From positions 1 through 64,000 of IMG/VR virus record IMGVR_UViG_3300021963_000023: a stretch of 64,000 nucleotides of DNA. One strand, 5' to 3'. Positions within the stretch are counted from its first letter, which is position 1. Each line of letters opens with the position of its first letter. The position numbers and the translations under genes were made by a program. The notes beneath the pieces were generated by a model. That model was given only the letters and a program-made list of their open reading frames with translations. It was not told the DNA's origin and did not search any database. Of this stretch, positions 1 to 64,000 are shown piece after piece.

Positions 1-1
1 A

Positions 2-472
2 ATGGATATGGATTATGAGGGAGCCAAGCATCATGATGAAATTCCTGGATCAATTCCAACACATAAAAAATACACAGATTCTGATGGTACCACATATAAC
101 AATTATAATCCATTTTATTATAACCCTAAAACTAAAACTGATGAAATGGGCTATTATGCCAAAACATATGGTACAGCAGACCCAGATATGGAATCAGAAA
201 CATTGGCCGATTTAAAAAAGAATCAACCTATTAACTGGCCAAAGTATACAGAAAAAGACAGACGTGATCCAGAAAACATGTTATCATGGGAGCAGAAAAA
301 AGCTTTGATTGCGCAAAGAGCTGAAAAAGCCGCAGCAAGAGAAGCAGCCAAGGAAAAAAGATTGGCGGCCGCTTCGCTAAAACCAGGTGTAAACGAATCG
401 GTTGTTAGGTTAACCGAAAGCGAATTGATAGAGCTGGTAAAAAAGATAATGAAACAAACAACAAAAAAATAA
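2..472 (+). CDS. hypothetical protein (5' partial) with C-terminal VVRLTESELIELVKKI motif
   Basis: ORF runs from the window edge; carries the LTES motif found at the N-termini of neighbouring genes. Confidence 0.7.
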   Translation: MDMDYEGAKHHDEIPGSIPTHKKYTDSDGTTYNNYNPFYYNPKTKTDEMGYYAKTYGTADPDMESETLADLKKNQPINWPKYTEKDRRDPENMLSWEQKKALIAQRAEKAAAREAAKEKRLAAASLKPGVNESVVRLTESELIELVKKIMKQTTKK

Positions 473-475
473 ATG

Positions 476-501
476 AAAGCCCCGATTTTTCGGGGTTTTT
501 T
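476..501 (+). terminator. intrinsic terminator
   Basis: AAAGCCCCGA-TTTT-TCGGGGTTTT followed by a T-tract. Confidence 0.75.
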
Positions 502-550
502 ATTGGTAACCATTTTGGATACATATGGGTTTTACCTATATTTATATACT

Positions 551-1051
551 ATGAAGTTTAAGGACATAATTAAGGACATTTTGATCGCTGAGAGTGAGGG
601 GCCGTCTGAACACGCAAAATGGGTTGCAAAACAAGTCTTGGTTAAGTTTATGTTTGCTGATTATAAAGAACAAAGGGGATTTGTTTGGGACTATGATCTT
701 GATGTGAGTGGGGTTTCTAATTTTGTTTTATCCGCCGGCGGTGCTGAGGATTATTACCTTCAGTATAACTTTGAAATTGATATTAGCTCATATCCTTCTT
801 ATACCCCAGCAACTTATGATGACCCAGGAGATTATGATCCCGCAGAATATGAAATTGAAATAAAACAAATTACCGTTTTTGATAACGATCAGATCATTTA
901 TGAGGGGCCAGACTTTACAAACTTCGCATCATTAAAAATTGGTGAGGTGGAATCCAGATATGGTCAAAACCGTATTAGTTATGGGGAAGGTTTTCTATAT
1001 GATTACTTTGGTGATAAAATTGAAGAAATATTAAGTGACAACGCAGACTAA
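551..1051 (+). CDS. acidic hypothetical protein with MKFKDII..E leader
   Basis: ATG at 551, 4 nt after TATTTATA; the ORF-track extension from 473 overlaps the terminator. Confidence 0.75.
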   Translation: MKFKDIIKDILIAESEGPSEHAKWVAKQVLVKFMFADYKEQRGFVWDYDLDVSGVSNFVLSAGGAEDYYLQYNFEIDISSYPSYTPATYDDPGDYDPAEYEIEIKQITVFDNDQIIYEGPDFTNFASLKIGEVESRYGQNRISYGEGFLYDYFGDKIEEILSDNAD

Positions 1052-1064
1052 AAAAATATAGTAT

Positions 1065-1178
1065 ATGGCAAACAAAAAGAAAAAACCCGTAGCTAAAAGA
1101 TCAAGAAGATCTGGGGTTAAAACAATGGAACTAGTTAAAAGAAATAACGAAATACTAAAAAAGTTTTTAACAAAATGA
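1065..1178 (+). CDS. 37-aa basic peptide (MANKKKKPVAKRSRRSG...)
   Basis: read by eye; fills the intergenic gap and its stop overlaps the next ATG (ATGA). Confidence 0.6.
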   Translation: MANKKKKPVAKRSRRSGVKTMELVKRNNEILKKFLTK

Positions 1179-1654
1179 AACAAACGTTAAACGAACAAGT
1201 TGCTAGAATTAAAGCTATGATGGTTCTTAAAGAACAACAGGAAATGACTCTTGAGCAATATATGGATGAGTTGTTAAAAGATCCTGTTGGGTTTTTAAAT
1301 AAATTAAATACTGATGAGCAATTTAAAAATGATTATATTAAATCTTACGGGCCGCAACAACCCGGTAATCCGAACAGAGCTATTTTGGAAAATGCTAAAA
1401 CTAAATTTATGATAAATAATGGGAGTACAATTACAGGACAGTTAAAAAATGATAAAACAAATGAGATTGTACTGAATTATGAAATATCCTCTTTAGATGA
1501 ATTTTTAAAATTAAACCAATTTATTAAAGATTATGAAGCAAAAGGAACACCTTTATTTGATGTAGGATTAGTAGGGCTTCTTAGAGATGTGAAAAATGGT
1601 AACGAGTTTGCTCAAGCTTTGAATATAGCAAGGGGTGCAAAGGTGTTCACATAA
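1175..1654 (+). CDS. hypothetical protein with MKQTLNEQVARIKAMM leader
   Basis: leader identical to that of the next gene. Confidence 0.8.
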   Translation: MKQTLNEQVARIKAMMVLKEQQEMTLEQYMDELLKDPVGFLNKLNTDEQFKNDYIKSYGPQQPGNPNRAILENAKTKFMINNGSTITGQLKNDKTNEIVLNYEISSLDEFLKLNQFIKDYEAKGTPLFDVGLVGLLRDVKNGNEFAQALNIARGAKVFT

Positions 1655-1682
1655 AAAAAAATACAAAAATTAATAATATATT

Positions 1683-2186
1683 ATGAAACAAACATTAAAC
1701 GAACAAGTCGCAAGAATTAAAGCCATGATGAGTCTTAATGAAGATGAGTCACAAACAATGGCCATGTTGCAACAAGAGACCGAAGAATTTAACCAGAAGG
1801 TTGATGAAGATTTAAGTCCGGAAGAATATAAGGAGCTAACATGCTCAGATCCAGATGATATGGAATTGCCTAATATTGGTGATGAAGAGAAGCAAAAGGT
1901 GATGGAGTTAAAAGAAAAGATGAAAACCGCATCATTCGCTGAACTAATGCAATTGAAAAAACAATTGAAGGAATTAAAAAGACAACAACAAAACGAGCAA
2001 GTTGCCGGACCGGCCGTTATATCCTTATTGGGTGTTAGCATGCCTCCTGCTTTTGCAATGGTTATTGGTGGAATCATCTTTATAATGATATTATCTTTTT
2101 TAAGTAAGTTTATTAGATTTAATAGAACAACCACATATTGGTGTGATGGGAAGAAATCACGTCTATTTGGTTTGTTAAGATGGTAA
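1683..2186 (+). CDS. membrane-anchored protein with MKQTLNEQVARIKAMM leader
   Basis: shared leader; C-terminal hydrophobic helix. Confidence 0.8.
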   Translation: MKQTLNEQVARIKAMMSLNEDESQTMAMLQQETEEFNQKVDEDLSPEEYKELTCSDPDDMELPNIGDEEKQKVMELKEKMKTASFAELMQLKKQLKELKRQQQNEQVAGPAVISLLGVSMPPAFAMVIGGIIFIMILSFLSKFIRFNRTTTYWCDGKKSRLFGLLRW

Positions 2187-2228
2187 TAATTGAACAACGG
2201 CCGCGGCTTCGCCGCTACATTTAATGAA

Positions 2229-2969
2229 ATGAAACAGAATATTAACGAAGAGATTAGAAAAATAAAACACATGATGCGCCTTAATGAGGAGGGCAATCTT
2301 GGTGTGTTTGATAATTTTCCGCCGGAATTATTAGAATTTCTGGAAAGCAATTATTCTCACATGTACAGATTTAAGTATGATTATAATGAGAAGGCCTCTA
2401 GATTTGTGAATAGAGAGACGGGAGAGTATGATGGTGCAGGGTTTAGAAAATGGATGGATGAGAATACAGCTGATGAGTTTGTTAAAAATAAATCTAGAAT
2501 AATTAGTGCAATTAGATCTGACTTAATTACCCTTAGAAGAAGAAAACTCACAAAATTAAAATTAGACGCATATGAGGAGTTGCTAATTTCACTTCTTGGT
2601 AATAACATTACCGGGCAAGCATTAACCAGATTTGAGGCGGATATTATAATGGACCCATATGCAACAGTAGAAAGCATTAGGAGAGGTTTTGAAGAGGCTA
2701 AAAATATTCTAGATAAACACGGTAGAGTAAATCCTGATAAGGTTGAACTATCAACGGTATTCCCAGGTGGTCATATTAATTACCCAACATTTGAAAGATT
2801 TGTTGAAGATAACCCAAAATACTTAAGCACATATGAAACTTGGGACAAGTTACATAAAGAATATCAAAAACATGATATGAAAGAACTAAATGGATTTAGA
2901 ATTTATGATGGGCATTATAAAGAACTTAGATCACTATATGATTTTTTAACATCAGACAAAAAAGATTAA
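2229..2969 (+). CDS. hypothetical protein with MKQNINEEIRKIKHMM leader
   Basis: leader variant fixes the start at 2229. Confidence 0.75.
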   Translation: MKQNINEEIRKIKHMMRLNEEGNLGVFDNFPPELLEFLESNYSHMYRFKYDYNEKASRFVNRETGEYDGAGFRKWMDENTADEFVKNKSRIISAIRSDLITLRRRKLTKLKLDAYEELLISLLGNNITGQALTRFEADIIMDPYATVESIRRGFEEAKNILDKHGRVNPDKVELSTVFPGGHINYPTFERFVEDNPKYLSTYETWDKLHKEYQKHDMKELNGFRIYDGHYKELRSLYDFLTSDKKD

Positions 2970-2970
2970 T

Positions 2971-3387
2971 ATGAAATTAATAGATTTATTAACAGAAGCT
3001 AAGGATAAAAAAATTAAATGCAATCATTGTGATTGGTCATGGAAAGAATCTGAAGGCGGTAAGAAGAAATACTTGTGCCACAAGTGTGGTCATGACAATA
3101 CACCAAAATCATTTGACGAGTTTGCTGAAACAAGAATGAAAGGAGCGGACAAGATTGCAACAACAGCAAAAGAGAAAGGTGGTTTAGCAATGCTTACTTA
3201 TCATCACTTTAACGTTAAAAAACCTTATTATAATAAAGCGGCCGAAGGTAAGTTTGATCTTGCTGCGGCCAAAAAAGAATTTAAACAATGTGTTAAGGAC
3301 TTATCTTCTGATATGGAACAAGTTGCATTTCAGAAATTGGTTGGACGCATTGAGGTGCTTGGTGAATTAATCATCAAACACAAATAA
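2971..3387 (+). CDS. zinc-ribbon protein with MKLIDLLTE leader
   Basis: CNHC...CHKC. Confidence 0.7.
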   Translation: MKLIDLLTEAKDKKIKCNHCDWSWKESEGGKKKYLCHKCGHDNTPKSFDEFAETRMKGADKIATTAKEKGGLAMLTYHHFNVKKPYYNKAAEGKFDLAAAKKEFKQCVKDLSSDMEQVAFQKLVGRIEVLGELIIKHK

Positions 3388-3393
3388 AGAGAA

Positions 3394-3477
3394 CCAGGGT
3401 TTGAAGACCCTGCTTAGGACCGGGACTAGTTACTAATCCCGTTGGGATATGAATTCGCTACTCATATCCCTTTTTTA
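3394..3477 (+). other. three consecutive hairpins ending in an intrinsic terminator
   Basis: CAGGGT/ACCCTG; CGGGA/TCCCG; GGGATATGA/TCATATCCC plus T-tract. Confidence 0.6.
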
Positions 3478-3494
3478 TTGTATTTATATATTAG

Positions 3495-4130
3495 ATGAAA
3501 TTTAAAGACATATTAGTTACAAAAGGATTAGATGAAGCAACACCAGTTGAAAAACCTGAACTAGGTTCTGGAGCAGATCATTATATATTCCCATCCAAGC
3601 GTAATCCAAACAAAGTATATAAACTAGGTTCAGAACATGCTGTGGATTTCTGGTATGATTTATTTAAAAACCATCCATCAATTTTCCCTGTTGTTTATAA
3701 GAGAGGTAAAACCAGAATGAAACTAGATCGAGATAAGGTGGTGTTTCAAGACAATAACTTTGTTAAACTTAAAGCCGGGTCTATTGTCCCTGTTGCTTAT
3801 GTTGAAATGGAAAAGTTAGACCCCAAGAGAGCTGAAAACGAATGGAAGATGTTGGATTTTGCGATTACAGATATAACTGAAGATCAATGGGATTTTCAAG
3901 ACTATGTTCTCCATTTTGCAATATTTGAAAGCTCCAACATGAAACCAGATTTTGATTTAATGTTACACGTTTTTGACGAGCTAAAGATAAATTATCCAGA
4001 TGAATATAAAATGATTACAAGATTTTTGGATTTAATCATTGAAGTCAAGAAAGTTAACAAACATCCCGATTTACATATGTATAACTTTGGCTATGACATG
4101 AAGGGTAATCTAAAATGTTTGGATATATAG
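3495..4130 (+). CDS. protein-kinase-like fold protein
   Basis: LGSGADHYIF Gly-loop, VYK, MEKL, DLHMYN catalytic loop, C-terminal CLDI. Confidence 0.65.
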   Translation: MKFKDILVTKGLDEATPVEKPELGSGADHYIFPSKRNPNKVYKLGSEHAVDFWYDLFKNHPSIFPVVYKRGKTRMKLDRDKVVFQDNNFVKLKAGSIVPVAYVEMEKLDPKRAENEWKMLDFAITDITEDQWDFQDYVLHFAIFESSNMKPDFDLMLHVFDELKINYPDEYKMITRFLDLIIEVKKVNKHPDLHMYNFGYDMKGNLKCLDI

Positions 4131-4166
4131 AATTTTTTATTAACTTTACAATCTAAATCATAAATT

Positions 4167-4292
4167 ATGGCAAAATCAGTAGTAGTAAAACCAACACAAT
4201 ATTCCTACAGAACTAAATCTGGAGGGATTGTAACTAGAACTCGTAAGGCCCATATTAGAAAGGTCAAAACGACAACTAGGAAAAGAGGATAA
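4167..4292 (+). CDS. 41-aa basic peptide (MAKSVVVKPTQYSYRTKSG...RKRG)
   Basis: read by eye; fills the gap and is followed by a terminator at 4298-4327. Confidence 0.6.
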   Translation: MAKSVVVKPTQYSYRTKSGGIVTRTRKAHIRKVKTTTRKRG

Positions 4293-4357
4293 CATATAGC
4301 CCCAGGTGATGAACTTGGGGTTTTTTATTGAAGATAGTTTCCCTATATTTATATTAT

Positions 4358-4810
4358 ATGAAAAAAATTAAAATAACAGAATCGCAGCTAAAGAGATTAG
4401 TTCTTAATGAACAAGGACTTAAGAATATTGGTAACAAGATTAAAGGTGGTATTCAAACTGTGGTGGATAAGGTAAAGGGTGCCCCAAAGGATAAAGAACT
4501 TACTCAACCAGGAAAACAAAGTCAGAACAGAGATCTTGATCAACTTAGAGCAGAGTGGTCTAAAATTAATCAGGACACAACCAATATGAAAGGTTATGGT
4601 GAAGCTGTTGGTCAACAAGAAAATTCAGCTAAAACCGCAGCAATGATGAAAGCTAGAATGGTCATTTTAAAAAAACTAAATAAACAACAAGCTAAATTCG
4701 GATCTGTTATTGTGGATGAAGCTCTATTCCAATTAGAAAATGGTAATTATATTAAGTTAATCGTTTTGGAATTAACAAAAGTTTGGGAAGACGAAAACGG
4801 TATTAATTAA
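4358..4810 (+). CDS. hypothetical protein with MKKIKITESQL leader
   Basis: ATG 4 nt after TATTTATA. Confidence 0.75.
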   Translation: MKKIKITESQLKRLVLNEQGLKNIGNKIKGGIQTVVDKVKGAPKDKELTQPGKQSQNRDLDQLRAEWSKINQDTTNMKGYGEAVGQQENSAKTAAMMKARMVILKKLNKQQAKFGSVIVDEALFQLENGNYIKLIVLELTKVWEDENGIN

Positions 4811-4816
4811 TAGATA

Positions 4817-5584
4817 ATGAAAAAAATTGTAAAATTAACAGAATCAGATTTAACTAAATTGGTTAAAACAATTGTTGAAAATATATCAACAGAAGGTATT
4901 CCACAGGAAGATCTTGATGTTTTAACAGCTGAAGCGCATAAGATGGTTGAAAAAGATAGAGTTAAAGCACAGGAAATCAAGCAAGAATTAGATGCAATGA
5001 GAGAAAGAATGGAGGATATGGTTAAAGGTGGAAAATTAAATTTTGATGACACTACTGTGGAAGAGGTAATGAAAGCATATACTAGTCAAAAACAACAAGA
5101 ATATGACTACTATAGTACATCATCTGCAGATCGTTATTTACAAAACTTAATTTTTGAATTTAAAAGGAAGAAAGCATACGAAGATTACGAGAGAGAAAAA
5201 ATTGAAAGAAGAAAAACAAAGAAAATCGATAAAAAAGATATTATAAATCTATTTGTAACCGCATTAGAAGGTGGTTCAAATTATTGGTATTACTTACCTA
5301 GAATTCCAGATGGGGTAAGAGAGATAATGGCAGAATTAGACATGGAACTAACTGAAGCAATAGGTGAATACGTGCTTAGAGGTGGTAGTATTGACATAAA
5401 CGACGCTGAAGACGAAGAAACTAAACTTGGTACCGTTGATATGACTAGTCTATTAGAAGCAATAGATATCCTTAAAAATGATTACACACGCGCATACGAG
5501 AATATTATTGATGAAGAATATGACGCTGATGATGCTGACATATTTTTTCAATTAGCAGTTATGGGTGAGCTTACTTTCGGATAA
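4817..5584 (+). CDS. hypothetical protein with MKKIVKLTESDL leader
   Basis: ORF; shared leader. Confidence 0.8.
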   Translation: MKKIVKLTESDLTKLVKTIVENISTEGIPQEDLDVLTAEAHKMVEKDRVKAQEIKQELDAMRERMEDMVKGGKLNFDDTTVEEVMKAYTSQKQQEYDYYSTSSADRYLQNLIFEFKRKKAYEDYEREKIERRKTKKIDKKDIINLFVTALEGGSNYWYYLPRIPDGVREIMAELDMELTEAIGEYVLRGGSIDINDAEDEETKLGTVDMTSLLEAIDILKNDYTRAYENIIDEEYDADDADIFFQLAVMGELTFG

Positions 5585-5614
5585 TACCGATATTTATATA
5601 TAAAACTTGAAATA

Positions 5615-6538
5615 ATGAAAAGAACAATTAGATTGACGGAAAGCGAATTAACAGCTTTGGTAAAAAAAATATTAAATGAAGTTGCTGAAGAACCGGTACT
5701 AGATAAACAAACCAAAATATTTGGTAATTTCTTCTTCGGTGAGGGTAAAACAAAACCAATGAGTTTCAACGGTGCACAAGTTACACAAGCCGATGTTGAT
5801 AGATTAATTAAAGAAATGGCGATGTTTATTAAGAATACAGGTACACTTCAAACATTACAAAAATTTGGTAGAACCGAAGGAGGTTATTCTAATAACCAAA
5901 ATATACCAAAATTCATTAGTCTTAACATAGGTACATCACACACAGGATCGGGCGAAGCAAATTCAAATGTTGCTCAAGGTAGATTTAGTTTCTTAAGTGG
6001 TATGGTGATGAAAGCGTTTGATTTACTTGGTGTCGATACATCAATAGCTAGATCGGTAGTAATCACAAATTCTAACACATCTTATTCACCAACAAGTTTG
6101 GATAAAAATTTCTTTGACCCTAAAAAACTTAAACCAGAAGATATTGAAAGATGGGGACACATTAGTATTACCAACTTAGCTACTATGGGTCATAAAACAG
6201 GTGGTATTCAACAAATACAAAGAAATTTAAATAATGCTTCAAGTGATATTAACAATATATTTGTTGATGGGGTTAACGAAGAAAAGGTTGTTTTTTTTAT
6301 TAAGAGACTTCAAACATTCTCCGACATTCAAGATTTAAGCAATTCAATCAATGCCGGCGGTCAATGGGCTTCGTTAGAGGATTTTTTAAACGACCAGCTT
6401 TTTGATGATATGGATGAAATGAGAGCAGTCGCCACCCATTTACAAAAATGTGCAGCCACTAGTGGAAAACAAAAAGATACTATTAGATTGGTACCAAAAA
6501 CAGGAGGAATGTTTATCAGTATTGGATTAGGTAACTAA
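5615..6538 (+). CDS. LTES-leader protein with possible OmpA_C-like domain
   Basis: FFFGEGK...TSHTGSGEANSNVAQGR resembles the OmpA peptidoglycan-binding motif. Confidence 0.55.
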   Translation: MKRTIRLTESELTALVKKILNEVAEEPVLDKQTKIFGNFFFGEGKTKPMSFNGAQVTQADVDRLIKEMAMFIKNTGTLQTLQKFGRTEGGYSNNQNIPKFISLNIGTSHTGSGEANSNVAQGRFSFLSGMVMKAFDLLGVDTSIARSVVITNSNTSYSPTSLDKNFFDPKKLKPEDIERWGHISITNLATMGHKTGGIQQIQRNLNNASSDINNIFVDGVNEEKVVFFIKRLQTFSDIQDLSNSINAGGQWASLEDFLNDQLFDDMDEMRAVATHLQKCAATSGKQKDTIRLVPKTGGMFISIGLGN

Positions 6539-6571
6539 TAAAACTAAAACTAAAATAAAAATAAAACTAAA

Positions 6572-7156
6572 ATGATATTAACAGAAGCTCAATTATCAAC
6601 TTTGATAAAAAAAATTATAAGGGAACAGGTAGATAGTACATCAATAACATCAAAACCAACATCTTCTTCTGGTGCAAAACTACCAACCCCAATACAAATA
6701 AAAATATTATTATCTACTAAAAAGGGTGAAGAAACATATTTGGTCTCTTTTGATAAAGTAAAACAAGTTAAAGATGGATGTGAATTTGAGGGAACATTTA
6801 GAGGCGACACAAAAAGACACACTTTTATGTATAAGTGTGATGGGACATTATATTGGAAACAGGGTATGCTTTCATCAAATACTGAGGTAGAAATTTCTGC
6901 AGAAGCGGCTAAATTACTAGCAAAAGCGTGTGGTTGCGATGTATATGCATCCAATAAGCCTGCATCGGGAATGCAGAGTCAAATGGCTGAAAATAATGGC
7001 AGTGTAACTAAATCAATTTCCTTTGAAAGTATTGAAGAGTTTATGTACAACGAATATAGTAAGAAAAACAATAAAAATATAAGTGTTAATTTAACATTTG
7101 ATGGTAGACAAGTTTTAGCAAATATAAACGGCTCAAAAGTCCCAGTAAAAAGATAA
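6572..7156 (+). CDS. hypothetical protein with MILTEAQL leader
   Basis: ORF; shared leader. Confidence 0.75.
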   Translation: MILTEAQLSTLIKKIIREQVDSTSITSKPTSSSGAKLPTPIQIKILLSTKKGEETYLVSFDKVKQVKDGCEFEGTFRGDTKRHTFMYKCDGTLYWKQGMLSSNTEVEISAEAAKLLAKACGCDVYASNKPASGMQSQMAENNGSVTKSISFESIEEFMYNEYSKKNNKNISVNLTFDGRQVLANINGSKVPVKR

Positions 7157-7163
7157 TAAAAAT

Positions 7164-7188
7164 AAACCCCGATAATTCGGGGTTTTTT
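7164..7188. terminator. bidirectional terminator
   Basis: AAACCCCGA/TCGGGGTTT between convergent genes. Confidence 0.75.
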
Positions 7189-8090
7189 TATTTAATTTGG
7201 AATATATTAATTTCTAAATTTGGATTCTCTTCCTTAAACTTGTTGAATCTCATTATTTGTTCATCCATATCATCAAATATGTTGATGGTATCAATTGAAG
7301 GATTATTCTTTAACATGTCCTTAATCCTTTCAGGTTTTTCCCTATTGTCGTTTTTAAAGTCATAGTAATCAAATACATACAAACCATCTAGTTTTTCTTT
7401 AACTACCGGCTCAAACTTAGCCATTCTGTTTGTCATCAATATCGTTATGGAATTTGGAATAGTTGAATATTCATTATAAAAACCTTTGGTTTGTTCAATT
7501 GGTTGAACATCAAATGGTTTAAGACTATCTATCTGTCCCCACCAACCTTTGTGTGGCCAATCCTTACCGGTTAACTCTTTATATTTTTCTTTACCAGGAT
7601 TTGGCATTGGTGAATCCATTAATGTCCCGTCAAAATCAAAAACATTTAATGTTGTTGGGGCACCCTTTGCTTTGAATGGAACTTGATATAATATCTCTTC
7701 AATCTTACCTGTAACGTTAAATGATTCCGCCAATTCTTCCCATGCTGTAATCTCGTTAGAATCCTTCGGTTTAGCCCCATTTGCGGCGTTTATAGCCACG
7801 GTTATATGTGGAATAGCATTCTGTGATAAAGACGTCTCTATACCCACCGCAATGGCCTTATCTGACTTACCTAGTTTGGTTACTCTTAATGTAACCGTCT
7901 GTCCTATCTTTTCTTTTAAATTTTCAGGTAACTCACCCATTTTAATTGTCATATGATGACATATTGCTTTCCAATCATTAGGGAACGCCACATGGTTAAG
8001 AATAGCCGATCTAGATCCGGGGTCTAAAACAACAGCAGAATAGGATACTTTATAACTTTGGTCTTCAGTAAGAATGTCTAATAATCTCAT
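7188..8090 (-). CDS. RNA end-healing enzyme: 2H cyclic phosphodiesterase + HAD phosphatase (Swiss-army-knife RNA repair-like)
   Basis: two HxT motifs (HMTI, HITV), then FDFDGTL and FDD HAD motifs; MRLLDILTE leader. Confidence 0.7.
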   Translation of the reverse strand: MRLLDILTEDQSYKVSYSAVVLDPGSRSAILNHVAFPNDWKAICHHMTIKMGELPENLKEKIGQTVTLRVTKLGKSDKAIAVGIETSLSQNAIPHITVAINAANGAKPKDSNEITAWEELAESFNVTGKIEEILYQVPFKAKGAPTTLNVFDFDGTLMDSPMPNPGKEKYKELTGKDWPHKGWWGQIDSLKPFDVQPIEQTKGFYNEYSTIPNSITILMTNRMAKFEPVVKEKLDGLYVFDYYDFKNDNREKPERIKDMLKNNPSIDTINIFDDMDEQIMRFNKFKEENPNLEINIFQIK

Positions 8091-8139
8091 AATTGATAAA
8101 TACATCACAAAATTAAGTAATTTTTTTATATTTATGTAT

Positions 8140-9294
8140 ATGAAGATTGTGATTTCTGAAGAACAATTAAATAAAATTGTTAAAAATATTAGAGAAGCAA
8201 CTAATCAAAGAAAAACATTGAATTTTTTTGATTTGGTTAGTAAGGGGATTCTGTGGGTAGTAGAACCTCATGAAAACGGGGAAAGAGTAAAACCAAGGTG
8301 GGAACACGATAGTAACCTTATAACATTATGGAATATAGAACATCCAGAGCCTGGTCAAGAATGGGTTAAAAAAGCAAAACATTTCACTAAAACCGGGTCA
8401 ATTTGGTGGTGGAATGATATTGGTCAATTCGATTTGTCAGATGAAAAATATAATCAAATACTACGAAGTATAGACCTATATAAAGAAAAAAATAAAAAAG
8501 ACGATAGCGCAAAGTTCTTAAAATGCACAGCTTGTAAAAAATGGTTTACACAAACCATATATAAAAAGAAAAAGTCATTACCTATATGTCCTTGGTGTGG
8601 CAAACACAATACGGATTTAAAAGAAAGTGAACTTGATGAAAGAAGTAGAAGTTTTGCTTTTACTAGAAAAATGAGGTTGTTTAGTAAGGCGGAAATGATG
8701 GCTAATCCAATGAGGTATAAGAAGAACGATTTAGATAAGAAAAATATTGAGTTGGATGAAATAGGTGTCTATAAGTTTTCAGAAAGGTCCTCATATGGTG
8801 TGCCAGGTGAAAAAGAATATGATGAAGTTCTTAACAATAATATTTTTTTAAAGGAGATTGGTGATTTTGGTTATTTGTATAGCATGACAGAAGATTATAT
8901 GTCTCAGGTGATAACAATATATGTTGTAGATAAACAAAAGAAAAGACAAGTCGGAGTTGCTGAATTTGAAATGAGGGGAGAAGATTTCTTTGTTACTTTA
9001 CCATATGTAATTGAGGAATATAGAGGTAGAGGAATCGCAACAGAAATTTATAAAATGATATTAACATTTGGTGGGTTAGTTTCTGGTAAAGCACAATCAG
9101 AACAAGCCGTTGGATTGTGGAAAAAACTATATAAAGAGTTACCCAATAAAATGGTATATGTTGATGATTCTGGAAAATATTTTGATGTTGAACTAGTCAA
9201 TAATGATTTAGTTTATGGAGATGATAAACAAAGCGTCTATAAGGAAATGGGTGGGTATTTAAAATTATTTCAGAATGAGAATAGTAATAACTGA
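8140..9294 (+). CDS. multidomain protein: zinc ribbon + GNAT acetyltransferase
   Basis: CTAC...CPWC; V.EEYRGRGIA acetyl-CoA motif; MKIVISEEQL leader. Confidence 0.7.
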   Translation: MKIVISEEQLNKIVKNIREATNQRKTLNFFDLVSKGILWVVEPHENGERVKPRWEHDSNLITLWNIEHPEPGQEWVKKAKHFTKTGSIWWWNDIGQFDLSDEKYNQILRSIDLYKEKNKKDDSAKFLKCTACKKWFTQTIYKKKKSLPICPWCGKHNTDLKESELDERSRSFAFTRKMRLFSKAEMMANPMRYKKNDLDKKNIELDEIGVYKFSERSSYGVPGEKEYDEVLNNNIFLKEIGDFGYLYSMTEDYMSQVITIYVVDKQKKRQVGVAEFEMRGEDFFVTLPYVIEEYRGRGIATEIYKMILTFGGLVSGKAQSEQAVGLWKKLYKELPNKMVYVDDSGKYFDVELVNNDLVYGDDKQSVYKEMGGYLKLFQNENSNN

Positions 9295-9877
9295 GAGACA
9301 GCTTAATAATTTGATCTCACCTAACGTTGAGGGTTTAGAAGATTTGATGAATCAGATCATTGATAAATTCCCGGAGGTTGAGGATTATAAAGATAAGCTA
9401 ATAGATTTCATAAATAAATCTAATTGTAAGAAAATTGAATTTGCTACAATGCAGCATGCTGGCGGGTTATCTTTACATAATTCAGTGTTATTAAATAAGA
9501 TTTTATTAAATAGAGATCTTAATTCATTAATTTTTATTATATTTCATGAAATTGCTCACCAATATCAGTTTAAAAAATATGGTGCAGAAAAAATGTATGA
9601 GCTTTACACAGGGAAAATACATTTAGAAGATGCTGTTGATTTTTTATATAATACAGAAATAACTGCGGATGAATTTGCATTTAGAAAAGTAAAAGAGTTT
9701 TACAAATTGGGTTTATTAAAAACCATAACAGATATGCGTATGTATAAAAAAATGGGTAAACACAATTTAGCCAATATGTATAATCAGGTTAAGAAAATCT
9801 TATCAGTAAGAAAAGGTGATAGCCCCGATGAGGTGAGCGAAGTCCTTTATAATTTTATTAAAATTAAAATAGAATAA
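9275..9877 (+). CDS. zincin-like metallopeptidase-motif protein
   Basis: HEIAH...EITADEFA; MRIVITERQL leader. Confidence 0.65.
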   Translation: MRIVITERQLNNLISPNVEGLEDLMNQIIDKFPEVEDYKDKLIDFINKSNCKKIEFATMQHAGGLSLHNSVLLNKILLNRDLNSLIFIIFHEIAHQYQFKKYGAEKMYELYTGKIHLEDAVDFLYNTEITADEFAFRKVKEFYKLGLLKTITDMRMYKKMGKHNLANMYNQVKKILSVRKGDSPDEVSEVLYNFIKIKIE

Positions 9878-10854
9878 TGAATATATTATTAACAGAATCA
9901 CAACACAATCGTTTGGTTAAGCATCTTTATCAACCAGATGGTATTAGCTGTGGCCCAACATGTATAAAAATGGTTGGTGATTTTTTCAAGGGTGAGGTTG
10001 ATAGTATCGATGAAATATGTAAATCATGTGGAACTGACAACATAACTGGAACTCCACCAGAAAGAATGAGAAAAGGTTTAGACTCTTTGGATATACAGTA
10101 TGTTGAGCATATGGACGAAGAAAGCCCGTATGATTCCCTAAGAAGTGTTATTGATAATGGAAGCGTTGCAATGCTTAGAACTCTAACACAAAGGGTACCA
10201 CATTGGATTGTTGTTCATTCATATGATGATGATATCTTTTATGTAAACGATCCATGGTTAGGTCAGTTAACATATAGTGAAACAGATTTAGAAGAAATTT
10301 GGAAAGAAAGAAATTATTTCTTTTTTGAGGTGATCAAGGAAAATAATAAGGAAGAAGATTTAGATGAACACTCATATAGTGGCAATGTTACCTTAAGACC
10401 ATATAATGAAGCAAAAGATGCATTAGAAATATTTAATAAACTAGAAGAAGTATACAGTAAAATAGGCTGGCCTAAAGAAGCCATATGGAACGAATTACAA
10501 CCAATAGATTCCAGTTTAAGTATTGTGGCGGAAGTTGATGGTAAAGTGGGTGGTTTTTATATTATAAAAGACGCTAACATACCGTTACTCGGTAAAGAAG
10601 ATGATGAGATGTTATCTAAACTAAATGGTATTGAGGGCGTTGCTCTAGGTATCTTCAATGAGTATAAGAATTATGGTATCGGTAAAGATATGATCGAATA
10701 CCCCAAAACGATTGGGGCTGATTATATTTGGGGATTACAACTAAAAGGACTTGGAAATATCGACGATTGGTTAAAGAGAAGAAAACTTTATGCTGACGTT
10801 GGACAAATGTATATAACTTATCAAATATTTAATAATAATGAGCAAAGTAATTAA
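9877..10854 (+). CDS. C39-like cysteine peptidase fused to a GNAT-like domain
   Basis: Q...SCGPTC, HWIVV, VNDPW; C-terminal EYKNYGIGK. Confidence 0.7.
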   Translation: MNILLTESQHNRLVKHLYQPDGISCGPTCIKMVGDFFKGEVDSIDEICKSCGTDNITGTPPERMRKGLDSLDIQYVEHMDEESPYDSLRSVIDNGSVAMLRTLTQRVPHWIVVHSYDDDIFYVNDPWLGQLTYSETDLEEIWKERNYFFFEVIKENNKEEDLDEHSYSGNVTLRPYNEAKDALEIFNKLEEVYSKIGWPKEAIWNELQPIDSSLSIVAEVDGKVGGFYIIKDANIPLLGKEDDEMLSKLNGIEGVALGIFNEYKNYGIGKDMIEYPKTIGADYIWGLQLKGLGNIDDWLKRRKLYADVGQMYITYQIFNNNEQSN

Positions 10855-11701
10855 AATTAAGGAATCTGAGGTTTTTGATATGATCACCCAGATTATAAAC
10901 GAACAATCAGCTAGTGAAATTAAAGTAACCGCAAGTGGTGAACTGGGTACTTACCCGGAATTCAGTGGTTTAAAGAAACTATTAGCACAATTAAGAAATA
11001 ATGTACAAAAAGCATTAAGAGGGAATATTCCATATGTGATAAAATCAAACGAAGCATTGGGAACCATTTTACCTAGAAAAGTTGGTGGTACGCTAAGTTT
11101 AACTGTTACATTAATACCTTCTGAAGAATCAAAAAGACATTGGTATTTCGATGGCTCGGCTGGTATATATAGCTATATTAACACCACAAGTATCAGCGCA
11201 GTTAACGCTAAAGTTAGAATGTCAGTAATGGATAAGGCTCAGGCTGGGTTTGTTGGATCTAGTCCAATAGAAATTTACCCTAATACTTTTGGCTTATCCT
11301 CGTTCACAAATTTAAACCCCACTGAACCAAATAAACAGTATAGCATTATACTTAAATTTCTTGTTGGTTTAAGACCGGGCGGATTTTATGAAGTAGGTGA
11401 TGAGGATCCAACACAACCTAATCAAGATTCAAAACTTAAAAATGTGGAGGATTTAAAGGAAGGTTATAGTTTTTATGCAATTAGAAGTACCGATAATCAA
11501 AAATATAAATTAGTTATTGGTAAGTTAATGCAAAATTATAACGGGTTTCCAGCAGTCTTTATAACCGGACCTGGTACTTATGAAGGTAAAAATTTAGACG
11601 GGACAGCTCCGTATAATTTAGTTCCTTCCACTGAAAAACCAGGAGAATTAACTGGGAATACAGAAATGGGTTCATTTAGACTTATTTCATATGCTGGATA
11701 A
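10838..11701 (+). CDS. hypothetical protein with leader (KIKESEV...IINEQ)
   Basis: ORF; leader. Confidence 0.75.
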   Translation: MSKVIKIKESEVFDMITQIINEQSASEIKVTASGELGTYPEFSGLKKLLAQLRNNVQKALRGNIPYVIKSNEALGTILPRKVGGTLSLTVTLIPSEESKRHWYFDGSAGIYSYINTTSISAVNAKVRMSVMDKAQAGFVGSSPIEIYPNTFGLSSFTNLNPTEPNKQYSIILKFLVGLRPGGFYEVGDEDPTQPNQDSKLKNVEDLKEGYSFYAIRSTDNQKYKLVIGKLMQNYNGFPAVFITGPGTYEGKNLDGTAPYNLVPSTEKPGELTGNTEMGSFRLISYAG

Positions 11702-11725
11702 TATAAACCAACATCAGTATAGGTA

Positions 11726-12184
11726 ATGAAAATAGTGATAAGTGAAGAACAATTCAATATGTTGTATAGTGTACCGGATAGACCAAGTTTAACCGAAGTT
11801 GAATATGTTGTTAATATTTTACAAGAAGAAGATGAGGATGATACTTTTGACTTAGGAATGAGTGGAGAAACCAATGAACATCACTTATATTATTTTTATA
11901 TTGGTGAGGCATTCTTTGATGAATTCTATGACAAAACATATCTAGAGTTATTTGATGAGTACAAACAAAATCCTGAAGATTGTACGCCGTTTGTTGATGC
12001 TGTCATTAAGTCCATAATAGAAAAAATGAAGCAGTCAATAGAAGAAAAAAAAGCAGCGAAAATTTTAAAAAAAGTAATAAAAAAACAAATTGTTGTTAAA
12101 TTTAAAGAAAGTGATATTCTTAAAATTTTAGATGCTCATTTTGGTAACTTTATTTGTAGCGAGTTTCTTGAGGAGGCTCGTTAA
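11726..12184 (+). CDS. hypothetical protein with MKIVISEEQ leader
   Basis: leader nearly identical to that of the 8140 gene. Confidence 0.75.
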   Translation: MKIVISEEQFNMLYSVPDRPSLTEVEYVVNILQEEDEDDTFDLGMSGETNEHHLYYFYIGEAFFDEFYDKTYLELFDEYKQNPEDCTPFVDAVIKSIIEKMKQSIEEKKAAKILKKVIKKQIVVKFKESDILKILDAHFGNFICSEFLEEAR

Positions 12185-14022
12185 TTAATATTCTTTAATA
12201 TTGATTTAAAACTAAGTCTTTCAAATAATGGTTCTATTTGCATATGATTGACTAGGTTGTCCACCTGAACATAACCTTCTTCAGTTTTATTAGTCTTCTT
12301 ATTATGTAATTTTATATTAACACCATCTTCACATGTAAAGTTTTTAAACCAAGGTTGTTTTAATTCAATTTTAACAAATTCATTTTCATACATACCAGAA
12401 TCACTAAAATACTTTTCGAAGATCTTAATTAATTTTTCTCTTATTTCTTTACATCCAGTTTCTTCATTATCATAAAAATCTTCATGTCTGTCATCAAAAT
12501 AATCATCAAAGGCTTCATTCATGGTTGCTTGTGTAGGATAACCATAATCATATTCTGGATATTCAACATAATCAGTATCTGGTAAATCGTGATAATCCAT
12601 ATAATCACGAATAAACATTTCAAAAGATTCTATTGAGTAAATTTCTTTTTCATTAACAAATTCAATAATTTTTTCTATTGGTGCTTTTATTATTTTAAAA
12701 GTACCCCAATGTGTTTCAAGTTCTAGTTTTTCCTCATAATTTTTAATTTCTTCTCGAACAGCGCTTTCTAAAGAACTAGAAGTTTCTGATGCAAAATCAT
12801 CAAGATATTTATCTCTAACTTTTTCGTTATTATATAAACCCGAATTATCGGCAAATTCAATAAAACTATCATAGTTTGCACAATAAAATCCAAAAAGATC
12901 AATTAATTTGGCTCTATTATCTTCATAATAATTTGATAGATACCCAGATAAAATTTCGCTAGCCTCGCTTTTGTAATTGTAATATTCTGAATCTAAAACA
13001 TCATTGTATGCGTTATACTCCCAATTTCTTAGTGTTCTTAAGGCGTCATCATAACCATCAAGAGAAGGCGGTAAACTTTTAACTTCAAATTCTAATTTAC
13101 CATCACTTACAGAACATTTAACAATATCATCTGAAATAAACGCAACTATATCATCTTCATCCTCACCGTTTAACGCATCAATAAATGGATTAACACCGCC
13201 ATATTCTTTATATATAATTTCTCTTAATATTAATAAATCAGACTGACTCAAGAATTTTTTAGCTTTCGATAATTCTATTTTAACATTATCAAGTTCTGGG
13301 TTTGAAATATATAATGATGGAAAAAATATTTTTTTAACTTCTAGCCTATCATTAAAGAATTGGGGTCTATTGGTTATTTCGTTATCTGCTGGGTTTTTAA
13401 GTTGATCAGTTGAAAAATGTAATTGGTATTTATCGTTCTCATTTTCTTTATTAACAATGATGTATAATGGATTTTGTGGTGAAGAATATGTATCAAAACG
13501 ATTTGTTCTGTCTTTGTGTTCAGGATTTAAACTATATTCTCCCCAAGCGGTACACCACTCAGTGTTAACACCAAGATAAGATGCTGCCTTTTCACTTTTA
13601 GGTACAATCACAAACCAGCTATCACCATTGTGTTTAACTTCATATTCATTTGGTTCTAACGCTTTAATTAACGAAGCTAGTGTTGTTTGGGTTTTTACTA
13701 TTTTATCTTTTACAAGGTCATAAAGCTGTGGTATAGACGTAATTTTCATTTGTCCAATCTTCATTTGATATTTGTAAACCAATTCAAGATATTCCGTTGC
13801 TTTTGGTAAATCCTCTAATTTTAAGTTACCATTCCTGTACATGTTAATTAAAAAGGGATAATAAGATCCTAACTTAATAATTTTGTTATCAATTATTTTT
13901 GTCTTGGGATCAGCGTCCGCTATTCTAATAAATGTTCTTCTTTCAACATCAGAGAAATATTTTTTATAAATACCTTCTTGATTTTCAGTTAATAAACTGT
14001 ATATTACTTCTTTAAATTTCAC
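12181..14022 (-). CDS. large acidic phage protein with MKFKEVI..LTE leader
   Basis: 613-aa ORF; ASYLGVNTEWCTA motif. Confidence 0.75.
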   Translation of the reverse strand: MKFKEVIYSLLTENQEGIYKKYFSDVERRTFIRIADADPKTKIIDNKIIKLGSYYPFLINMYRNGNLKLEDLPKATEYLELVYKYQMKIGQMKITSIPQLYDLVKDKIVKTQTTLASLIKALEPNEYEVKHNGDSWFVIVPKSEKAASYLGVNTEWCTAWGEYSLNPEHKDRTNRFDTYSSPQNPLYIIVNKENENDKYQLHFSTDQLKNPADNEITNRPQFFNDRLEVKKIFFPSLYISNPELDNVKIELSKAKKFLSQSDLLILREIIYKEYGGVNPFIDALNGEDEDDIVAFISDDIVKCSVSDGKLEFEVKSLPPSLDGYDDALRTLRNWEYNAYNDVLDSEYYNYKSEASEILSGYLSNYYEDNRAKLIDLFGFYCANYDSFIEFADNSGLYNNEKVRDKYLDDFASETSSSLESAVREEIKNYEEKLELETHWGTFKIIKAPIEKIIEFVNEKEIYSIESFEMFIRDYMDYHDLPDTDYVEYPEYDYGYPTQATMNEAFDDYFDDRHEDFYDNEETGCKEIREKLIKIFEKYFSDSGMYENEFVKIELKQPWFKNFTCEDGVNIKLHNKKTNKTEEGYVQVDNLVNHMQIEPLFERLSFKSILKNIN

Positions 14023-15577
14023 TTAATCTATCGTTTAATATTTCATTAAAATTATTTCTATCTATTGATGGGTACCATCTATTATCAACATCAAATCTAG
14101 CTTTTTCAATATACCCGTCACCCAATAATTCACTAAATAAACATTCACCATCTGCACTATCATCACCACAACGCTCAATTAATTCATCTATTGTTTCATC
14201 ATCAATTTTGTTTGATGAAATTAAATCTTCTAAATTAATTTCAATAGCAACACCCTCGTCATTCATATTAATTACATTACCAAATTCACTAAAGGCACTT
14301 TTTAATTCATCATACATATATCTTTCATAATCTTGGGCCTCAGCATCATTTATTGATGCGCGTAATCTATCTTTAATTTCATCATCATGATCATACTCTT
14401 CAATTATTTCTTTTAAATCCGTTTCATCAAACTCATCAACACCATTTTTTTGTTTTAAAATCCCTATAATTTTTTCTGAGTTCTCCTCATTTAGATCATA
14501 ATCAATAGCCGATCTCCACTCAGCATACTCGTAATTATCCCAGTATTGGTATGTGTCACCCATTAAAATATCATATACCACATTTGTCAACTCACCTCTA
14601 ATATAATCCTCCGCATTTTTAGGGTGGATATTTAAAGTGAAATTAAAATTATATTGTGATGGTTCTATTAAACCTAAACTCTTTAATAATTTCTTTTCTT
14701 GTCTACCTGTAAATAATTCTGGACGATCTGAATATAATTTTTTTACTTCTCCCTCAGTTAAATCAGAGATTTTAAAATCTCTTGTACTATCATATTCATA
14801 ACCAATATGATTAATCAAATATCCATTATAATCTCCATTATCAATATGATGATATAATAATGGTAGGATTAATGAATGTGAATCATTTGAAGGTTTTGAA
14901 TTTTTAGGCCCCTTTAATTGTAATAAAGTACCCGAACCATCAACTGATGCTGTTAAATAACTTTTATTTAATGTGTGATTGTTTTCAATTTTCTTATAAT
15001 GTCTTAATGAATATATGTTACCTCTACTACTCCCACAGTGACCCATTCTTTCCGCTTCATCCGGACAGTTTGTTGTTCCTAAATCAGCCCAATAATAACC
15101 AACTCCGTTTTTTCTAAAATCTAATATAATGTCATTCGTTTCTTTATAATCTATTTTAGATTCACCGATACCTAAAGATTCGTGCCATCTTTCTGATTCA
15201 TCAAATAACTCATTAAATGTAAAATTTTCATATGGTTTTATTACACCACCAAGACCAACTCTATACCAATCCACAATTGATCTAACGCTATTTCTCTCAC
15301 TAATAAAAGCATTTTCATTATTTATTAATTGGAATCTTTTTTTGAGATCATTTGATATATCCGTTTTTGACATATCATATCTTGATTCTAAATCAGCATA
15401 TTCCTTTTCGTATTTCTCTAGTATTCTAAAAGCTAATAAACGATATATCGAACCAGCAATATTACCTAATGCTTTTGCATTATTATCATTAATCCCCAAA
15501 TTTTTTAATTTTTGAATTGCTTTTTCAGAGGTTTTAGACTCTATTAAAATTGAGGTTAATATTTTTTTAAATTTCAT
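14012..15577 (-). CDS. PcfJ-like domain protein, paralog of 18376-19623
   Basis: WHESL...NGVGYYWADL...EAERMGHCG...LQLKGPKN shared with the paralog. Confidence 0.6.
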   Translation of the reverse strand: MKFKKILTSILIESKTSEKAIQKLKNLGINDNNAKALGNIAGSIYRLLAFRILEKYEKEYADLESRYDMSKTDISNDLKKRFQLINNENAFISERNSVRSIVDWYRVGLGGVIKPYENFTFNELFDESERWHESLGIGESKIDYKETNDIILDFRKNGVGYYWADLGTTNCPDEAERMGHCGSSRGNIYSLRHYKKIENNHTLNKSYLTASVDGSGTLLQLKGPKNSKPSNDSHSLILPLLYHHIDNGDYNGYLINHIGYEYDSTRDFKISDLTEGEVKKLYSDRPELFTGRQEKKLLKSLGLIEPSQYNFNFTLNIHPKNAEDYIRGELTNVVYDILMGDTYQYWDNYEYAEWRSAIDYDLNEENSEKIIGILKQKNGVDEFDETDLKEIIEEYDHDDEIKDRLRASINDAEAQDYERYMYDELKSAFSEFGNVINMNDEGVAIEINLEDLISSNKIDDETIDELIERCGDDSADGECLFSELLGDGYIEKARFDVDNRWYPSIDRNNFNEILNDRLSEI

Positions 15578-16046
15578 TTATATCAAATTTTGCTCTTATT
15601 ATGTCCATACTATGTTGTGATAAAACCCACTGAATGTTGTAAGCAACTTCCGGCGGTAATTGTTTTATAAGCCTTTTTTGTTCTAAATTATTATCCCCAT
15701 ATATCTTGTGAACAACAAAAGAAACTATATCAAACGCATTGAATTCACTAGCCATACCCATTAGTATTTCAACTTTTTGGCGATTATCTAATTTGGTTAG
15801 ATCAATATACGGGAATATAACTGGTAGTTTTTTAGTTAATTCTAAGATCTGATCGCAATTATCAAATTCCCTACACTTAACCCACATGTCCCAAACGTCA
15901 TCTGAGGTTAAACCATCACCAAATTCATATTGTTGCGAAAGCTCTGTACCATACAGATCATCGAATATAACAGCCGGTTTTTCATTGCTTTCTATATGGT
16001 TTTCAATTAGTTTCTTATATTGAGCCTCAGTAATCTGAATATTCAT
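15567..16046 (-). CDS. hypothetical protein with MNIQITEAQY leader
   Basis: ORF; TATTTATA 4 nt upstream. Confidence 0.75.
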   Translation of the reverse strand: MNIQITEAQYKKLIENHIESNEKPAVIFDDLYGTELSQQYEFGDGLTSDDVWDMWVKCREFDNCDQILELTKKLPVIFPYIDLTKLDNRQKVEILMGMASEFNAFDIVSFVVHKIYGDNNLEQKRLIKQLPPEVAYNIQWVLSQHSMDIIRAKFDINEI

Positions 16047-16081
16047 ACTTTATAAATATTTATATAACAAAGATAGTTCAA

Positions 16082-17194
16082 ATGAAGAAAATAATAGTGA
16101 CAGAAAATCAAGCAAAAACAATTGTTGATTATATTATTAGTGAACAGGCTGTTATTGGCACCAACACTGAGACTAAACAATCAAAAGTATATAATATTAG
16201 TAATTCCTTTGCTAGCGGACAATATAAGCTAACAAACACTAAAGATATCATTGCAGCAATGCAAGCTATAAATAAGGAAATCGCGGGTTATCCAGAAAAT
16301 CAACAATTTATAATAAATGTCGAATCTTCTGAATCTGCAGTTCCACCACCGGCTGGAATGAACGTAGGAGATCTTTCGAGATTAAGAGGTGAAGCTGTTG
16401 AAAATTTCTTGAGAAGTGGTAAATATATTACAGACAAGGTACAGGTTAAAAAAGTAGATAAAGGTGTTCAGGGCCCTGCTTGGGATGTAAATAAGGGTAA
16501 AAATGCAAAAGAATATAAGGATAATCAATATGTTACACTTTCTCTACAAGTGATTGGAAGTAAGGTGACATCAATAATTTGTGATTTTAATGAGACAAAA
16601 CAGGGTGGTGTCGCTAGAGCGGAAGATGATTTTGTTGGTTATAATAAAACAATAGATGTTAGTGGATTACCGAATGGAACTAAATTTAAAATAGCATTTT
16701 CTCCGTTAAGTATGGCGGACATGATGGTTGTTACAGCAGGTTCAGAGACCAGAAGTACAGGTCTTGTATCAAGCGCACCAACAAGCCCAATGATTAAGGC
16801 TGCCGTAGCAACAGCACTTTGGTATGGGTATGATGGGAATGTTCCAAAACATTTTTACGGATCGGCCATTCGTGAATTAAGTAAACAAGAAAAGCAAGAA
16901 TTATTTGGCCTTTGGTCTATGGATAACCTTAAATATATGTGGGGCCATGTTATGAAAAAAGCTGATTGGGATTGGCCAGAGGCTTTTTTAACTAACAATA
17001 GATTGTATACATATGCGGCTAACGTTATCAGAGGTACATTTAAGGATCCTGATATCCAAAAACTAACACCAAATGGTGATGGTTCGGGAGTTCAAATGAT
17101 ATTCACGAAGGATCAAAGTATGTCATCTATTACCATAAAGGTATATAGCCCTGTTGGTGGTACGATTTGGAGTCTGGGTGCTAAATGTGTCTAG
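16082..17194 (+). CDS. leader-bearing protein with OmpA_C-like N-terminal domain
   Basis: FASGQYKL...SSES...LSRLRGEAVENFL...QYV pattern; ends in TAG. Confidence 0.6.
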   Translation: MKKIIVTENQAKTIVDYIISEQAVIGTNTETKQSKVYNISNSFASGQYKLTNTKDIIAAMQAINKEIAGYPENQQFIINVESSESAVPPPAGMNVGDLSRLRGEAVENFLRSGKYITDKVQVKKVDKGVQGPAWDVNKGKNAKEYKDNQYVTLSLQVIGSKVTSIICDFNETKQGGVARAEDDFVGYNKTIDVSGLPNGTKFKIAFSPLSMADMMVVTAGSETRSTGLVSSAPTSPMIKAAVATALWYGYDGNVPKHFYGSAIRELSKQEKQELFGLWSMDNLKYMWGHVMKKADWDWPEAFLTNNRLYTYAANVIRGTFKDPDIQKLTPNGDGSGVQMIFTKDQSMSSITIKVYSPVGGTIWSLGAKCV

Positions 17195-17410
17195 TTGAAA
17201 TCCAACCAAAGAAAGCTCGTATTCTCTACCATTTTTAATATGTTGGATGTGGGTTATTTTACCATTAATTGTTGTATATCCAATAACAACTCTATTGTGT
17301 ACCTTACTTAATGAATCGGTTATGCGTTTACCTTCCTTGGATGGTGTGTCAATTTGAGAATATGCACAATAGTTCATTAAACAAAACACAGATAGTAATA
17401 TCTTTTTCAT
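17123..17410 (-). CDS. small secreted protein
   Basis: signal-peptide-like N-terminus; overlaps the 3' end of the convergent gene. Confidence 0.5.
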   Translation of the reverse strand: MKKILLSVFCLMNYCAYSQIDTPSKEGKRITDSLSKVHNRVVIGYTTINGKITHIQHIKNGREYELSLVGFQLDTFSTQTPNRTTNRAIYLYGNR

Positions 17411-17509
17411 AATCTATTTTTTTACAAAACTAATGTTATTTTCTTAATTCTACAAAATTTTTTGGGATATTTATTAATGAAATAACTAAACATTGAAAAT
17501 CAATATATT

Positions 17510-18352
17510 ATGCTTTTAAAATTAGGATCTGAAGGAGAAGACGTAAAAAAACTCCAAACTAAACTGGGTGTTGACCCAATTGGCAAATTTGGCCCTAAAA
17601 CTGATGCCGCTGTTAGATCGTGGCAAGCCGCTAATGGACTTACAGCTGACGGTATTGTTGGTGATGGTACATGGGCTAAAATGTTTGGAGAAGGGATTGT
17701 TAGTGCGCCGACAGTTATTACTGAGCCTGCACCAGTTGCAAGCGCCGGTGGATTAAAATTAGAAAAATTAAAGGGACACATCCCTGATGCTGTTATTGCT
17801 CAAATACCAGATACTGCAGCTAAATTCCAAATTAATACACCATTAAGGTTAGCACACTTCTTAGCACAGTGTGGTCATGAATCTGGTGGATTTAGAGCGA
17901 CACAAGAAAACTTGAATTATTCAGCTAAAGGTTTGAATGGTATTTTTAAGAAATACTTCCCAACTGAAGCTGCAGCTAAAGCATATGAAAGACAACCAGC
18001 TAAAATCGCATCTAAGGTTTATGGTGGCAGAATGGGTAACGGTCCAGAATCAACTCAAGAGGGTTACAAGTTCCGTGGACGAGGATATATCCAATTGACG
18101 GGTAAGGAAAATTATACAGCATTTGGTAAAGCAATTAATGAAGATATTTTATCTAACCCAGATAAAGTTGCATCAAGTTATGCATTATTATCTGCCGCTT
18201 GGTTCTTTAATAAAAATGGTTTACACAAAATGGCGGATGGTGGAGCAACTGATGCGGTTGTAACATCTATCACTAAAAGAGTAAATGGTGGAACAATTGG
18301 ATTACCGGACAGAATAAAACACTTTAAAGAGTATTATTCATTACTATCATAA
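17510..18352 (+). CDS. endolysin: peptidoglycan-binding domain + GH19 catalytic domain
   Basis: DGIVGDGTW PG_binding_1 motif; HFLAQCGHESGG, FRGRGYIQLTG, VNGGTIGL. Confidence 0.9.
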   Translation: MLLKLGSEGEDVKKLQTKLGVDPIGKFGPKTDAAVRSWQAANGLTADGIVGDGTWAKMFGEGIVSAPTVITEPAPVASAGGLKLEKLKGHIPDAVIAQIPDTAAKFQINTPLRLAHFLAQCGHESGGFRATQENLNYSAKGLNGIFKKYFPTEAAAKAYERQPAKIASKVYGGRMGNGPESTQEGYKFRGRGYIQLTGKENYTAFGKAINEDILSNPDKVASSYALLSAAWFFNKNGLHKMADGGATDAVVTSITKRVNGGTIGLPDRIKHFKEYYSLLS

Positions 18353-18375
18353 AAAAAGGGGTTTAAACCCCTTTT

Positions 18376-19623
18376 TTATTTTGCAATACTATTTTCGTCA
18401 TCCCTTTCTTCAGGATTATCCTCAATTATTTTTTTAGCTTCTTCTTTTGAAATTATTTTAAATTTTCTGTTTTTATCTTTTCCTTTTGATGGGTCAGTTA
18501 ATAAAACAATAAATTCATCATTATTTTTAACATTCTTAAAATGTTTTAAATTAAACAAAGCAGAACCAGCAAAAATAACATCGGTAAGCTCACTACTTTC
18601 ATCAATAAGGTATTCATAGTCTTTCACAACCTCTAATGTTTCTACATTAACAATACCATAAAATTGTTTAGTCACACCTCTTGTTGGCTGTTGTTTAAAA
18701 AGTATAACATCACTATTGCTAGCTAACTCATATAATTTTTTCTTATCTGAAAAGAGATAATCATATTTAACTTCTTTATTTTTTGAAAAAATATAGTTTA
18801 ATTGTTCTTCGGTTAAATCACTTAGTTGAAAATTTGTTTCATACGCGTAAATGTTTTTTTCAAAGCCATCTACAGGGTACTTATTATTTATTACAATATC
18901 AACAATATATTTGTGAAATATTTCTTTTGGTTTTCTATTTTTAGGTCCCTTCATTTGACCTAAGGTTCTTTTAGTTGGATCATACGAAATAGTCACATAT
19001 GATCTACCGTCTCTAATTTCATCAATACTTCTTAATGAAAAAATCACCTTACCTGGATCATTTCCACAATGACCCATTCTTTGTTTTTCTTCTTCTGACA
19101 TTGAGGTGTTTAAGTTGGCCCAATAAAATCCAACACCATTTACTCTATAATCAATTATAATCTCATTTTCTTCTTTATAATTTGAATTAACCCCTGTTTC
19201 TAATGATTCATGCCAAATTCTAGATTTTTCATATGCTTTTTGAAAGTCTATTCCTTTGAGATCAACTCTATCCGCAATTCTTGGGCTTGTTAACCAATCA
19301 AGAATGTATTTATACTTATTCTCATAATCTTCTTTCCAGATAAGATTTCTTGGACCACTAGTATTTAAAATTTCTCTGGCGGCTCTTTTTAACTCAATTT
19401 CACCTTTGATGGGCTTATTATATTTCTTTTCAATTGTTTTCTTATGCGTTGAGGTATAATCATTTAAAAATGTGTTCGCTATCCATATACAGTGCTTTTC
19501 ATTTAATTGATAAAACTCTTCAGCCCATGCGGGACTAAACCCCATGGCTCTTTCTATCGTTTTTCGCTTATCGGCTGCGTTTTCACTGATAAGCATTTCG
19601 TAAATAATATCTTTAAAGTTCAT
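18376..19623 (-). CDS. PcfJ-like domain protein, paralog of 14012-15577
   Basis: WHESL...NGVGFYWANL...EKQRMGHCG...GQMKGPKN; MNFKDII..ISE leader. Confidence 0.6.
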   Translation of the reverse strand: MNFKDIIYEMLISENAADKRKTIERAMGFSPAWAEEFYQLNEKHCIWIANTFLNDYTSTHKKTIEKKYNKPIKGEIELKRAAREILNTSGPRNLIWKEDYENKYKYILDWLTSPRIADRVDLKGIDFQKAYEKSRIWHESLETGVNSNYKEENEIIIDYRVNGVGFYWANLNTSMSEEEKQRMGHCGNDPGKVIFSLRSIDEIRDGRSYVTISYDPTKRTLGQMKGPKNRKPKEIFHKYIVDIVINNKYPVDGFEKNIYAYETNFQLSDLTEEQLNYIFSKNKEVKYDYLFSDKKKLYELASNSDVILFKQQPTRGVTKQFYGIVNVETLEVVKDYEYLIDESSELTDVIFAGSALFNLKHFKNVKNNDEFIVLLTDPSKGKDKNRKFKIISKEEAKKIIEDNPEERDDENSIAK

Positions 19624-19701
19624 TGTTTATATAAATATAAATAAATGACAAAATAATTAACCCTCCAATTTGGAGGGTTAATTTATTAATCTGGAAACCA
19701 A

Positions 19702-20046
19702 TTAAACACTTATTTTGTCCTTATTTATGGTATCGGCCAGATCCCTTAACTCGGAACCAACGGTTAACATTAATCTCTGTATTAGTGCTATTTGTAGTGC
19801 AATATCAGTTTTTTTGGAACCAAGAGACGCGAAATTAGCTGGGAAAATAACATCCTTAATTTGAATGCCATTGTTTTCACCCGCCTGTTTAAGTAATTTT
19901 TGTTGGTAATACTTTTTGGCATTCAACTTGGTGCACACTTTACAATAGATGCTTTTACCATCCTCGGTAGTTTTGTTTTTATAAAACAAATTTAATGAAA
20001 GGGTCTTTTTACACCCAGTACAACATTTTTCTTTATTTTCCACCAT
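19702..20046 (-). CDS. zinc-finger protein
   Basis: CTGC...CKVC; host-type promoter upstream. Confidence 0.65.
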   Translation of the reverse strand: MVENKEKCCTGCKKTLSLNLFYKNKTTEDGKSIYCKVCTKLNAKKYYQQKLLKQAGENNGIQIKDVIFPANFASLGSKKTDIALQIALIQRLMLTVGSELRDLADTINKDKISV

Positions 20047-20065
20047 AGTTATTGTTTATGAATTG

Positions 20066-20096
20066 CAAATATAGTAGATATGTTTTAATATTCAAA
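20066..20096 (-). promoter_or_regulatory. Bacteroidetes primary-sigma promoter
   Basis: TTTG-N19-TATATTTG. Confidence 0.65.
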
Positions 20097-20111
20097 AACA
20101 ATTAGTAAAAT

Positions 20112-20684
20112 ATGGAGAGTAAAAAAGAAATTTGTAAAGTTGGGTTTTATCAAATATGCGAGATAAATAACGGTAAATCAATTAGTTACGAGGCTGATAG
20201 TGGCCAATATATTTTTATCGAGCGATTTAAAAAATACATAATTAATAAAAATAGGGATAAAAAAAGATTTAAAACACTAGAAAAGGCTAAAGATTACGCA
20301 TCCATAAAACTTGGTAATTATAAAAAAATTAAAGAAACAAAATTAAAAACCCTGCCTAAATCTCTTTATTTAGTTTTAATTAAAGAGGAGGCGTCGGGTA
20401 AAACGTTTGTTAAGGTTGGGATAACATCTAAGAGATTTATCATGAGAAGATTTAGTAAGGCGTATGGTTATGAGGGTTACACCCTAGAGTCTATACTAAG
20501 AAGAATTGACACTCCAGAAGCTGAAAGATTAGAAGGGGAAATAAAAGATAAATTAAATAAAAAAAGGTCTGTAAAAAAATACAGACCACTTTTAGAATCT
20601 TTTTCCGGGTATTCAGAATGTTTTAATTATCTATGTTTAGATGATATCATCGAGGTTTTTGATAAAACAACTAAAAATGTTTAA
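20112..20684 (+). CDS. GIY-YIG/T5orf172-like nuclease domain protein
   Basis: LYLV...VKVGIT...RF...LE...GYSECF. Confidence 0.55.
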   Translation: MESKKEICKVGFYQICEINNGKSISYEADSGQYIFIERFKKYIINKNRDKKRFKTLEKAKDYASIKLGNYKKIKETKLKTLPKSLYLVLIKEEASGKTFVKVGITSKRFIMRRFSKAYGYEGYTLESILRRIDTPEAERLEGEIKDKLNKKRSVKKYRPLLESFSGYSECFNYLCLDDIIEVFDKTTKNV

Positions 20685-21127
20685 TCCCAAGCAAAATCTA
20701 AACGAAGCTTACCGCCCTCATTTGTGAGACTTAAACCACCATTTGCTTCGGCATATCTTTTATTAACACCAACAATACCGAATACCAGTGTTGCACCATT
20801 ATTTAATTTAATAATAGTGTCATTATCAAATTGTTTTCCTGTTGCGTCTTTATCAATAGGCGTTCCAGCAATTAAGCCAACAACTGTTGGTCTTTTATAA
20901 TTTTTATTATAAACGTCAGCATTTGAAACTGATGAACGGAAGCCTAACACAACTAATTTAACTTTTTTAGTTTTTAAATTTTGTATTGTATCAATATCAT
21001 CCTGAATTGTTTCCGCCTTTCTAATTGTTCCAGAAACACTTGAAGGTTTTGTTGATGACATTTGCTCATTCAATATTTGATCTAAAACTCTTTTTACTTG
21101 TGATTCTGTTAAAATATATTTTTTCAT
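20681..21127 (-). CDS. hypothetical protein with MKKYILTESQV leader
   Basis: leader fixes the start at 21127. Confidence 0.75.
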   Translation of the reverse strand: MKKYILTESQVKRVLDQILNEQMSSTKPSSVSGTIRKAETIQDDIDTIQNLKTKKVKLVVLGFRSSVSNADVYNKNYKRPTVVGLIAGTPIDKDATGKQFDNDTIIKLNNGATLVFGIVGVNKRYAEANGGLSLTNEGGKLRLDFAWD

Positions 21128-21128
21128 A

Positions 21129-21431
21129 TTACTTTGTAATGGGTCTTCTTTTTTTATGTAATTCTTCATTCTCTTTAGTCAAGTATTCTACCTTAACAGT
21201 AAGGGCCGCCACATCTCTAGTTAATCCCAATACCATACTACGAAGTTCGTCTTTTTCTCTGGATGATTCACTTAACAAAGCCTCTAACTTGGTTATTCTA
21301 TCTTTGCAGTCGTGTTTTATAAACTCTTCGTCTCTTTCTTTATTTAGAGCTCTTTTTTCGTAATACCTCCAAGCTGTGGTTGATCCCAATATTGTTACTA
21401 TTGTAATTAAGACTGAATATACATTTTCCAT
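21129..21431 (-). CDS. N-terminal TM + coiled-coil protein (possible lysis accessory)
   Basis: hydrophobic N-terminus, heptad C-terminus. Confidence 0.55.
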   Translation of the reverse strand: MENVYSVLITIVTILGSTTAWRYYEKRALNKERDEEFIKHDCKDRITKLEALLSESSREKDELRSMVLGLTRDVAALTVKVEYLTKENEELHKKRRPITK

Positions 21432-21645
21432 ACTACATAAATACTAAATAAAAATAAAAATTCCACATTTTTCTCGATATTGGATTTATTAAACCAATTT
21501 TATTTTAACATGACAAATAGACATACCATTTTTAAGTGTTTTTTTGATATTTTGTTTATTTATTTTTGAATGTTGGGGAACATTTAAGGTCAATCGACAA
21601 GGGGAAAGTTTGTAATTTTCCCTTTTTTTAGTTATATTAATAGAT

Positions 21646-22194
21646 ATGAAAAGCAAAATTATTAATTTTTTTGGTGGACCTGGAATAGGTAAATCAACAC
21701 AAGCCTGTGGTTTATACACAGAGATGAAGAAACATCATATGAATGTTGAATATACGTATGAATTCCCTAAAGAAGTTGCTTGGGAGGGTAATGTATCTCA
21801 ATTAAGTGATCAATTTTTTATAACGGCAAACCAACATAGAAACATAAGTAGGTTATATGGTAAGGTCGAATATATAATCGTCGATTCACCAATCGTTTTG
21901 GGGTGTTTTTATGAACAGCGTTACGGTAGTGATTACCCATCTTCGTTTTATGGAATGACGGGCTTGAGTAAGTTCTTATGGAATTTATTTCGTCAATATG
22001 ATAACATAAACATCCTCTTAACTAGAAACAATGAGACATATGATCAAAATGGTAGATTACAGGATTTGCATGAAGCTAAGGAAATTGATAATGACATTAA
22101 AGAAACATTATTGGTTAATTCTATACCTTTTGTTGAATTTTGTGTTGATACAAATACTGCTACGGACATATTTAAGTATATAACACAGCTATAG
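21646..22194 (+). CDS. P-loop nucleoside/nucleotide kinase (AAA_28/NadR-like)
   Basis: GGPGIGKST Walker A; IVDSP. Confidence 0.75.
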   Translation: MKSKIINFFGGPGIGKSTQACGLYTEMKKHHMNVEYTYEFPKEVAWEGNVSQLSDQFFITANQHRNISRLYGKVEYIIVDSPIVLGCFYEQRYGSDYPSSFYGMTGLSKFLWNLFRQYDNINILLTRNNETYDQNGRLQDLHEAKEIDNDIKETLLVNSIPFVEFCVDTNTATDIFKYITQL

Positions 22195-22195
22195 C

Positions 22196-22798
22196 ATGAA
22201 AAAAACAATACTTCTAATAGGGATTATTTTTATTTCCTTAAACTCATTTTCACAAGACACAATAAGGGTTAAAAATCAAGTATTTGAGGTTTTATATTCT
22301 CAAAAATTAGAATCACCTATATGGTTAAAATATCGATCAACTAATCGACCAACTAATGTTAATAGGGGTAGTATGGATTTTTACACGGAAAAAAACATAC
22401 ATACATCTGACGCTGAGGATTATGTTAAAAACATATATGACAAAGGCCACCTGGCGCCAGCAGCTTCTTTCTCGGACAATATGGTTAATCTTAAGCAAAC
22501 CTTTTCATATCTAAATTCAATGTTACAAGATCAATATATGAATAGAGGTGAGTGGAGACTTTTAGAAGAACAAGAAAGAAAATGGGATGATGCTGAAGAC
22601 TTAACAATATTGATTAAGGTTTTTTTTGATAAACCAGTTAAAGTATTACCAACAAACGCAGCAATACCATCATATATGCAAAAACACATATATTTTGAAA
22701 AACAAAAAAAATGGAGATGCTTTGTTTTTCTAAATGAGAAACCTAAATTTAAATGGCATGAAGTTGAACTGTTATGCTCACCAGGTGATCACAATTAA
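22196..22798 (+). CDS. secreted DNA/RNA non-specific endonuclease (NucA type)
   Basis: signal peptide; YDKGHLAP, N..Q...N.G.W..LE. Confidence 0.85.
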   Translation: MKKTILLIGIIFISLNSFSQDTIRVKNQVFEVLYSQKLESPIWLKYRSTNRPTNVNRGSMDFYTEKNIHTSDAEDYVKNIYDKGHLAPAASFSDNMVNLKQTFSYLNSMLQDQYMNRGEWRLLEEQERKWDDAEDLTILIKVFFDKPVKVLPTNAAIPSYMQKHIYFEKQKKWRCFVFLNEKPKFKWHEVELLCSPGDHN

Positions 22799-22800
22799 GT

Positions 22801-23004
22801 ATGCTATTGAATAAAGAATTAATAAAATATCAAGATAAGTTATTCTGGGTATATAGGAAAGTTAAACAAGGATTAGTAAACGAAAACCATATTCAAGACT
22901 TAAAGGATTTTTGGATGTGTGACACAATACTAAAACAAAAAACCCCACAAGGTGAGGTTTTTATATTTTTAAGGGAAATCCCTGAAGCCGAAATTGTTAG
23001 CTAA
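22801..23004 (+). CDS. hypothetical protein
   Basis: ORF in operon. Confidence 0.6.
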   Translation: MLLNKELIKYQDKLFWVYRKVKQGLVNENHIQDLKDFWMCDTILKQKTPQGEVFIFLREIPEAEIVS

Positions 23005-23542
23005 ATCTACTTTTAAGTCTATTGATCATAGAATGTATAGATTTCACGCCGGACAATACACCAGATAATGAAACTTTAGAACCATTACTATTTTCTTTCA
23101 TTTCACCTTCTTTTGCTTTAACATCAAAAGATGCACTTTTTTTGCTAACATTAGTATTGCTTTCTTTTATTTTTGAAAATACCTCTCTTAATTTGATTGA
23201 GACTTTAGGTAAAAAGTCCTCCAATATTTTAGCATAACTTGCTGTTTCTGTTACAGAACTCTTTCTAGTCATTTTAACAACATATTGTTTTGTTTCCAGA
23301 ACGTCATGGCCAGTTTCTTTTAATTCTTCCATGATTTGTGTTATCTTTTCTTTAGATTCAACATATTTTGGATCTTTTTCTAATTTAGCCAAATCAGATT
23401 TTAATTTCTGAATTTGTGAATGGATTGACGCAAATTCATCTAATTGTTTAGCTAGTTTACCTTTTGCTTCTTTTGTTTCGCCACCTTGTTTTGCTTCAAC
23501 TAAGTTTCTAAGGTGGGTTTTAATGATTTCTTCTAATAACAT
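22997..23542 (-). CDS. coiled-coil protein with leader (..LRNLVEA)
   Basis: ORF. Confidence 0.7.
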   Translation of the reverse strand: MLLEEIIKTHLRNLVEAKQGGETKEAKGKLAKQLDEFASIHSQIQKLKSDLAKLEKDPKYVESKEKITQIMEELKETGHDVLETKQYVVKMTRKSSVTETASYAKILEDFLPKVSIKLREVFSKIKESNTNVSKKSASFDVKAKEGEMKENSNGSKVSLSGVLSGVKSIHSMINRLKSRFS

Positions 23543-23557
23543 AATTTGTAAGTTTTA

Positions 23558-23956
23558 TTATAAATATTTCTTTATTTCTTTAATACAGAGTGTTGTATAT
23601 TTTTTTTCATTTCTTTTAGCTTCCCTTTCGTATGGGTTAGTGGAGTAATAATATAGTTTTTCGTACTTTTGGTATAAATTTCTAGATTGAAGGTAATGGG
23701 TGTACTCGTGAATTACTGTTGATACAACGTCATGTATTGTTTCGCAGGTTGGTTCATGTATTGTCATTTTGTTTCTATAAAAACAGTAATTTCCATAAAC
23801 CTCACATTTTTTTATTCTTCTCTTTCTTGTGGTAAACTCCACCGATAGTTTGGTTCTTTTTCGATCGTTTATACCCAGGTTTTTTTTACACCATTTTATG
23901 GCTAGCATTGCATATTTCTTTTTTCTTAAGTAATTGTCAATAACTTTTTTAGCCAT
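23558..23956 (-). CDS. small HExxH metallopeptidase-motif protein
   Basis: HEYTH...NPYEREA. Confidence 0.65.
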   Translation of the reverse strand: MAKKVIDNYLRKKKYAMLAIKWCKKNLGINDRKRTKLSVEFTTRKRRIKKCEVYGNYCFYRNKMTIHEPTCETIHDVVSTVIHEYTHYLQSRNLYQKYEKLYYYSTNPYEREAKRNEKKYTTLCIKEIKKYL

Positions 23957-24308
23957 TTGGTTTTTTCTCTGGTTTTGATGGTTTTTTTATGGTTTTTAAC
24001 GGTTTGTTTAACTCGTTTATTGAATCATAATTTTTAATTATATCGTTTAAAATAGCCGCAACTTCATAGTTTTCGCTTTCCTCATTCTTTTTCCACAACG
24101 CAATCAAAAAAGCTTTAAACTCATTATCCCCTAGTGTAACCCTCTTTTCACTACTACTTTTAATAATTTTAAAAACAGCATATGTCAAAGCTGACTTCTT
24201 CTCTTCAGTAAGTGTAAAATACTGATCGATTGAAATATTTGACACAATATTACTGGTAATATCTGATAAAAACTTAACAATAGATGGGTGATTCACATTT
24301 ACATTCAT
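23949..24308 (-). CDS. hypothetical protein with UVR-like motif
   Basis: ESENYEVAAILND. Confidence 0.6.
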   Translation of the reverse strand: MNVNVNHPSIVKFLSDITSNIVSNISIDQYFTLTEEKKSALTYAVFKIIKSSSEKRVTLGDNEFKAFLIALWKKNEESENYEVAAILNDIIKNYDSINELNKPLKTIKKPSKPEKKPNG

Positions 24309-24400
24309 ACTCTCTTGCTTTATTAATAAATAGTTTGGTTTAAGTTAATAAAAAAGGGGTAGACGAAATCCACCCCCATTTTATAAAAAAAATTGGCAAA

Positions 24401-24760
24401 TTACTTAGCCCATTTACCCCTAATTACAATTTGTGCAATGATGTTATATACAGATAAATCTTGATATGTATCTTCGATAGCCTCGCCAACTGCGTCCGGT
24501 TTACCCAGCAATACCAGTTGTTTTAATCTCTGGATCTTATCGTTCATTCTAAACCAAAGACCAGTTTGTGATAATTTTATTTCTTCTGGCGTTTCTAGCT
24601 TGGTGCCAACAGAAATATTATCCGGCCCATAATTTAACTGTTTCCTACAAAAGATCTCATATTGTTCTTTTAGAATTTTTTTAAATTCTCTTGTGGTTTC
24701 TGGATACTTTTCTTCGCATAATTTAATCGGGTCAAATTGTTGTTCTTTTTCTTCTGACAT
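24401..24760 (-). CDS. nucleotide-modification-associated domain protein (DUF1599/Nmad1-like)
   Basis: KQLNYG...RMNDKIQRL...EAIEDTYQDLSVY. Confidence 0.7.
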   Translation of the reverse strand: MSEEKEQQFDPIKLCEEKYPETTREFKKILKEQYEIFCRKQLNYGPDNISVGTKLETPEEIKLSQTGLWFRMNDKIQRLKQLVLLGKPDAVGEAIEDTYQDLSVYNIIAQIVIRGKWAK

Positions 24761-24833
24761 AGTATTTATTGTTTATAGTTCTAATATACCTAAAATTAAA
24801 CGTTTTTCCAAATATTTATAATAAATTAATAAT

Positions 24834-25085
24834 ATGGCTTCTAACAAATATAAAGAAATGCAAGGCTCAAGAAAAGACAATGTCGGTTCAGATATGCCAA
24901 AGCATAAACAATTGATCCAAATGCTTTCATTTAGGGTTGTACCAGCCTACTATAAAGAAATAGAGAAGGTTGCAAACAAAAAGAAAATAACGGTTTCAAA
25001 GCTTATAAGAAGTTACATTAAAGATGGTATGAAACGTGATAAAGAAATTACCGGTTCTGATGAAACCGACTACAGAGTAGATTAA
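24834..25085 (+). CDS. ribbon-helix-helix DNA-binding protein
   Basis: LSFRV...IEKVA...TVSKLIRSYI. Confidence 0.6.
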   Translation: MASNKYKEMQGSRKDNVGSDMPKHKQLIQMLSFRVVPAYYKEIEKVANKKKITVSKLIRSYIKDGMKRDKEITGSDETDYRVD

Positions 25086-26135
25086 TCATTTACTAAATCT
25101 TTTAAATGAGTTTTGGGATATAAAGTTAAAATCAGCTCCACCAATAAAATGGTGGAGTTCTTTTTTACCACTATAGCTCATTGCAGAACGTAAATAATCT
25201 TCGAAATTTTGAACCCAACTTTCTATTGTATAGTTTACTTCATTTCTTCTAACAACGCCCTCAGACGTCTTTAAATCCTCTCTACCCCACGATTTTTGAA
25301 CCTCCTTGGTGCTCATACCTCTAAAGTTTTTATAAAGTGGGATGTCGGCCATAAACATTTCATTTGTTTCTTTAGAATATTGATTTACTGTTTCGTAGTT
25401 TTCCCTACTTGTTTCACCAGCACTTTCTAGACATTTATTCAACATTGACCCCAACATGACATAGTCGGCACCCAATCCCAATGCTTTAATGATGTCAGAA
25501 TATTTCTTAAATCCACCATCAGCAACTATTTCAGTCCTAAATCCACCATTTTTTCTAATATCATTGCATTCTTTGATTAAAGACGCCATGGGATAACCAA
25601 CGCCGGTTTGGACTGTGGTTAAACATCCACCACCGTTACCAATACCAACCCTAACCATATCCACACCAATAGAACAGTATTCTTTGAATGTATTAGGATT
25701 GGCTACGTTACCAACCATGAGACACATTGAATAACCATATAATGTTTTGGCTCTTTTAGTCATTTCATATAAATCTCTCATATGACCATTAGCAACATCA
25801 ATTAACGCCATTATTCTACTCCCATCTGGCACATAAATTTTAGTGTCCAAAAACATTTTTTTAAAGTCATCCAACCCATATGATAGGAACATGTTTACAT
25901 CAAAATGATCTTTTGATGGGTTCATAACTCTAGGTAAGACTGGTAATATTCCGTGTTTAGAAAATAGATGGAAATTGTTTTCATCAACGACGGTATCCAT
26001 CGGTGCTGTCATTAGAGGGAGATAACCATAAAGGTTTTTAACATTAATTTCACTTCTAGATCTAATTGAAGACAAAACAGCCGGTTCAATTAAAAGATCA
26101 TCAAAATCATAGAGTTGTTCAGTCATTTCGCGCAT
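25086..26135 (-). CDS. GMP reductase / IMP dehydrogenase family
   Basis: APMDTV, IDVANGH, RVGIGNGGGCLT, ADGG, MLGSML, FRGMS, SEG, LRSAMSY. Confidence 0.9.
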   Translation of the reverse strand: MREMTEQLYDFDDLLIEPAVLSSIRSRSEINVKNLYGYLPLMTAPMDTVVDENNFHLFSKHGILPVLPRVMNPSKDHFDVNMFLSYGLDDFKKMFLDTKIYVPDGSRIMALIDVANGHMRDLYEMTKRAKTLYGYSMCLMVGNVANPNTFKEYCSIGVDMVRVGIGNGGGCLTTVQTGVGYPMASLIKECNDIRKNGGFRTEIVADGGFKKYSDIIKALGLGADYVMLGSMLNKCLESAGETSRENYETVNQYSKETNEMFMADIPLYKNFRGMSTKEVQKSWGREDLKTSEGVVRRNEVNYTIESWVQNFEDYLRSAMSYSGKKELHHFIGGADFNFISQNSFKRFSK

Positions 26136-26215
26136 TATTTGTGTTTTACATAGCTAATATAAGAAAAAAAAACGTAAATTAAAAAATTAAGCAATAAAAA
26201 GGTATTTATATTATT

Positions 26216-26545
26216 ATGGGAGATAAGATAATTTCTGAAAACACAATAAAGGAGGTTTTGGACCAGATACTAAGCGAAGAGGTTTCAAAAGTTAAAAGAG
26301 AAGACTTTGCAAGGGTTCAATTTAAAATTGACGAGTTACAAAACTCTCTAAACGAAACACTTAAGGAATTTAGAAAACTACAAGATTCTGTACCAGGTGG
26401 TTTAAAAACAATTACAAATGGTAGATTAACTGGAATTTCACAAAGTTTAAGTTCAGCACAAAAATTAACAACACAGTTAAAGGAAAAAATAAAACTATTT
26501 AAAAAGTCTCTTTATACACAACAAGTAGAAGAAAAAAAGAAATAA
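26216..26545 (+). CDS. coiled-coil protein with IISEN...ILSEE leader
   Basis: ORF; TATTTATA 5 nt upstream. Confidence 0.7.
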   Translation: MGDKIISENTIKEVLDQILSEEVSKVKREDFARVQFKIDELQNSLNETLKEFRKLQDSVPGGLKTITNGRLTGISQSLSSAQKLTTQLKEKIKLFKKSLYTQQVEEKKK

Positions 26546-26568
26546 CAAACCGTTTGGTTTAGAATAAA

Positions 26569-26967
26569 TTATTCGTCTTCTTCGTCATTATCTAGAAATA
26601 CTCTTAAACCTTTAACGTCCTCAATATCGGTTAGATTATGAATCTCTTTCTTACCCAAATCACTTAAAAAGAAAACTTCCTCTGTTTCATCATCCTCGTA
26701 AGAGTTTATTAAACCTTTTTTCTGTAAACTTCTCAAAAGGTCTTCTGCAACAATTTCTTTTAAAATAGCCTCAAACTCATCTTCATTAAGATAACCCTCA
26801 TCCTCATTATCCAAGCCATCCTCCAAGAATTTCTTTGTTAATTCATCTGATATTCTTTTTCTAGCATAATCTTGGCTAGATATTTCAAAATCGGTAAAGT
26901 AATTGTCATCAACTAAGGTTTTTATAATACCTTCTGTTATTTCTTGGATTTTAGGTAGGTAGCTCAT
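26569..26967 (-). CDS. acidic protein with winged-helix-like C-terminus
   Basis: LRSLQKKGLI...FFLSDLGK. Confidence 0.55.
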   Translation of the reverse strand: MSYLPKIQEITEGIIKTLVDDNYFTDFEISSQDYARKRISDELTKKFLEDGLDNEDEGYLNEDEFEAILKEIVAEDLLRSLQKKGLINSYEDDETEEVFFLSDLGKKEIHNLTDIEDVKGLRVFLDNDEEDE

Positions 26968-27077
26968 CTTTTAAATAATATTTTCTACTAAGATAAGTAA
27001 AAAAAATGAAATAAAAAAACGCACTTAGAATTTAAAAATAGAGCAATTTTACTTATATTTTATAATAAAAATATACA

Positions 27078-28361
27078 ATGGGAAATAGAAAGATTTTCAT
27101 TCAAATTGCGTCATATCGAGACCCACAGTTAATTCCAACATTAAAGGATTGTATTTCTAAAGCAAAAAATCCAGAGAACTTAGTATTTGCAATTGCTTGG
27201 CAACATTCAAAAGATGATGTTTGGGATAACTTAGATGAGTATTTAAGCGACGATAGATTTAAAATAACGGATATACCATATGAGTTATCTAAAGGGGCTT
27301 GTTGGGCCAGAAATCAATTACAACAGAGTTATACCGATGAGGAGTATACATTACAATTAGATTCACATCACAGATTTATTGAAAATTGGGACGAAGAATT
27401 AATAACAATGTATAATGGTTTGCAAGATAAAGGTTATGGTAAACCATTATTGACCAGCTACATCTCTTCTTATGACCCAGATAACGATCCAGGCGGTAGA
27501 GGTATGGTTCCGTGGAAAATGAACTTTGATAGATTTATACCAGAAGGTGCGGTATTCTTTTTACCAGCAGCGATTGATAATCACAAAGAATTGACAGAAC
27601 CAATTCCGGCTAGATTCTATTCCGCACACTTTGCGTTTACTGGTGGGGCTTTTGTTAAAGAGGTACCACATGATCCTGAATACTATTTTCATGGTGAGGA
27701 GATCTCAATTGCTGTTAGGGCATACACCTGGGGCTATGATCTATTTCATCCACACAAAATAATTGCTTGGCATGAATATACTAGAAAGAATAGAATAAAA
27801 CAGTGGGATGATGATAAGTTTTGGGGTGAAAAAAATGGTAATTCACATTTGAGGAATAGAAAACTTTTTGAGATGGATGGACTTGTCAAAGATATTGATT
27901 TTGGTATATATGATTTTGGTAAAGTTAGAAGTGTTGAGGATTATGAAAGGTATGCTGGTGTGTCCTTCAAAAAAAGATCGGTTCAAAAATTCACACTAGA
28001 TAACAATATCGCACCAAACCCACCACTATATGGACAAGAGTTTGATGATTCGTTTTTAAGAATATTTAAACATTGTATAGATATTCATAGAAATTCATTT
28101 ATTGATAACGATTATAATTTTTGGGCTGTAATATTTGAAGATGAGGTTGGTAAAACCTTACATAGACAAGATATGAATTCCGAGGAAATTAAAACTGCTC
28201 TTAGAACAACAGATGATTTTATAAAAATATGGAGAACATTTAATGCGGAGAAAAACCCAGCTAAATGGATTGTCTGGCCACATTCAGAGTCAAAGGGTTG
28301 GTTAAATAAAATCGAGGGAACACTATTCGATATCCCCAAAAAGGATCAAACATTAATATAA
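27078..28361 (+). CDS. GlcNAc-transferase (Skp1-hydroxyproline GnT / GT60-like)
   Basis: IFIQIASYRDP, GACWAR, LQLDSHHRF..NWD, FHGEE, GYDLFHP. Confidence 0.8.
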   Translation: MGNRKIFIQIASYRDPQLIPTLKDCISKAKNPENLVFAIAWQHSKDDVWDNLDEYLSDDRFKITDIPYELSKGACWARNQLQQSYTDEEYTLQLDSHHRFIENWDEELITMYNGLQDKGYGKPLLTSYISSYDPDNDPGGRGMVPWKMNFDRFIPEGAVFFLPAAIDNHKELTEPIPARFYSAHFAFTGGAFVKEVPHDPEYYFHGEEISIAVRAYTWGYDLFHPHKIIAWHEYTRKNRIKQWDDDKFWGEKNGNSHLRNRKLFEMDGLVKDIDFGIYDFGKVRSVEDYERYAGVSFKKRSVQKFTLDNNIAPNPPLYGQEFDDSFLRIFKHCIDIHRNSFIDNDYNFWAVIFEDEVGKTLHRQDMNSEEIKTALRTTDDFIKIWRTFNAEKNPAKWIVWPHSESKGWLNKIEGTLFDIPKKDQTLI

Positions 28362-28401
28362 TATGTTAGATATATCTAAGTAAAATTGAGAAAATATTAT
28401 A

Positions 28402-29226
28402 ATGAAAAAAATATTAACAGGATTATCAAACAATATTTCACTAAACAAACAAAAAATAAAAGTTTGGTCAGAAAGTTTTAAAAAACACTCTGATGGTGAG
28501 GTGGTTTTAATAGCAGCAAATGCTACCGATGAAGATATACAAGCATGTATTGATCTAAACATAAAATATTATCAAGTAACCGTTGAAGACACTTGGCATA
28601 TTAATAATAAAAGATTAAAACACACTAAAGATTTTTTAGAACAATCCGATGGTGATGTCTTTTTAATCACAGATGTGTTTGATGTTTTATTTCAATCAGA
28701 TCCATTTATTAAAATGGATTTAGAAAATAACGATATCTTTATTAGTAAGGAGGGTATCTTGGTTTGTGAAGAGCCTTGGAATGCTGATGTTATTAATAAG
28801 GTATTTCCCAATGAAACGGCAGCTTGTATGCAAACAGAAATTGTTTGTTCTGGTATAATTGGTGGTAAAAAAGAACCGTTGATAAAGTTATATCATAAAC
28901 TTGATCATATGTGTGAAAATAGTTTAGATGGTCACAATATTAAGGATCAAGCCGCACTTATTATCATGGTAAAGAATAATGAAATAGAAAGATTAAAAAA
29001 CTTTTCATTAGATGAGGGATGGGCGATGCATTGTCAATCATCAGGGCCAACACAATTTTTTGAATCATGGGGGCTTAAAAATGCAATAATCAGAAAGGGT
29101 TATGGAATACCAGAACTAAAAGAAGATGGTGTTGTTTACACACACTCTGGAATAAAATATGATATGGTTCACCAATTTAATAGAGTTGATGAATGGAAAA
29201 AAATAATAACTAAAGAATATGAATAA
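28402..29226 (+). CDS. GT-A fold glycosyltransferase-like protein
   Basis: TDVFDVLFQSDPF, SGIIGG, DQA, VHQFNR. Confidence 0.65.
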   Translation: MKKILTGLSNNISLNKQKIKVWSESFKKHSDGEVVLIAANATDEDIQACIDLNIKYYQVTVEDTWHINNKRLKHTKDFLEQSDGDVFLITDVFDVLFQSDPFIKMDLENNDIFISKEGILVCEEPWNADVINKVFPNETAACMQTEIVCSGIIGGKKEPLIKLYHKLDHMCENSLDGHNIKDQAALIIMVKNNEIERLKNFSLDEGWAMHCQSSGPTQFFESWGLKNAIIRKGYGIPELKEDGVVYTHSGIKYDMVHQFNRVDEWKKIITKEYE

Positions 29227-29974
29227 TGCAATATGTGTTTGTTCAACTAGCGACCTATATGGTCCGTTTATTGAAGAATGGTTAAATGAACCAGTAGTTA
29301 ATAGTGATAAGTTTGTAATTGTTGATGTAACAAAAGATCACACATTTAATAAGGGGTTTACATTTACTGAACAACAATTAAAAGAGAAATTAAACTTTAC
29401 ACAAGAGGTTAGCAAATTTAATTGGTGGAATTCTTACGGTAATAGAAATATTGCTTGGTTTTATGCGCATTTAAGAATGATAAATTTTTATATGGAACAT
29501 CCAAATTATGATTATTATTGGTTTTTTGATGATGATATTAAAATGAATAATTGGAATTTATTTTTTGATTCATTTAAAAATGAGGATGCGGACTTCTTAA
29601 CATATTTTTTATTTAAAAATACTGATGTTGAAACTCAACCAGATGTTCCTATGATTGATGATAGAACATACTCTAGAACTGAGTGGTTTAAAAGATTCCC
29701 AGGTATTGATGCTAACTTACCAAAAGACATGACCAAATTATTTGGGTCGTTTTTTCCAACAACCAGATTTTCTAACAAGGCGTTAAAAACAATTATGGAT
29801 TACAATTTAAATGGTTATCATGCATATCATGAAGGAATGGTTCCAACCATATTAAATTACGAAGGCCAGAAAATGAAAACAATAATAACTCCTGAAAATA
29901 CATCAAATTACTTTGATGTTAACGAGGTTAACATTCTACATAAGAATCAAAAAATAAATTGGGAATGGTTATAA
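29219..29974 (+). CDS. glycosyltransferase-like protein
   Basis: YDYYWFFDDD DxD motif; RFS; E...PT. Confidence 0.55.
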   Translation: MNNAICVCSTSDLYGPFIEEWLNEPVVNSDKFVIVDVTKDHTFNKGFTFTEQQLKEKLNFTQEVSKFNWWNSYGNRNIAWFYAHLRMINFYMEHPNYDYYWFFDDDIKMNNWNLFFDSFKNEDADFLTYFLFKNTDVETQPDVPMIDDRTYSRTEWFKRFPGIDANLPKDMTKLFGSFFPTTRFSNKALKTIMDYNLNGYHAYHEGMVPTILNYEGQKMKTIITPENTSNYFDVNEVNILHKNQKINWEWL

Positions 29975-31317
29975 AGAAAACGGCCATCGTAACGGCCATA
30001 TTTGACATCGGTAGAGATAAGTGGGATAATTTTACAATGTCCTATCACACGTATTTGTGGTGGATGAGAAATTTACTTTATTTAGATACCGATCTCATCA
30101 TATACACAGAAGAGAAGTTCAAGAACGATATATTAAACTATAGAAAAGAGGTAGATCCTAAATTAGAAAAAACTATTTTAATTATTCAACCATTAGAATC
30201 AATAGAAGGTTATAAAACATTCTATGAACCATTAAATGATTTAATGACTAGTGATGAGTTTAAAAAAGATGTTCAATTTGATGTGCCAGAGATGATTAAA
30301 CCATTATATAATGTTGTAATGTTTGCTAAACTTTTTTATATTTTAGATTCAGCAAAAAAGAATTTGTTTAATGCTGACTTATATGTTTGGGCGGATGCCG
30401 GTGTTATAAGAAATGATCAACCAGAAAAAAACCTAAAGTGGCCAGATATTCAAAAAATTAATGAATTAGATAATAATAAAGTTACTTTCTTTTGTCATCA
30501 CCCATATGTTAGAGTGGCTAATGATCAATATAAATTTCACGCCTTATCTCAAATGAGATACATTCAAGGCGGTGCTGTTTTTGTTCCTAAAAAATGTATA
30601 GAAGAGATTTGTGAATTATTTAAAAATACAGCATTAGATTGTATATCAAAAGGTTTTGTTGGTAGTGATGAGAAAATATTTGATTTTACCTATCTAACGA
30701 ATCCAGATAATTACAATTTAATACAATGTGGGTGGAGAGAATATATTGATTTATTCACAACCAAAAAAGATTTGGAGGTTGTTGTTGCTAGATACAATGA
30801 AGATCTTGAATGGATAAAAGAACTTAATTACAAAGTAACGGTTTATAATAAAAATGTTGACGATAACCATTTATTCTCAAATAACTTGCCAAATGTTGGT
30901 AGAGAAGGCCATACGTTTTTTAATCACATTGTTAACAATTATGATAACCTACCAGAATATCTAGTATTTTTACAAGGTAAGCCACAAGATCACTGTAATG
31001 ACATTATTAGTTTAATTAATAATTTTGACTTCAAGACAGAATTTAAACCATTAGGTGTTTTGCACCAGTTAACTATGGAATATGATGCAATCAATCAGCA
31101 AGTAGAATCATACGCTAAATCAATTGGATTTGATATTACATATCCGATTTATATGACACCTGGGGCTCAATACATTATTAGTAGAAGAATAATAAAAACC
31201 AAACCATTAGAATATTATAAAAGAATATTAGATTCACTATCGCATGAATCATATCCACAATCCGGTTTGGATGTTGAAAAAACATTATTTCAAATATATG
31301 GGGTTTATAAAAGTTAA
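29965..31317 (+). CDS. HtrL-like glycosyltransferase fused to a DUF3431-like domain
   Basis: IVTAIFDIGR...WADAG; VVARYNEDLEW, PNVGREGHT, FLQG. Confidence 0.7.
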   Translation: MVIKKTAIVTAIFDIGRDKWDNFTMSYHTYLWWMRNLLYLDTDLIIYTEEKFKNDILNYRKEVDPKLEKTILIIQPLESIEGYKTFYEPLNDLMTSDEFKKDVQFDVPEMIKPLYNVVMFAKLFYILDSAKKNLFNADLYVWADAGVIRNDQPEKNLKWPDIQKINELDNNKVTFFCHHPYVRVANDQYKFHALSQMRYIQGGAVFVPKKCIEEICELFKNTALDCISKGFVGSDEKIFDFTYLTNPDNYNLIQCGWREYIDLFTTKKDLEVVVARYNEDLEWIKELNYKVTVYNKNVDDNHLFSNNLPNVGREGHTFFNHIVNNYDNLPEYLVFLQGKPQDHCNDIISLINNFDFKTEFKPLGVLHQLTMEYDAINQQVESYAKSIGFDITYPIYMTPGAQYIISRRIIKTKPLEYYKRILDSLSHESYPQSGLDVEKTLFQIYGVYKS

Positions 31318-31384
31318 AAACGAATATATTTATAAAAAACGGTTATACACCATAAATCGATAAATAAATTATACATGGACCCTG

Positions 31385-31627
31385 ATGATGAACAAAATCA
31401 AAAATTTAAAGAACAAGGAAAAGAGACTGGTCCTATACAAAGATACATCACTAATGTTAGCGATGTTCTTTCTCCCATTTGGCTACGATGCTTTATTCAA
31501 ATTAATAATGGACATGAGTGGTTCATATTGGGTAGCCGATATCGTTTTTTATTCTATTTCAGGTTGTTTTTGGTTGTCTTATATACTTCTTACGAAGTAC
31601 TTAAATAAAAAAGAAACCTCCAATTAG
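31385..31627 (+). CDS. small two-TM membrane protein
   Basis: two hydrophobic segments. Confidence 0.6.
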   Translation: MMNKIKNLKNKEKRLVLYKDTSLMLAMFFLPFGYDALFKLIMDMSGSYWVADIVFYSISGCFWLSYILLTKYLNKKETSN

Positions 31628-31755
31628 GAGGTTTTTTTATTTTCTGGTTTGTCTGGTTGTTGTAAACCTTTTTTAGTTTCATCTTTTTTAACATAATGAT
31701 TTTTTGTGGCATCCTTATGTTTTTCTAAGATCTTCTTTTTTTCTTCTTCGGTCAT
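31624..31755 (-). CDS. 43-aa charged peptide MTEEEKKKILEKH...
   Basis: read by eye; continues the minus-strand operon. Confidence 0.5.
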   Translation of the reverse strand: MTEEEKKKILEKHKDATKNHYVKKDETKKGLQQPDKPENKKTS

Positions 31756-31765
31756 TTTAAACACA

Positions 31766-32086
31766 TTACTCATATTTTAATTGTTTTTTGTTTTCTTGGA
31801 GACATCTCTCTTTTTTATTTTTTAATACTAGACATTTTTCATATTCTTCAGTTTCTTCTAATATTTCAATCATTCTGTCTATGATTTCGATTAATAATTC
31901 TAAATCATTATTGTAGCTTAATATTGTCTTTTTATTAATATACTCAAAAATCATATCATTGTCAACGTTTCTTATGTAGTCATATATCATTCTAACCTCA
32001 TCATCATCATAATTACCGACGTGAAGTACCCTAGTTGCTTGCAAAAGAAATGATACTGACATATTCATAAATATCCCTTCATTCAT
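31766..32086 (-). CDS. hypothetical protein with UVR-like C-terminus
   Basis: ETEEYEKCLVLKN. Confidence 0.6.
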   Translation of the reverse strand: MNEGIFMNMSVSFLLQATRVLHVGNYDDDEVRMIYDYIRNVDNDMIFEYINKKTILSYNNDLELLIEIIDRMIEILEETEEYEKCLVLKNKKERCLQENKKQLKYE

Positions 32087-32402
32087 TGATTAACTTTTTT
32101 TCTAATATCCTGAAACATTCAAAGAAACCATCTTTCTCAATATCTTCTCTATTTTCTTTTGATGATTGAGCTGGCCCGAAAACAATTCCATTATTTAATG
32201 AAATACTAAAAACCCATTGTTTAGGGTTATACATTTCAATTGTTAGATATACACCTTCTTTATCAAAGAATCTATAAAGCTTCTTCAAATCATATGTGGC
32301 AATCGTTGAAATACTCAACACCCCAATATTTGGAAACATATTATCGTTAAACCTTCTAAAGGCTTTCGGATACAAATATTCTATGGAATACCAATCTAAC
32401 AT
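32079..32402 (-). CDS. hypothetical protein
   Basis: ORF. Confidence 0.65.
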   Translation of the reverse strand: MLDWYSIEYLYPKAFRRFNDNMFPNIGVLSISTIATYDLKKLYRFFDKEGVYLTIEMYNPKQWVFSISLNNGIVFGPAQSSKENREDIEKDGFFECFRILEKKLINE

Positions 32403-32487
32403 AATAACTAATATAAGAATTTTCTTTCAATAATTACATTATTATGGATTTTATAAAATAAACATATACTTATTTGGTATTAATAAA

Positions 32488-32721
32488 ATGATTATACGAG
32501 AATTTTACATTAATGAGGATAACGGCGGGTTATATGTCGAATTCTCCACAAAAAAAGACGGTGACGACTTTTATCGAGTTATTGAATTCAATAAGGAAGA
32601 TATTGAATATTACTCGCCCACAATATTAGACGATGATACGGAAATAGACGAGGAGTTTATAACAGAGCTAATACTTGAGTATTCAAAAAATAATGAACTG
32701 CCAGAAGAAGAAATGTTGTGA
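32488..32721 (+). CDS. small acidic protein
   Basis: ORF. Confidence 0.6.
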   Translation: MIIREFYINEDNGGLYVEFSTKKDGDDFYRVIEFNKEDIEYYSPTILDDDTEIDEEFITELILEYSKNNELPEEEML

Positions 32722-32733
32722 TATTTATAAGAT

Positions 32734-33102
32734 ATGGAGTTTCTAAATGACCAACAAAAAGAAAAATTAACCGAGTTTGTTAAATTCGTAAAGGGTGAAC
32801 TTAAATTAAAGTCTACCCCTAAGGTTGTTGTCCAAAATGGAAGAAAGGATCTTAAAACAACTGCAAACTATGATTATACCCAATCAGATAAAATAATCAA
32901 GGTTAACGCTAAAAATAGAATGCTTGTAGATGTTATGAGAAGTGTGGCACACGAGTTGGTTCACCACAAACAATACGAAGACAAGCGTCTAGAGGTCAAA
33001 CCACCGGATATTGGTGGTGAAATCGAAGACGAAGCAAACGCAAAAGCTGGTCAATTTATTAAGATGTTTGCTCAGAAGGATCAAACCATTTATGATGAAT
33101 AA
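32734..33102 (+). CDS. small HExxH metallopeptidase-motif protein
   Basis: RSVAHELVHHKQ...EDEANAKAG. Confidence 0.65.
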   Translation: MEFLNDQQKEKLTEFVKFVKGELKLKSTPKVVVQNGRKDLKTTANYDYTQSDKIIKVNAKNRMLVDVMRSVAHELVHHKQYEDKRLEVKPPDIGGEIEDEANAKAGQFIKMFAQKDQTIYDE

Positions 33103-33681
33103 TTAACGTCTTGTAAATTTTAAAATAATCATAACGGTAACCGCCTTATCTCTCATACCAGTACTTAAATATAAATCTGTAGTTATTGGTGTACTCGTTA
33201 ATGTTAGTTTTTTAGCTAACGATCCCATTGCATCCGTAGAAAACGTATAGCTGGTATAACTACCAGTAGTTAAATTCTTAACATACAGGTCGCTATATTC
33301 ATTAGCTAGATATGGTCTAGGAAAATCCGCTTTTAATTGATCACTCCTCGTATTGTTAGTAACATATAAATCATATGATGTTGCTTGAGGGGCACCATCA
33401 AACTCCCAAATATCACCAATAACAAATCTTCGATCTGGAGATGTTTGATTGTAATTTTGTTTCATTATTATTCCACCAGAAACAAAGCTTTGGTTGTTAA
33501 ATGCATTAATACAAATTGTGTCCGTTTTTATTATGTCAATTGGTGATATTGAACTTATTTTCACAATTTGATAATCAGTAAAAATCCATCTACCAGAAAT
33601 AGAGGGCTCACTTATCATTTCGTACTTCTCACAACCCCAAAATAATGGAGTAATTAATAGAATTAAGAATAGTTTTTTCAT
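33103..33681 (-). CDS. lipoprotein (lipocalin-like)
   Basis: lipobox FWGC; ISGRW; C-terminal FTR. Confidence 0.65.
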   Translation of the reverse strand: MKKLFLILLITPLFWGCEKYEMISEPSISGRWIFTDYQIVKISSISPIDIIKTDTICINAFNNQSFVSGGIIMKQNYNQTSPDRRFVIGDIWEFDGAPQATSYDLYVTNNTRSDQLKADFPRPYLANEYSDLYVKNLTTGSYTSYTFSTDAMGSLAKKLTLTSTPITTDLYLSTGMRDKAVTVMIILKFTRR

Positions 33682-33763
33682 TATTATTGATTTTGAAGTA
33701 CAAAACTCGTATATTTTATTGATATTAACAAAAGAAACTGAAATTATTTTATATTTATAAGGT

Positions 33764-35209
33764 ATGCATTTAGTAATAACTGAAAGACAGCTAAAGGATT
33801 TAATCAGATTAAGCTCTGTAAATCAAGATCTTAGTGAAGAGGGTGAGATTGGTTCACCGGAAGCTGGAACATCTAGTGATGGGGAGCAAAAGACTGGTGC
33901 AACCAAGTGGGAGAGCGGTGTAACTAGAGGACCGGCTAATCAAATTGGACCGACCACATGGTCAAACATTGTGGGTTCAACCTTAAAAAGAGGTAAAGCT
34001 AATCCATTAGGTGAGCAAATTAACCCAGTAGTTGACATGGTAACTAACGCTATGGCTATTGATTCTGCCATGAATGATACCAAGTATGTGGAACTTACAA
34101 CCCCATGGAGAACAAAAATAAAAATACCTGCAGACGCTCAATATAAACTTTGGGAACCTGAAGCAGATAGAACAAAATCAATATCAAAAGATCGAATAAG
34201 AGAAATTGGTAGTAGAGTATATTGGAGGGTTGGGTATGATAAAAAAATTGAGGACGATGTTTATGAATTGGTTAAAAATGAACAATTAACAGGAGTTTTA
34301 CCGGATGGATCTTTAAGATATTTCACAACAAATGACGGTAAAGATTGGATTTTCGTAGTAACAAGAACCGGTGTTGATCCATCAGATAAATCTGGTATTT
34401 GGACCATTAAATATAAAACCTTTGTGCACCATCCAAGCCCAACAGCAGCATATGAGAATTATGATGACAAAAAATACATTAAAAAAAGTACATCAACAAT
34501 AATTGTTGAGTTTTTTAATGAATATGGTGAATTAATTTTACAAGTAACTCTTAGTGTTGCATTGGGAATATTAACAATGGGGCAAAGTTTATGGATACAA
34601 GCGTTAGCTGAATTTGCATTAAATGCAGCATTTGCTGCCAAACAATTACTTGTTGATAAAAATAATTTTGGAGCCGCATTGTCCTTAATTATTGGCGTGG
34701 TGCCATTTGCATCAATAGGCTTAAGATATGGGTTAGGTAAATCATTAGCAGCATTATCAAAGTACGGCCCGGAATTATCGGCTGCAAAAAGTTTAGATGA
34801 GGCACAAGAAATTATATCCAGATTTTCGGCTACAGAACAAACATTAATAAAAAAAGCGTTATCTCTACCTGAAGCGACGCTAAAAAAAGCGATGAATGAA
34901 GGTTCTGTAAAAATTTTCCTAGAAGGAATAAAAAAAGGAACTATAGATATTGCTAAAATCCCGTTACAACAAAGAACGTGGGTCTGGCAGACCACATTTG
35001 AGTTACTTACAGGTGGCCTTATTATTTGGCAAGGTATTAAGTATAAAAAAGAAATGATGGAGAAAGAAAGTAAAGAATTTTCAAATCTTTCATTAACAAT
35101 GTGGACCCCACAAAATGGTTTCGATACTCCAGAATTTAGGAAATGGGCGGAAGAAATGGGTGTAAAATATGGTGAGGGGTATAAAAAAGAAGAAAACCAA
35201 CCTAAATAA
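33764..35209 (+). CDS. leader-bearing multi-TM protein
   Basis: MHLVITERQL leader; hydrophobic helical cluster around aa 255-330. Confidence 0.75.
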   Translation: MHLVITERQLKDLIRLSSVNQDLSEEGEIGSPEAGTSSDGEQKTGATKWESGVTRGPANQIGPTTWSNIVGSTLKRGKANPLGEQINPVVDMVTNAMAIDSAMNDTKYVELTTPWRTKIKIPADAQYKLWEPEADRTKSISKDRIREIGSRVYWRVGYDKKIEDDVYELVKNEQLTGVLPDGSLRYFTTNDGKDWIFVVTRTGVDPSDKSGIWTIKYKTFVHHPSPTAAYENYDDKKYIKKSTSTIIVEFFNEYGELILQVTLSVALGILTMGQSLWIQALAEFALNAAFAAKQLLVDKNNFGAALSLIIGVVPFASIGLRYGLGKSLAALSKYGPELSAAKSLDEAQEIISRFSATEQTLIKKALSLPEATLKKAMNEGSVKIFLEGIKKGTIDIAKIPLQQRTWVWQTTFELLTGGLIIWQGIKYKKEMMEKESKEFSNLSLTMWTPQNGFDTPEFRKWAEEMGVKYGEGYKKEENQPK

Positions 35210-35241
35210 CAAAAGATAATATTTATAAATAAAATAAAAAG

Positions 35242-36270
35242 ATGAAAGAAATTTTAAGTGAAATTAATAGAAACAGAACATTGATGGGATTACCAGTGTT
35301 AACAGAAGGAACCGGATTAGCAGGTATACTTGACGCCGCAGTAGGCGGAATGGAATTAACCATGCAGAAACAAGTGACCAAAGAGATTGTTGACAAGTTT
35401 GCTGGTAGTTTCACTTTTGGCAATGCCGCGGCTAAAACTAAATTCATAAACGGTGGTCTGGCTAGTGTTAAAACTGCATTAGGAAAAATATCAAGAAAAG
35501 AAGCGTTAGCAATAATTGTTCAAATAGATAATTCACAAATTCCTAAATTAGCGTCATTTATAATGAAAAATGAAGATGGTTTGGTTGATACTGTAAGTCA
35601 ATTGATTCAAAAAGGGGTTCCAGTAAAAGATATTAAAGCGAAGCTTGGTACACTTACTGATATTCCTGATACGGTAATCAATACAATGATTAAAAATATT
35701 GAAATAGATGTTCTATTTACACCAGAAAGAATAACATCATTTGCAAAAGCTATTGAAACTTCTGGAGGTAAAAACTTAAAAAAGTTAACACAGGAAGCTA
35801 TTGATACATTTAGAACATCAAATCCAGGTGCTACGGAACAACAAATTGCTGAGCATATGGTTAGGAATCTACCAGATAACTTTTTTAGTGCTAAGAATGT
35901 TGAATTATTAACTAGAAAATTTGGTAGTGGATTTAAATCTATTTTGGGGGTGCTTATTTTGAATAAAAAACGTTCTGCCCCATCATGGTGGAAGATACTT
36001 GGTATATTGGGTGCTTCAACCACTATTGCTATTTATACCGCAATTGGCGATCATATTAGTAGAGAATATATTCCTGATGCGATAGACATTCTTGAGAAGA
36101 ATCCAAAATATAAATGTTACGCTAAGTACGTTACACCAGGTAAAGATAAAAACCATTTTGTTGTGGTAGAACCAGATAATACACGAGCTATTATTAAATT
36201 CGACAATAAAAGATTTTGGTATGTGGATAAAAATGATACACCAATAAAAGAATTGACTTGTAACGAGTAA
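35242..36270 (+). CDS. leader-bearing membrane protein
   Basis: MKEILSEINR...LTE; TM segment WWKILGILGA. Confidence 0.7.
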   Translation: MKEILSEINRNRTLMGLPVLTEGTGLAGILDAAVGGMELTMQKQVTKEIVDKFAGSFTFGNAAAKTKFINGGLASVKTALGKISRKEALAIIVQIDNSQIPKLASFIMKNEDGLVDTVSQLIQKGVPVKDIKAKLGTLTDIPDTVINTMIKNIEIDVLFTPERITSFAKAIETSGGKNLKKLTQEAIDTFRTSNPGATEQQIAEHMVRNLPDNFFSAKNVELLTRKFGSGFKSILGVLILNKKRSAPSWWKILGILGASTTIAIYTAIGDHISREYIPDAIDILEKNPKYKCYAKYVTPGKDKNHFVVVEPDNTRAIIKFDNKRFWYVDKNDTPIKELTCNE

Positions 36271-36272
36271 TT

Positions 36273-37214
36273 ATGCTAAAAAATTTAAAGGAACAAGCAG
36301 ATAAAAGGGCTGGTGCACCAAAAGGCGCAGCAACAGTGAATGACACAAATTCTTCCGCAGATGCTAGAGCCGGTGGAAGTGCTGGTTCTCAAGATAAAAG
36401 AGCCGGTGGAAATGCTGGTGGAAGTGCTGGTTCTCAAGATAAAAGAGCCGGTGGAAATCCAGCAACAGTGACTTCTGATGTATTTGCGTGTTTATTAAAT
36501 TCTAAAGAAACCGATACTCAACCAAAAATTGTAAAAACAAGTAGTCCAAATCAGGTAAGACAAGTCTTTTCTGATGTTATTTTTTACTTTTTTAGTAATT
36601 ATTATTTTCAATTTACGGATAAGACCGGTAAATTCGACAAAACAAAACATTATAAGGGCACTTGGAAATGTGATGGAGATAAAGATTATATAATAAACAC
36701 CGAGGATGGTGATGATTATAGTAGTAAAAGAGGAAATTGGAAAGGAGTTCCTAACAATAGTAATAACAACAACAATAATAACAATAATAACAATACAGGA
36801 TTAGTAGATACAACTTTAACAGGCGATGAATTGAAGGCCGGTAAAGTTGTTAAAATTGGTATGAAAGGTTCAATTGTTGGAACCATACAAGATTTATTAA
36901 TTAAATTAGGATATACAAATGTAAGTAGTTCTGGTGAAAAAGACAATAAGTTTGGGAGAAGAACAAAACAAATGGTGAAAGATTTCCAAACAAACAATGG
37001 TTTAACCGATGATGGTGAAGTAGGTAAAGATACGTGGCCAAAATTAAACGATCCAGCAGCAGTTAAAAATAGTGCATCAAGCACATCTAGTTTAAGTGGA
37101 TCTGCCAAAACTTCAGTTGCTAAAGATGGTGAAACAGTTGCTGGTTCAGATGTTATTATTGTTAACGAAAAACTTAAAAAAACATTAAGAGAAAACCTAT
37201 TAAAGTTTAATTAA
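36273..37214 (+). CDS. peptidoglycan-binding domain protein with low-complexity repeats
   Basis: IQDLLIKLGY...FG...VKDFQ...GLTDDGEVGKDTW; poly-Asn. Confidence 0.75.
   Translation: MLKNLKEQADKRAGAPKGAATVNDTNSSADARAGGSAGSQDKRAGGNAGGSAGSQDKRAGGNPATVTSDVFACLLNSKETDTQPKIVKTSSPNQVRQVFSDVIFYFFSNYYFQFTDKTGKFDKTKHYKGTWKCDGDKDYIINTEDGDDYSSKRGNWKGVPNNSNNNNNNNNNNNTGLVDTTLTGDELKAGKVVKIGMKGSIVGTIQDLLIKLGYTNVSSSGEKDNKFGRRTKQMVKDFQTNNGLTDDGEVGKDTWPKLNDPAAVKNSASSTSSLSGSAKTSVAKDGETVAGSDVIIVNEKLKKTLRENLLKFN
36366..36457 (+). repeat. in-frame 45-bp tandem duplication (GGSAGSQDKRAGGN)
   Basis: ggtggaagtgctggttctcaagataaaagagccggtggaaat occurs twice. Confidence 0.85.
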
Positions 37215-37240
37215 TAGTTAATTAGTAGATATTTATATTA

Positions 37241-37338
37241 GGAGTTTGATTGGTTTGGTCACCATCAAATGATAATACGAAAAAAACGAAAGGAGGTATT
37301 CTAAATCTCGACAAAGGAGCTCTAAAGGCTCTTTTGTT
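37241..37338 (+). ncRNA. candidate ~100-nt sRNA
   Basis: TATTTATA 3 nt upstream, 5' hairpin, AAAGGAGGT, terminal hairpin with T-tract. Confidence 0.4.
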
Positions 37339-37368
37339 CGTTTATAGTGTTAAGGGTATTTATTATAT

Positions 37369-38259
37369 ATGAAATTCAGGGATTTATTACAAGATTTATT
37401 GGAAGAACAATTACCCTGCGAAAAGGTAGTAACGTATGATATGCTTAAACAAGCAAAAGATTGGTGGAATAATCGTTTAAGTGATCCAAATATAATTATG
37501 AAAATTCTTAGAGCAAAATTTACTGTTGATGAGTTAAAGACTTGGACCGATAAAGAAATTGATAGAACTGTGAATTATACGGTTCAGGATTTGCAAGCAG
37601 CTAGAAAAAAAATTGATTTAATAAATAAATTGTCATATTATAATGACCCTAAGGGCAGTGAGTTTATGTATGTAAAATCAAATGAACCAAATATCATAAA
37701 TATTAATTGTGCATATGTTCCTAAGTATAACAATGACCAATTGGTTTCATCCTTGGTTCACGAAATACAACATCATATACATTATTTAATTGGTGGTGAT
37801 GAGTATTTGAATGATATACGTGGTGGTATAAAAATTGAAAAGAATCCATATCGTCCACAGGTTCCAGTGTCCGAGAAAAGTTGGTTTGATAAAGCAAAGG
37901 AATATATTAATAGTTTAACTGGTTCAAAAAAGGTAGATAAGTTAATTCCTGTTAATGATGGTCAGTTTACAAAGAGGTACCAAAGCCGAGTTTGGGAGTA
38001 TTTTAAATCTAAACAATCTTATGCGTGTAATCCAACTGAAATACAATCAAGGGTAGCTCAAGTTAGAATGCTTTTAAATTTAAAGCCTGGCCAAGACATT
38101 ACAATAGAGATGTTAAAAAATCAAAAAGTATATGAAGAATTTGAGCTCAATTTAATGTGTTGGGGAGGTAGAAAAGATAATGTTTCTTTACAAGATTATT
38201 TGAATAACCTAAATTCATTGGTAAAGAACGATACACTAAATAAATCAACACAAGTATAA
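37369..38259 (+). CDS. HExxH metallopeptidase-motif protein with MKFRDLL..LEE leader
   Basis: HEIQH...PTEIQSR. Confidence 0.65.
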   Translation: MKFRDLLQDLLEEQLPCEKVVTYDMLKQAKDWWNNRLSDPNIIMKILRAKFTVDELKTWTDKEIDRTVNYTVQDLQAARKKIDLINKLSYYNDPKGSEFMYVKSNEPNIININCAYVPKYNNDQLVSSLVHEIQHHIHYLIGGDEYLNDIRGGIKIEKNPYRPQVPVSEKSWFDKAKEYINSLTGSKKVDKLIPVNDGQFTKRYQSRVWEYFKSKQSYACNPTEIQSRVAQVRMLLNLKPGQDITIEMLKNQKVYEEFELNLMCWGGRKDNVSLQDYLNNLNSLVKNDTLNKSTQV

Positions 38260-38286
38260 CAAAAACCCCTCGTCTAATATTTTAAT

Positions 38287-38490
38287 ATGGCTCTACCTTG
38301 TCCCAATTGTAAAAAACCAATCGGTTTAACTTTAGAATTTATCATAAAACATCCCGTATCTGCTTGTCCACATTGTGAGGTTGTTATGGATTTTACAGTA
38401 AATGAAGAAATCAAAAAAAGTTTTAACGAAGCAATATCTGAAATTGAAAAAATAAAGGGGCAGTATAAAGGAATGGTCAAGTTTACTTAA
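38287..38490 (+). CDS. small zinc-ribbon protein
   Basis: CPNC...CPHC. Confidence 0.7.
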   Translation: MALPCPNCKKPIGLTLEFIIKHPVSACPHCEVVMDFTVNEEIKKSFNEAISEIEKIKGQYKGMVKFT

Positions 38491-38541
38491 TAAATTTTTC
38501 AAAGTATTTATAGATAATAAAACGTATTAAAAAAAAATATT

Positions 38542-39138
38542 ATGGCAGGAATTGCTGATCAATTTGCGGGTCTTCCAATTGAAGATCTAATTGTTTCACC
38601 TATAGTCGGGATGGCTAAGGGTCAAGCAAAATTAAACGAAGTTACTTGGAGATACATCTCTGAGGTTGCTTTTGAAAAAGATAAGGACGGAAAAACAACC
38701 GCTCGTTCATTAGATGTAGAAATGAACAGAGTTGTTACTGACGGCGCCACAGGTGAACAAACTATACAGAAATTGTATAACAAGGTTCCGATGTTACCAT
38801 TAGTTCCACTTCCTTCTTTAGCAATTACGTCGGCTGATATTAACTTCACTATGGAGGTAAAAACATCTGAAACATCAAAAGAAAGTTCAGATAGTGAGTC
38901 TTCTTATGAGGCTTCCGCTTCTGGTGGTTGGTGGGGTATGAAATTTTCAGCAACAGTTGCTGGAAAGGTTGCAACACACAAAGAAAACACTAGAAGTACG
39001 GATAACTCAGCAAAATATGAAGTTAAAGTACATGCAGAACAATTACCACCAACTGAAGGTATGTTGAAATTATCAGATTATCTAACTCAAATGTTAGAAC
39101 CATCTTTAATTCCACTTACAGCAGACCCAAGTAAATAA
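38542..39138 (+). CDS. DUF2589-like protein
   Basis: FAGLPIEDLIVSP...AKGQAKL...VPMLPLVPLPSLAI...FTMEV...RSTDNSAKYEVKV.AEQ..P.EG. Confidence 0.75.
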   Translation: MAGIADQFAGLPIEDLIVSPIVGMAKGQAKLNEVTWRYISEVAFEKDKDGKTTARSLDVEMNRVVTDGATGEQTIQKLYNKVPMLPLVPLPSLAITSADINFTMEVKTSETSKESSDSESSYEASASGGWWGMKFSATVAGKVATHKENTRSTDNSAKYEVKVHAEQLPPTEGMLKLSDYLTQMLEPSLIPLTADPSK

Positions 39139-39191
39139 TGGTTGATTTTGTCAATAATTTATGTTATATTGTAATATAAGATAAAATTATT

Positions 39192-39671
39192 ATGGCAAGA
39201 TTAAATGTTGAGGAATTAGTTGGGGGTCTTTTAGAGGCCGCCATGGTTTCTCAAGGTATAAGTGAAAGACAGCATATTAATGCTCTCAGAAACTATTTCA
39301 ATGAAGATGGAACACCCAAAACTACTTCCTTTAATATAGGTGGTAAAGATTTGGTTGTTCCTCTTTATATTTTAGCGGACCACTCATCTATTGGATTAGA
39401 TGAATTGGATATTGAGTTCTCTTGTAGGCTTATATTTGGTGATGAAGATAAAGAAGTATCCAGTCTTAAAAAATCTCTATTGGGGTTATTTAAGAAAAAG
39501 GGATATGAACACAATATCAAAGGTATTGAAGTTGATTCCGGTTATAATCCAACTGAAGCAGGTATGGCTAAAATAAAGGTTAAATTCAAAGCCGATGAGA
39601 AACCAGAAGCGGTTAGTAGGTTGATTGATGAATATATTAAAAATTTAGGTGACCCAAATAATAATCTTTAA
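39192..39671 (+). CDS. DUF2589-like partner protein
   Basis: LEAA...YF..DG.P...VPLYILADHSSIGLDELDIEF...PEAVSRLID. Confidence 0.65.
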   Translation: MARLNVEELVGGLLEAAMVSQGISERQHINALRNYFNEDGTPKTTSFNIGGKDLVVPLYILADHSSIGLDELDIEFSCRLIFGDEDKEVSSLKKSLLGLFKKKGYEHNIKGIEVDSGYNPTEAGMAKIKVKFKADEKPEAVSRLIDEYIKNLGDPNNNL

Positions 39672-39719
39672 ATTTAGTAATTAAATAAAAAACCCCTTGA
39701 GTTCAAGGGGTTTAATTTT

Positions 39720-40116
39720 TGGTGGAGGTGACGGGACTCGAACCCGTGTCTTTCCTGTTCAACAATAAATGACTACACGTTTATTCAATTGGTTCTCAAC
39801 TGACAAATAGTAAATTAATTACAGGAAATTTACAATACTGTTTTTGACTGGATTTTCAAGAGCCGTCAAATTTGCTCCAACACTCTTCGGGTGGTATTAC
39901 ACCTTAAAGGCTTCTGTTCCTAGGTTATATGCCAGTCGACCCGATTGTAGTTTCGCCTTAGGCTACTGCTACGTTAGAAGTTGCAAGCAAGCCTGCTACT
40001 TCCATGTTGTTATAAACGTTGCCGTCTAAAATTTTCCACCATGTATTAAAGTCATAGATGAAGTCTGACTACGTGCCATTTACCCCTGATACCTGAAATC
40101 AATGCCAGGCACCCCC
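39720..40116 (-). ncRNA. ssrA: tmRNA, tag (A)GNVYNNMEVAGLLATSNVAVA*
   Basis: 5' GGGGGUG pairs with 3' CACCUCC-ACCA with G3.U70; GGUUCGAGUCC T-arm; UAGAC before the resume codon; tag ORF 40023-39958; 397 nt. Confidence 0.93.
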
Positions 40117-40119
40117 ATA

Positions 40120-40144
40120 TTTTAAAGAACTATTAGCAAATATA
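40120..40144 (-). promoter_or_regulatory. host-type -7 element + boxA-like motif upstream of tmRNA
   Basis: TATATTTG (40137-40144), AGTTCTTTAAAA (40120-40131). Confidence 0.6.
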
Positions 40145-40202
40145 GATAAAAATGGGTTAAAATAAAAATCTTAACCCAATAATTTAAATATAAAGCAAAG
40201 TA

Positions 40203-40496
40203 CTAAGATTTTTTCTTAGCACCCTTTCTAGCCCCACCTTTAACAGCATCCGCGATGTCTTTTGTTTGATCAACAACTTTTTTAGTTGCTTTAACAACAT
40301 CAGCCACTTCTTCTTTAACGCGCTTAGCTCTTTCTTTAACAACTTCAACTTTTTCCTTAACTTCTTCAACTTTTTTCTCAATAGCATCAGGAATGTTATT
40401 GTTGTTAGCGTCTTCAATCTTTCCAGATTTCATCAATAAATAAGCGATACCGCCAGCAACCAATAAAGCTAATAAAATTAAAAATAATGTAGTCAT
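40203..40496 (-). CDS. N-terminal TM + coiled-coil basic protein
   Basis: ORF; TATTTATA upstream. Confidence 0.7.
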   Translation of the reverse strand: MTTLFLILLALLVAGGIAYLLMKSGKIEDANNNNIPDAIEKKVEEVKEKVEVVKERAKRVKEEVADVVKATKKVVDQTKDIADAVKGGARKGAKKKS

Positions 40497-40550
40497 AATT
40501 TGTTTGTTTATATATAAATATTCGTTAGTTTACTAAAATCAATATTCCAT

Positions 40551-41231
40551 TTACGCAATAGCTGGAAGCTCTTTTTCATATAAAGCCTCAAAAAATAGTT
40601 TATTTTTTTCCCATTGCTTATTAACCATACCGATGGATTTGTGAGTTAAACTGATCTTGGTTGTAACACCAATTTTAACACCTTCTTTGAAGTTCTCATA
40701 ACAAAATGAAATATCATAGAAGTGAAACCCTTTGAACTCCTCATTAAACTGTTTTTTCAGTCTTCTCCTGTCAACCATAAAGAATAAACCATCAACAACC
40801 ACAACAGGCTTTAAAACGTCCACAAAGGACCCTTTGGAGTAATGGTTAACGTGTCTTTTACCTTCATGAAGATGGCCAACAACACCAAACATATTATCTC
40901 TACTATCCCACCATCTTCCGCTTGTTAATTTATCGGTACCGGCTATACCGATAATACCATATTCAGAATGTTTTTGAAATAACTTAACTATTTTGGGAGT
41001 TATGTTAGCTGTCTCCAAAATAAGATCATCATGCATAAAAACAATAATATCATTTTTAGCTTCTTTTAGCCCTATGTTATAAATTTCAGTTAATGAATTA
41101 ACACCATCATTTTCATAAATTAATATTTCAGTTTTTGGGTGTGAAAACATTCTCTCAACATGTTTGAGATAAACATCATCAATTTTTCTTGTGGATATTA
41201 CCACCGTTACTACTTCGTTAGTCTTCGACAT
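40551..41231 (-). CDS. GT2-like glycosyltransferase
   Basis: YN.G...IIVFMHDD, GIIGIAG, VVVDGLF, GFHFYD. Confidence 0.75.
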   Translation of the reverse strand: MSKTNEVVTVVISTRKIDDVYLKHVERMFSHPKTEILIYENDGVNSLTEIYNIGLKEAKNDIIVFMHDDLILETANITPKIVKLFQKHSEYGIIGIAGTDKLTSGRWWDSRDNMFGVVGHLHEGKRHVNHYSKGSFVDVLKPVVVVDGLFFMVDRRRLKKQFNEEFKGFHFYDISFCYENFKEGVKIGVTTKISLTHKSIGMVNKQWEKNKLFFEALYEKELPAIA

Positions 41232-41967
41232 ATGTTGCTATTATTTGTCCGTCATATTCTTTTAATTCTACAACGATTGGTTTATTAATTGGGTTATAAC
41301 CCGGATTACAAATTGAGGCGTTTACAAATAATGTATCATCAACTTGTTTATCACCATACCCTTCATGAATATGACCAAACACATTTAATGCTGGTTTAAC
41401 ACGTTCCACATGGAACCTGAGTAATTCACAACCAACATTTACATTGGGTTGTCTCCAATTATTAACAAGATCTAATATACCATTTGGTGGACCATGTGTA
41501 ATTAATACGTCGGTATCTTCCGGAATCATCAACCACTTCTCTTCTAATTCTTTCCCTGATCTTTCCAAATTAAATGCCCAATCATAAAACCATGGTTGCC
41601 ATGGCGATCCATAAATTTTAATAGGTCTTGAAAATTCTGGTCTTTCAATTATCATAAAATCATCTTCCAAATAATATACATCAGATTGTGCTAAATTCTC
41701 TGGCGCCATTAAATTACGTAACCAATCATAATCACGTTTGTGATGTGGTTTATTAACTTGTTCAAAACAATGATCATGATTACCTGAAATGAAAATCTTA
41801 GCATCAAATCCTTGAATGTTTTGAAACCAATAGATAAACTTGGTAACATCCTTTTCTCCTCCTCTATTTGAGATGTCACCAGCATGGATCAATATGTCTC
41901 CTGATGGAATTTCATGCAACATATTATCATGCAAGCTATGCGTATCTGATATACAAACTATTCTCAT
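41218..41967 (-). CDS. calcineurin-like metallophosphoesterase
   Basis: SDTH, HAGD, GNHD, THGPP, FGHIHE. Confidence 0.9.
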   Translation of the reverse strand: MRIVCISDTHSLHDNMLHEIPSGDILIHAGDISNRGGEKDVTKFIYWFQNIQGFDAKIFISGNHDHCFEQVNKPHHKRDYDWLRNLMAPENLAQSDVYYLEDDFMIIERPEFSRPIKIYGSPWQPWFYDWAFNLERSGKELEEKWLMIPEDTDVLITHGPPNGILDLVNNWRQPNVNVGCELLRFHVERVKPALNVFGHIHEGYGDKQVDDTLFVNASICNPGYNPINKPIVVELKEYDGQIIATYVED

Positions 41968-41998
41968 ATTACTAATATAGATATTTTTTGTTTAAATT

Positions 41999-42649
41999 TC
42001 AAATAATTTTCTTATTTTCTTTTCTATTGGTAAATAACATTTTATCGAATTTAACGAATTCAATCTTATTTTTATCTAGTACGTGTGATAACCCCAATCC
42101 CTCTCCATTACCGTTACCAATATATTGAGACGGCACTACAGTGCTTATCCAATCAAATATTGGTTTTATCTTTTCAAGATCAAATAAAACTTGTGACACA
42201 TTATTAATATTGGGAAAATAGAAAATCCACTCTAGTGGTAATTTTAAATGATTGTATTCTATTTTATTTAAATTAAAATAAAACAATAAATCTTTCCAAT
42301 AAAAGTCTTCAATATAGTTTATAAAAAGATCATTTTCCCAGTTGTCATAATAAAGTACATTTTTATCACCGGAAAAGTTTTTTATAAATTCATCATTTAC
42401 ATTACCTATCCAATCAGAGTCAATATATAACACATCTGTTTTATGCTTTTCTATTAACCTAAGTGAAAAAATTAATTTATCAAAATATGAAAAAATCTTA
42501 TTTTCATATAGTTGAGTATCATATCCAGTAAAAAAATTGGGGTTATCTGTTAATATTTTAATATCATATCCACGTTTTTTAAATCTATCTAAATGTGGTA
42601 AGCAAATTTTAGCATATTGTTCACCAACAGCAACAATTGATAAAATCAT
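41999..42649 (-). CDS. glycosyltransferase-like protein
   Basis: ILTDNP, YIDSD DxD motif. Confidence 0.5.
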   Translation of the reverse strand: MILSIVAVGEQYAKICLPHLDRFKKRGYDIKILTDNPNFFTGYDTQLYENKIFSYFDKLIFSLRLIEKHKTDVLYIDSDWIGNVNDEFIKNFSGDKNVLYYDNWENDLFINYIEDFYWKDLLFYFNLNKIEYNHLKLPLEWIFYFPNINNVSQVLFDLEKIKPIFDWISTVVPSQYIGNGNGEGLGLSHVLDKNKIEFVKFDKMLFTNRKENKKII

Positions 42650-43791
42650 TATATTAGACTTGAATTTTTTGTGAATATGGTATTATTGGTTATTTTCTCA
42701 TATAACAATTCTGCTTCCGAATATTTTGGTAATTTTAACCCTGGGTATATTTCTGCAAAATATTTGTGAACATTAATAACATACTCTTCACCAAATGTTT
42801 CGATTATTTCATTTATAACAATAACCTGCCATAGTTGATACCATTGCATAAATGAAAAATGGGTATACCCAAAGAATTTAAAATTAAGCATGTTTTTTAT
42901 ATCATCAATTGACACTATAGTGTGATCATTTAATTTTTGTTCATTACAGCACGAGCATCTAGATGTTGTTCTAAAATCAAACGGGAATTGTGTTTTGTAT
43001 ATACTAGGATTTGTTTTGGCTTGAGTTTCAAGGGTAATGGATAATGGAACATCTTTAAACAAAAATGTTTCATCTTTTTTAACCAGTTCTTTATAGTCTG
43101 ACTCACCAGACAAAAGATATTGATGTATCATTAATTGTTCTATATAACAAGGGCCCATTTCTTGTTTATCAATGACTTCCTTATTTTCATAATAATGTGC
43201 AATAGCTTGTTCACACGCAATTTTAAAATTTTTGTGATCTCTAACCAACACAATACTCATGTTTGGTATATGGGTGAAATTAAAATTAGTTTTAAGTTCT
43301 GTTGAATGTTTATCAAAAAGATCTAGGTATAATTTTAAATAAACGTGATTAATCCAAAAGTGATTATGACTATTTAATTTTTCATCTTTATTATTAATTA
43401 AAAACGGTATATGCTCACCTAAAGTACCTTTCATATTACTTAAGTGTTTCATATCCGGATGCGAGAATAAAAAAGAAGATTTAATTTGAGTGAAATCAAC
43501 CTTAGAAAAGAAAACGGAGTCCGTATCAATATGTAAAAAGGGTTCTTCTATTTCCTTATATGTGTAGATCTTGCTTAAGCTATATTGTGTGCAGTCTACG
43601 TTGTTTAATAATTCAGTGTTAATGGTTGTGTATGGGACACCAATTTTAGTTATTTGCTTCGCTTCTATTTCTGTTGTATATAGATGTATATTCCCATAAT
43701 GTTTTTTAGCATATAATGCACTCAGCATTTGAATGTATATCCTTTCTTTCCATATAATTTCTCTGGATGCAAATGTGTGAACTATTTTCAT
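42649..43791 (-). CDS. glycosyltransferase-like protein (DUF6734-like)
   Basis: HYGNIHLYT, KIYTY...EPFLHIDTD, IEQ. Confidence 0.55.
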   Translation of the reverse strand: MKIVHTFASREIIWKERIYIQMLSALYAKKHYGNIHLYTTEIEAKQITKIGVPYTTINTELLNNVDCTQYSLSKIYTYKEIEEPFLHIDTDSVFFSKVDFTQIKSSFLFSHPDMKHLSNMKGTLGEHIPFLINNKDEKLNSHNHFWINHVYLKLYLDLFDKHSTELKTNFNFTHIPNMSIVLVRDHKNFKIACEQAIAHYYENKEVIDKQEMGPCYIEQLMIHQYLLSGESDYKELVKKDETFLFKDVPLSITLETQAKTNPSIYKTQFPFDFRTTSRCSCCNEQKLNDHTIVSIDDIKNMLNFKFFGYTHFSFMQWYQLWQVIVINEIIETFGEEYVINVHKYFAEIYPGLKLPKYSEAELLYEKITNNTIFTKNSSLI

Positions 43792-43823
43792 AATAAAATA
43801 TACACATTTTTTAAATAAAAAAC

Positions 43824-43851
43824 AAAAAAAAAGTCAGAATTTCTTCTGACT
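43824..43851 (-). terminator. intrinsic terminator downstream of the large ncRNA
   Basis: AGTCAGAA-GAAA-TTCTGACT followed by a T-tract. Confidence 0.7.
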
Positions 43852-43926
43852 GGTTTTTCTTAAGGCCGAACGGTTTTAAAACGTTCCAATTCCACCACTT
43901 TGTTTTATTAAACAAAGAAAATAAAA

Positions 43927-44728
43927 AGGCTGAGATTACACCATTTAACGATTGACTTTGAGACATTATTTTTTTCTTCTCTTATCCACTACCTTTTGAG
44001 TAGTACCAATCAGCGACGGTCAATTAGATTAACCAATCCTTAAGTCGTTAGATACTCTTTTAATACTTATTACTCTTCGAGGTTGCCACCCCAATTAGTC
44101 CTTGCGGGACTAGAGAACTTTCTCAAAAATCATGTTGGGCTTGGGACCCCTTCATGGCCGAGAACCTCTCTCGACTGTGTAGTCACCTGTCTCCAACGAC
44201 TGACGAGCACTTTTCCTTTATTGTTTGTAGTTGTTAAACCAAAATTAACAAAGTTTGTTGGTTCCGAATGTGGAAAGTAGCGGCTCGTCTGCCAGCCAAG
44301 CCACCTTTTGAGCGACTCGATACTAAACTACTCTCTGAGATATCCCTATCTCCATATTTTTGGACTCCTTCGAAATTAAACTCTTGGTAGAATTTAACTA
44401 AGGATGACAACAGCACCACCTGTTTTTCACCATACCTTTCGGTTTTAAGACGCCCCTAATATTGAATCACACAATTATAAGATTGGAAATCCTACTTCTC
44501 GTAATAACTCTACAGATTATTCTTATTGGTGTTCCCACCTCAATCAAACAACTCGGATTGCTTGATCATCGAACCACTTTCCCTACAGTGTTACCCTCAG
44601 TACTTAAGGTTCAACGATATTCTGCTTGCCTACTCAAGATCCATTACTGAATCCGCAAAACACTTAACCAAATGCTTCACTTTATCCCACTTTCATGGTT
44701 TATTTTAATCGACCATAGGCGGCCAATA
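43927..44728 (-). ncRNA. large (~800 nt) structured ncRNA, GOLLD-like
   Basis: no credible ORF; GC-richer than flanks; many hairpins (ACC-GAAA-GGT, TAGTCC-CGCAA-GGACTA, CTAC-TCAAAAG-GTAG); own promoter and terminator; next to a phage tRNA array; size fits GOLLD; ends approximate. Confidence 0.65.
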
Positions 44729-44734
44729 TTTTTA

Positions 44735-44815
44735 AATCAAAGAACTATTTCTTGTTTTAGAAACCATCTATCTGATTTCTTTTACAAAGATACATAACAT
44801 TTTTGAAAAAACAAA
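44735..44815 (-). promoter_or_regulatory. Bacteroidetes promoter + boxA-like motif
   Basis: TTTG(44812-15)-N19-TATCTTTG(44785-92); AGTTCTTTGATT (44735-46). Confidence 0.7.
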
Positions 44816-44838
44816 CACTTTGTAAAAAATATTTTTTT

Positions 44839-45300
44839 TTATATTCTAACTAGGTGATTTGCGGCATAGGTTGTTAATGCGCCTAGGTGTTTATACCTAA
44901 CTTTATACCCCATACCTTCAACCATTCCAACAGCTTGTCTAAGAACAGAGTTTGACTTAAACCTTGAATCTGGATTTAAATCAATATCTATCCATGTTGG
45001 CTTTGGCAAACCGTTCTCTTTTAGATATTCCGCAATTTCAATGGATTTCCAAACTTCATTTAACAACCTAATTGGCATGTTATATTCCATTGGTAAAATC
45101 TCTTTATTACATAAAACGTGTGCACCTTTACCTGGAGTATATAGTGCAATCACAACACCATAAATTGTTTTTTTATGACCATAGCATTGTGAATCTGATC
45201 CAATAAGAATTTCCACCCCACTTCTTAGTGAAACATATTCTTTGATGTAATTGATTACATCTGGTACTGGTGTCCCGTAGAGTGTTTTAAATTCTTTCAT
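44839..45300 (-). CDS. RNase H-like YkuK/DUF458 family protein
   Basis: IGSDSQ, GKGA, RLLNEVWKS, IDIDLN, AANH. Confidence 0.8.
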   Translation of the reverse strand: MKEFKTLYGTPVPDVINYIKEYVSLRSGVEILIGSDSQCYGHKKTIYGVVIALYTPGKGAHVLCNKEILPMEYNMPIRLLNEVWKSIEIAEYLKENGLPKPTWIDIDLNPDSRFKSNSVLRQAVGMVEGMGYKVRYKHLGALTTYAANHLVRI

Positions 45301-45327
45301 TTTTTTTTAATTTAATTCATTTTATTG

Positions 45328-45499
45328 CTGTGGTAGCAGGATTCGAACCGTGCAGATGGAGATTCAATTAGTAACAAAGCGCTTGCAAGCCGGTGGTCTA
45401 CCCCGATATTACTAATCTATTTCTTTGTCCACGTCCGGGAGACAACCGGATGCGTTTGCCAAGGTCATAACTGAGACAACCAAATTTCGCCATACCACA
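45328..45499 (-). ncRNA. giant tRNA-like RNA (GUC anticodon, D-loop insert, ~80-nt variable arm)
   Basis: 7-bp acceptor UGUGGUA/UACCACA, UCCGG/CCGGA anticodon stem, GGUUCGAAUCC. Confidence 0.65.
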
Positions 45500-45593
45500 A
45501 TATTTGAACTAACTCGCTGGAAACCTTATAACTGATCTGATCAGCTTATGGGTTAAGTACTCCGTTTATGTTAGTTCCTCGTACTCCAAGTTG

Positions 45594-45677
45594 CGGAGAG
45601 TACTGGATTCGAACCAGTGCACCGATTGCTCGATGACAGTTTAGCAAACTGCTCCATTACCGCTCTGGCAACTCTCC
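45594..45677 (-). tRNA. tRNA-Ser(GCT)
   Basis: cloverleaf with long variable arm. Confidence 0.9.
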
Positions 45678-45682
45678 TAAAT

Positions 45683-45982
45683 TTATTTTTTAACTTTTCT
45701 TTTATTTAAAAATTCATAAAACTTATTTTCATAGTTTATAAAGTGTGTCATAGCAAACCATTTACCAAAAACACTACCACCTATATAAACAATAATAACA
45801 ACCCAATCACTTGCAAATAATCTTTCTAATGAAAAATATATTGAACCCAAAGAAACGAGATTAATCCATATTGAATTGAATACAAGTTGCTTAACCTTAT
45901 TCTCATAGGTATATTTTATTTCCATTGTTTTAAAAATGTTGAATAATACCTGAAAGAAAAACACTAATACATATAACCACAT
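45683..45982 (-). CDS. small three-TM membrane protein
   Basis: hydrophobic ORF between tRNAs. Confidence 0.7.
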   Translation of the reverse strand: MWLYVLVFFFQVLFNIFKTMEIKYTYENKVKQLVFNSIWINLVSLGSIYFSLERLFASDWVVIIVYIGGSVFGKWFAMTHFINYENKFYEFLNKRKVKK

Positions 45983-45998
45983 AACATCATTTTTTTTG

Positions 45999-46069
45999 TT
46001 GTCCCTCTAGGATTCGAACCTAAACAAACTGCACCAAAAACAGTTGTGCTACCGTTACACCAAAGGACA
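45999..46069 (-). tRNA. tRNA-Gln(TTG)
   Basis: cloverleaf. Confidence 0.88.
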
Positions 46070-46134
46070 ATATAATCATCACGGAGAATGTAGATTTTCA
46101 CTAACTCGATTTAGCGGCCTCTATGATGATTTTG

Positions 46135-46207
46135 AGCGAATAACAGGCTTCGAACCTGCAACCCCCAGTTTGGAAAACTAGTGCTCTACCAATTGAGCTA
46201 CATTCGC
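46135..46207 (-). tRNA. tRNA-Gly(TCC)
   Basis: cloverleaf. Confidence 0.9.
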
Positions 46208-46305
46208 ATTCATAGTAGGTATGTGAGTACCCACCTCACAACACTACTACGTTTTAATGGATGAAAAACATCTATCTTTCTTTCGGGCTACCATTAAGCC
46301 CCATG

Positions 46306-46379
46306 AGCTTCCTGTCAGAATCGAACTGACGACCTACTGATTACAAATCAGTCGCTCTGGCCTGCTGAGCTAAGGAAGC
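46306..46379 (-). tRNA. tRNA-Thr(TGT)
   Basis: cloverleaf. Confidence 0.9.
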
Positions 46380-46384
46380 GTTTG

Positions 46385-46458
46385 TGGACCAGCCTGGGCT
46401 CGAACCAGGGACCTATTCATTATGAGTGAAGTGCTCTAACCAACTGAGCTACAAGTCC
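46385..46458 (-). tRNA. tRNA-CAT (Ile2 or Met)
   Basis: cloverleaf, CTCATAA loop, Ile-like body. Confidence 0.85.
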
Positions 46459-46464
46459 AAAAGG

Positions 46465-46583
46465 TGCCGGTGGAAGGATTGCTTACCTCCACGGTGTCCA
46501 TTTCGGATACACCACCTATCTAGAATACGGGACGTCTAATAATTTCTATTCGAATTCAAAATTATTCATTCCGCCACACCGGC
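46465..46583 (-). ncRNA. aberrant tRNA-Leu-like RNA with D-loop hairpin insert and probable CUA anticodon
   Basis: GCCGGUG/CACCGGC acceptor, A73, long variable arm, loop UUCUAGA, non-canonical T-loop. Confidence 0.55.
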
Positions 46584-46591
46584 ATATATCT

Positions 46592-47131
46592 TTACTCTAC
46601 ATTAGTTGTTGGATCATACTGAAATTTAATATGTGTGAATCCAAGTTCTAAATTATTCGTTATTTCAATTTTATCTTCGTCAATGTTATATGAACACATG
46701 TCACAATTCCAAAGCGAATTCCTTAATCCTTCTTTAAATTTTTTCATGTCTTTAATCCCAATTAAATTAAACACACATTCTAAAGTTTCTGGTAGATATT
46801 TTTTTTCTAAAAACTTGTTATGATTAAAATATGCTTCCCATTTTTCTTTGTTTCCTGAATCACCTCTTTCATGTGTGCAACTGTTAAACCACTCATCATC
46901 TAGTCTATTATTTTCAATTTCATCTTTTTCACTTACCTTAATAACTTTTCTTGAATGGATCATATCAGTTGATAATGTTGGGAGGTGATTATCGACAATA
47001 TTTTCGCCAATATAATATCCTAATTGGTAATCCATACTTACATTCTCAAGATACTCTTCATTTTTTTTAATTTGACCAATCTTATATTCTGGTTTTTTTA
47101 TTTCTTCTAATATTTCTTCAAGCGATCTCAT
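46592..47131 (-). CDS. hypothetical protein
   Basis: 179-aa ORF within the tRNA array. Confidence 0.75.
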   Translation of the reverse strand: MRSLEEILEEIKKPEYKIGQIKKNEEYLENVSMDYQLGYYIGENIVDNHLPTLSTDMIHSRKVIKVSEKDEIENNRLDDEWFNSCTHERGDSGNKEKWEAYFNHNKFLEKKYLPETLECVFNLIGIKDMKKFKEGLRNSLWNCDMCSYNIDEDKIEITNNLELGFTHIKFQYDPTTNVE

Positions 47132-47158
47132 GTTAATTAAATTTATTTCATTTTATTG

Positions 47159-47239
47159 TTGGGATAGACGGACTCGAACCGCCGAACTCGATGAGAGCTG
47201 ATTTACAGTCAGCCGCAATTGCCACTATGCGATATCCCA
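47159..47239 (-). tRNA. tRNA-Tyr(GTA)
   Basis: cloverleaf with variable arm. Confidence 0.88.
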
Positions 47240-47247
47240 ATTTAATG

Positions 47248-47329
47248 TGACCAAGGAGAGACTCGAACTCTCAAGCCTTACGGCACCAGATCCTAAATCT
47301 GGCGTGTCTACCAATTCCACCACTCGGCC
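47248..47329 (-). tRNA. tRNA-Leu(TAG)
   Basis: cloverleaf. Confidence 0.92.
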
Positions 47330-47336
47330 ATTGTTG

Positions 47337-47409
47337 CGCTCCCTGAGGGTCACGATCCCCCGACCCCAAAATTAACAGTTTTGTGCTCTACCAACTGAGC
47401 TAAGGAAGC
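47337..47409 (-). tRNA. tRNA-Asn(GTT)
   Basis: cloverleaf; atypical T-loop ATCGTGA. Confidence 0.82.
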
Positions 47410-47414
47410 GAATG

Positions 47415-47489
47415 TAGGGTAAAGAGGACTCGAACCTCCACGATGTCTTGCTCCCAAAGCAAGCGGCCTAGCCATTGGCCCATTACCCT
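47415..47489 (-). tRNA. tRNA-Pro(TGG)
   Basis: cloverleaf. Confidence 0.85.
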
Positions 47490-47496
47490 ATTTTAG

Positions 47497-47570
47497 TGAT
47501 TCGGAAAGGATTCGAACCTTTGACCCCAAACTTAGAAGGTTTGTGCTCTATCCAGCTGAGCTACCGAACC
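47497..47570 (-). tRNA. tRNA-Arg(TCT)
   Basis: cloverleaf. Confidence 0.92.
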
Positions 47571-47685
47571 AATTAATGTAATGTCTGTACGGTTTGTATC
47601 AAATCCGCACCTTTATACGTGCTTCAAATGTTTCCATTTCATACATAGCGTCCGTTCCGTCACCTATTTCTAAGTCATTACATTG

Positions 47686-47770
47686 TACCTGGGGCGGGAC
47701 TTGAACCCGCACGGAACTTTCGTCCCAACAGATTTTAAGTCTGTCATGTATACCATTTCATCACCCAGGC
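47686..47770 (-). tRNA. tRNA-Leu(TAA)
   Basis: cloverleaf. Confidence 0.9.
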
Positions 47771-47786
47771 ATTTGTTTTTCCAATA

Positions 47787-47833
47787 TGTCAAAGAACTTT
47801 ATCAAATATAAGAATAATAAATTATAAAACAAA
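47787..47833 (-). promoter_or_regulatory. Bacteroidetes promoter + boxA
   Basis: TTTG-N19-TATATTTG (47803-47833), then AGTTCTTTGACA (47787-47798). Confidence 0.72.
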
Positions 47834-47863
47834 AAACCCGAACATTTTTAGTTGTTCGGGTTT
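47826..47863 (-). terminator. terminator of putative attenuator 2
   Basis: AAACCCGAACA/TGTTCGGGTTT plus T-tract. Confidence 0.75.
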
Positions 47864-47884
47864 CGATATTAGTTAAAAAAAGTA

Positions 47885-47992
47885 TTATCCTTTATTGATA
47901 TCCGAACATATGTAGCATAATGGTTGCACACCATACCCATTACCATTGTTAAGGGGTCTCGTACTTGTCAATATGTTATTTATATTCTTCAT
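47885..47992 (-). CDS. 35-aa putative leader peptide MKNINNILTSTRPLNNGNGYGVQPLCYICSDINKG
   Basis: read by eye; lies between a TATCTTTG promoter (48011-48018) and a terminator. Confidence 0.55.
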   Translation of the reverse strand: MKNINNILTSTRPLNNGNGYGVQPLCYICSDINKG

Positions 47993-48041
47993 CGTTTTAA
48001 TAAGTATACGCAAAGATAAGAAAAAACTGAATACTAAAAAA

Positions 48042-48455
48042 TTATTTTATTTTATAAGATAAACCAATTCCTGGTGAAAAATTAGAACCCACTAAATTTC
48101 CTATTATCCATAGTTTCAAATCAGAAGATTTTAATGCGTTATACCCAATAAATGCGTTTATCTTGTTTTCGTTATTAACTGGTTGTATACCAGCCCCGAT
48201 TAAAATTTTATCGGGTTGTAACATTTTTAAAATTCCTAATTTTAAATTCGACGTGATTGAACCAGTTTTTTGGTTTGCCAAATTTGTGTCATTGTAAGGT
48301 GCTCCGACGTATAACCCCCACGTGTTTTTTAATGCGCCGACCGTAATGTAACCATCTAATCCTTTGTTTGTTGCTGATACGAACACTTCTTTTTGTCCGT
48401 AGGTCACTGCCTTCACTCCCAATAGCATCATGACCAATATAATTTTTAGTTTCAT
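48042..48455 (-). CDS. small secreted beta-strand/barrel-like protein
   Basis: signal peptide; C-terminal GIGLSYKIK. Confidence 0.65.
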   Translation of the reverse strand: MKLKIILVMMLLGVKAVTYGQKEVFVSATNKGLDGYITVGALKNTWGLYVGAPYNDTNLANQKTGSITSNLKLGILKMLQPDKILIGAGIQPVNNENKINAFIGYNALKSSDLKLWIIGNLVGSNFSPGIGLSYKIK

Positions 48456-48512
48456 CTATGTAGAGACCGTAGTCTCTGTCTATCTTAATAAATATAAAGA
48501 TAAATTTGTTTG

Positions 48513-48584
48513 TACTCGGTACGGGATTCGAACCCGTGCTACGTCCGTGAAAGGGACGCGACCTAACCACTAGTCGAACCGAGC
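48513..48584 (-). tRNA. tRNA-Glu(TTC)
   Basis: cloverleaf. Confidence 0.92.
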
Positions 48585-48589
48585 AATCA

Positions 48590-49018
48590 TTAATGATTTT
48601 TATGATTACCCTTGTGATTATCAATTAAAGGAAATTTTAAACCAAACGTTTTTAATTCTTTATCAGTTGATTGAGAATAAACAAAACTAATTGGAGAATT
48701 TTTTATTGGTTTAAAATCAATACCCCACATTGCCATAGTTGAGTGATTTTGCATATAACAAGCGGATAGCATTGCCCCAACTCTATTTTTTAAAAATCCA
48801 TATCTACTTCCCACCATTGTAATATCATAACCACCAATCGTTTTTGTAAAAGATATATGGGCCGCAATGTTTTTTGTTATGTTTTGCATTGCTTCAACTT
48901 CTATATAACCTTTATTCTTTCCGTGTAGATTTAGATTACCTCCCGTAACCGAAATCATTTGTCCTTTTGCAATTGTAGAAAGAAATACAACACATAGGAT
49001 TAAAAATGAATGTTTCAT
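48590..49018 (-). CDS. small secreted beta-strand/barrel-like protein
   Basis: signal peptide; alternating beta pattern, TFGLKFPL. Confidence 0.65.
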   Translation of the reverse strand: MKHSFLILCVVFLSTIAKGQMISVTGGNLNLHGKNKGYIEVEAMQNITKNIAAHISFTKTIGGYDITMVGSRYGFLKNRVGAMLSACYMQNHSTMAMWGIDFKPIKNSPISFVYSQSTDKELKTFGLKFPLIDNHKGNHKNH

Positions 49019-49035
49019 ATATTTTATTTTTTTTT

Positions 49036-49125
49036 TGGCGGAGGCTCAGGGATTCGAACCCCAGATACCGTTTCCGGTATGACGGTTTTCAAGACCGTTC
49101 CATTCAACCACTCTGGCAAGCCTCC
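49036..49125 (-). tRNA. tRNA-Ser(TGA)
   Basis: cloverleaf, encoded CCA. Confidence 0.93.
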
Positions 49126-49148
49126 ATTAAAGGAACAAAAATTCAAGG

Positions 49149-49222
49149 CGGACTGTACGGGACTCGAACCCGTGAACTCTACCGTGACAGGGTAGCATGA
49201 TAACCAACTTCACCAACAATCC
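49149..49222 (-). tRNA. tRNA-Asp(GTC)
   Basis: cloverleaf. Confidence 0.9.
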
Positions 49223-49224
49223 GT

Positions 49225-49492
49225 GTTTGATCCTAACTCAGCTTAAGTTGCTCCATCCAAGTCTTGCTCTGGTTAACAAAGTCCTCGATGAGTTAGTTTC
49301 AAATAAAATAACAAGTTTTTCGTACGCTTTTGTACATCATAACCGATTATTTCTAACCGGTGGTTACATTTTCGTCAATTGGTTAATTACTCCCGACTTA
49401 TTGTAACTCTACCCACACCGCTTTAATACCGCGAATCAAGACGGCTTTTCGGGATTTATATACCGTGGGCTTCCACCACAGTCGTCACCTGT
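49225..49492 (-). ncRNA. candidate ~265-nt ncRNA
   Basis: no credible ORF; own TTTG-N19-TATATTTG promoter (49497-49527); local hairpins. Confidence 0.45.
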
Positions 49493-49535
49493 TATACAAA
49501 TATAAATTAAATTTTTTAAAATTCAAAATATATTT

Positions 49536-49608
49536 TGGTTGCGGAGCCAAGAATCGAACTTGGATGCACAGGCTTATGATACCTGGCGGGTTACCTAACC
49601 TCTCCGCA
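49536..49608 (-). tRNA. tRNA-Met(CAT) with reduced D-arm
   Basis: UGCGGAG/CUCCGCA acceptor, CAT loop, TTCGA, encoded CCA. Confidence 0.75.
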
Positions 49609-49611
49609 ATA

Positions 49612-49688
49612 TGGGGTGATCGACGAGATTCGAACTCGCTTTATTCTAGCGCCACAAGCTAGTGCTCTACCATACGAGCATCGATCAC
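49612..49688 (-). tRNA. tRNA-His(GTG)
   Basis: cloverleaf, C73, CCA. Confidence 0.88.
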
Positions 49689-49690
49689 AG

Positions 49691-49761
49691 AGTCAAGTAT
49701 TGGATTCGAACCAATGTACGAGGTTTTGCAGACCTCTACCTAACCACTCGGCCAACCTGAC
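49691..49761 (-). tRNA. tRNA-Cys(GCA)
   Basis: cloverleaf, U73. Confidence 0.9.
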
Positions 49762-49821
49762 TTTTTGTTCACTTATGTTCTCTGTTCACGGACCGTGAAC
49801 AAACAAAATTTGTGAACACTG

Positions 49822-49893
49822 AGGTCTCTAAAGGATTTGAACCCTTACTTCAACGTCCGTAGCGTTGCGTGCTATCCGTTACACCAAAAGACC
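49822..49893 (-). tRNA. tRNA-Arg(ACG)
   Basis: cloverleaf. Confidence 0.88.
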
Positions 49894-49897
49894 AATT

Positions 49898-50101
49898 TTA
49901 CTTCCATTGAGTTTTTCGGTTATACTTCCAACCTCTATACTCTCTTCTTTTATGGGATTCAATCGGTTTCCCGTTACCGTGTCTTCCATGAACAAAAGTT
50001 GGGGAACAGTCATAATACCAACTTCCGTTTCTTTTCTGACATATGAAACAATAGTTGTGTGATTGTTTCTTTGCTTTTACTTTGTACTCTTTGTTTGTCA
50101 T
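49898..50101 (-). CDS. small basic Cys/His protein
   Basis: CFIC...C...H; co-oriented with the tRNAs. Confidence 0.55.
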   Translation of the reverse strand: MTNKEYKVKAKKQSHNYCFICQKRNGSWYYDCSPTFVHGRHGNGKPIESHKRREYRGWKYNRKTQWK

Positions 50102-50180
50102 ATTGCATTAGTTTAACTAATGCTGGTCATATTTCTTTTTCATACTTTACAAATTGTAAGTGTTTTACTTTACATATTAT

Positions 50181-50254
50181 TGGCACGGGTGGAGAGATTC
50201 GAACTCCCATCGACGGTTTTGGAGACCGGAATGCTACCATTGCACCACACCCGT
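50181..50254 (-). tRNA. tRNA-Trp(CCA)
   Basis: cloverleaf, CCA. Confidence 0.9.
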
Positions 50255-50259
50255 GTATG

Positions 50260-50333
50260 TGATCCCTACAAGACTCGAACTTGTGACTCCCTCATTAAAA
50301 GTGAGGTGCTCTAGCCAACTGAGCTAAGAGATC
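50260..50333 (-). tRNA. tRNA-Lys(TTT)
   Basis: cloverleaf. Confidence 0.92.
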
Positions 50334-50338
50334 AATTG

Positions 50339-50411
50339 TGGAGAAAGTTGGTTACGCTCCAACTCCTAAGGATTTTCAGTCCTTCGCTTCTACTAAGTTA
50401 GCTTCATCTCC
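50339..50411 (-). tRNA. tRNA-Phe(GAA)
   Basis: cloverleaf; atypical T-loop AGCGTAA. Confidence 0.78.
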
Positions 50412-50416
50412 TTATG

Positions 50417-50489
50417 TTGGAATGATAAGACTCGAACCTATAACCTTCCGCGTATCAGGCGGATGCTCTCACCATTGAGCTACATTCCA
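50417..50489 (-). tRNA. tRNA-Ile(GAT)
   Basis: cloverleaf, loop CTGATAC. Confidence 0.85.
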
Positions 50490-50492
50490 ATT

Positions 50493-50565
50493 TGGTGGAC
50501 ACGTAGGGAATCGAACCCTTTCACTCTGATTGCAAATCAGGTGGTCTGCCATTGACATCCGGCCC
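50493..50565 (-). tRNA. tRNA-Ala(TGC)
   Basis: G3.U70, TGC loop, CCA; imperfect acceptor stem. Confidence 0.75.
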
Positions 50566-50613
50566 ATTATATTCTGCCAAAACTTGCTTTTTTTATAAGA
50601 TTTGGCACGGTAT

Positions 50614-50652
50614 AAAACAAAAAACCCTGAGATTTTGTAGTCTCAGGGTTTC
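50614..50652 (-). terminator. terminator of putative attenuator 1
   Basis: AAACCCTGAGA/TCTCAGGGTTT plus T-tract. Confidence 0.78.
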
Positions 50653-50674
50653 TAATATTTTAAGTTAAACTAAA

Positions 50675-50773
50675 TTAACCAACATCAGTATCTTCGAGAC
50701 TATCGGACATAGCACGCTCATCCGCCCATTTTGAGCAGATAATAAACGACATTGTATGTTTTTGTTGTCTCAT
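50675..50773 (-). CDS. 32-aa putative leader peptide MRQQKHTMSFIICSKWADERAMSDSLEDTDVG
   Basis: read by eye; lies between a TATCTTTG promoter (50802-50809) and a terminator. Confidence 0.55.
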   Translation of the reverse strand: MRQQKHTMSFIICSKWADERAMSDSLEDTDVG

Positions 50774-50911
50774 TGAATTTAGTTTTACCTTTTTTCTTTT
50801 ACAAAGATACTAATAAGTATTCGTAAAGTCAATAAAAACTCTAATTTTTATTTTTTTGAGTAAAAAACAAGTTAAGAGTTGCCGAGACTTGCCTTGTTGA
50901 TATTTATCAAT

Positions 50912-51454
50912 ATGGCAAAAAATAATAGACTAAACGTCTCTCTATTACCTTTATTGGTACTGTTTAGCTTCTATGGGTTATATTCTTATATAGTTAGCCC
51001 AATAGAAGAAACTAGATCTGTTTATATCTCAAAAGTTGAGAACAAAATTAAGATCGGTAAATTGGCAAACAATAGGAATTTAGCTTTTGGTTGTAAGAAT
51101 ATTTTTGAAGAAATCTTACAAGAAAAGGAATTTGTTATTGTTGATAACCCAAATTCTGCAGATTTGATATTCAATGCTGAGATTTTGTATTTTGACGTTA
51201 ATCGCACAAAAAGAAATATATCAGTATTTCATTCTGACATTGAGGAAACTCTGGTTGTTATGAAAGGAACACTTACAGATAAGAATGGTAAAAAAATAAA
51301 AGAAGCCGTTGCAGAGGAATCTAGTTCAGAAATATCAACATCGACTTTAATAACTGATGAGGGAAGTGATAAAATAAATCAACAAGCACTTTCGTCTGCA
51401 ATAAAAAAAACATCGGAATCACTAATAAATAAAATATTATTTAATAAAAAGTAA
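50912..51454 (+). CDS. membrane-anchored periplasmic protein, CsgG/LptE/TolB_N-like fold
   Basis: N-terminal TM; VYISKVENK...EEILQEK...ADLIFNAEIL...ALSSAIKK. Confidence 0.55.
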   Translation: MAKNNRLNVSLLPLLVLFSFYGLYSYIVSPIEETRSVYISKVENKIKIGKLANNRNLAFGCKNIFEEILQEKEFVIVDNPNSADLIFNAEILYFDVNRTKRNISVFHSDIEETLVVMKGTLTDKNGKKIKEAVAEESSSEISTSTLITDEGSDKINQQALSSAIKKTSESLINKILFNKK

Positions 51455-51455
51455 A

Positions 51456-53099
51456 ATGAAAAAAGCACTCTCTCTTTGTATTTTTTTATTAGTTGCCATG
51501 ACTTCTTTTGGTCAACTAACAATTAATCAAACAATAACACCAACAACAGGATTAAAAGTTGGTGACACATTAACAGTAAAATACACTGTTGTAAGGGGCA
51601 CCACAACCCCTCGTTATTTTTGGTTAAGATACTCATTTAATAATAAAGCATTAACAATGGTACCTAATAGTACTGTTTTTTCACAAGGTAATTCCGTACA
51701 GACATTTTATACTGGTTGGGATAACTATAAGTTTACACCAGCTGCAAATATTGCAGATACACAATTATATTTACAATATCAATCAACTCCTTGGGCATAC
51801 GCCGCTAACACAGATTGGAATGTTGGACAACTTACACTACAAAGAGCTGATGCATCAATTAATGGTGATATCGCAAGTCAAAAATATGTTTTAAAAGATC
51901 AAAACACATATAACAATATTCATAAACTTGATTTATCATATGCTATAAATGATTCGTCTACAAATATTTCTCCAATAACTAGAAATGCAACTAATATTTC
52001 ATTGTCCAATGTTCTTGGAAATACTTCACAGTTTAAGGTAAAAGTTTTGTTTCCACAAGGGTACACAATAACGGATCATAATATTCAGTTAATGAAATTA
52101 AAATCGGATGGTAGTGGTGATATAGATTGGTCACAACAACCCATTGCACAATTACCATTAGACGCTACTGGTGAAGCACTTTTCACAACACAAGTTAAAG
52201 TAGGTGATAGTATAGGATTATGGGTTAGTCCGGCGTCATCAAAAGCTTGGATGAATAACGTAATTACAGTTTCAGATGCATATAAAGCATTCTTAGGCCA
52301 TTCACAAACAGATATTAGTGGTACAGCCAACTTTTTTACATATCCAGTTTTAGAAAAGAAAATTGGTAATGTTACTAAAAACGATGCGATTTTTAACGAA
52401 AGTGACTCATATAATTTATTTGCACATGTCATGGGACAAAACGTATCTGCCAATGCATTTATACCAACTCAAACAGCAACGTCTTGGAGATTTCATAGTG
52501 GGTTATTAAATCAAAGTTGGTTAGATGGTATTCCAAAGTATAAGGTAACTATTGATACACCAATTAAAGAGGTTTATGCAGTATTTGCGTGGGGTGGTGA
52601 TTTAGATTGGTCACATTCATCTGATCCTGCGGTAATTGCTAGTAGAATATCATCAGGACAATTCACAAACTCAATTAATAATACTAAATCAACAATGTCT
52701 ACACAATCAATGGCATATAAAACCGAGGCATTGGAAACAGCTAAATTAAGTGTTGTATCTACATTAGAAAATGGTAAAGTTGTGCTAACAACGAATCTAA
52801 CGAAAGAGGGGTTAGCCGGATTAGAAGTTATAATGAATTATGATAATTCAAAATTAACTTTAGATAATATCATATTTGATTCTGGATCAAACATCACCAA
52901 TTTTTCAACTAAAGAAGAAGGTAGATTAACATTTGGTTCTATTGATCAATTAAAAACAGCTAGAATAAAAGTTGGTACACCATATAAATTAATATTTACA
53001 CCAAAAGATACCTTAACAAATACCGCTGGGTTATTCTACTTTGTTTTGTCTGATGCTGTTGATGGTTTCGGTAACAAAATAAATTTAATTGTAGAATAA
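51456..53099 (+). CDS. secreted protein with cohesin-like ends and a dockerin-like segment
   Basis: signal peptide; VGDTLTVKY..F.LRYSFNNKAL; ITVSDAY...FNESDSY; GLAGLEVIMNYDNSKL. Confidence 0.6.
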   Translation: MKKALSLCIFLLVAMTSFGQLTINQTITPTTGLKVGDTLTVKYTVVRGTTTPRYFWLRYSFNNKALTMVPNSTVFSQGNSVQTFYTGWDNYKFTPAANIADTQLYLQYQSTPWAYAANTDWNVGQLTLQRADASINGDIASQKYVLKDQNTYNNIHKLDLSYAINDSSTNISPITRNATNISLSNVLGNTSQFKVKVLFPQGYTITDHNIQLMKLKSDGSGDIDWSQQPIAQLPLDATGEALFTTQVKVGDSIGLWVSPASSKAWMNNVITVSDAYKAFLGHSQTDISGTANFFTYPVLEKKIGNVTKNDAIFNESDSYNLFAHVMGQNVSANAFIPTQTATSWRFHSGLLNQSWLDGIPKYKVTIDTPIKEVYAVFAWGGDLDWSHSSDPAVIASRISSGQFTNSINNTKSTMSTQSMAYKTEALETAKLSVVSTLENGKVVLTTNLTKEGLAGLEVIMNYDNSKLTLDNIIFDSGSNITNFSTKEEGRLTFGSIDQLKTARIKVGTPYKLIFTPKDTLTNTAGLFYFVLSDAVDGFGNKINLIVE

Positions 53100-53100
53100 T

Positions 53101-55386
53101 ATGAAGAAACTATTAGTAATATGTTTTTTACTAATTTCATTTTTAGGGTTCGGACAGAGCGTATCTGCTCCGGACTCTAAATCGTTTACACCATCCACAA
53201 ACGGACAAGATGGAAGTGGGTTTGTGTTAAGTGGATTTACCGCAACATCTACCTTACTGGCATCCATCAGTTTAATCAACCCATCAACAAATACTACATT
53301 CTATTTAACCACTACAACAGGTTTAACCGCCGCAAGTGGATTTACTTTAAGTGGTAACAAAACTCGTTTGGTTGTAACGGGAACTATGGCAGATATTAAT
53401 ACTGCATTGGCATCCTTAAAAGTGAATACCGGTTCGGTGGTGGGCAATGTTCAATTATCGGTAGCGGCAACTGTAAACCCTGTTGGTTATTTTTATAATG
53501 GTGTCAATGGACACTTTTATAGACCTATATCAAGTGGAGCAACTTATACAAACGCAAGAACATTATCGTCTGAACAAACATTCAAAGGCCAGCAAGGGTA
53601 TTTGGTAACAATAACATCAGCTTCCGAAGACGCTTTTATATTCGCTAATGTTCCACAATCTAGTATTTGGTTTGCATTAACAGATGAAGCATCCGAAGGT
53701 CAATGGAGAATTGATGCGGGGCCCGAAGCGGGAACTTTAATCAAAACATCAAACGGACAGACTGCTGGAAACATACAAGGACAGTACAATAACTGGGCGG
53801 GTGGTGAACCAAATAATAGTGGTAATGAAGATTATGCAGTAACTAAATGGGGTGGTGGAAACCAATGGAACGATTTACCCAATAATTTTAGTTGTGCTTA
53901 TGTAGTTGAATTTGGAACTTGGACTAACCCCGATGATGCAACCTTTACTGAATTTTATACTAATAGCGTAACTCACTCAAACGGAGAAGTATTAAGAGCC
54001 TCATTCAATATCGATTTTGGTAGTAATGTAGATGAAACCAAATTTTCAGCAAAAGGATATACATATACAAATAATACTTGGAATGTAGTAAACGGAACCG
54101 CTAAACAATTAAGTGGTTTGGGTAAAGTTGATTTGACAAGTTTATTGGATACCGCAAAAGTTTCAAATGGAGGGGTTAAAGCAAACACAACATCAGGACA
54201 AGTTGAATGGTGTGTGATTTATCAATATGATGCAACTAACCAAAGATATAGAATTGGGATAGATAGTAGAGAAGTAAATGGAATCCTATCAGACCCCACT
54301 AAAATTAGTAGTTTACAATTATTTGATTTATGGAACGGGCCTGTAACATTTAATTCTTATGACCAAAATGGTTGGACAGAAGTTTATATTTATACTCAAA
54401 CTCAATTCAATTTTAGTGGTTCATCTTTTGCGTCTAATATAAGAGCAGGAAATGGATTTTATGGATTACAAGCGGAGTTTACATTTACCGAAATTACCGC
54501 ATATAAACCACATGGAATTGAATTAACACATTCAAATCAAACCGAATTAAACACATTGTATAATAGTATAGTTGGTGTATCGGATGTGTATTTAGCATTT
54601 AAGGAATTAGCGGATGGTGGATTATTTGGAAATCAAAGTGGGATGGGATTAACAAATGGTATCCAGTATTTGAACGCTGATGTTGATGGAAATGGTATAT
54701 TCAATGAATCAGACACATACAAATTATTGCAACATCTTACAGGTGTTCAACCACTTTCACAATCTACAGCATTAACATATTTGATGAAGTTATATAACAA
54801 ATCGGATTATGATGCGGTAACAACATCAAATTGGGGAACTAAATTTAATTCAACTCGTAATTTAATTCCTTTTACTTTGGGTGGATTAAATAATGCATAC
54901 AATATAAGTGTAACTTGGTTAGGTGATGTAAACCTTTCGCATTCTGCACAACAAAGTGTAAGTGGTGTTAGTAGTAATTCTGTTAAGAGTATGGGATTAA
55001 TGAGTAATTCTATTACAAACGAGGTAAATGTTATACTAATGGGCGAAATTGTGGGTAATAAAATTATAAAGACATTATCAGTAGATCCATTACAACAGGA
55101 ATTAGTTGGAATTCAATTTCAGTTAAACTATGATAACACTAAATTAAAATTTGAAAAAGTCGAATTTAACACAAAGGGTAACCCCACAAATTTTGGAACG
55201 GATAAGGGTAATTTCATTAATGTTGGTTCTTTACTAACGAGTGGGGATGTATTAGATAAAACAACCGAATATAAAGTTGTTTTTTCACCTATAAATAATG
55301 TAACTGATATGTTAGGGCTAACATCAATATCAACAACTGATGCGGTTAATAAAAGTGGGAAACAATTAAAAATAAAAATAAACTAA
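53101..55386 (+). CDS. secreted C-type lectin + dockerin-like + cohesin-like adhesin
   Basis: signal peptide; GYLVTITS..E, WAGGEPNN, WNDL; ADVDGNGIFNESD; GIQFQLNYDNTKL. Confidence 0.75.
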   Translation: MKKLLVICFLLISFLGFGQSVSAPDSKSFTPSTNGQDGSGFVLSGFTATSTLLASISLINPSTNTTFYLTTTTGLTAASGFTLSGNKTRLVVTGTMADINTALASLKVNTGSVVGNVQLSVAATVNPVGYFYNGVNGHFYRPISSGATYTNARTLSSEQTFKGQQGYLVTITSASEDAFIFANVPQSSIWFALTDEASEGQWRIDAGPEAGTLIKTSNGQTAGNIQGQYNNWAGGEPNNSGNEDYAVTKWGGGNQWNDLPNNFSCAYVVEFGTWTNPDDATFTEFYTNSVTHSNGEVLRASFNIDFGSNVDETKFSAKGYTYTNNTWNVVNGTAKQLSGLGKVDLTSLLDTAKVSNGGVKANTTSGQVEWCVIYQYDATNQRYRIGIDSREVNGILSDPTKISSLQLFDLWNGPVTFNSYDQNGWTEVYIYTQTQFNFSGSSFASNIRAGNGFYGLQAEFTFTEITAYKPHGIELTHSNQTELNTLYNSIVGVSDVYLAFKELADGGLFGNQSGMGLTNGIQYLNADVDGNGIFNESDTYKLLQHLTGVQPLSQSTALTYLMKLYNKSDYDAVTTSNWGTKFNSTRNLIPFTLGGLNNAYNISVTWLGDVNLSHSAQQSVSGVSSNSVKSMGLMSNSITNEVNVILMGEIVGNKIIKTLSVDPLQQELVGIQFQLNYDNTKLKFEKVEFNTKGNPTNFGTDKGNFINVGSLLTSGDVLDKTTEYKVVFSPINNVTDMLGLTSISTTDAVNKSGKQLKIKIN

Positions 55387-56276
55387 TGAAAAAGATATTA
55401 TTAATTATATTGCTAATTTCAACAACACTTGTTTCAACCGCACAAACACAAACACCCGATACATTACAACTATCACCAAAAGAATTATTTGGAGAGAGTG
55501 ATGATTGGAATGATGTGGGTATATTACAATCTTATGTGGATTTTTCAAAAGATGTTCTTTCATCCTCAAACCTATCGGTTGGTATAATCGGAAAGCAAGT
55601 ATCTACAACTCTTAATTTAGGATATAGTAAGTCATCTAAAAATGGACAATGGGGTCACTCATTTGCAGCATCAATAAATCCTATATGGAATTATTATGGT
55701 GTGGGATATGGCTTTTCAAAAAATACCGAAAAGAGAACAACAACAATACAAACATTCTATTCAACCGATTTTGACTTCCAAAAGGATATTAACATTTCAT
55801 TTATAGATGTATTCAGAACTAAAAAGTGGGGAACTTTTGGATATAGTTTAACGGCATCTAAAACATATTGGGATTCATATCAAGGGGAATGGGAAGGAAA
55901 ATATACTATTGATGTAAATGGCAATTTTTTAGATTTGATTTATCCGCAAATGCCGGCATCATCACAAACCACTTATAAAGGAATGTTGATGTACACATAT
56001 ACACTTAAAACAAAGAGAGTTAATATATCTCCGCAAATATTTGCTATGAGTGATGTGTATGTAGATTTCAAAGATGGTGAATCTGATTTTGGTTATAAAA
56101 ATGATTTTAATTTGGACTTATATTATGGTACATCTATGGATTGGAAAATAACTAAAAGGTTCATATTAAACACAAATGTCAGATATAACACAACTTGGGA
56201 TAAGTTGTCAGAATCCGTAGGATATAAAAAGAGTAACCCATTAATGTTTATGATAGGAACAAACTTTCAATTTTAA
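55386..56276 (+). CDS. outer-membrane beta-barrel protein
   Basis: signal peptide; amphipathic strands; C-terminal GTNFQF beta-signal. Confidence 0.7.
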   Translation: MKKILLIILLISTTLVSTAQTQTPDTLQLSPKELFGESDDWNDVGILQSYVDFSKDVLSSSNLSVGIIGKQVSTTLNLGYSKSSKNGQWGHSFAASINPIWNYYGVGYGFSKNTEKRTTTIQTFYSTDFDFQKDINISFIDVFRTKKWGTFGYSLTASKTYWDSYQGEWEGKYTIDVNGNFLDLIYPQMPASSQTTYKGMLMYTYTLKTKRVNISPQIFAMSDVYVDFKDGESDFGYKNDFNLDLYYGTSMDWKITKRFILNTNVRYNTTWDKLSESVGYKKSNPLMFMIGTNFQF

Positions 56277-56279
56277 GAT

Positions 56280-56621
56280 ATGAAAAGATTATTATATATG
56301 TTTCTTTTTTTACTATGGGGATGTACTAAACCGGAGTTACCCACACCAACACCATCTGTTCAGAAAATTTTCAGTGTAAGTGAAAGTAGCGTTACAGATG
56401 GGCAATCTATTCATTTTGACTTACCATCGTCAGGTACCTATATATTAACACTTATTGATGTTGAGAGCGGACAAGTTGTTAGTCGAGAAAAATTTATTGG
56501 CGTTGCCGGGGAAAATATCAAAAAAATATATACCAAATCTATAGTATCGAAGTATTTATATTTGACACTTGCTTCGGCAGATAATGCCCAAATAAGTAAA
56601 ACAAAATTAACGCTAAACTAA
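56280..56621 (+). CDS. lipoprotein with Ig/T9SS-CTD-like domain
   Basis: lipobox LWGC; LTLID..GQVV...Y.LTL. Confidence 0.6.
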   Translation: MKRLLYMFLFLLWGCTKPELPTPTPSVQKIFSVSESSVTDGQSIHFDLPSSGTYILTLIDVESGQVVSREKFIGVAGENIKKIYTKSIVSKYLYLTLASADNAQISKTKLTLN

Positions 56622-56622
56622 A

Positions 56623-56997
56623 ATGAAAAAAACATTAACATTTGGATTATTAATACTTGGCTTAATTGGTTGCACTAAAGACGATCTTTTTATCAACCAA
56701 GAGATTAACCAAATTAAACCAGAGTTACAAATAAAGAATTCGGTTGGCCTTAAACTAGAGACAGCGTTTGTAACCGGAGAGGTTGCTATGAACGTGAAAA
56801 GTGAAGTTGGACAATCGGTAACCATAAAGATTTTTGATATTTCCAATAGAGTGGTATCAAAAGAGACCATGACCGTTAAATCTGGTGATAATATTTTAAA
56901 GGTATATACATCAGCTTTACCGTCATCAGCATATAGAATTGGTTTATATGACTCTAAGGGTAATCAATTGGGAATTACAGATTTTAATAAATTATAA
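56623..56997 (+). CDS. lipoprotein with T9SS-CTD-like domain
   Basis: lipobox LIGC; IKIFDISNRVV...G.N....S.LPS.AY.I...FNK. Confidence 0.65.
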   Translation: MKKTLTFGLLILGLIGCTKDDLFINQEINQIKPELQIKNSVGLKLETAFVTGEVAMNVKSEVGQSVTIKIFDISNRVVSKETMTVKSGDNILKVYTSALPSSAYRIGLYDSKGNQLGITDFNKL

Positions 56998-57012
56998 ATA
57001 AAAATACATAAA

Positions 57013-57327
57013 ATGTCAGAAGAATTAGAACAAAATAACGATGGTACATGGACTGGGTTAAAGAAAACCATTGTCGGTGTAATAACAACAGCAGTAATGG
57101 GCTTAGGAACTTGGGGAGTAACTCAGTTAACAGGTGGTGATGAGCCGGCTCCAGTACAACAATCGGCTCCTGTAATTAACATTACAAACTCAAATCAACA
57201 ATCTCAATCAGCAGGTGGTACAACTAAAATTATCGAAAGAGAAAGAGTTGTGGAAAAACCAGCAGCGGCACCAAAACCTAAGAAAAAAGAAGGTGATGAG
57301 TTTAAAGAAGAAGCACCTAAGTGGTAA
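57013..57327 (+). CDS. single-TM protein
   Basis: hydrophobic helix; P/Q/K-rich tail. Confidence 0.65.
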   Translation: MSEELEQNNDGTWTGLKKTIVGVITTAVMGLGTWGVTQLTGGDEPAPVQQSAPVINITNSNQQSQSAGGTTKIIERERVVEKPAAAPKPKKKEGDEFKEEAPKW

Positions 57328-57328
57328 T

Positions 57329-57502
57329 ATGGAACAGGGATTAAGTTTTATAGTGGTAGTTGCTTTGTGTAATATAGCTATGTTTGTATTTAATTCACCA
57401 ATTATGTTTTTAACATTTTTTATGGCGGGTGGTTGTTATTTGGTAATAAGAGGAAGAAAAAAAGGTTGGAAATTACCTAAAAACATAAAGGAGACACATT
57501 AA
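57329..57502 (+). CDS. small two-TM protein
   Basis: MEQGLSFIVVV...; start taken from the internal ATG of ORF 57215-57502. Confidence 0.5.
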   Translation: MEQGLSFIVVVALCNIAMFVFNSPIMFLTFFMAGGCYLVIRGRKKGWKLPKNIKETH

Positions 57503-57528
57503 TTAATTAATTTAAAAAAAAATAAAGT

Positions 57529-58137
57529 ATGAATAATCAACAACCAAGCGGTTTTAAAGAGTTATTAAACTCAATGATGAATAGAAGGTGGTTAATGACC
57601 TTAATTGTATTAATCACATTTATGTGCACTACATTTGGAATTTTAATTTCTATCCACGCAGAGGCAACTGTTGGACAGGAATGGAAAGAACTTATGTTAT
57701 TGTTATTAGGTGCTTTCATTGGTTCTTATGGTAAAATCATTGATTATTGGTTTAGTGATACCGATAAGGATAAGATGCTAGTGCAAAAGATGGATGAGGA
57801 AGATGGTGTTAGTTTAAGTAATACTGCAAATATGAAAGATTCTGAACCTAAACAATACTCACCTATTATTCCAGAAGCATTTCAAACAGATATCGAAAAG
57901 GTAAATGATACATTTAAACAAGTACCAACAACACAATCAAGGACCGGTATTGAAGTTGATGAAGATGGTGATGGGACTATGGATGGTATTGACTTCGATG
58001 GTGATGGTAAGATCGATGTATATTTCGCACACAGACAATGTCAACACGTTTGGGGAGATTCAGATGGGGATGGCGACCTAGAATGTCTGATATGTGGTAA
58101 AATAAAAGATCCTGAACCTGGCGAGGAAGAAGGATAA
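57529..58137 (+). CDS. two-TM protein with DxDGDG Ca-binding repeats
   Basis: LLLGAFIGSYGKIIDYWF; DEDGDG, DFDGDG, DSDGDG; C.H...C..C. Confidence 0.7.
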   Translation: MNNQQPSGFKELLNSMMNRRWLMTLIVLITFMCTTFGILISIHAEATVGQEWKELMLLLLGAFIGSYGKIIDYWFSDTDKDKMLVQKMDEEDGVSLSNTANMKDSEPKQYSPIIPEAFQTDIEKVNDTFKQVPTTQSRTGIEVDEDGDGTMDGIDFDGDGKIDVYFAHRQCQHVWGDSDGDGDLECLICGKIKDPEPGEEEG

Positions 58138-58167
58138 TAAAAATAATACGCGTAAAAATTTTAAAAT

Positions 58168-58455
58168 ATGGCAAGTTTTTTAAAAGAATTATTTAATGAC
58201 AATAACACAATTAACGAAAAATCAGTAGTTGGTTTTGCATCATTTGTTTGTATGGTTATAGCACTAGTTGTTGATTTAGTAACCGGGTACATGGGTAAAC
58301 CATTAGTAATAAACGAGTTCATTTTTGATGGCTTTTTAGTTATCACTCTTGGTTCTTTTGGTATCGCATCTGTTGATAAATGGATCAACAACAAAGGTGG
58401 TAAAAAAGAAGAAAGTGATAAAAAAGACGACGCACAAATTGAAATGGAGGGATAA
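58168..58455 (+). CDS. small two-TM protein (holin-like)
   Basis: two TM segments, charged tail. Confidence 0.6.
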   Translation: MASFLKELFNDNNTINEKSVVGFASFVCMVIALVVDLVTGYMGKPLVINEFIFDGFLVITLGSFGIASVDKWINNKGGKKEESDKKDDAQIEMEG

Positions 58456-58473
58456 TAACTAAAAACAAAAAAA

Positions 58474-58701
58474 ATGACAAACTTTATAAATAAGGCTAAA
58501 AATATGATTTTTAGTTTAACACTTGTTCTTACAGGTACCTGGATACTATTTGCGCTTTCTTTCCAATTGTATGCAGTGTTTTTACAAGTAAGTGGACAAG
58601 AAGAAAAAATGACCAGAATATCTAATGAGATATCTTGGAGAGTTGATGGTACGTTTAAAAATAACCCAGATAATATCTGGTACGAAGGCCCTTCTAAGTA
58701 A
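58474..58701 (+). CDS. small single-TM protein
   Basis: ORF in operon. Confidence 0.6.
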   Translation: MTNFINKAKNMIFSLTLVLTGTWILFALSFQLYAVFLQVSGQEEKMTRISNEISWRVDGTFKNNPDNIWYEGPSK

Positions 58702-58722
58702 TTTAGGTTAAAAAATATAGAC

Positions 58723-59454
58723 ATGATACAAAAGATAAAAGCATTTGTAATTGGATTATTATTATGCACCTTTGCACAAGATATAATCGCACAAACAATC
58801 GGTAAAACAAAAACAGAAGATTACAAGGCCGATTTTGAAAAAAAGAAAGACATATCGGCTTACTTAGATTATGATGGCCCTCAAATACCAATTCAAATAT
58901 TAAAAGCAGGTATATCAGATGAAATATACGAAATGTATCCCGAATTAAAAGAAAAACGTGTTGGTTTAGGTGTTGCCAATATTTCTATGGAATACTTGGA
59001 GAATTTAAATAGATTTATTTTTACTGAGGATAAAACAGAAATAAAGAACCGTATGGTTAAACAGTTTCAAGCGTCACAATCAGGTATTTCAGAAGATAAA
59101 TTAGATGGCCGAGGTAAAATTAGATTAGCAAAATATTTTGTAACAATTGAGTGTTACGATTATTCAATATCTGAAGACGAAACGATTAATCTAAAAGACG
59201 GTATAAAAGATAATATGGTAACTCGTATAGGTCTTCAGGTTAGATTTACCGATGCGGAAACTGGAGCTATGTTTGGGGCGTCTGGATTAGGTGAAGCGAC
59301 AACAAGAAGAGAATTAACTCTTTTATCTGATGCAACGATCGACCCAATTAAATTCAATCAATCAACAATTTCAATTGCAACTAAAAAGGCCTTAGACATC
59401 GCTTGTGCAAATATTCTTGACAGAATGATTAAAAAGGGCGTTTTTACAAAATAA
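58723..59454 (+). CDS. CsgG/HfaB-like secretion channel protein
   Basis: signal peptide; LENLNRFIFTE, AKYFVT..CYDY, IGLQVRFTDAETG...SGLGEA, ATKKAL..A. Confidence 0.7.
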   Translation: MIQKIKAFVIGLLLCTFAQDIIAQTIGKTKTEDYKADFEKKKDISAYLDYDGPQIPIQILKAGISDEIYEMYPELKEKRVGLGVANISMEYLENLNRFIFTEDKTEIKNRMVKQFQASQSGISEDKLDGRGKIRLAKYFVTIECYDYSISEDETINLKDGIKDNMVTRIGLQVRFTDAETGAMFGASGLGEATTRRELTLLSDATIDPIKFNQSTISIATKKALDIACANILDRMIKKGVFTK

Positions 59455-59525
59455 TAATTATTTAAATAGTAGTATAAAGGGGTTTAATTGCCCCTTTTTT
59501 TATATTTATAATAAAACGATAAAGT

Positions 59526-60341
59526 ATGAAAACGTTATTAATTACATTATTATTCATTCCAACTATTATGTTAGGACAGGTTTCATCTTGGAGAAGTAAT
59601 CCTCCTCAACCACAAAGAACTGAAACACCCAGAGTCCAACCAACAACCCCACAAAGAAATGATGTGAGTAGATGGAGAACACAAACAGAACCAATTAGAC
59701 CTGGTCAAGCTGTTCCACAACAACCATTGGTTAGAAGATGGAGAAGTAATGTGGCAAACCCATATGGCTACTATTGGGGAGATTGGGGTTGGTATCAACC
59801 GTTTCCTTACATTTGGTATGACGATTTTGGATGGAGACAAAGAAGTGTAGTTAGAATATATGAAAACGGTAAAAAAGATACAATTAGAAAAGAAACAGTT
59901 TACACATCTTTTGGTATTGGACATACAAATAATAAACAAGCCTCTTTTTGGGGCGCGGTAGGAGGTAAAAAAAGTTATTTTATTTTAGATTATACAATGT
60001 CATATGATATTGATCAAAATCAATATTATCCATACGGTACAATTAATGAGGTAGATTTCACACTAAGTAAAAACGATTTTATTAAACAAGGTGCTTTATA
60101 TCTTGGCGGAGGTAAAAGATTTGGTAAGTTAGGCGTTCATGGTATGATTGGATTTGGTAATGAGAATGTTAGATATCAAGGTAGAGACGCTCTTGGTGGT
60201 ATATCATTTCCAAAATCAAATTCAAATTTCACAACATTTAAAATTGGTATTATTAGAGACTTCAAATTTTTTACAATAAAATTAGATAGAGATCCAATAA
60301 GAAATTATAACCAAGTAAGTGTTGGTTTCCATAATAAGTAA
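59526..60341 (+). CDS. outer-membrane beta-barrel protein with P/Q/R-rich N-terminus
   Basis: signal peptide; C-terminal beta strands. Confidence 0.6.
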   Translation: MKTLLITLLFIPTIMLGQVSSWRSNPPQPQRTETPRVQPTTPQRNDVSRWRTQTEPIRPGQAVPQQPLVRRWRSNVANPYGYYWGDWGWYQPFPYIWYDDFGWRQRSVVRIYENGKKDTIRKETVYTSFGIGHTNNKQASFWGAVGGKKSYFILDYTMSYDIDQNQYYPYGTINEVDFTLSKNDFIKQGALYLGGGKRFGKLGVHGMIGFGNENVRYQGRDALGGISFPKSNSNFTTFKIGIIRDFKFFTIKLDRDPIRNYNQVSVGFHNK

Positions 60342-61756
60342 TGAAAAAAATATTATTTTTTATTTTTATTTTTATTTCGATAAAGTCATTTGGCCAAACC
60401 TATACACAAACATTTATTGATAAATGTAGTGGGGAAAAAAAGGTTGCTACAACAACAATGATGAATGGTTATGCAACAGTATCTTTTTATAATCAAGTAA
60501 GGACATTTTCACCATTAGAGGTTCAGTCAGGGGTTGTACAAGCTTGGTTATTAACAACTAAGACCACTTATGAAGCAATTACATGTCCAGTAATAAATAA
60601 CCCCATTGTACAACAAACGGTAACAAATGCTGCGGCACAAACGGCAGCAAATGCAGCATCATCAGCAGCTAGTAGTGCAGCTGCGGCGGCTAGTAGTTCA
60701 GCAAGTTCTGCAGCTAGCAGTTCTGCAAGTAGTGCTGCAGCAAGTTCAGCGGCATCAACACCGCCACCTATAACACCACCACCAGCTAGTAGTAGTTCAA
60801 CGCCACCACCGGCTAGTAGTTCTTCTTCATCAAGTAGTTCTTCTTCATCAAGTAGTTCTTCATCTTCTAGTTCATCATCCTCATCAGAATCTAAAACAGA
60901 AACAAAAACAGAGGCTAAAACAGAATCTAAGTCTGAAAGTAAAAGTGAGTCAAAATCAGAAAGTAAAAGCGAGGAAAAAAAGGAAGAGTCTAAATCAGAA
61001 ACTAAGGAAGAAAAGAAAGAAGAATCTAAATCAGAAGAAAAGAAGGAGGAAGAAAAGAAAGAGGAAAAAAAAGAAGAGAAGAAAAAAGAAAAAGCTGTTG
61101 CATCAAACCCTATGTTGTTATCCTCCGATTTGTCCGTTATTGAATCACCAGATGGTAGATGGTTACAATCGGCAACAGTTGGTGTATCAAAATCTTCATT
61201 AATGGGTGATGAAAGTTATTCTGCCAACGCGGTAATCATGAGTGATTTAAAAACGTTTATTGTCAGTGGTGGATATACTAAAATGGATTTTTCTAGTGGT
61301 AAGTTAAAAGCAATACATTCATATTCAACAGCCTTTGCATATCTAAATGGGGTATACATGAATTTGATGGGGTATACATACATTAAGCCAACAACAAAAT
61401 ATGGTGTGTTTGGATATAACGTTGGTTTAATAAATTTACTTATTAAGAACTCTACAGGTGGATATGATCATAATATGTCATCATCTGTTGTTGGATTTTG
61501 GACAAAACCATATCAGTACAATAAAAAATTAAGTATTTCACCACAGGTATTTACTATGTTCGCGCCATTATCTTGGAATAGTGTTACGGGCGGATCAACA
61601 GTAAACAGAAGTGTTGGGTTTTTATTAGGTTCTTCTTTTGATTATAAAATAACAAAAAGATTTGGATTCACAATAAACTATAAATTAAGCGGTAACACAT
61701 CAGCAGGATCACCATTTTTAAGTAACTTTTTAATTGGATCAAGGATGATTTTATAA
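60341..61756 (+). CDS. beta-barrel protein with Ser/Ala/Pro and Glu/Lys-rich stalk
   Basis: signal peptide; poly-S/EK linker; C-terminal barrel similar to 55386 (ISPQ.F.M; S.D.KITKRF.L..N). Confidence 0.65.
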   Translation: MKKILFFIFIFISIKSFGQTYTQTFIDKCSGEKKVATTTMMNGYATVSFYNQVRTFSPLEVQSGVVQAWLLTTKTTYEAITCPVINNPIVQQTVTNAAAQTAANAASSAASSAAAAASSSASSAASSSASSAAASSAASTPPPITPPPASSSSTPPPASSSSSSSSSSSSSSSSSSSSSSSSESKTETKTEAKTESKSESKSESKSESKSEEKKEESKSETKEEKKEESKSEEKKEEEKKEEKKEEKKKEKAVASNPMLLSSDLSVIESPDGRWLQSATVGVSKSSLMGDESYSANAVIMSDLKTFIVSGGYTKMDFSSGKLKAIHSYSTAFAYLNGVYMNLMGYTYIKPTTKYGVFGYNVGLINLLIKNSTGGYDHNMSSSVVGFWTKPYQYNKKLSISPQVFTMFAPLSWNSVTGGSTVNRSVGFLLGSSFDYKITKRFGFTINYKLSGNTSAGSPFLSNFLIGSRMIL

Positions 61757-61761
61757 AATAA

Positions 61762-61792
61762 AAAAACCCTTGTAAAAACAAGGGCCTTTTTT
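61762..61792. terminator. terminator between convergent operons
   Basis: CCCTTGT/ACAAGGG flanked by A and T tracts. Confidence 0.65.
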
Positions 61793-61842
61793 GGCAAGAA
61801 ATGACTAAACGCACTCTCTATACGTTTATGATACAATATAAA

Positions 61843-62196
61843 TTATTTTTTATTTTTTGTCAAGCTTTTATACAAACTTATTATTTCAGAACATTTTTCA
61901 TAATCTTCTATATCTTCAAAATATGGGATTACATGATCAATAAGAATATCGGGATCTTTTTTAGATAATTGAAATTCTGTTTTCCAGTCCATTATCTCAC
62001 CTTTACTCAATAATAAGCTAGCATTAACAACAAATTTAATTTCTTTTTTTCTTGTTGTTATTAAATGTTTAAACGAATCAACAACACCACCATAAATTAA
62101 TGGTTTGTTTTTATCTAAAAAATCTTCAAAAGAGTTATATTTTCCAGTTACGTGAACATCAAGTGTTTCTGGTTCGTTGGTGTTAGTTGTTCTCAT
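61843..62196 (-). CDS. hypothetical protein with UVR-like C-terminus
   Basis: EDIEDYEKCSEI. Confidence 0.6.
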   Translation of the reverse strand: MRTTNTNEPETLDVHVTGKYNSFEDFLDKNKPLIYGGVVDSFKHLITTRKKEIKFVVNASLLLSKGEIMDWKTEFQLSKKDPDILIDHVIPYFEDIEDYEKCSEIISLYKSLTKNKK

Positions 62197-63430
62197 TTTT
62201 AAATGGTTTTGAGTATGTTGGGTATAATAATTTCCAAATAGTTTGTTTAGGGTTTATCGAATCTAACATGTTAAATAAAATATTAGAGTGCCTATATTGT
62301 TTTGCTCTTAAAGCAAAGTCTTTTCTACTTAAATTTCGACCATTTAAATTTTCAAATATTTCTCTATAATCTTTTTCTATGTTTTCAAATCTTACTGTTA
62401 AATCACGGGCGGTTTCTTTTACCCAATTATTAAATTCATCCGGCACCTTTTCAAGTAATTCATCGAATGGTTTATTGTCTTTTAGGTATTCCCAAATATC
62501 TCTATTCGAGATGTTTGTTAGGATTCTGTGTAGGCGAATGTATTCGTCACCTTTTATTTTCATTCGAAAGCCATTCTTAAATCTGATTACATACCCTTCT
62601 TTATCGTTACTAATCTCTTCTTTAAGTAAATCATATCCTTCTCCCCATGTTTTATATAGGGTAACAACATTAATGTTTAAATTTTTTATTAGATTTTTTA
62701 ATCTAATATCTTCATTATTATCGTTGTGTATATTAACCTCATCACCAGTTTTGGTGTGGATCATACCAAGTAAAATTAAATCTTCAAAATCATAGTTACA
62801 AACTATTCTGTTTTCTGGGTAAATAATTTCAAACAAATATGTGTAATCTTTTGCCAATCGATTGTAGTCATATTTCTCTAATAATTCTCGACCTTTAATT
62901 GCTTGTGGCGAAGTAAATGAACCACGTGTTGCTAATATCCATTCACCCTTTGTTTTTGGTGTTGGGTCATAATAAGTGTTATCAAAATCAGGTAAATTGT
63001 TTGGATCAAAGAATCTTTCCATACCCGTTTCATAATTGTTATTAAACCATATGTTATATCTTCTTTCATCAGTTAATTCTTCTTCATAATAAAAAAGAAT
63101 ACCTAATGAACCATCCATTTTTTCATATACCTCAAAATTTTCATTTGGTAAATCCTCAGGTTTATGTTCCTCATAATTGAAGAATTTCTTGAATGGTCTT
63201 GCAACAATTTCACCTTTAGTGTTTGTAACTAGCCCACGACATTGTATGGTAATATCATCCCATAGTCTCTCATATTGAACTCTTGGAGAATAATTCCAAA
63301 TAGTTAAATCAAGAGTCGGGTGAGTTTGTTTATGCAACAAACCATCTTTGTAATATTTTTCTAATGTTGCTAACACAGTTCTTGAAAGGATTTTTTGATG
63401 GAGGATAAAGAGTCTTGGTAAACGATTCAA
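62183..63430 (-). CDS. T4 Rnl1-type RNA ligase
   Basis: CRGLV, PFKKFFN, EKMDGS motif I, TRGSF, FEII, EGYVI, KIK; true start may be the GTG at 63376. Confidence 0.88.
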   Translation of the reverse strand: MNRLPRLFILHQKILSRTVLATLEKYYKDGLLHKQTHPTLDLTIWNYSPRVQYERLWDDITIQCRGLVTNTKGEIVARPFKKFFNYEEHKPEDLPNENFEVYEKMDGSLGILFYYEEELTDERRYNIWFNNNYETGMERFFDPNNLPDFDNTYYDPTPKTKGEWILATRGSFTSPQAIKGRELLEKYDYNRLAKDYTYLFEIIYPENRIVCNYDFEDLILLGMIHTKTGDEVNIHNDNNEDIRLKNLIKNLNINVVTLYKTWGEGYDLLKEEISNDKEGYVIRFKNGFRMKIKGDEYIRLHRILTNISNRDIWEYLKDNKPFDELLEKVPDEFNNWVKETARDLTVRFENIEKDYREIFENLNGRNLSRKDFALRAKQYRHSNILFNMLDSINPKQTIWKLLYPTYSKPFKNENN

Positions 63431-63443
63431 TAAACTTACTCAT

Positions 63444-63866
63444 TTACAATTTGATTTGAAACCTATTTTTCATTTGTTTGAGTTTGTCTTCCGGAACGTT
63501 GTGTATGTTTTTACTATCGTGCCTGTTTTCAACAATTAAAGTGTGAATTCGATATTTGTATCTTTCTGCCATTTCAAAATACGGTTCCATTTCCCACTCT
63601 TCAGTAAAAGTATTGGCAATAACAATTTTTGAAAATTCTAATTTCATTCTATCTGCACATATTTGTTGACAATTAATATGTGCCTCTTTAATTTTACTAG
63701 CATCAAAGTGGTAAACACCCTTATCATCAGTAAAATAATTGTCTGCAGAAATAATATCTGGTTTAGTCCCCTGATTTGAATGAAGTATTACTTCTGCCAA
63801 TGTCGTTTTACCGGCGCCTGGCAGTCCTCTTAGTAATATTACATCACCGACCCATTCTTTTTCCAT
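63444..63866 (-). CDS. polynucleotide-kinase-like P-loop protein (AAA_33)
   Basis: LRGLPGAGKTT, SADNYF, NT, HNVP; adjacent to the RNA ligase. Confidence 0.8.
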   Translation of the reverse strand: MEKEWVGDVILLRGLPGAGKTTLAEVILHSNQGTKPDIISADNYFTDDKGVYHFDASKIKEAHINCQQICADRMKLEFSKIVIANTFTEEWEMEPYFEMAERYKYRIHTLIVENRHDSKNIHNVPEDKLKQMKNRFQIKL

Positions 63867-64000
63867 GCTACTTATCTTTATTAATAATTACTTCCAATTT
63901 CTTAATTCTAACGTCTAAAGACTTCATTTCGTCTCTATAATGGTTTACAATTGAGAGGACCATTAATAACATTAAAATGGTAACCACAAATAAAATAAAG

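What the first reader, a model, noticed from the sequence alone, without database searches (positions are those of the whole stretch)
400..38259. About 28 unrelated proteins share short N-terminal leaders ending in (I/L)xE: candidate capsid-targeting and injection tags
Seen: three related leader types. MKxIxLTESxL..LV..I.E occurs at 4358, 4817, 5615, 6572, 8140, 9275, 9877, 10838, 11726, 16046, 16082, 21127, 26216 and 33764. MKQTLNEQVARIKAMM.L.E occurs at 1175, 1683, 2229 and 35242. MKFKDIL...E occurs at 551, 2971, 3495, 8090, 14022, 15577, 19623 and 37369. The motif also appears at the C-terminus of 2-472. Downstream domains are unrelated: kinase, GNAT, C39 peptidase, zincins, 2H/HAD, OmpA-like and TM proteins. 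Housekeeping genes (GMP reductase, ligase, glycosyltransferases) lack it. Known: T4 internal proteins use a short N-terminal capsid-targeting sequence removed by the prohead protease at (L/I)xE. Inference: a large modular library of head-packaged, co-injected effectors, in which new cargo is recruited by gaining a 15-22 aa tag.
Basis: partly seen in the sequence, partly recalled or inferred. Interest (0 to 1): 0.84.

Follow-up and report, generated by a model that had tools for sequence, protein, structure and literature searches.

The report
Swappable capsid-loading tags, jumbo phage
About 25 otherwise unrelated proteins of an uncultured 251-kb T4-like phage begin with one of a few short conserved leader peptides that end in the cut site expected for the phage's head protease; these are most likely tags that load proteins into the capsid, and the same tags head thousands of unannotated proteins in water metagenomes.

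Summary
Leaders sit exactly at the given starts. They are recovered by leave-one-out profiles and by blind clustering of N-termini, and they are conserved at protein level, not DNA level. The proteins behind them are unrelated.

The window is the first 64 kb of a metagenome-assembled, distantly T4-like jumbo phage. It has a gp21-type (Peptidase_S77) prohead protease, a Gp23 capsid protein and T4-like head-gene order.

- Type A (MKKxxRLTESDLxRLVKRVIxE) and type B (MNLQENIxRIKxMMGhxxE) are widespread: at least 4,154 protein clusters, and 11-27 genes in each of four related 295-412 kb phage genomes.
- Conservation stops right after the terminal [ILV]xE.
- The capsid protein has LINE|A at the position that aligns with T4 gp23's known cleavage site LTE|A.
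- Homologous cargos carry different leader types in different phages.
- Leader genes share an upstream TATTTATA motif with virion genes.

Best reading (about 0.6): these are capsid-targeting propeptides in the T4 sense, removed by the prohead protease. They belong to new sequence families and occur on a much larger scale than in T4. Packaging, cleavage and injection are all untested. Type C looks specific to this phage. The kinase and OmpA calls were not confirmed.

The parts
407..472 (+). C-terminal type A motif (RLTESELIELVKKIM) at the end of ORF 2-472
   Evidence: HMM hit at aa 136-150. The ORF is complete even if the contig is read as a circle.
551..1051 (+). Type C leader protein. Leader at 551-592: MKFKDIIKDILIAE|
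   Evidence: A cargo homologue elsewhere carries a type B leader.
1175..1654 (+). Type B leader protein. Leader at 1175-1234: MKQTLNEQVARIKAMMVLKE|
1683..2186 (+). Type B leader protein (leader at 1683-1742). The cargo has a hydrophobic segment.
2229..2969 (+). Type B leader protein (leader at 2229-2288)
2971..3387 (+). Short leader MKLIDLLTE| (2971-2997), which clusters with type A. Zn-ribbon cargo.
   Evidence: Homologous cargo carries A, B-like and short leaders elsewhere.
3495..4130 (+). Type C leader protein (leader at 3495-3536)
   Evidence: TATTTATA lies 14 nt upstream. The kinase call was not confirmed.
4358..4810 (+). Type A leader protein (leader at 4358-4411)
4817..5584 (+). Type A leader protein (leader at 4817-4879), the most canonical copy
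   Evidence: About 17 contigs per metagenome match only nt 4817 to about 4855.
5615..6538 (+). Type A leader protein (leader at 5615-5680)
   Evidence: Absent, together with the next gene, from a strain in run X4.
6572..7156 (+). Type A leader protein (leader at 6572-6625)
7188..8090 (-). Short leader MRLLDILTE| (8064-8090). 2H phosphoesterase plus HAD cargo.
8140..9294 (+). Type A leader protein (leader at 8140-8196). Zn-ribbon and weak GNAT cargo.
   Evidence: A homologue in L256 carries a type B leader.
9275..9877 (+). Type A leader protein (leader at 9275-9331, ending NVE|G). HExxH zincin-like cargo.
   Evidence: The AlphaFold2 model has pLDDT below 50 for aa 1-5 and 8-14, and a confident fold from about aa 20.
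9877..10854 (+). Type A first half only (MNILLTE|, 9877-9897), followed by a C39 peptidase domain
10838..11701 (+). Diverged type A leader (10838-10903)
   Evidence: Weak in the leave-one-out test.
11726..12184 (+). Type A leader protein (leader at 11726-11797)
12181..14022 (-). Type C leader protein with a GTG start (leader at 13984-14022). 613 aa.
   Evidence: A homologue in L202 has a different leader.
14012..15577 (-). Type C leader protein (leader at 15539-15577)
15567..16046 (-). Type A leader protein (leader at 15990-16046)
16082..17194 (+). Type A leader protein (leader at 16082-16144)
   Evidence: A homologue in L034 carries an ExEKxRILxLHE-type leader.
18376..19623 (-). Type C leader protein (leader at 19582-19623). 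PcfJ-like is a lead only.
   Evidence: Homologues in L099 and L100 carry a type A leader.
20681..21127 (-). Type A leader protein (leader at 21065-21127)
26216..26545 (+). Diverged type A leader (26216-26278)
   Evidence: Weak in the leave-one-out test.
31624..31773 (-). 49-aa ORF that consists only of an ExEKxRILxLH-type leader. Possibly a remnant.
33764..35209 (+). Type A leader protein (leader at 33764-33838). The cargo has a hydrophobic segment.
35242..36270 (+). Weak type B-like leader (35242-35307): MKEILSEINRNRTLMGLPVLTE|
   Evidence: Not recovered in the leave-one-out test. It resembles the metagenomic ENIxRIKxMMGL form.
37369..38259 (+). Type C leader protein (leader at 37369-37407). 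The cargo has an HExxH motif.

Best explanation
The leaders are capsid-targeting propeptides in the sense of the T4 internal-protein CTS. Each is a short amphipathic N-terminal helix that docks a newly made protein onto the scaffolding core of the prohead. After shell assembly, the gp21-type (Peptidase_S77) prohead protease removes it by cutting after Glu in [I/L/V]-x-E, which leaves the cargo inside the head with the DNA.

Types A and B have two such sites: one at residues 5-9 (for example LTE|S) and one at residues 18-25 (for example VINE|Q). Several sequence-unrelated leader families (A, B, ExEKxRILxLHE and the local type C) do the same job and can be exchanged, so any gene that acquires about 15-25 codons becomes cargo.

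Shown by computation: the leaders themselves, their sharp C-terminal boundary, their modularity, the presence of the protease, and the matching site in the capsid protein. Inferred: docking to the core, cleavage, residence in the virion and, least certain of all, ejection into the host.
For: 1. The phage is T4-like in its head module.
- It has TerL, a gp20-type portal, Peptidase_S77 (Pfam E 2e-23) and Gp23 (E 1e-73).
- Gene order is portal, two small ORFs, protease, acidic scaffold, MCP, as in T4 genes 20-67-68-21-22-23.
- The protease aligns to T4 gp21 (PDB 5JBL, E 5e-13) and keeps ELNHP and SSRG.

2. Cut-site logic.
- T4 gp23 reads FLTE|AEIGG. The PDB mature chain has 456 of 521 residues, so it starts at residue 66.
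- In the alignment this column is (Y/H/F)LINE|A in G000, G004, G006 and G007, and LIYE|A in G005.
- This matches the leader end [VI][IVL]xE.
- The protease N-terminus GLLIE|Y parallels T4 QLLIE|T.
- In orthologues of a head-module protein (71080-72387), a variable N-terminal stretch ends in [IL]xE just before the conserved APIDY..PERMDP. In G007 that stretch is itself leader-like.

3. Sharp boundary.
- In 115 distinct IMG/VR type A leaders, positions left free by the search pattern are [VI] in 101, [IVL] in 108 and E in 100 of 115. Information content then falls to background.
- In 112 type B leaders, the Met lies exactly 4 residues upstream in 107, although ATG was not part of the pattern, and the leader ends in G[LVI]xxE.

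4. Modularity. Cargos 40-58% identical carry different leader types, and the homology starts right after the leader. The AlphaFold2 model of the 9275 protein has pLDDT below 50 for residues 1-5 and 8-14, and a confident fold from about residue 20.

5. Association with the protease. All six leader-bearing contigs that are at least 82% complete by CheckV's estimate and were searched with the Peptidase_S77 profile have it (G004, G005, G006, G008, G009), or have its clear homologue (G007).

6. Timing. TATTTATA lies within 60 nt upstream of 10/26 leader genes and 22/69 virion-module genes. These include TerL, portal, protease and scaffold. The figures are 0/18 for replication genes and 11/138 for the rest. 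Fisher p is 8e-5 for leader genes and 6e-6 for virion genes, each against replication and other genes combined. The enrichment is similar in G004 and G007.

7. Precedent. The T4 CTS is a 10-19 aa propeptide on otherwise diverse internal proteins, and it is sufficient to package foreign proteins (PMC9026906, PMC3012670, PMC8442874).

8. Helix character. Type A is strongly amphipathic as a helix, at the 99.8th percentile of proteome windows.
Against: - There are no proteomic or biochemical data. The phage is known only from metagenomes.
- [ILV]xE is common in this AT-rich proteome, occurring in 30% of any 22-residue window. The site alone is therefore weak evidence; only its fixed position counts.
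- Types A and B have no sequence similarity to the T4 CTS.
- The A and B motifs also occur internally and at C-termini: in ORF 2-472, and in the conserved protein 179062-180603 and its orthologues. This fits a general docking helix as well as it fits a cleaved N-terminal tag.
- The 9877 protein lacks the second site, and its leader runs into the C39 domain.
- That TATTTATA is a late promoter is itself an inference.
- Cargos show no charge bias of the kind seen in the basic T4 internal proteins.
Confidence: 0.6

Rival explanations
1. The leader is a general docking helix for some other common partner, such as a phage chaperone, an assembly or replication factory, the membrane, or the conserved acidic protein 179062-180603. 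It is not cleaved and has nothing to do with the capsid.
For: - The A and B motifs occur internally and at the C-terminus of a protein conserved across the clade, and at the C-terminus of ORF 2-472.
- Type A is strongly amphipathic.
- The databases hold multi-leader proteins and proteins with a C-terminal leader.
Against: - Conservation ends exactly at a Glu in an [ILV]xE context in two unrelated leader families.
- The same tetrapeptide type stands at the T4-homologous maturation site of the capsid protein.
- Leader genes share the upstream motif of virion genes.
- Internal copies in polyprotein-like ORFs fit excision by a protease equally well.
Confidence: 0.22
2. It is a bacteriocin- or RiPP-style leader recognised by the C39 peptidase encoded in the window (9877-10854), used for processing or export.
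For: - The core L-T-x-x-(D/E)-L-x-x-(I/L) resembles, from my own knowledge, the L-S-x-x-E-L-x-x-I helix of double-glycine leaders.
- A C39 domain scores above Pfam's cut-offs.
- The genome carries several radical-SAM-like genes at 218-226 kb.
Against: - No Gly-Gly follows the helix. The next positions are K and R/K in 115 leaders.
- The C39 protein has no homologue in G004 or G007, which carry 20-27 leaders each.
- Cargos are 80-600 aa proteins with enzyme folds, not short core peptides.
- The C39 protein itself carries the leader.
Confidence: 0.03
3. It is a DNA-level element: a repeated gene-start cassette kept for recombinational shuffling or translation initiation, like the mobile regulatory cassettes of T4-type phages. 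The peptide would then be a by-product.
For: - A conserved upstream TATTTATA lies close to many leader ATGs.
- Many metagenome contigs match only the roughly 40 nt that encode the leader of gene 4817.
- Whole leader genes are gained and lost between strains.
- A paper on cassette shuffling in T4-type phages exists (PMC2839356, seen in the listing and not read).
Against: - Synonymous codons differ freely among copies, including TCN against AGY for the conserved Ser and four different Leu codons.
- Amino-acid conservation holds at distances where the DNA is not alignable.
- The strain-level deletion joins at gene ends, not inside leaders.
- Shuffling may be a side benefit, but it cannot explain the peptide constraint.
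Confidence: 0.03
4. It is chance similarity from AT-rich codon usage, or plain paralogy of whole genes.
For: K, I, N, E and L are abundant, and [ILV]xE occurs in 30% of 22-residue windows.
Against: - Shuffled N-termini give 0 pairs with a score of 40 or more, against 40 observed.
- The type A expression matches 230 of 1807 N-termini but only 2 of 1079 internal windows in related contigs.
- 4,154 clusters match at E of 1e-3 or better in 1.84 billion proteins, most of them from residue 1.
- The cargos are unrelated by BLASTP.
Confidence: 0.01

Closest known systems
T4 capsid targeting sequence (CTS) of internal proteins IPI, IPII, IPIII and Alt, removed by prohead protease gp21
   Same: - A short N-terminal propeptide sits on otherwise unrelated, fast-evolving accessory proteins.
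- It ends in (L/I)xE.
- The phage has a gp21-family protease, a Gp23 capsid protein and the same head-gene order.
- The repertoire differs strongly between related phages (PMC9026906, PMC3012670).
   Different: - Types A and B are longer (18-25 aa against about 10), carry two candidate sites, and share no sequence with MKTYQEFIAE. Only the local type C (for example MKFKDIIKDILIAE) looks similar, and only superficially.
- There are at least three or four leader families per genome instead of essentially one.
- There are 11-28 tagged genes per genome, and thousands of cargo clusters in metagenomes.
- Cargos reach 613 aa and show no basic bias.
- The motifs also occur internally in a conserved protein.
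- Nothing has been shown experimentally.
Propeptides of head and ejection proteins in giant phages phiKZ, 201phi2-1 and SPN3US
   Same: These are jumbo phages with a gp21-related protease that cuts after Glu. Many head proteins are processed, propeptides contain several sites, paralogues share conserved N-termini, and some ejection proteins have transmembrane segments (PMC5694885).
   Different: - Those motifs are (S/A/G)xE or AxE, and the propeptides are mostly longer than 100 aa.
- No short portable consensus tag shared by dozens of unrelated proteins is reported in the papers read.
- The present phage is closer to T4 (Gp23/S77 Pfam families) than to the phiKZ group.
Encapsulin cargo-loading peptides and P22 scaffold-fusion loading
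   Same: A short portable peptide directs unrelated cargo into an HK97-fold shell (from my own knowledge).
   Different: Those peptides are C-terminal, bind the shell or the scaffold directly, and are not removed by a protease. There is no sequence relation.

Membership tests
T4-type CTS / internal head proteins | Short (10-20 aa) N-terminal peptide shared by proteins that are otherwise unrelated | tested here: met
   Leaders are 9-25 aa, and the cargos are unrelated except for one pair.
T4-type CTS / internal head proteins | The peptide ends at the prohead-protease motif (L/I)xE, and similarity stops there | tested here: met
   This is at sequence level only; cleavage itself has not been observed.
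T4-type CTS / internal head proteins | The phage encodes a gp21-family (Peptidase_S77) prohead protease with intact catalytic residues | tested here: met
   The protease is also present in the leader-bearing relatives tested.
T4-type CTS / internal head proteins | The capsid protein is matured at the same kind of site | tested here: met
   LINE|A aligns with T4 gp23 LTE|A. The T4 mature start follows from the 456-aa PDB chain. Cleavage in this phage is inferred.
T4-type CTS / internal head proteins | Sequence similarity of the tag to the T4 CTS (MKTYQEFIAE) | tested here: not met
   Types A and B are unrelated to it. Type C shows only a superficial likeness (M-K-aromatic ... I-A-E).
T4-type CTS / internal head proteins | The proteins are present in the virion with processed N-termini | not testable with these tools
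   The phage is metagenome-assembled. No proteome is available.
T4-type CTS / internal head proteins | The tag is sufficient to package a foreign protein, and the cargo is ejected with the DNA | not testable with these tools
   This needs an experiment.
Double-glycine (C39-processed) leaders | Gly-Gly (or GA/GS) cleavage site after the amphipathic helix | tested here: not met
   The positions after L-(V/I) are K and R/K, with no GG.
Double-glycine (C39-processed) leaders | The cognate C39 peptidase is conserved wherever the leaders occur | tested here: not met
   There is no homologue of the 9877 protein in G004 or G007.
Sec, Tat or lipoprotein signal peptides | Hydrophobic core of 10 or more residues after a basic N-terminus | tested here: not met
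   The leaders are charged and amphipathic. A separate set of 12-15 proteins in the same genome carries ordinary signal peptides.
DNA-level mobile or regulatory cassettes | Conservation is at nucleotide level and equal to or higher than at peptide level | tested here: not met
   There is free synonymous variation.
Giant-phage (phiKZ/SPN3US) long propeptides | Propeptides longer than 100 aa, cut at (S/A/G)xE | tested here: not met
   The leaders are 9-25 aa with I, L or V at P3. Only ORF 179062-180603, with an internal A motif at about aa 335, could be of this kind.

The most novel reading that the evidence does not exclude
A cosmopolitan clade of uncultured freshwater and marine jumbo T4-like phages uses a small set of interchangeable, sequence-defined loading tags: RLTESDL-type, ENIxRIKxMM-type and ExEKxRILxLHE-type. 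The tags mimic helices of the phage's own core proteins, and copies of them sit in the scaffold N-terminus and in a conserved acidic protein. Through them, dozens of different accessory proteins per virion are loaded into the capsid, sometimes as multi-tag polyproteins that the head protease cuts apart. If so, thousands of unannotated metagenomic proteins could be read directly from sequence as virion-packaged, probably host-injected, cargo.
Probability: 0.45. Interest if true: 0.85.

Novelty: new variant of a known kind. Interest (0 to 1): 0.72.

Why it matters
If the tags are capsid-loading signals, four things follow.
1. They give a purely sequence-based way to pick out packaged, and possibly injected, proteins in uncultured jumbo phages. 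At present that needs virion proteomics on isolates.
2. They define a very large natural cargo library. At least 4,154 protein clusters carry type A alone, almost all without annotation. This is a likely reservoir of early-acting counter-defence and host-takeover proteins.
3. They show that the T4 principle, a conserved tag on a diverse cargo, scales to several exchangeable tag families, to dozens of genes per genome and to polyprotein forms.
4. They offer new portable peptides for loading proteins into phage capsids in laboratory work.

If the tags do something else, they are still among the most widespread unannotated N-terminal motifs in aquatic viral metagenomes, and they need an explanation.

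Tried and rejected
- A megablast of 20 kb of the window against GenBank phages gave no match. A tblastn of a 24-aa leader against the same collection also gave no match. The query may be too short, or may have been filtered.
- The nearest cultured T4-like relatives by MCP are Flavobacterium phage immuto, Rhodothermus RM378 and Microcystis Mel-JY01. None carries a type A leader. The uncultured record LR756508 gives only weak hits. No proteome of a tagged phage could therefore be found.
- Full-text searches for RLTESDL, LTESDL and LTESEL returned no relevant paper. A search for capsid targeting in jumbo phage metagenomes also returned none.
- Pfam, PHROGs and NCBIfam have no model covering the leader, and most cargos are ORFans.
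- The isoelectric point of the cargos shows no bias against the rest of the proteome.
- An exact-pattern scan for type C in IMG/VR gave only 12 loci, roughly my own back-of-envelope chance estimate. Type C is therefore treated as local to this phage.
- A Foldseek search with the AlphaFold2 model of the 9275 cargo gave only weak zincin matches, with E above 0.3.
- The Atlas leads (PcfJ for 18376-19623, OmpA for 16082-17194) are below the level that can be relied on.
- Names of database cluster members gave only 'hypothetical protein'.
- The C39 and RiPP reading and the DNA-cassette reading were considered and rejected, for the reasons given under the rival explanations.

Full report
WHAT THE WINDOW IS

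The window is the first 64 kb of a single 251,149-bp contig with 32% G+C. The contig is a phage.
- It encodes a large terminase, a gp20-type portal (phrog_213), a Peptidase_S77 prohead protease (Pfam E 2e-23), an acidic scaffold-like protein and a Gp23-family major capsid protein (Pfam E 1e-73) at 72-81 kb.
- These are followed by long tail and fibre modules.
- The order is portal, two small ORFs, protease, scaffold, MCP. This matches T4 genes 20-67-68-21-22-23 as annotated in NC_000866.
- The protease aligns with T4 gp21 (PDB 5JBL, E 5e-13) and keeps the ELNHP and SSRG motifs.
- The nearest GenBank capsid proteins are only 29-42% identical: an uncultured 484-kb phage, Rhodothermus RM378 and Flavobacterium immuto phages.
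- Near-identical DNA is found only in marine, estuarine and freshwater metagenomes, so this is an uncultured phage.

A type A profile run over all six frames of the whole genome finds 14 copies with E between 8e-10 and 7e-6.
- Each begins at the ORF's Met, and all lie between 4.3 and 34 kb.
- The scan also finds the C-terminal copy in ORF 2-472 and a weak internal copy at nt 180037.

Leave-one-out profiles recover 12 of 14 type A, 3 of 4 type B and 5 of 8 type C members as the best hit outside the training set.

- The A family has 16 members. It now includes 2971 and 8090, whose MK(L/R)(I/L)D(L/I)LTE is the short form of A. The C family has 6 members and the B family 3.
- The same comparison also recovers the expected signal-peptide and paralogue groups.
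- 40 N-terminal pairs score 40 or more, against 7-9 for internal windows and none for shuffled N-termini.

With the leader cut off, only one pair of cargos is related. Codons differ freely between copies, including TCN against AGY for the conserved Ser, so the peptide is what is conserved.

The copy at 35242 is at best a distant B. The copy at 9877 has only the first half of A before its C39 domain starts.

THE LEADERS ARE NOT PRIVATE TO THIS GENOME

Type A:
All but one of the 132 pattern matches in these loci stand at the start of an open frame.
- Among 115 distinct peptides, the positions the pattern left free read K, R/K, [VI] (101), [IVL] (108), x, E (100). From the next residue but one, information content drops to background.
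- The consensus is MKK(I/V)(I/V)RLTESDLxRLVKR(V/I)IxE, with a sharp end.

Type B:
- A second pattern, for E-N-I-x-R-I-(K/R)-x-M-M, hit at least 120 loci.
- In 107 of 112 distinct cases a Met lies exactly four residues upstream, although ATG was not part of the pattern. The leader then runs on to G(L/V/I)xxE.

Other families:
- A further family, xxE(S/E)EKxRILx(L/M)HExATKxxYLxE, turns up in the same contigs. In the window it appears as a 49-aa leader-only ORF at 31624-31773.
- Type C gave only 12 hits, roughly my own chance estimate. I treat it as local to this phage.

Database counts:
- A 30-position profile matches 4,154 clusters at E of 1e-3 or better among 1.84 billion representatives, and most of the top 150 matches start at residue 1.
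- A word-indexed search found 1,539 clusters of 60-190 aa. All are 'hypothetical', and none has a Pfam domain.

No profile library covers the leader, and no paper in the library contains the motif string.

WHICH PHAGES CARRY THEM

The roughly 40-kb contigs that carry the leaders are 13-14% complete fragments by CheckV's estimate. The complete ones are 295-412 kb.
- Four such genomes carry 20, 11, 20 and 27 type A ORFs.
- Their capsid proteins are 60-70% identical to that of G000.
- Every near-complete one tested has Peptidase_S77. In G007 the homologue is evident from the sequence.
- Cultured T4-like relatives outside this clade have none.

I fetched G004 and G007 whole. Both have A, B and ExEK-type leaders in clusters.

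Very few G000 cargos have any homologue in G004 or G007, although the capsid proteins are about 68% identical. The tagged set is therefore a fast-turnover accessory set in which only the tag is kept.

Reads laid on 4300-10200 show the same thing at strain level.
- A freshwater population lacks the two leader genes 5615-7156.
- About 17 unrelated contigs per metagenome match only the roughly 40 nt that encode the leader of gene 4817.

LEADERS ARE EXCHANGEABLE

Homologous cargos carry different leader types in different phages:
- The HExxH protein 9275 (type A in G000) is 38-45% identical to seven ORFs. Five begin MNLQE(N/T/H)IR(R/K)(I/V)L(K/R)EE; the other two have related forms such as MRLEETIRRILREE. 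The alignment becomes solid right after the leader.
- 8140 (A) matches an ORF with MNLQENILRIKEMMGLSE.
- 551 (C) matches ORFs with MKNLNENIQRIKQMMNTINE.
- 19623 (C) matches ORFs with an A leader.
- 16082 (A) matches an ORF with the ExEK leader.
- The Zn-ribbon of 2971 occurs behind A, B-like and short leaders.
- A peptidoglycan-binding cargo related to 36273 occurs behind canonical A, while endolysin-type relatives have no leader.

AlphaFold2 on the 9275 alignment gives pLDDT below 50 for residues 1-5 and 8-14. The confident fold starts at about residue 20, right after NVE|G.

WHY THE PROHEAD PROTEASE IS THE LIKELY PARTNER

In T4, gp21 cuts after Glu in (L/I)xE, and the internal proteins carry a 10-19 aa CTS that is removed in this way (PMC9026906, PMC5694885, PMC8442874).

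T4 sequences fetched here show the following:
- gp23 reads FLTE|AEIGG. The mature PDB chain has 456 of 521 residues, so it begins at residue 66.
- gp24 reads MAKINELLRE|S.
- gp21 reads QLLIE|T.

The corresponding features in this clade are:
- Aligned with T4 gp23, the capsid proteins have (Y/H/F)LINE|A at the T4 site, or LIYE|A in G005. This is the same kind of tetrapeptide as the leader end [VI][IVL](N/K/S)E.
- The protease starts G(L/I)LIE|YDAG in three genomes.
- The scaffold has a conserved N-terminal helix that ends LLKE|S or SLNE|Q before its acidic tract, and it has several (I/L)NE sites.
- The ORF in the gp67 position starts ...K(I/L)TE|SY.
- Orthologues of the head-module protein 71080-72387 have N-terminal stretches of different length and sequence. 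In five of six they end in [IL]xE immediately before the conserved APIDY..PERMDP. In G007 that stretch is DLERLIRKIIKE, the second half of leader A.

Types A and B each contain two such sites, at residues 5-9 and at residues 18-25.

EXPRESSION CONTEXT

The octamer TATTTATA lies 11-44 nt upstream of the start of TerL, portal, protease, scaffold and many tail genes, and of many leader genes.
- Counted within 60 nt upstream, it is present at 10/26 leader genes, 22/69 virion-module genes, 0/18 replication genes and 11/138 others. Fisher p is 8e-5 for leader genes and 6e-6 for virion genes, each against replication and other genes combined.
- ATATTTAT is enriched about threefold upstream of leader genes in G004 and G007, and it is present before their protease and scaffold genes.
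- That this is a late promoter is my inference from the genes it precedes.
- Contigs from a metatranscriptome library cover parts of four leader genes. This shows little more than presence.

COMPLICATIONS

- The motifs are not strictly N-terminal. ORF 179062-180603 is acidic and 513 aa long. It has a C-like N-terminus, an A motif at about residue 335 and a B-like motif at its C-terminus. Its orthologues in G004, G007 and L025 keep both the internal A motif, which ends (I/V)xE in three of the four sequences, and the C-terminal B-like motif.
- The database also holds proteins with two or three A leaders in series, and one with a C-terminal copy.
- Both facts fit a protease that cuts polyproteins, and helices that co-assemble with like helices in the core. 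They also fit a plain docking helix.
- [ILV]xE is frequent in this proteome, at 30% of windows. Only its fixed place carries weight.
- Cargo charge is unbiased.
- The cargo functions are mostly unknown. C39 peptidase is solid. 2H/HAD is borderline. GNAT and SprT are weak. The 9275 family is zincin-like by HExxH, with weak fold matches. Kinase is not supported. OmpA and PcfJ are leads only.
- Two cargos have hydrophobic segments.

VERDICT

The most likely mechanism is T4-type capsid targeting with removal by the S77 protease (confidence about 0.6). Injection into the host is a further, weaker inference from the T4 and giant-phage precedents.

It is not a member of the T4 CTS sequence family, but it most probably works like it. 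I file it as a new variant of a known kind: new tag families, several interchangeable tags per phage, a far larger cargo set, and polyprotein forms.

The main rival is an uncleaved docking helix for another partner (about 0.2). The C39/RiPP, DNA-cassette and chance readings are rejected by tests made here.

Noticed in passing
window 39720-40116 (-): ARAGORN predicts a phage-encoded tmRNA with tag peptide GNVYNNMEVAGLLATSNVAVA.
   Followed up: no
window 45593-50489 (-): A block of 21 tRNA genes, all on the minus strand, interleaved with small ORFs. G+C is raised here, at 0.35-0.37.
   Followed up: no
window 48042-61756: A run of ORFs with ordinary Sec or lipoprotein signal peptides. It includes two very large secreted proteins (51456-55386), beta-barrel-like small proteins and a Ser/Glu/Lys low-complexity protein (60341-61756). 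These look like host-surface-type (Bacteroidota-like) proteins carried by the phage.
   Followed up: no
G000 179062-180603 (L007:7062-8603), outside the window: An acidic 513-aa protein with a C-like N-terminus, an internal type A motif (about aa 335, ending VNE|A) and a C-terminal type B-like motif. The internal and C-terminal motifs are conserved in the orthologues of G004, G007 and L025. It may be a core or hub protein that the leaders imitate.
   Followed up: partly
whole genome; e.g. window 3481, 4346, 16057/16058, 19637, 26203, 33752: The octamer TATTTATA lies 11-44 nt upstream of starts of virion genes and leader genes and is absent before replication genes. It is a putative late promoter, so close to the ATG that the transcripts would be nearly leaderless. 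It is the reverse complement of the T4 late promoter box TATAAATA (the T4 box is from my own knowledge).
   Followed up: partly
window 5584-7185: In freshwater run X4, a contig at depth 32.6 joins 5583 to 7186 with one extra base. That strain therefore lacks the two leader genes 5615-6538 and 6572-7156. Another variant, in runs X1 and X3, replaces 4690-4816 with 19 nt that contain TATTTATA.
   Followed up: partly
window 31624-31773 (-): A 49-aa ORF that consists of an ExEKxRILxLH-type leader and little else. It is probably the remnant of a tagged gene.
   Followed up: no
proteins P0121, P0122, P0125, P0126, P0127, P0132, P0136 (public database): Natural ORFs with two or three type A leaders in series (leader-cargo-leader-cargo), and one with a C-terminal leader. 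They may be polyproteins, or fused neighbouring genes.
   Followed up: partly
G000 218828-226481, outside the window: About six adjacent paralogous genes whose N-termini carry Cys-rich motifs (for example CxxPW...CC), which look like radical-SAM/SPASM enzymes. They lie among glycosyltransferase-like genes. They were not scanned against the family libraries.
   Followed up: no
window 27078-31317 and 40551-43791: Clusters of glycosyltransferase-like genes without leaders. These functions were judged by eye and were not scanned.
   Followed up: no

What the first reader, a model, noticed from the sequence alone, without database searches (positions are those of the whole stretch)
43927..44728. 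~800-nt ornate ncRNA (GOLLD-like) with its own promoter, boxA and terminator
Seen: a long ORF-free, hairpin-rich unit at the distal end of the tRNA island, with an A-rich linker (~44210-44260) separating two structured halves. Known: GOLLD RNAs are ~800 nt, occur in phages and lake metagenomes near tRNA genes, and have unknown function. The family call rests on size, context and recalled motifs, not on a search. An RNase H-fold YkuK gene lies directly upstream and is a possible processing or binding partner.
Basis: partly seen in the sequence, partly recalled or inferred. Interest (0 to 1): 0.66.

Follow-up and report, generated by a model that had tools for sequence, protein, structure and literature searches.

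The report
GOLLD RNA gene of a jumbo phage
The ORF-free stretch is a true, highly expressed member of the known GOLLD family of giant phage RNAs (which form RNA-only cages), so the family call is right and ordinary; what may be new is that it is built like a small ribosomal-RNA operon.

Summary
Confirmed. Rfam's GOLLD model (RF02032) matches window 43927-44335 on the minus strand over its full length (314 bits, cut-off 150, E 4e-89). No other large-RNA family, including ROOL, reaches its cut-off.

The 5' half (44336-44725) has no Rfam model. At least 106 IMG/VR phage contigs share it, and covariation supports it: 111 pairs, 97.5% paired, 83 with compensatory changes.

Contigs from four metatranscriptome studies cover only about 43930-44706. 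The flanking protein genes have zero coverage, so the unit accumulates as RNA.

- Promoter: a Bacteroidota-type promoter (TTTG, 19 nt, TATCTTTG).
- boxA: GTTCTTTGA is invariant in 88 of 94 relatives. The same 9-mer lies 40-200 nt upstream of 16S rRNA in 75 of 139 sampled Bacteroidota genomes.
- Terminator: a hairpin followed by T9.
- Linker: A-rich and variable.
- Upstream gene: a PF04308 (YkuK-type) protein.

YkuK is not a conserved partner, because only 10 of 119 GOLLD loci have one.

This is a new member of a known family. GOLLD's function is still unknown. The rRNA-style leader, and the apparent trimming of that leader, were absent from the searchable literature and are the only modestly new points.

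The parts
44812..44815 (-). -33 element TTTG of a Bacteroidota-type promoter
   Evidence: Read from the sequence. It lies 19 nt upstream of the -7 box. A TTG or TTTG stands at similar spacing in relatives. That this promoter architecture is typical of Bacteroidota is from my own knowledge.
44785..44792 (-). -7 box TATCTTTG (TAnnTTTG); transcription start inferred near 44780-44777
   Evidence: TAnnTTTG is present upstream in 91 of 94 unique homologues. This block is a conserved island in otherwise unconserved flank. The start site was not mapped.
44759..44780 (-). Small leader hairpin (AGAAATC...GGTTTCT), in the position of boxB
   Evidence: Read from the sequence. A hairpin of differing sequence lies between the -7 box and boxA in 79 of 88 homologues.
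44737..44745 (-). boxA, GTTCTTTGA
   Evidence: Exact in 88 of 94 homologues, a median of 28 nt after the -7 box. The identical 9-mer lies 40-200 nt upstream of the 16S 5' end in 75 of 139 sampled Bacteroidota genomes that show a 16S start; the reversed control gave 0. It matches the gamma-proteobacterial consensus GYTCTTTAANA at positions 1-7 and 9. The window's only other exact copy precedes a tRNA array.
44710..44725 (-). Conserved 5' hairpin; its 6-nt loop GCCUAU (44720-44715) pairs with GUAGGC at 44633-44628
   Evidence: The stem pair at alignment columns 27/42 covaries (GC35 UG6 UA6 CG3 AU1). All six loop-to-distal pairs are kept in 51-52 of 52 sequences, two of them with compensatory changes (UA39/CG13; GC33/CG14/AU5). 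RNA contigs stop just 3' of this hairpin.
43930..44706 (-). The RNA species that accumulates, as seen in metatranscriptomes (about 777 nt)
   Evidence: Contigs from four RNA runs of four studies cover only this span, including pieces with no mismatch. Depth falls at least 700-fold in the next bin upstream, and the flanking protein genes have zero depth. An Illumina adapter abuts 43931 in run X15. Contigs are weak evidence for exact ends.
44336..44709 (-). GOLLD 5' domain (variable between GOLLD lineages; no Rfam model)
   Evidence: An nhmmer profile finds the same domain in 106 of 119 pattern-selected phage contigs, and most of the rest are cut off by the end of the locus. Together with the 5' hairpin (44710-44725), this domain has 111 RNAalifold pairs: 97.5% are paired, against 83.5% with shuffled partners and 35-42% with slid partners, and 83 show double changes.
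43927..44335 (-). GOLLD conserved 3' part: one hairpin, the linker and the 3' domain (Rfam RF02032)
   Evidence: 314.4 bits against a gathering score of 150, E 3.6e-89, model positions 1-416 of 416, not truncated. The search of the window's own genome gave the same result, and this is the only copy in the 251-kb record.
44221..44272 (-). Variable A-rich linker (J13/15 of the published GOLLD consensus)
   Evidence: Unpaired in the Rfam consensus, the least conserved part of the RNA, and 40-47% A. In the solved env-38 GOLLD, the equivalent linker is disordered inside the cage.
43832..43851 (-). Intrinsic terminator hairpin, followed by T9
   Evidence: Found by the consensus scan. A non-homologous hairpin plus T-run lies within 160 nt downstream in 65 of 94 homologues, a median of 40 nt away.
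44839..45300 (-). Upstream neighbour gene, a 153-aa PF04308 RNaseH_like (YkuK-type) protein; not shown to belong to the RNA unit
   Evidence: Pfam 61.9 bits against a cut-off of 25. No RNA coverage in any of the four runs. Present in only 10 of 119 GOLLD loci.

Best explanation
This is the gene for a GOLLD RNA carried by a freshwater jumbo phage. The record is 251 kb and estimated 75% complete; relatives reach 324-334 kb. The host is probably a Bacteroidota bacterium.

Shown here:
- The 3' part is a full-length GOLLD by covariance model.
- The 5' domain is a conserved, covarying structure shared by more than 100 phage contigs.
- The unit accumulates as RNA in lake and estuary metatranscriptomes, while its protein-coding neighbours do not.

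Inferred from conserved sequence:
- It is its own transcription unit, read by host RNA polymerase from a Bacteroidota-type -33/-7 promoter.
- The leader carries a small hairpin followed by boxA, which is identical to the boxA in the rRNA-operon leaders of that phylum.
- boxA most likely recruits the host Nus factors (NusB/NusE and partners). These would make transcription of this long, untranslated, highly folded RNA resistant to Rho termination and would chaperone its folding, as they do for rRNA.
- Transcription ends at a hairpin plus T-run about 75 nt past the RNA.
- The precursor then appears to be trimmed at both ends to about 777 nt.

Inferred by homology to the solved env-38 GOLLD:
- The RNA assembles without protein into a closed homo-oligomeric cage, with the A-rich linker inside.

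My guess about function, held at low confidence: made in very high copy during lytic growth, the cage sequesters or scaffolds a component of the translation or tRNA machinery. That would fit its placement beside the phage's tRNA island and tmRNA.
For: - Identity: RF02032 at 314 bits, full length. Relatives score 274-323 bits, including the 634-kb phage LR745206.1.
- Structure: 202 consensus pairs, 151 with compensatory changes.
- Expression: six RNA runs from four studies hold the stretch. Contigs cover only 43930-44706, with zero depth on 42000-43745 and 44910-45297.
- Promoter, leader and boxA. The window's only other exact copy of the boxA 9-mer precedes a tRNA array, and a one-mismatch copy precedes the tmRNA.
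- The boxA 9-mer lies upstream of 16S in 75 of 139 sampled Bacteroidota genomes with a detectable 16S start; the reversed control gave 0.
- Terminator.
- Cage formation and the interior linker in the family: Kretsch et al. 2025 and the review PMC12990946.
Against: - Function is unknown for the whole family. A GOLLD in a Lactobacillus brevis prophage was reported dispensable for phage production (cited in PMC7567579).
- Nus-factor binding, the transcription start and the processing sites were not measured.
- The RNA ends rest on assembled contigs, which the tool warns cannot prove a start or an end.
- The conserved 5' hairpin, whose loop pairing covaries with the body, lies outside the covered span. 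This is odd if the hairpin is simply discarded.
- Oligomeric state differs between solved GOLLDs: 14-mer for env-38, and 8-, 10- or 12-mers for the Streptococcus 3' domain. It cannot be read from sequence.
- The GTTCTTTGA form of boxA is, from my memory, not unique to Bacteroidota, so it does not fix the host by itself.
- No GOLLD was found in 151 sampled Bacteroidota genomes.
Confidence: 0.85

Rival explanations
1. The RNA is not an independent unit. It is the tail of a long read-through transcript from the tRNA island and the YkuK gene, released only by processing.
For: It is on the same strand as all 21-22 tRNAs and YkuK. No terminator-like site lies between the YkuK stop (44839) and the RNA. 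Weinberg et al. 2017 suggested that GOLLD and tRNAs may be co-transcribed.
Against: A promoter block is conserved in 91 of 94 homologues at a fixed distance from boxA, in loci whose upstream genes differ. Only 9 of 119 GOLLD loci have a tRNA within 1.5 kb. The YkuK gene has zero RNA depth next to depths of hundreds to tens of thousands on the RNA.
Confidence: 0.1
2. YkuK (PF04308, RNase H-like fold) is the dedicated processing nuclease or binding partner of this GOLLD, and the two form a conserved module.
For: The two are directly adjacent on the same strand. In 29 of 75 phage loci found with the YkuK protein, a GOLLD lies within 3 kb, always on the same strand. The RNA does appear to be trimmed.
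Against: Searching from the GOLLD side, only 10 of 119 loci hold any PF04308-like ORF, by tblastn and by a family HMM, and only 3 have one within 1.3 kb upstream; those 3 show the highest YkuK identity (69-80%). Among YkuK homologues at 67-71% identity, several have no GOLLD within 3 kb; in more distant ones the GOLLD lies upstream instead. This pattern fits shared gene order among related jumbo phages. No solved relative and no NCBIfam model inform the function.
Confidence: 0.06
3. The mature RNA includes the conserved 5' hairpin and starts at about 44726 or further upstream. The contig ends at 44705/44706 are artefacts of assembling many co-occurring variants.
For: The hairpin stem and its six loop-to-body pairs covary like a functional part of the fold. 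The contigs are short and fragmented (76-325 nt), and the tool states that contigs cannot show ends.
Against: Three runs with different library types end at the same base, 44705 or 44706. The bin 44716-44909 has depths of 0.17, 2.6, 0 and 0, against 127, 6462, 55 and 43325 in the adjacent bin. The only variable insertion site in that region lies exactly at this junction.
Confidence: 0.25
4. The region is a decayed or non-functional GOLLD remnant, or the apparent RNA signal is DNA carry-over in the RNA libraries.
For: None specific. RNA libraries can contain DNA, as the output warns.
Against: The model match is full length with no truncation. Pairs are kept in 97.5% of cells across relatives 62-86% identical to the window. 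Coverage is confined to the RNA and is zero on 1.7 kb of flanking phage DNA on one side and 0.4 kb on the other, which DNA carry-over would not produce.
Confidence: 0.02

Closest known systems
GOLLD RNA (Rfam RF02032; Weinberg et al. 2009; cryo-EM of env-38 GOLLD, Kretsch et al. 2025)
   Same: Full-length covariance-model match to the conserved 3' part. Total size is about 800 nt. It has a separate structured 5' domain and a variable unpaired linker. It is phage-encoded, lies beside a tRNA island, and comes from lake or aquatic samples.
   Different: Nothing that excludes membership. The 5' domain belongs to one particular lineage, shared by at least 106 IMG/VR contigs and the 634-kb phage LR745206.1. 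I could not align it to env-38 or to the Streptococcus GOLLD, because no sequence reference for them was available. The promoter, hairpin and boxA leader and the apparent end-trimming are not described for GOLLD in the library searched.
Bacterial rRNA operon leader (boxB-boxA antitermination signal; Nus-factor complex)
   Same: The order is promoter, small hairpin, boxA, then a long untranslated structured RNA. The boxA 9-mer is identical to the one upstream of 16S in sampled Bacteroidota genomes. The leader is apparently removed from the stable product.
   Different: There is no leader-trailer helix of the kind RNase III cuts in rRNA precursors (mean z +0.36). No boxC was sought. The product is a phage RNA, not rRNA. 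Nus-factor binding was not tested.
ROOL RNA (the other phage-borne cage-forming giant RNA)
   Same: The genomic setting is the same (phages, near tRNAs), and both families form RNA-only cages.
   Different: No ROOL match at the gathering threshold anywhere in the window. The published sequence and fold are unrelated.

Membership tests
GOLLD (RF02032) | Covariance-model score at or above Rfam's gathering score (150 bits) | tested here: met
   314.4 bits, E 3.6e-89; the search of the window's own genome gave the same score.
GOLLD (RF02032) | All helices of the universally conserved 3' region present | tested here: met
   Model positions 1-416 of 416 are aligned, not truncated, with only two marked non-canonical pairs. 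The 89 pairs of this part are 97.7% kept across 52 relatives.
GOLLD (RF02032) | Total length about 800 nt, with a separate, less conserved but structured 5' domain | tested here: met
   The conserved span is about 44745-43925. The 5' domain has 111 covarying pairs.
GOLLD (RF02032) | Variable unpaired linker (J13/15) between the hairpin after the 5' domain and the 3' domain | tested here: met
   44272-44221 is unpaired in the model, the least conserved part, and 40-47% A.
GOLLD (RF02032) | Phage or prophage location, often beside tRNA genes | tested here: met
   The source is an IMG/VR virus record of 251 kb. 21-22 tRNAs and a tmRNA lie within 7 kb on the same strand.
GOLLD (RF02032) | The two hairpin loops that make symmetric kissing contacts between half-shells in env-38 (L21a with a GC/CG dinucleotide; L21b conserved) | tested here: inconclusive
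   Both adjacent hairpins of the model (loops GCAA and GGCA, window about 44110-44075) are present. Among relatives the first loop switches between CGCAAG and a GUCGAAG form. Mapping these hairpins to L21a and L21b is my inference from the residue numbers given.
GOLLD (RF02032) | Protein-free assembly into a closed homo-oligomeric cage | not testable with these tools
   Known for env-38 (14-mer) and the Streptococcus 3' domain (8-, 10- or 12-mers). It needs mass photometry or cryo-EM.
GOLLD (RF02032) | Accumulates as RNA (reported to rise during lytic growth) | tested here: met
   RNA contigs in four studies are confined to the unit. Timing relative to lysis cannot be tested here.
ROOL | Covariance-model match at the gathering score | tested here: not met
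   The scan of all 4227 Rfam families over the window lists no ROOL match.
rrn-type boxA antitermination signal | Sequence agrees with the boxA of the rRNA leader in the relevant bacteria | tested here: met
   GTTCTTTGA lies 40-200 nt before the 16S 5' end in 75 of 139 sampled genomes of one Bacteroidota-rooted phylum sample that show a 16S start; the reversed control gave 0. It agrees with GYTCTTTAANA at positions 1-7 and 9, including the critical C4.
rrn-type boxA antitermination signal | Lies in the transcribed leader, downstream of the promoter and upstream of a long untranslated RNA, and is conserved | tested here: met
   88 of 94 homologues have it, a median of 28 nt after the -7 box. 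The same arrangement precedes a tRNA array and the tmRNA in this phage.
rrn-type boxA antitermination signal | Binds NusB/NusE and suppresses Rho-dependent termination | not testable with these tools
   Needs binding and reporter assays.
PF04308 RNaseH_like (YkuK-type) protein, neighbour gene | Pfam score at or above the curated cut-off | tested here: met
   61.9 bits against 25, covering profile positions 2-141 of 145. That Bacillus subtilis YkuK belongs to this family is from my own knowledge.

The most novel reading that the evidence does not exclude
In this large clade of aquatic phages, GOLLD RNA is made the way a cell makes ribosomal RNA. A conserved rrn-type hairpin-boxA leader recruits the host Nus antitermination and chaperone complex. 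A leader hairpin pairs transiently with the body (44720-44715 with 44633-44628) to guide folding. The leader is then cut off to give the roughly 777-nt subunit of the cage. The same boxA stands in front of a phage tRNA array and the phage tmRNA. If this holds, the phage runs a small 'stable-RNA regulon' on borrowed rRNA machinery, and cage assembly may be co-transcriptionally controlled.
Probability: 0.4. Interest if true: 0.55.

Novelty: new member of a known kind. Interest (0 to 1): 0.35.

Why it matters
GOLLD is one of the largest bacterial or phage non-coding RNAs. It is now known to build RNA-only cages larger than a ribosome, yet its function is still unknown.

This locus adds no new family, but it offers a well-defined natural example:
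- clear transcription signals;
- more than 100 alignable relatives that share the same 5' domain;
- direct evidence of very high abundance in environmental RNA.

If the rRNA-style leader is functional, it gives a testable handle on how such a cage RNA is made and folded in cells. It also points to Bacteroidota as hosts in which to study it. The negative result on YkuK removes a tempting but unsupported partner.

Tried and rejected
- YkuK as a conserved partner: rejected on co-occurrence. 10 of 119 GOLLD loci have one, and 29 of 75 YkuK loci have a GOLLD nearby.
- The DUF6734 downstream gene as a partner: 0 of 119 loci.
- An rRNA-like leader-trailer helix for RNase III: no signal (RNAduplex mean z +0.36 against shuffles, n=88).
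- sigma-70-type promoter scan: no excess over shuffles, with only weak sites. The promoter call rests instead on the conserved Bacteroidota-type motif.
- Loose promoter-plus-boxA pattern over genome contigs: mostly chance hits in all phyla. Only 3 of 120 lay before a 16S gene. It was replaced by the targeted test.
- The two other promoter-plus-boxA-like sites in the phage genome (31445-31406 and 118982-118960): they look like chance matches without an RNA gene behind them.
- GOLLD in host genomes: not found in 151 sampled genomes of that phylum, so there is no prophage link to a host.
- Literature linking GOLLD to boxA or antitermination: none relevant in the library.
- Solved structures and NCBIfam for YkuK: no match.
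- Near-identical phage records: the 'phages' collection holds only two partial matches.
- I did not pass a long dot-bracket string to the count of structure pairs. I ran the equivalent controls in a script instead.
- I could not align the 5' domain to the solved env-38 or Streptococcus GOLLDs, because no sequence reference for them was available. That step is left out.
- One genome search and two paper-reading runs failed on argument format.

Full report
**What is there**

The stretch 43927-44728 lies on the minus strand of a 251,149-bp IMG/VR virus record that CheckV rates about 75% complete. A scan of the whole window against all 4227 Rfam families gives one large-RNA hit. It is GOLLD (RF02032) at 43927-44335, minus strand, 314.4 bits against a gathering score of 150, E 3.6e-89. 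Model positions 1-416 of 416 are aligned and nothing is truncated. It is the only copy in the record. ROOL and all other large-RNA families are absent at their thresholds. The Rfam model covers only the universally conserved 3' part of GOLLD.

**Surroundings**

Upstream on the same strand lie 21-22 tRNA genes (45593-50565). Between them and the RNA is a 153-aa ORF (44839-45300) that matches Pfam PF04308 RNaseH_like at 61.9 bits, against a cut-off of 25. Downstream lie a DUF6734 protein (42649-43791), an unassigned ORF, a metallophosphoesterase, and a tmRNA at 39720-40116. The longest ATG ORF on the RNA strand inside the unit is 12 aa.

**Relatives and the 5' domain**

An nhmmer profile built from the window's 5' half finds the same 5' domain in 106 of them. 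Nearly all the others are simply cut off by the end of the locus.

Ninety-three unique full-length homologues are 62-86% identical to the window. Conservation starts near 44745 and ends near 43925, with a separate conserved island at 44800-44781.

An alignment of 52 diverse members (A1) gives an RNAalifold consensus of 202 pairs, of which 151 show at least one compensatory double change. My own controls for the 5' domain alone (111 pairs) are as follows:

| Measure | Observed | Shuffled partners | Partner slid by 1-3 columns |
|---|---|---|---|
| Cells paired | 97.5% | 83.5% (maximum 84.4%) | 35-42% |
| Pairs with double changes | 83 | not computed | 23-38 |

Representative relatives score 274-323 bits on RF02032. 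They include the 634,780-bp 'uncultured phage' LR745206.1, which has the same 5' domain downstream of tRNAs.

**Expression**

Six metatranscriptome runs from four studies hold the stretch, as do at least 14 DNA runs from lake, estuary and other aquatic samples. I laid the contigs of four RNA runs, one per study, on 42000-47800.

- Coverage is confined to 43930/43931-44705/44706 and includes pieces with no mismatch.
- Summed contig depths in the four runs reach about 127, 6460, 55 and 43300.
- The DUF6734 gene (42000-43745) and the YkuK gene (44910-45297) have zero depth in all four runs.

DNA carry-over cannot produce this pattern, so the unit accumulates as RNA. Neither is found.

**Transcription signals**

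Upstream of the RNA the sequence reads TTTG (44815-44812), 19 nt, then TATCTTTG (44792-44785). From my own knowledge, this is the -33/-7 architecture of Bacteroidota sigma-A promoters.

- TAnnTTTG is present upstream in 91 of 94 unique homologues.
- In 88 of 94, an invariant GTTCTTTGA follows it after a median of 28 nt.
- In 79 of those 88, a small hairpin of varying sequence lies between the two.
- A variable spacer of 8-92 nt then leads to the first conserved hairpin of the RNA.

In the window these elements are the hairpin at 44780-44759 and GTTCTTTGA at 44745-44737.

**Is the 9-mer a boxA?**

It agrees with the published gamma-proteobacterial consensus GYTCTTTAANA at positions 1-7 and 9, including the critical C at position 4.

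As a direct test, I sampled 201 genomes from the phylum of a Lentimicrobiaceae genome. Of these, 139 show a 16S 5' end. In 75 of the 139, the exact 9-mer lies 40-200 nt upstream of that end. The reversed-pattern control found none. The motif is therefore the rrn-leader boxA of that phylum.

Within the window the only other exact copy (47797-47789) sits 5 nt after a TATATTTG box and 18 nt before the tRNA-Leu(taa) array. A one-mismatch copy, GTTCTTTAA (40130-40122), sits between a TATATTTG box and the 5' end of the tmRNA. Three stable-RNA units of this phage thus share the same promoter-plus-boxA arrangement.

**Terminator**

A hairpin at 43851-43832 followed by T9 lies about 75 nt past the Rfam 3' end. 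Of 94 homologues, 65 have a non-homologous hairpin plus T-run within 160 nt downstream, a median of 40 nt away.

**Ends of the stable RNA**

Contigs in three runs end at 44705 or 44706. The next bin upstream (44716-44909) has depths of 0.17, 2.6, 0 and 0. At the other end, contigs stop at 43930 or 43931, and an Illumina adapter abuts 43931 in one run.

This suggests a stable species of about 777 nt, with the boxA leader and the trailer up to the terminator removed. The tool warns that contigs cannot prove ends, so I treat this as suggestive.

One observation does not fit well. A conserved hairpin at 44725-44710 lies just outside the covered span. Its closing pair covaries (GC35, UG6, UA6, CG3, AU1). 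Its six-base loop GCCUAU (44720-44715) pairs with GUAGGC (44633-44628) in 51-52 of 52 sequences at every one of the six positions. Two of those positions show compensatory changes, UA39/CG13 and GC33/CG14/AU5. The only variable insertion site in this region lies exactly between this hairpin and the body.

I see three possible readings:
- The hairpin is a leader element that pairs with the body during folding and is then cut off.
- It stays attached non-covalently.
- The contig ends mislead.

A leader-trailer helix of the rRNA kind is not present (mean z +0.36, n=88).

**The YkuK idea**

- Starting from YkuK, 29 of 75 phage loci have a GOLLD within 3 kb, always on the same strand. It lies downstream in the close relatives and upstream in some distant ones. 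It is absent in many, including several at 67-71% identity.
- Starting from GOLLD, only 10 of 119 loci hold a PF04308-like ORF by tblastn or by a family HMM. Only 3 have one within 1.3 kb upstream.

This is shared gene order among related jumbo phages, not a conserved module. The gene also shows no RNA coverage next to the RNA.

Proximity to tRNAs is also looser in this clade than the textbook picture. A tRNA lies within 1.5 kb in 9 of 119 loci, and anywhere in the fetched locus in 40 of 119.

**How it most likely works**

Three things are shown: the identity, the conserved fold and the accumulation as RNA. The rest is inferred.

Host RNA polymerase starts at the Bacteroidota-type promoter. 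The nascent leader presents boxA to the host Nus factors, which protect an 800-nt untranslated transcript from Rho and help it fold, as in rRNA operons. That mechanism is from published work on E. coli; I saw only the titles and abstracts listed. Transcription stops at the intrinsic terminator, and the ends are trimmed.

By homology with the solved GOLLDs, the RNA then assembles without protein into a closed cage with the variable A-rich linker inside. The two adjacent hairpins that I take to correspond to the equatorial kissing loops of env-38 are both present, but that mapping is my inference.

What the cage does is unknown for the whole family. Published ideas include enclosing tRNAs or ribosomes. 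One prophage GOLLD was reported dispensable. I favour a role connected with translation or tRNA supply during lytic growth, at low confidence.

**Comparison and novelty**

This is a member of GOLLD by every testable criterion. The setting, a lake phage beside tRNAs, is the family's classic one. I found no paper linking GOLLD to boxA or antitermination in the searchable library. The rRNA-style leader, its sharing with the phage's tRNA array and tmRNA, and the apparent trimming are therefore possibly new but incremental.

No GOLLD was found in 151 sampled genomes of the presumed host phylum. The host assignment rests on the promoter type and the boxA match only.

Noticed in passing
window 39720-40144 (-): A phage tmRNA (80 bits; tag peptide GNVYNNMEVAGLLATSNVAVA). 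It is preceded by a terminator hairpin, a TATATTTG -7 box (40144-40137) and a boxA-like GTTCTTTAA (40130-40122), only 5 nt before the tmRNA 5' end. This is the same promoter-plus-boxA layout as the GOLLD unit.
   Followed up: partly
window 47770-47810 (-): TATATTTG (47810-47803), then the window's only other exact GTTCTTTGA (47797-47789), then the tRNA-Leu(taa) array. The first tRNA array (start near 50565) has a terminator upstream but no such motif.
   Followed up: partly
window 44147: All four RNA runs carry contigs lacking one base here relative to the window, in a G/C homopolymer inside a 3'-domain hairpin. It is either a strain variant or a homopolymer error in the assembled contig.
   Followed up: no
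window 44449-44517: RNA contigs in three runs join 44449 to 44517, skipping 67 nt, which is about one hairpin of the 5' domain. The flanking matches are short (19-28 nt). They probably come from co-occurring GOLLD variants rather than from splicing.
   Followed up: no
L319 (LR745206.1, 634,780 bp) 982-1387 (-): One of the very large 'uncultured phage' genomes carries a full GOLLD (287 bits) with the same 5' domain type, directly downstream of tRNA genes. The record has no annotation.
   Followed up: partly
A1 columns 44-76: L071:2229-3087, L113:4233-5091, L153:3858-4697: Three homologues have one or two extra GC-rich hairpins inserted exactly between the conserved 5' hairpin and the body. This is the same junction where the RNA contigs of the window's variant end.
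   Followed up: no
window 42649-43791 (-) and 41218-41967 (-): The downstream neighbours are a DUF6734 protein (380 aa) and a calcineurin-like metallophosphoesterase (249 aa). Neither recurs next to GOLLD in other loci; DUF6734 was found in 0 of 119.
   Followed up: partly
L165:1-6447: In a more distant relative, the GOLLD (1613-2027 for the 3' part) sits inside a dense array of more than 20 tRNAs, with tRNAs on both sides. In the window it sits at the end of the island.
   Followed up: no
runs X18 and X19: The RNA is also recovered in libraries labelled PolyA. That could reflect priming on A-rich stretches or polyadenylated decay products. This was not examined.
   Followed up: no

What the first reader, a model, noticed from the sequence alone, without database searches (positions are those of the whole stretch)
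45328..45499. 172-nt giant tRNA-like RNA with two structured insertions
Seen: perfect acceptor and anticodon stems, Asp-type identity elements (GUC, C38, G73) but U37, and a Leu/Ser-type D-arm interrupted by a ~22-nt hairpin. The variable arm is ~80 nt and branched (AUUAGUAA/UUACUAAU stem with two inner hairpins), and the T-stem has a bulge. GGTTGTCTC occurs twice, in the D-loop insert and across the anticodon arm. A normal tRNA-Asp is present elsewhere, and the stems are intact rather than decayed. Inference: a tRNA mimic (anticodon-nuclease decoy, synthetase or ribosome ligand) or an intron-containing precursor.
Basis: partly seen in the sequence, partly recalled or inferred. Interest (0 to 1): 0.72.

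Follow-up and report, generated by a model that had tools for sequence, protein, structure and literature searches.

The report
Giant tRNA-like RNA family, phage copy
The 172-base element is a real, expressed, oversized tRNA-shaped RNA from a family I found in no database or paper searched, shared by Bacteroidota bacteria and their giant phages, and it probably no longer decodes codons.

Summary
On the minus strand of 45328-45499 lies a 172-nt cloverleaf. It has a 7-bp acceptor stem, a Leu-type D arm with a 19-nt hairpin insert, an anticodon arm (loop UUGUCUC), an 80-nt branched variable arm and a normal T arm with one bulge.

ARAGORN and Rfam 15 do not call it. It is nonetheless one member of a large family: over 100 distinct copies in IMG/VR phage contigs and about 96 in Bacteroidota chromosomes, where it is a standalone and sometimes tandem gene.

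Covariation is decisive. On 55 non-redundant phage copies, 98% of cells pair and 28 of 40 pairs show double compensatory changes. No shuffle out of 500 matched this.

Metatranscriptome contigs cover it full length and unspliced, at depth 288. Flanking sequence reaches only 0-7.

G34-U35-C36, C38 and G73 are conserved, but U33 and purine-37 are not. I infer a non-decoding RNA that may still be charged.

Phage copies carry a hairpin that is almost always a perfect palindrome, in 19 variants. This is the published signature of a symmetric kissing loop, so they probably form homodimers.

Function is unknown. The intron-precursor reading is not supported, and the decoy reading is untested.

The parts
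45328..45499 (-). Whole giant tRNA-like RNA, 172 nt (U1 at 45499, discriminator G73 at 45328)
   Evidence: Scores 149.8 bits against family model R1 and is the only copy in the 251-kb phage record. Covered full length by metatranscriptome contigs.
45493..45499 (-). Acceptor stem, 5' strand (pairs with 45329-45335). U1-A72 and G2-C71 are invariant in the alignments; U3-A70 is nearly so.
   Evidence: 100% of cells paired, and 4 of 7 pairs show double compensatory changes.
45452..45490 (-). D arm: 3-bp stem with a Leu-type D loop that keeps A14, G18, G19 and A21
   Evidence: Stem covaries. The core nucleotides are invariant. The family model's next-best hits are the phage tRNA-Leu genes.
45463..45481 (-). 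19-nt hairpin inserted in the D loop (6-bp stem, loop CUCAGUU)
   Evidence: Present, replaced by other hairpins (often palindromic), or absent among relatives.
45434..45450 (-). Anticodon arm: 5-bp stem with loop UUGUCUC. GUC lies at 45441-45443, with U37 and C38.
   Evidence: All 5 pairs covary. G34, U35 and C36 are invariant in phage copies, while positions 33 and 37 vary.
45354..45433 (-). 80-nt variable arm. Contains P1 (45429-45432 / 45356-45359), P1b (45422-45424 / 45360-45362) and P2 (45409-45417 / 45366-45374).
   Evidence: P1, P1b and P2 all covary.
45391..45405 (-). Hairpin H1, carrying the nearly invariant GGGGUAGACCACC motif
   Evidence: The core is invariant in 55 phage copies and only the outer pair covaries. 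It was used as the search pattern. It is missing in the shortest bacterial forms.
45381..45390 (-). Hairpin H2 = GCUUGCAAGC, a perfect 10-nt palindrome and the proposed symmetric kissing or duplex dimerisation site
   Evidence: Between 96 and 98 of 100 unique phage copies carry a perfect palindrome here, in 19 distinct variants. As a monomer hairpin it is worth -0.1 kcal/mol; as an intermolecular duplex, -16.3 kcal/mol.
45336..45353 (-). T arm: 5-bp stem with a bulged C (45350) and loop UUCGAAU
   Evidence: 100% paired and 3 pairs covary. The bulge is present in about a third of relatives.
45593..50565 (-). Array of 21 ARAGORN-called tRNA genes plus one weak Rfam tRNA match, all on the same strand. 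The RNA is the last member of the array.
   Evidence: Most tRNA genes here encode N73 plus C74 only, as the candidate does.
44839..45300 (-). YkuK-type RNase H-like gene (PF04308), 28 nt downstream of the RNA
   Evidence: Used as the anchor for relatives. Co-occurs with the RNA in bacterial genomes.

Best explanation
The element is the phage copy of a family of oversized tRNA-derived RNAs, about 110 to 210 nt long. I found the family in no database or paper I searched.

Shown:
- The RNA keeps a complete class-II (Leu-like) tRNA body and carries a large structured domain in place of the variable arm.
- The family is chromosomal in part of the Bacteroidota (Chitinophagales, Saprospiraceae, Cytophagales, Sphingobacteriales). 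Freshwater jumbo phages carry it as the last gene of their tRNA arrays.
- It accumulates as a stable, full-length, unspliced RNA.

Inferred:
- It is cut out like a tRNA (RNase P at U1, 3' trimming, CCA completion). The evidence is that it abuts tRNA-Ser by 5 nt in relatives, encodes G73-C74 as its neighbour tRNAs do, and its leader is absent from RNA contigs.
- It is not an ordinary decoder, because U33 and purine-37 are not maintained.
- The nucleotides that are maintained (G34, U35, C36, C38, G73) are the known AspRS identity set. My best guess, about 40%, is that it is charged with aspartate and used outside ribosomal decoding, or that it acts as a ligand for an Asp-tRNA-recognising protein.
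- Phage copies have an added palindromic hairpin, and often a palindromic D-loop hairpin. I put about 55% on these making the RNA pair with itself as a symmetric homodimer.

The cellular role is unknown. A YkuK-type RNase H-like protein is the only candidate partner found.
For: Family and structure:
- Homologues lie upstream of the PF04308 gene in 29 of 75 related phage loci. They score above 100 bits, against about 41 bits for ordinary tRNAs.
- A pattern scan found more than 120 viral contigs and 116 genome contigs. Of these, 96 model hits lie in Bacteroidota loci, some tandem.
- In an even phylum sample the RNA is present in 15-16 of 151 genomes.
- Covariation on 55 phage copies: 98.0% of cells paired, 28 of 40 pairs with double changes, score 0.549 against 0.184 in shuffles (0 of 500 reached it) and about 0.1 in slid controls.
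- The bacterial set also covaries: 20 of 39 pairs.

tRNA nature:
- U8, A14, G18, G19, A21 and the T loop are invariant.
- The model's next-best hits are tRNA-Leu and tRNA-Tyr.
- With the variable arm cut to P1 in silico, ARAGORN of 55 copies tRNA-Asp.

Expression:
- Contig depth is 288 and 22.6 over the RNA, against 0-7 in the flanks.
- One contig spans the full length, and there are no joints inside.

Loop statistics. 3' end signature.

Dimerisation:
- 19 palindrome variants occur in 96-98 of 100 copies.
- Folding energies favour the intermolecular duplex.
- The same palindrome-to-palindrome logic was validated by cryo-EM for OLE and GOLLD (PMC12286853).
Against: - No aminoacylation, CCA-end, or 5'/3' end data exist. 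The contigs give only approximate ends.
- AspRS is a class II enzyme that approaches tRNA from the variable-loop side (established knowledge). An 80-nt arm might therefore block it.
- A Leu-like body with G73 and G2-C71 could instead suit SerRS.
- One bacterial genome has UUC in place of GUC.
- The phage encodes no AspRS-type, GatB or CCA-enzyme gene.
- The palindromes could partly reflect a mutational origin, namely template-switch insertion of perfect inverted repeats.
- A 4-nt loop is small for a kissing complex.
- Bacterial gene neighbourhoods give no consistent partner.
- My literature search was limited to open-access text, so prior description cannot be excluded.
Confidence: 0.6

Rival explanations
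1. It is a working elongator tRNA-Asp isoacceptor. It is charged and used on the ribosome, and merely tolerates two expansions at permissive sites (D-loop alpha region and variable arm).
For: - The tRNA core is complete, with a GUC anticodon and G73.
- It sits in a tRNA array and has the same 3' gene signature as its neighbours.
- ARAGORN of 55 trimmed copies tRNA-Asp.
Against: - Position 37 is U, C or (once) A instead of a purine, and position 33 is U, C or A. Both positions are near-universal in decoders (established knowledge).
- A normal tRNA-Asp is present in the same phage.
- The arm carries conserved sequence motifs, which expansion tolerance does not require.
- One host has UUC in place of GUC.
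Confidence: 0.12
2. It is a decoy or antidote for a tRNA-targeting enzyme (an anticodon nuclease, or a toxin that modifies the acceptor end). It presents an Asp-like anticodon loop and acceptor end that soak up the enzyme.
For: - It is carried by phages next to a full tRNA set and a tmRNA.
- The anticodon-loop and acceptor-end nucleotides are the most conserved parts.
- Some D-loop inserts repeat the UGUCUC motif.
Against: - The family is a chromosomal, syntenic gene with its own terminator in many Bacteroidota. It is therefore not a phage invention.
- No defence or toxin genes recur beside it.
Confidence: 0.1
3. It is the RNA partner or substrate of the YkuK-type RNase H-like protein (PF04308). 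It would form an RNP or be processed by that protein, perhaps as a primer-like or guide-like RNA.
For: - The gene lies 28-560 nt downstream of the RNA in the window's clade.
- In 151 Bacteroidota genomes the protein occurs in 11 of 16 genomes with the RNA, against 7 of 135 without it. Fisher p = 7e-9, not corrected for phylogeny.
Against: - Only 16 of 102 phage loci chosen by the RNA hold the gene nearby.
- The two are not adjacent in bacteria.
- Five genomes with the RNA lack the protein.
- The lineage overlap could be purely phylogenetic.
- The protein family is uncharacterised (PMC3985635).
Confidence: 0.15
4. It is an intron-containing tRNA precursor. One or both insertions are removed to give a normal-size tRNA.
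Against: - Metatranscriptome contigs carry the unspliced form at high depth, with no joints inside.
- The arm is conserved with covariation across phages and bacteria.
- There is no Rfam intron or ribozyme hit.
- The D insert is simply absent in many relatives.
Confidence: 0.03
5. It is a decaying tRNA pseudogene with chance insertions.
For: ARAGORN and the Rfam tRNA model miss it. The single-sequence folding z-score is only -1.09.
Against: There are hundreds of homologues with compensatory changes in every helix, and the RNA is expressed.
Confidence: 0.01

Closest known systems
Class II tRNAs, especially bacterial tRNA-Leu
   Same: - 7/5 acceptor/T branch.
- 3-bp D stem with a GAAAUUGG-type D loop.
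- A helical variable arm flanked by 1 and 2 unpaired nucleotides.
- The full tertiary core.
- The family model's best non-self hits are the phage tRNA-Leu genes.
   Different: - The variable arm is 36-140 nt, with an internal loop, a junction and conserved motifs, instead of a hairpin of about 15 nt.
- G73 replaces A73.
- The anticodon loop is Asp-like and lacks the U33 / purine-37 constraints.
tRNA-Asp(GUC)
   Same: G34-U35-C36, C38 and G73, the AspRS identity set (established knowledge). The loop differs from the phage's own tRNA-Asp mainly at position 37.
   Different: - Class II body.
- U1-A72 start.
- U or C at position 37.
- Giant variable arm.
- Coexists with a normal tRNA-Asp.
allo-tRNAs and other non-canonical long-V-arm tRNAs (Mukai et al., PMC5389517)
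   Same: They are odd tRNAs found in bacteria and phage tRNA clusters. [quoted passage not shown]
   Different: Those have 8/4 or 9/3 acceptor/T branches and normal overall size, and occur in other phyla. This family is 7/5 with a much larger, sequence-conserved arm.
GOLLD / ROOL / OLE ornate RNAs
   Same: They are phage-borne, sit near tRNA islands and are very abundant. Their self-complementary loops switch between palindromes, which marks symmetric intermolecular kissing (PMC12286853). A GOLLD gene lies about 0.6 kb downstream here.
   Different: Those are 500-800 nt and not tRNA-shaped. There is no sequence or model similarity. GOLLD and this RNA do not strictly co-occur.
tmRNA tRNA-like domain and bacterial Y RNA (YrlA)
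   Same: They are tRNA mimicry in a larger stable RNA, and are also carried by phages.
   Different: - tmRNA lacks an anticodon arm and carries an ORF and the G3-U70 Ala identity.
- YrlA places its 5'/3' ends in the Ro-binding stem.
- Neither Rfam model matches.

Membership tests
Canonical elongator tRNA (Rfam RF00005) | Cloverleaf with a 7-bp acceptor stem, a 5-bp T stem and GTPsiC-type loop, and a D loop with G18 G19 | tested here: met
   all helices covary and the core nucleotides are invariant.
Canonical elongator tRNA (Rfam RF00005) | Recognised by standard tRNA finders or models; length about 70-95 nt | tested here: not met
   ARAGORN and Rfam (at both gathering and E<=10 thresholds) give no call. 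Family length is 109-212 nt.
Canonical elongator tRNA (Rfam RF00005) | U33 and purine-37 in a 7-nt anticodon loop | tested here: not met
   Position 37 is U in most copies, C in some and A once. Position 33 is U, C or A.
Canonical elongator tRNA (Rfam RF00005) | Aminoacylated and used by EF-Tu and the ribosome | not testable with these tools
   Needs biochemistry.
Class II (long variable arm) tRNA | Helical variable arm emerging between the anticodon and T stems; 3-bp D stem | tested here: met
   P1 covaries. The family model's next-best hits are tRNA-Leu and tRNA-Tyr.
tRNA-Asp | AspRS identity set: G34, U35, C36, C38, G73 (G10 is minor) | tested here: met
   Conserved in about 150 copies. G10 is not conserved. 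One genome has UUC instead of GUC.
Intron-containing tRNA precursor | The insertion is removed from the mature RNA | tested here: not met
   Full-length contigs with no joints inside. Caveat: contigs drop rare forms.
allo-tRNA / tRNA-Sec type | 8/4, 9/3 or 8/5 acceptor/T branch | tested here: not met
   7/5 in all copies.
tmRNA | tRNA-like domain without an anticodon arm, plus a tag ORF and pseudoknots | tested here: not met
   An anticodon arm is present and there is no Rfam tmRNA hit. The phage has a separate tmRNA.
RNAs with symmetric intermolecular kissing loops (as in OLE and GOLLD) | A self-complementary loop that covaries from palindrome to palindrome | tested here: met
   Nineteen palindromic variants with centres UGCA, GGCC, CCGG, AGCU, UCGA, CGCG and GCGC. 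Physical dimerisation was not tested.

The most novel reading that the evidence does not exclude
This is a new class of tRNA-derived ornate RNA. A host-encoded class-II tRNA has been turned into a non-decoding carrier or ligand that may still be charged, with a large functional domain in its variable arm. Jumbo phages copy it and equip it with self-complementary loops so that it assembles into symmetric dimers or higher oligomers. It possibly works with a YkuK-type RNase H-like protein.
Probability: 0.35. Interest if true: 0.9.

Novelty: new variant of a known kind. Interest (0 to 1): 0.8.

Why it matters
tRNA-shaped RNAs that have left decoding are rare, and each known case (tmRNA, Y RNA, viral tRNA-like ends, cell-wall tRNAs) opened a new piece of biology.

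This family is large, strongly constrained and expressed. It is present both in culturable Bacteroidota and in their giant phages, and standard annotation does not see it. It offers three things:

- A tractable case of how a tRNA body is reused.
- A probable new example of RNA-RNA self-assembly in phages, next to GOLLD.
- A first functional lead for the uncharacterised YkuK protein family.

It also shows that tRNA finders silently skip a recurrent gene in tRNA arrays.

Tried and rejected
- **Single-sequence folding:** z = -1.09 and the MFE is not the cloverleaf, so it is uninformative.
- **ARAGORN and Rfam:** no call at either threshold.
- **Cultured-phage collection:** only the neighbouring tRNA-Ser matched.
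- **Exact T-arm/acceptor pattern scan:** no hits.
- **Non-Bacteroidota pattern hits** (Arthrobacter, Pirellulales, Shimia and others): they failed the model, so they were chance.
- **GatCAB idea** (U1-A72 is the amidotransferase determinant): GatB is in 126 of 151 Bacteroidota and in all carriers of the RNA, so the profile says nothing. The phage has no GatB, AspRS-type or CCA-enzyme gene.
- **Bacterial neighbours:** an AsnC/Lrp regulator in 32 of 95 loci, then SufB, rhodanese, sulfur transporters, his genes, peptidases and RNR. There is no consistent partner.
- **GOLLD linkage:** not strict.
- **Pairing of the invariant GAC in hairpin H1 with the GUC anticodon:** both are invariant, and the flanking base does not covary with position 37, so there is no support.
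- **ARAGORN on a trimmed window copy:** not called, probably because of the T-stem bulge. It did of 55 trimmed relatives.
- **PDB sequence search for the YkuK-like protein:** nothing.
- **Literature:** seven searches and several papers read, none describing this RNA.

Full report
**Setting.** The window belongs to a 251-kb IMG/VR virus record, about 32% G+C and estimated 75% complete. Between 39.7 and 50.6 kb, all on the minus strand, lie four kinds of RNA gene: a tmRNA, a GOLLD RNA, the candidate, and 21 ARAGORN-called tRNA genes plus one weak Rfam tRNA match. The candidate occupies 45328-45499 on the minus strand. It lies 93 nt after tRNA-Ser(GCU) and 28 nt before a 153-aa gene of the YkuK / RNase H-like family PF04308.

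- a perfect 7-bp acceptor stem;
- a 3-bp D stem enclosing a Leu-type D loop, interrupted by a 19-nt hairpin;
- a 5-bp anticodon stem with loop UUGUCUC (GUC, U37, C38);
- an 80-nt variable arm built on the AUUAGUAA/UUACUAAU helix with two inner hairpins;
- a T arm with one bulged C;
- G73;
- the duplicated GGTTGTCTC;
- a separate normal tRNA-Asp.

ARAGORN and Rfam 15 do not report the element at gathering or permissive thresholds. The single sequence does not fold better than shuffles, with z = -1.09. On its own the sequence would therefore be inconclusive.

**Relatives in phages.** I used the neighbouring PF04308 protein as an anchor and fetched 75 related viral loci. BLASTN and a motif search found homologues of the candidate in 25 of them. 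All have perfect 7-bp acceptor stems whose positions 4-7 differ with compensation. A covariance model built later (R1) finds the RNA in 29 of the 75 loci at 106-163 bits, against about 41 bits for the best ordinary tRNA. It is single-copy in the window's genome.

**Relatives in bacteria.** I took a pattern from the conserved arm motif plus the T loop and scanned two collections with it. It also matched 116 contigs of the species-representative genome collection. The genome hits that the model confirms, 96 matches at 73-157 bits, are Bacteroidota: Saprospiraceae, Chitinophagales, Cytophagales, Sphingobacteriales, Arcicella, Cnuella, Paracnuella and Cytophaga aurantiaca. The few hits in other phyla fail the model.

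In Cnuella the RNA is a standalone gene followed by a terminator-like hairpin and a U run. Some genomes have two or three tandem copies. ARAGORN and Rfam see nothing there either. In an even sample of 151 Bacteroidota genomes the model found the RNA in 15. A sixteenth copy was cut by a contig end. So it is lineage-restricted, not phylum-wide. Lengths run from 109 to 212 nt. The shortest forms keep only the base of the variable arm: P1, P1b, a conserved internal loop and a short hairpin.

**Structure.** On 55 non-redundant phage copies I counted a 40-pair structure: acceptor, D, anticodon, P1, P1b, P2, H1 and T.

| Measure | Value |
|---|---|
| Cells forming a standard pair | 98.0% |
| Pairs with changes on both sides | 28 of 40 |
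| Covariation score, observed | 0.549 |
| Covariation score, column shuffles | 0.184 (0 of 500 shuffles reach the observed value) |
| Covariation score, 3' partners slid by 1-3 columns | about 0.1 |

RNAalifold independently recovers the same helices in phage and bacterial sets. The invariant nucleotides are those of the tRNA tertiary core: U8, A14, G18, G19, A21, G53, U54, U55, C56, A58 and C61. The model's best non-self hits are the phage's two tRNA-Leu genes and tRNA-Tyr. When the arm is cut in silico to P1 plus a tetraloop, ARAGORN of 55 copies tRNA-Asp(GTC).

The D-loop hairpin is optional. It is absent in about 30 of 100 unique phage copies and comes in several unrelated forms in the others. 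The T-stem bulge is present in about a third of copies.

**What is and is not conserved in the functional ends.** U1-A72, G2-C71 and G73 are invariant in the alignments. U3-A70 is nearly so; C3-G70 occurs.

The anticodon loop differs by source:

- Bacteria: CUGUCUC or UUGUCUC in 91 of 96 copies.
- Phages: CUGUCUC, UCGUCUC, CCGUCUC, CAGUCCC, UUGUCUC, UCGUCUA, CUGUCCC and CAGUCAC.

So G34, U35, C36 and usually C38 are held. Position 33 may be U, C or A. Position 37 is U, sometimes C, and A only once. From established tRNA biology, U33 and purine-37 serve ribosomal decoding, while G34, U35, C36, C38 and G73 are the major AspRS identity elements.

My inference is that selection keeps recognition by an Asp-tRNA-specific protein, most simply AspRS, but not decoding. 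Three caveats apply:

- AspRS approaches tRNA from the variable-loop side, so the large arm may interfere.
- A Leu-like body with G73 and G2-C71 is also close to serine identity.
- Two tandem short copies in one genome have UUC instead of GUC.

**Maturation and expression.** In many relatives the RNA starts 5 nt after the discriminator of tRNA-Ser. Most tRNA genes of this phage encode the discriminator plus one C and no CCA, and the candidate does the same.

Four public metatranscriptomes hold parts of the region. Laid on 43800-46500, their contigs give depth 288 and 22.6 over the candidate. They give 0 over the 93-nt leader and tRNA-Ser, and 0-7 over the downstream gene. One contig spans 45328-45501 without gaps, and no joint falls inside the RNA.

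That contig continues, after 3 further letters, into a second and slightly different copy. It therefore comes from a relative with tandem genes, not from a circle.

These are assembler contigs, so the ends are approximate and rare spliced forms would be missed.

**Phage-specific palindromes.** After hairpin H1, phage copies have a short hairpin, H2. In 96-98 of 100 unique sequences this segment is a perfect palindrome of 8-12 nt. There are 19 distinct versions, with central tetranucleotides UGCA, GGCC, CCGG, AGCU, UCGA, CGCG or GCGC.

Adjacent loop nucleotides cannot pair within one hairpin. Repeated switching between palindromes therefore points to pairing between two molecules. Folding energies agree: as a monomer hairpin the segment is worth -0.1 to -2.6 kcal/mol, and as an intermolecular duplex -16 to -24 kcal/mol.

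The same argument, palindrome-to-palindrome covariation such as GGCC to GAUC or AGCU, was used and confirmed by cryo-EM for symmetric kissing loops of OLE and GOLLD (PMC12286853). Many D-loop inserts are also perfect palindromes. Bacterial copies lack this feature and instead have a non-palindromic hairpin before H1. I therefore propose that phage copies homodimerise. A mutational origin of perfect inverted repeats is the alternative. It does not explain why the central four bases stay self-complementary across 19 variants.

**Search for a partner.** Bacterial neighbourhoods are heterogeneous: a divergent AsnC/Lrp regulator in 32 of 95 loci, then SufB, rhodanese, sulfur transporters, his genes, peptidases and RNR.

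U1-A72 is the GatCAB determinant, but GatB is nearly universal in the phylum, so its profile is uninformative. The phage has no AspRS-type, GatB or CCA-enzyme gene.

The PF04308 protein is the only lead. It lies directly downstream in the window's clade. In the 151-genome sample it occurs in 11 of 16 genomes with the RNA, against 7 of 135 without it. Fisher p = 7e-9, not corrected for shared ancestry.

Against it, only 16 of 102 phage loci chosen by the RNA pattern hold the gene nearby. The family is uncharacterised; it is placed in the RNase H1 clade (PMC3985635).

**Comparison and novelty.** The RNA works like a class II tRNA in architecture and like tRNA-Asp in its recognition nucleotides. 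It fails the tests for a canonical decoder on size, detectability, U33 and R37. It also fails the tests for intron-containing precursors, allo-tRNA/Sec types and tmRNA.

No Rfam 15 family matches. Seven literature searches, including reviews of non-canonical tRNAs and surveys of phage structured RNAs, turned up no description. That search covers only open text, so prior description cannot be excluded.

I rate it a new variant of a known kind (tRNA-derived non-coding RNA), with high interest.

Noticed in passing
window 43930-44706 (-): The Rfam GOLLD match covers only 43927-44335 (314 bits). Metatranscriptome contigs cover 43930-44706 continuously at depths up to about 170,000. The transcript is therefore about 777 nt, with the less conserved 5' half upstream of the Rfam model. 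Some contigs skip 44424-44516 or 44450-44516, which suggests length variants among strains.
   Followed up: partly
window 39720-40116 (-): The phage encodes a tmRNA with tag peptide GNVYNNMEVAGLLATSNVAVA. Relatives also carry a tmRNA 2-4 kb beyond the tRNA array.
   Followed up: no
window 45593-50565 (-): Most tRNA genes of the array end with the discriminator plus a single C and no CCA. The phage has no PF01743 CCA-adding enzyme. No Ala or Val tRNA was called in the window. A weak tRNA-like match at 50496-50565 (29.7 bits) has a poorly paired acceptor stem.
   Followed up: partly
window 45500-45592 (-): A 93-nt spacer separates tRNA-Ser from the giant tRNA-like RNA here. In many relatives the two are only 5 nt apart. 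The spacer is absent from RNA contigs.
   Followed up: partly
L259:7144-7661, L253, L277, L205, L202, L215: Some Bacteroidota genomes carry two or three tandem copies of the RNA. One metatranscriptome contig shows two slightly different copies 5 nt apart.
   Followed up: partly
L323:1001-1331 (genome G139): Two tandem minimal copies (109-110 nt) have loop CUUUCUC, i.e. UUC instead of GUC, and a variable arm of only about 36 nt. They may define the minimal functional core, or a second specificity.
   Followed up: partly
D-loop inserts of relatives (e.g. L003:3803-3972, L018:3653-3812, L058:4932-5088, L068:5037-5193): Many D-loop insert hairpins are themselves perfect palindromes, with centres such as GUAC, CUAG, UAUA and CGCG. 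Another class shares the loop CUCAGUU and the UGUCUC motif with the anticodon loop.
   Followed up: partly
window 45391-45405 (-), hairpin H1: The invariant H1 motif contains GAC, the complement of the invariant GUC anticodon. No covariation is available to test a codon-anticodon-like contact, and the flanking base does not track position 37.
   Followed up: partly
L025:1590-1652: A freshwater-1 RNA (Rfam RF02979, 73.8 bits) lies in the tRNA region of a related phage that lacks the giant tRNA-like RNA.
   Followed up: no
window 42649-43791 (-): A 380-aa protein with a DUF6734 domain lies just downstream of GOLLD. Several ORFs interspersed in the tRNA array (99-179 aa) have no Pfam match.
   Followed up: no
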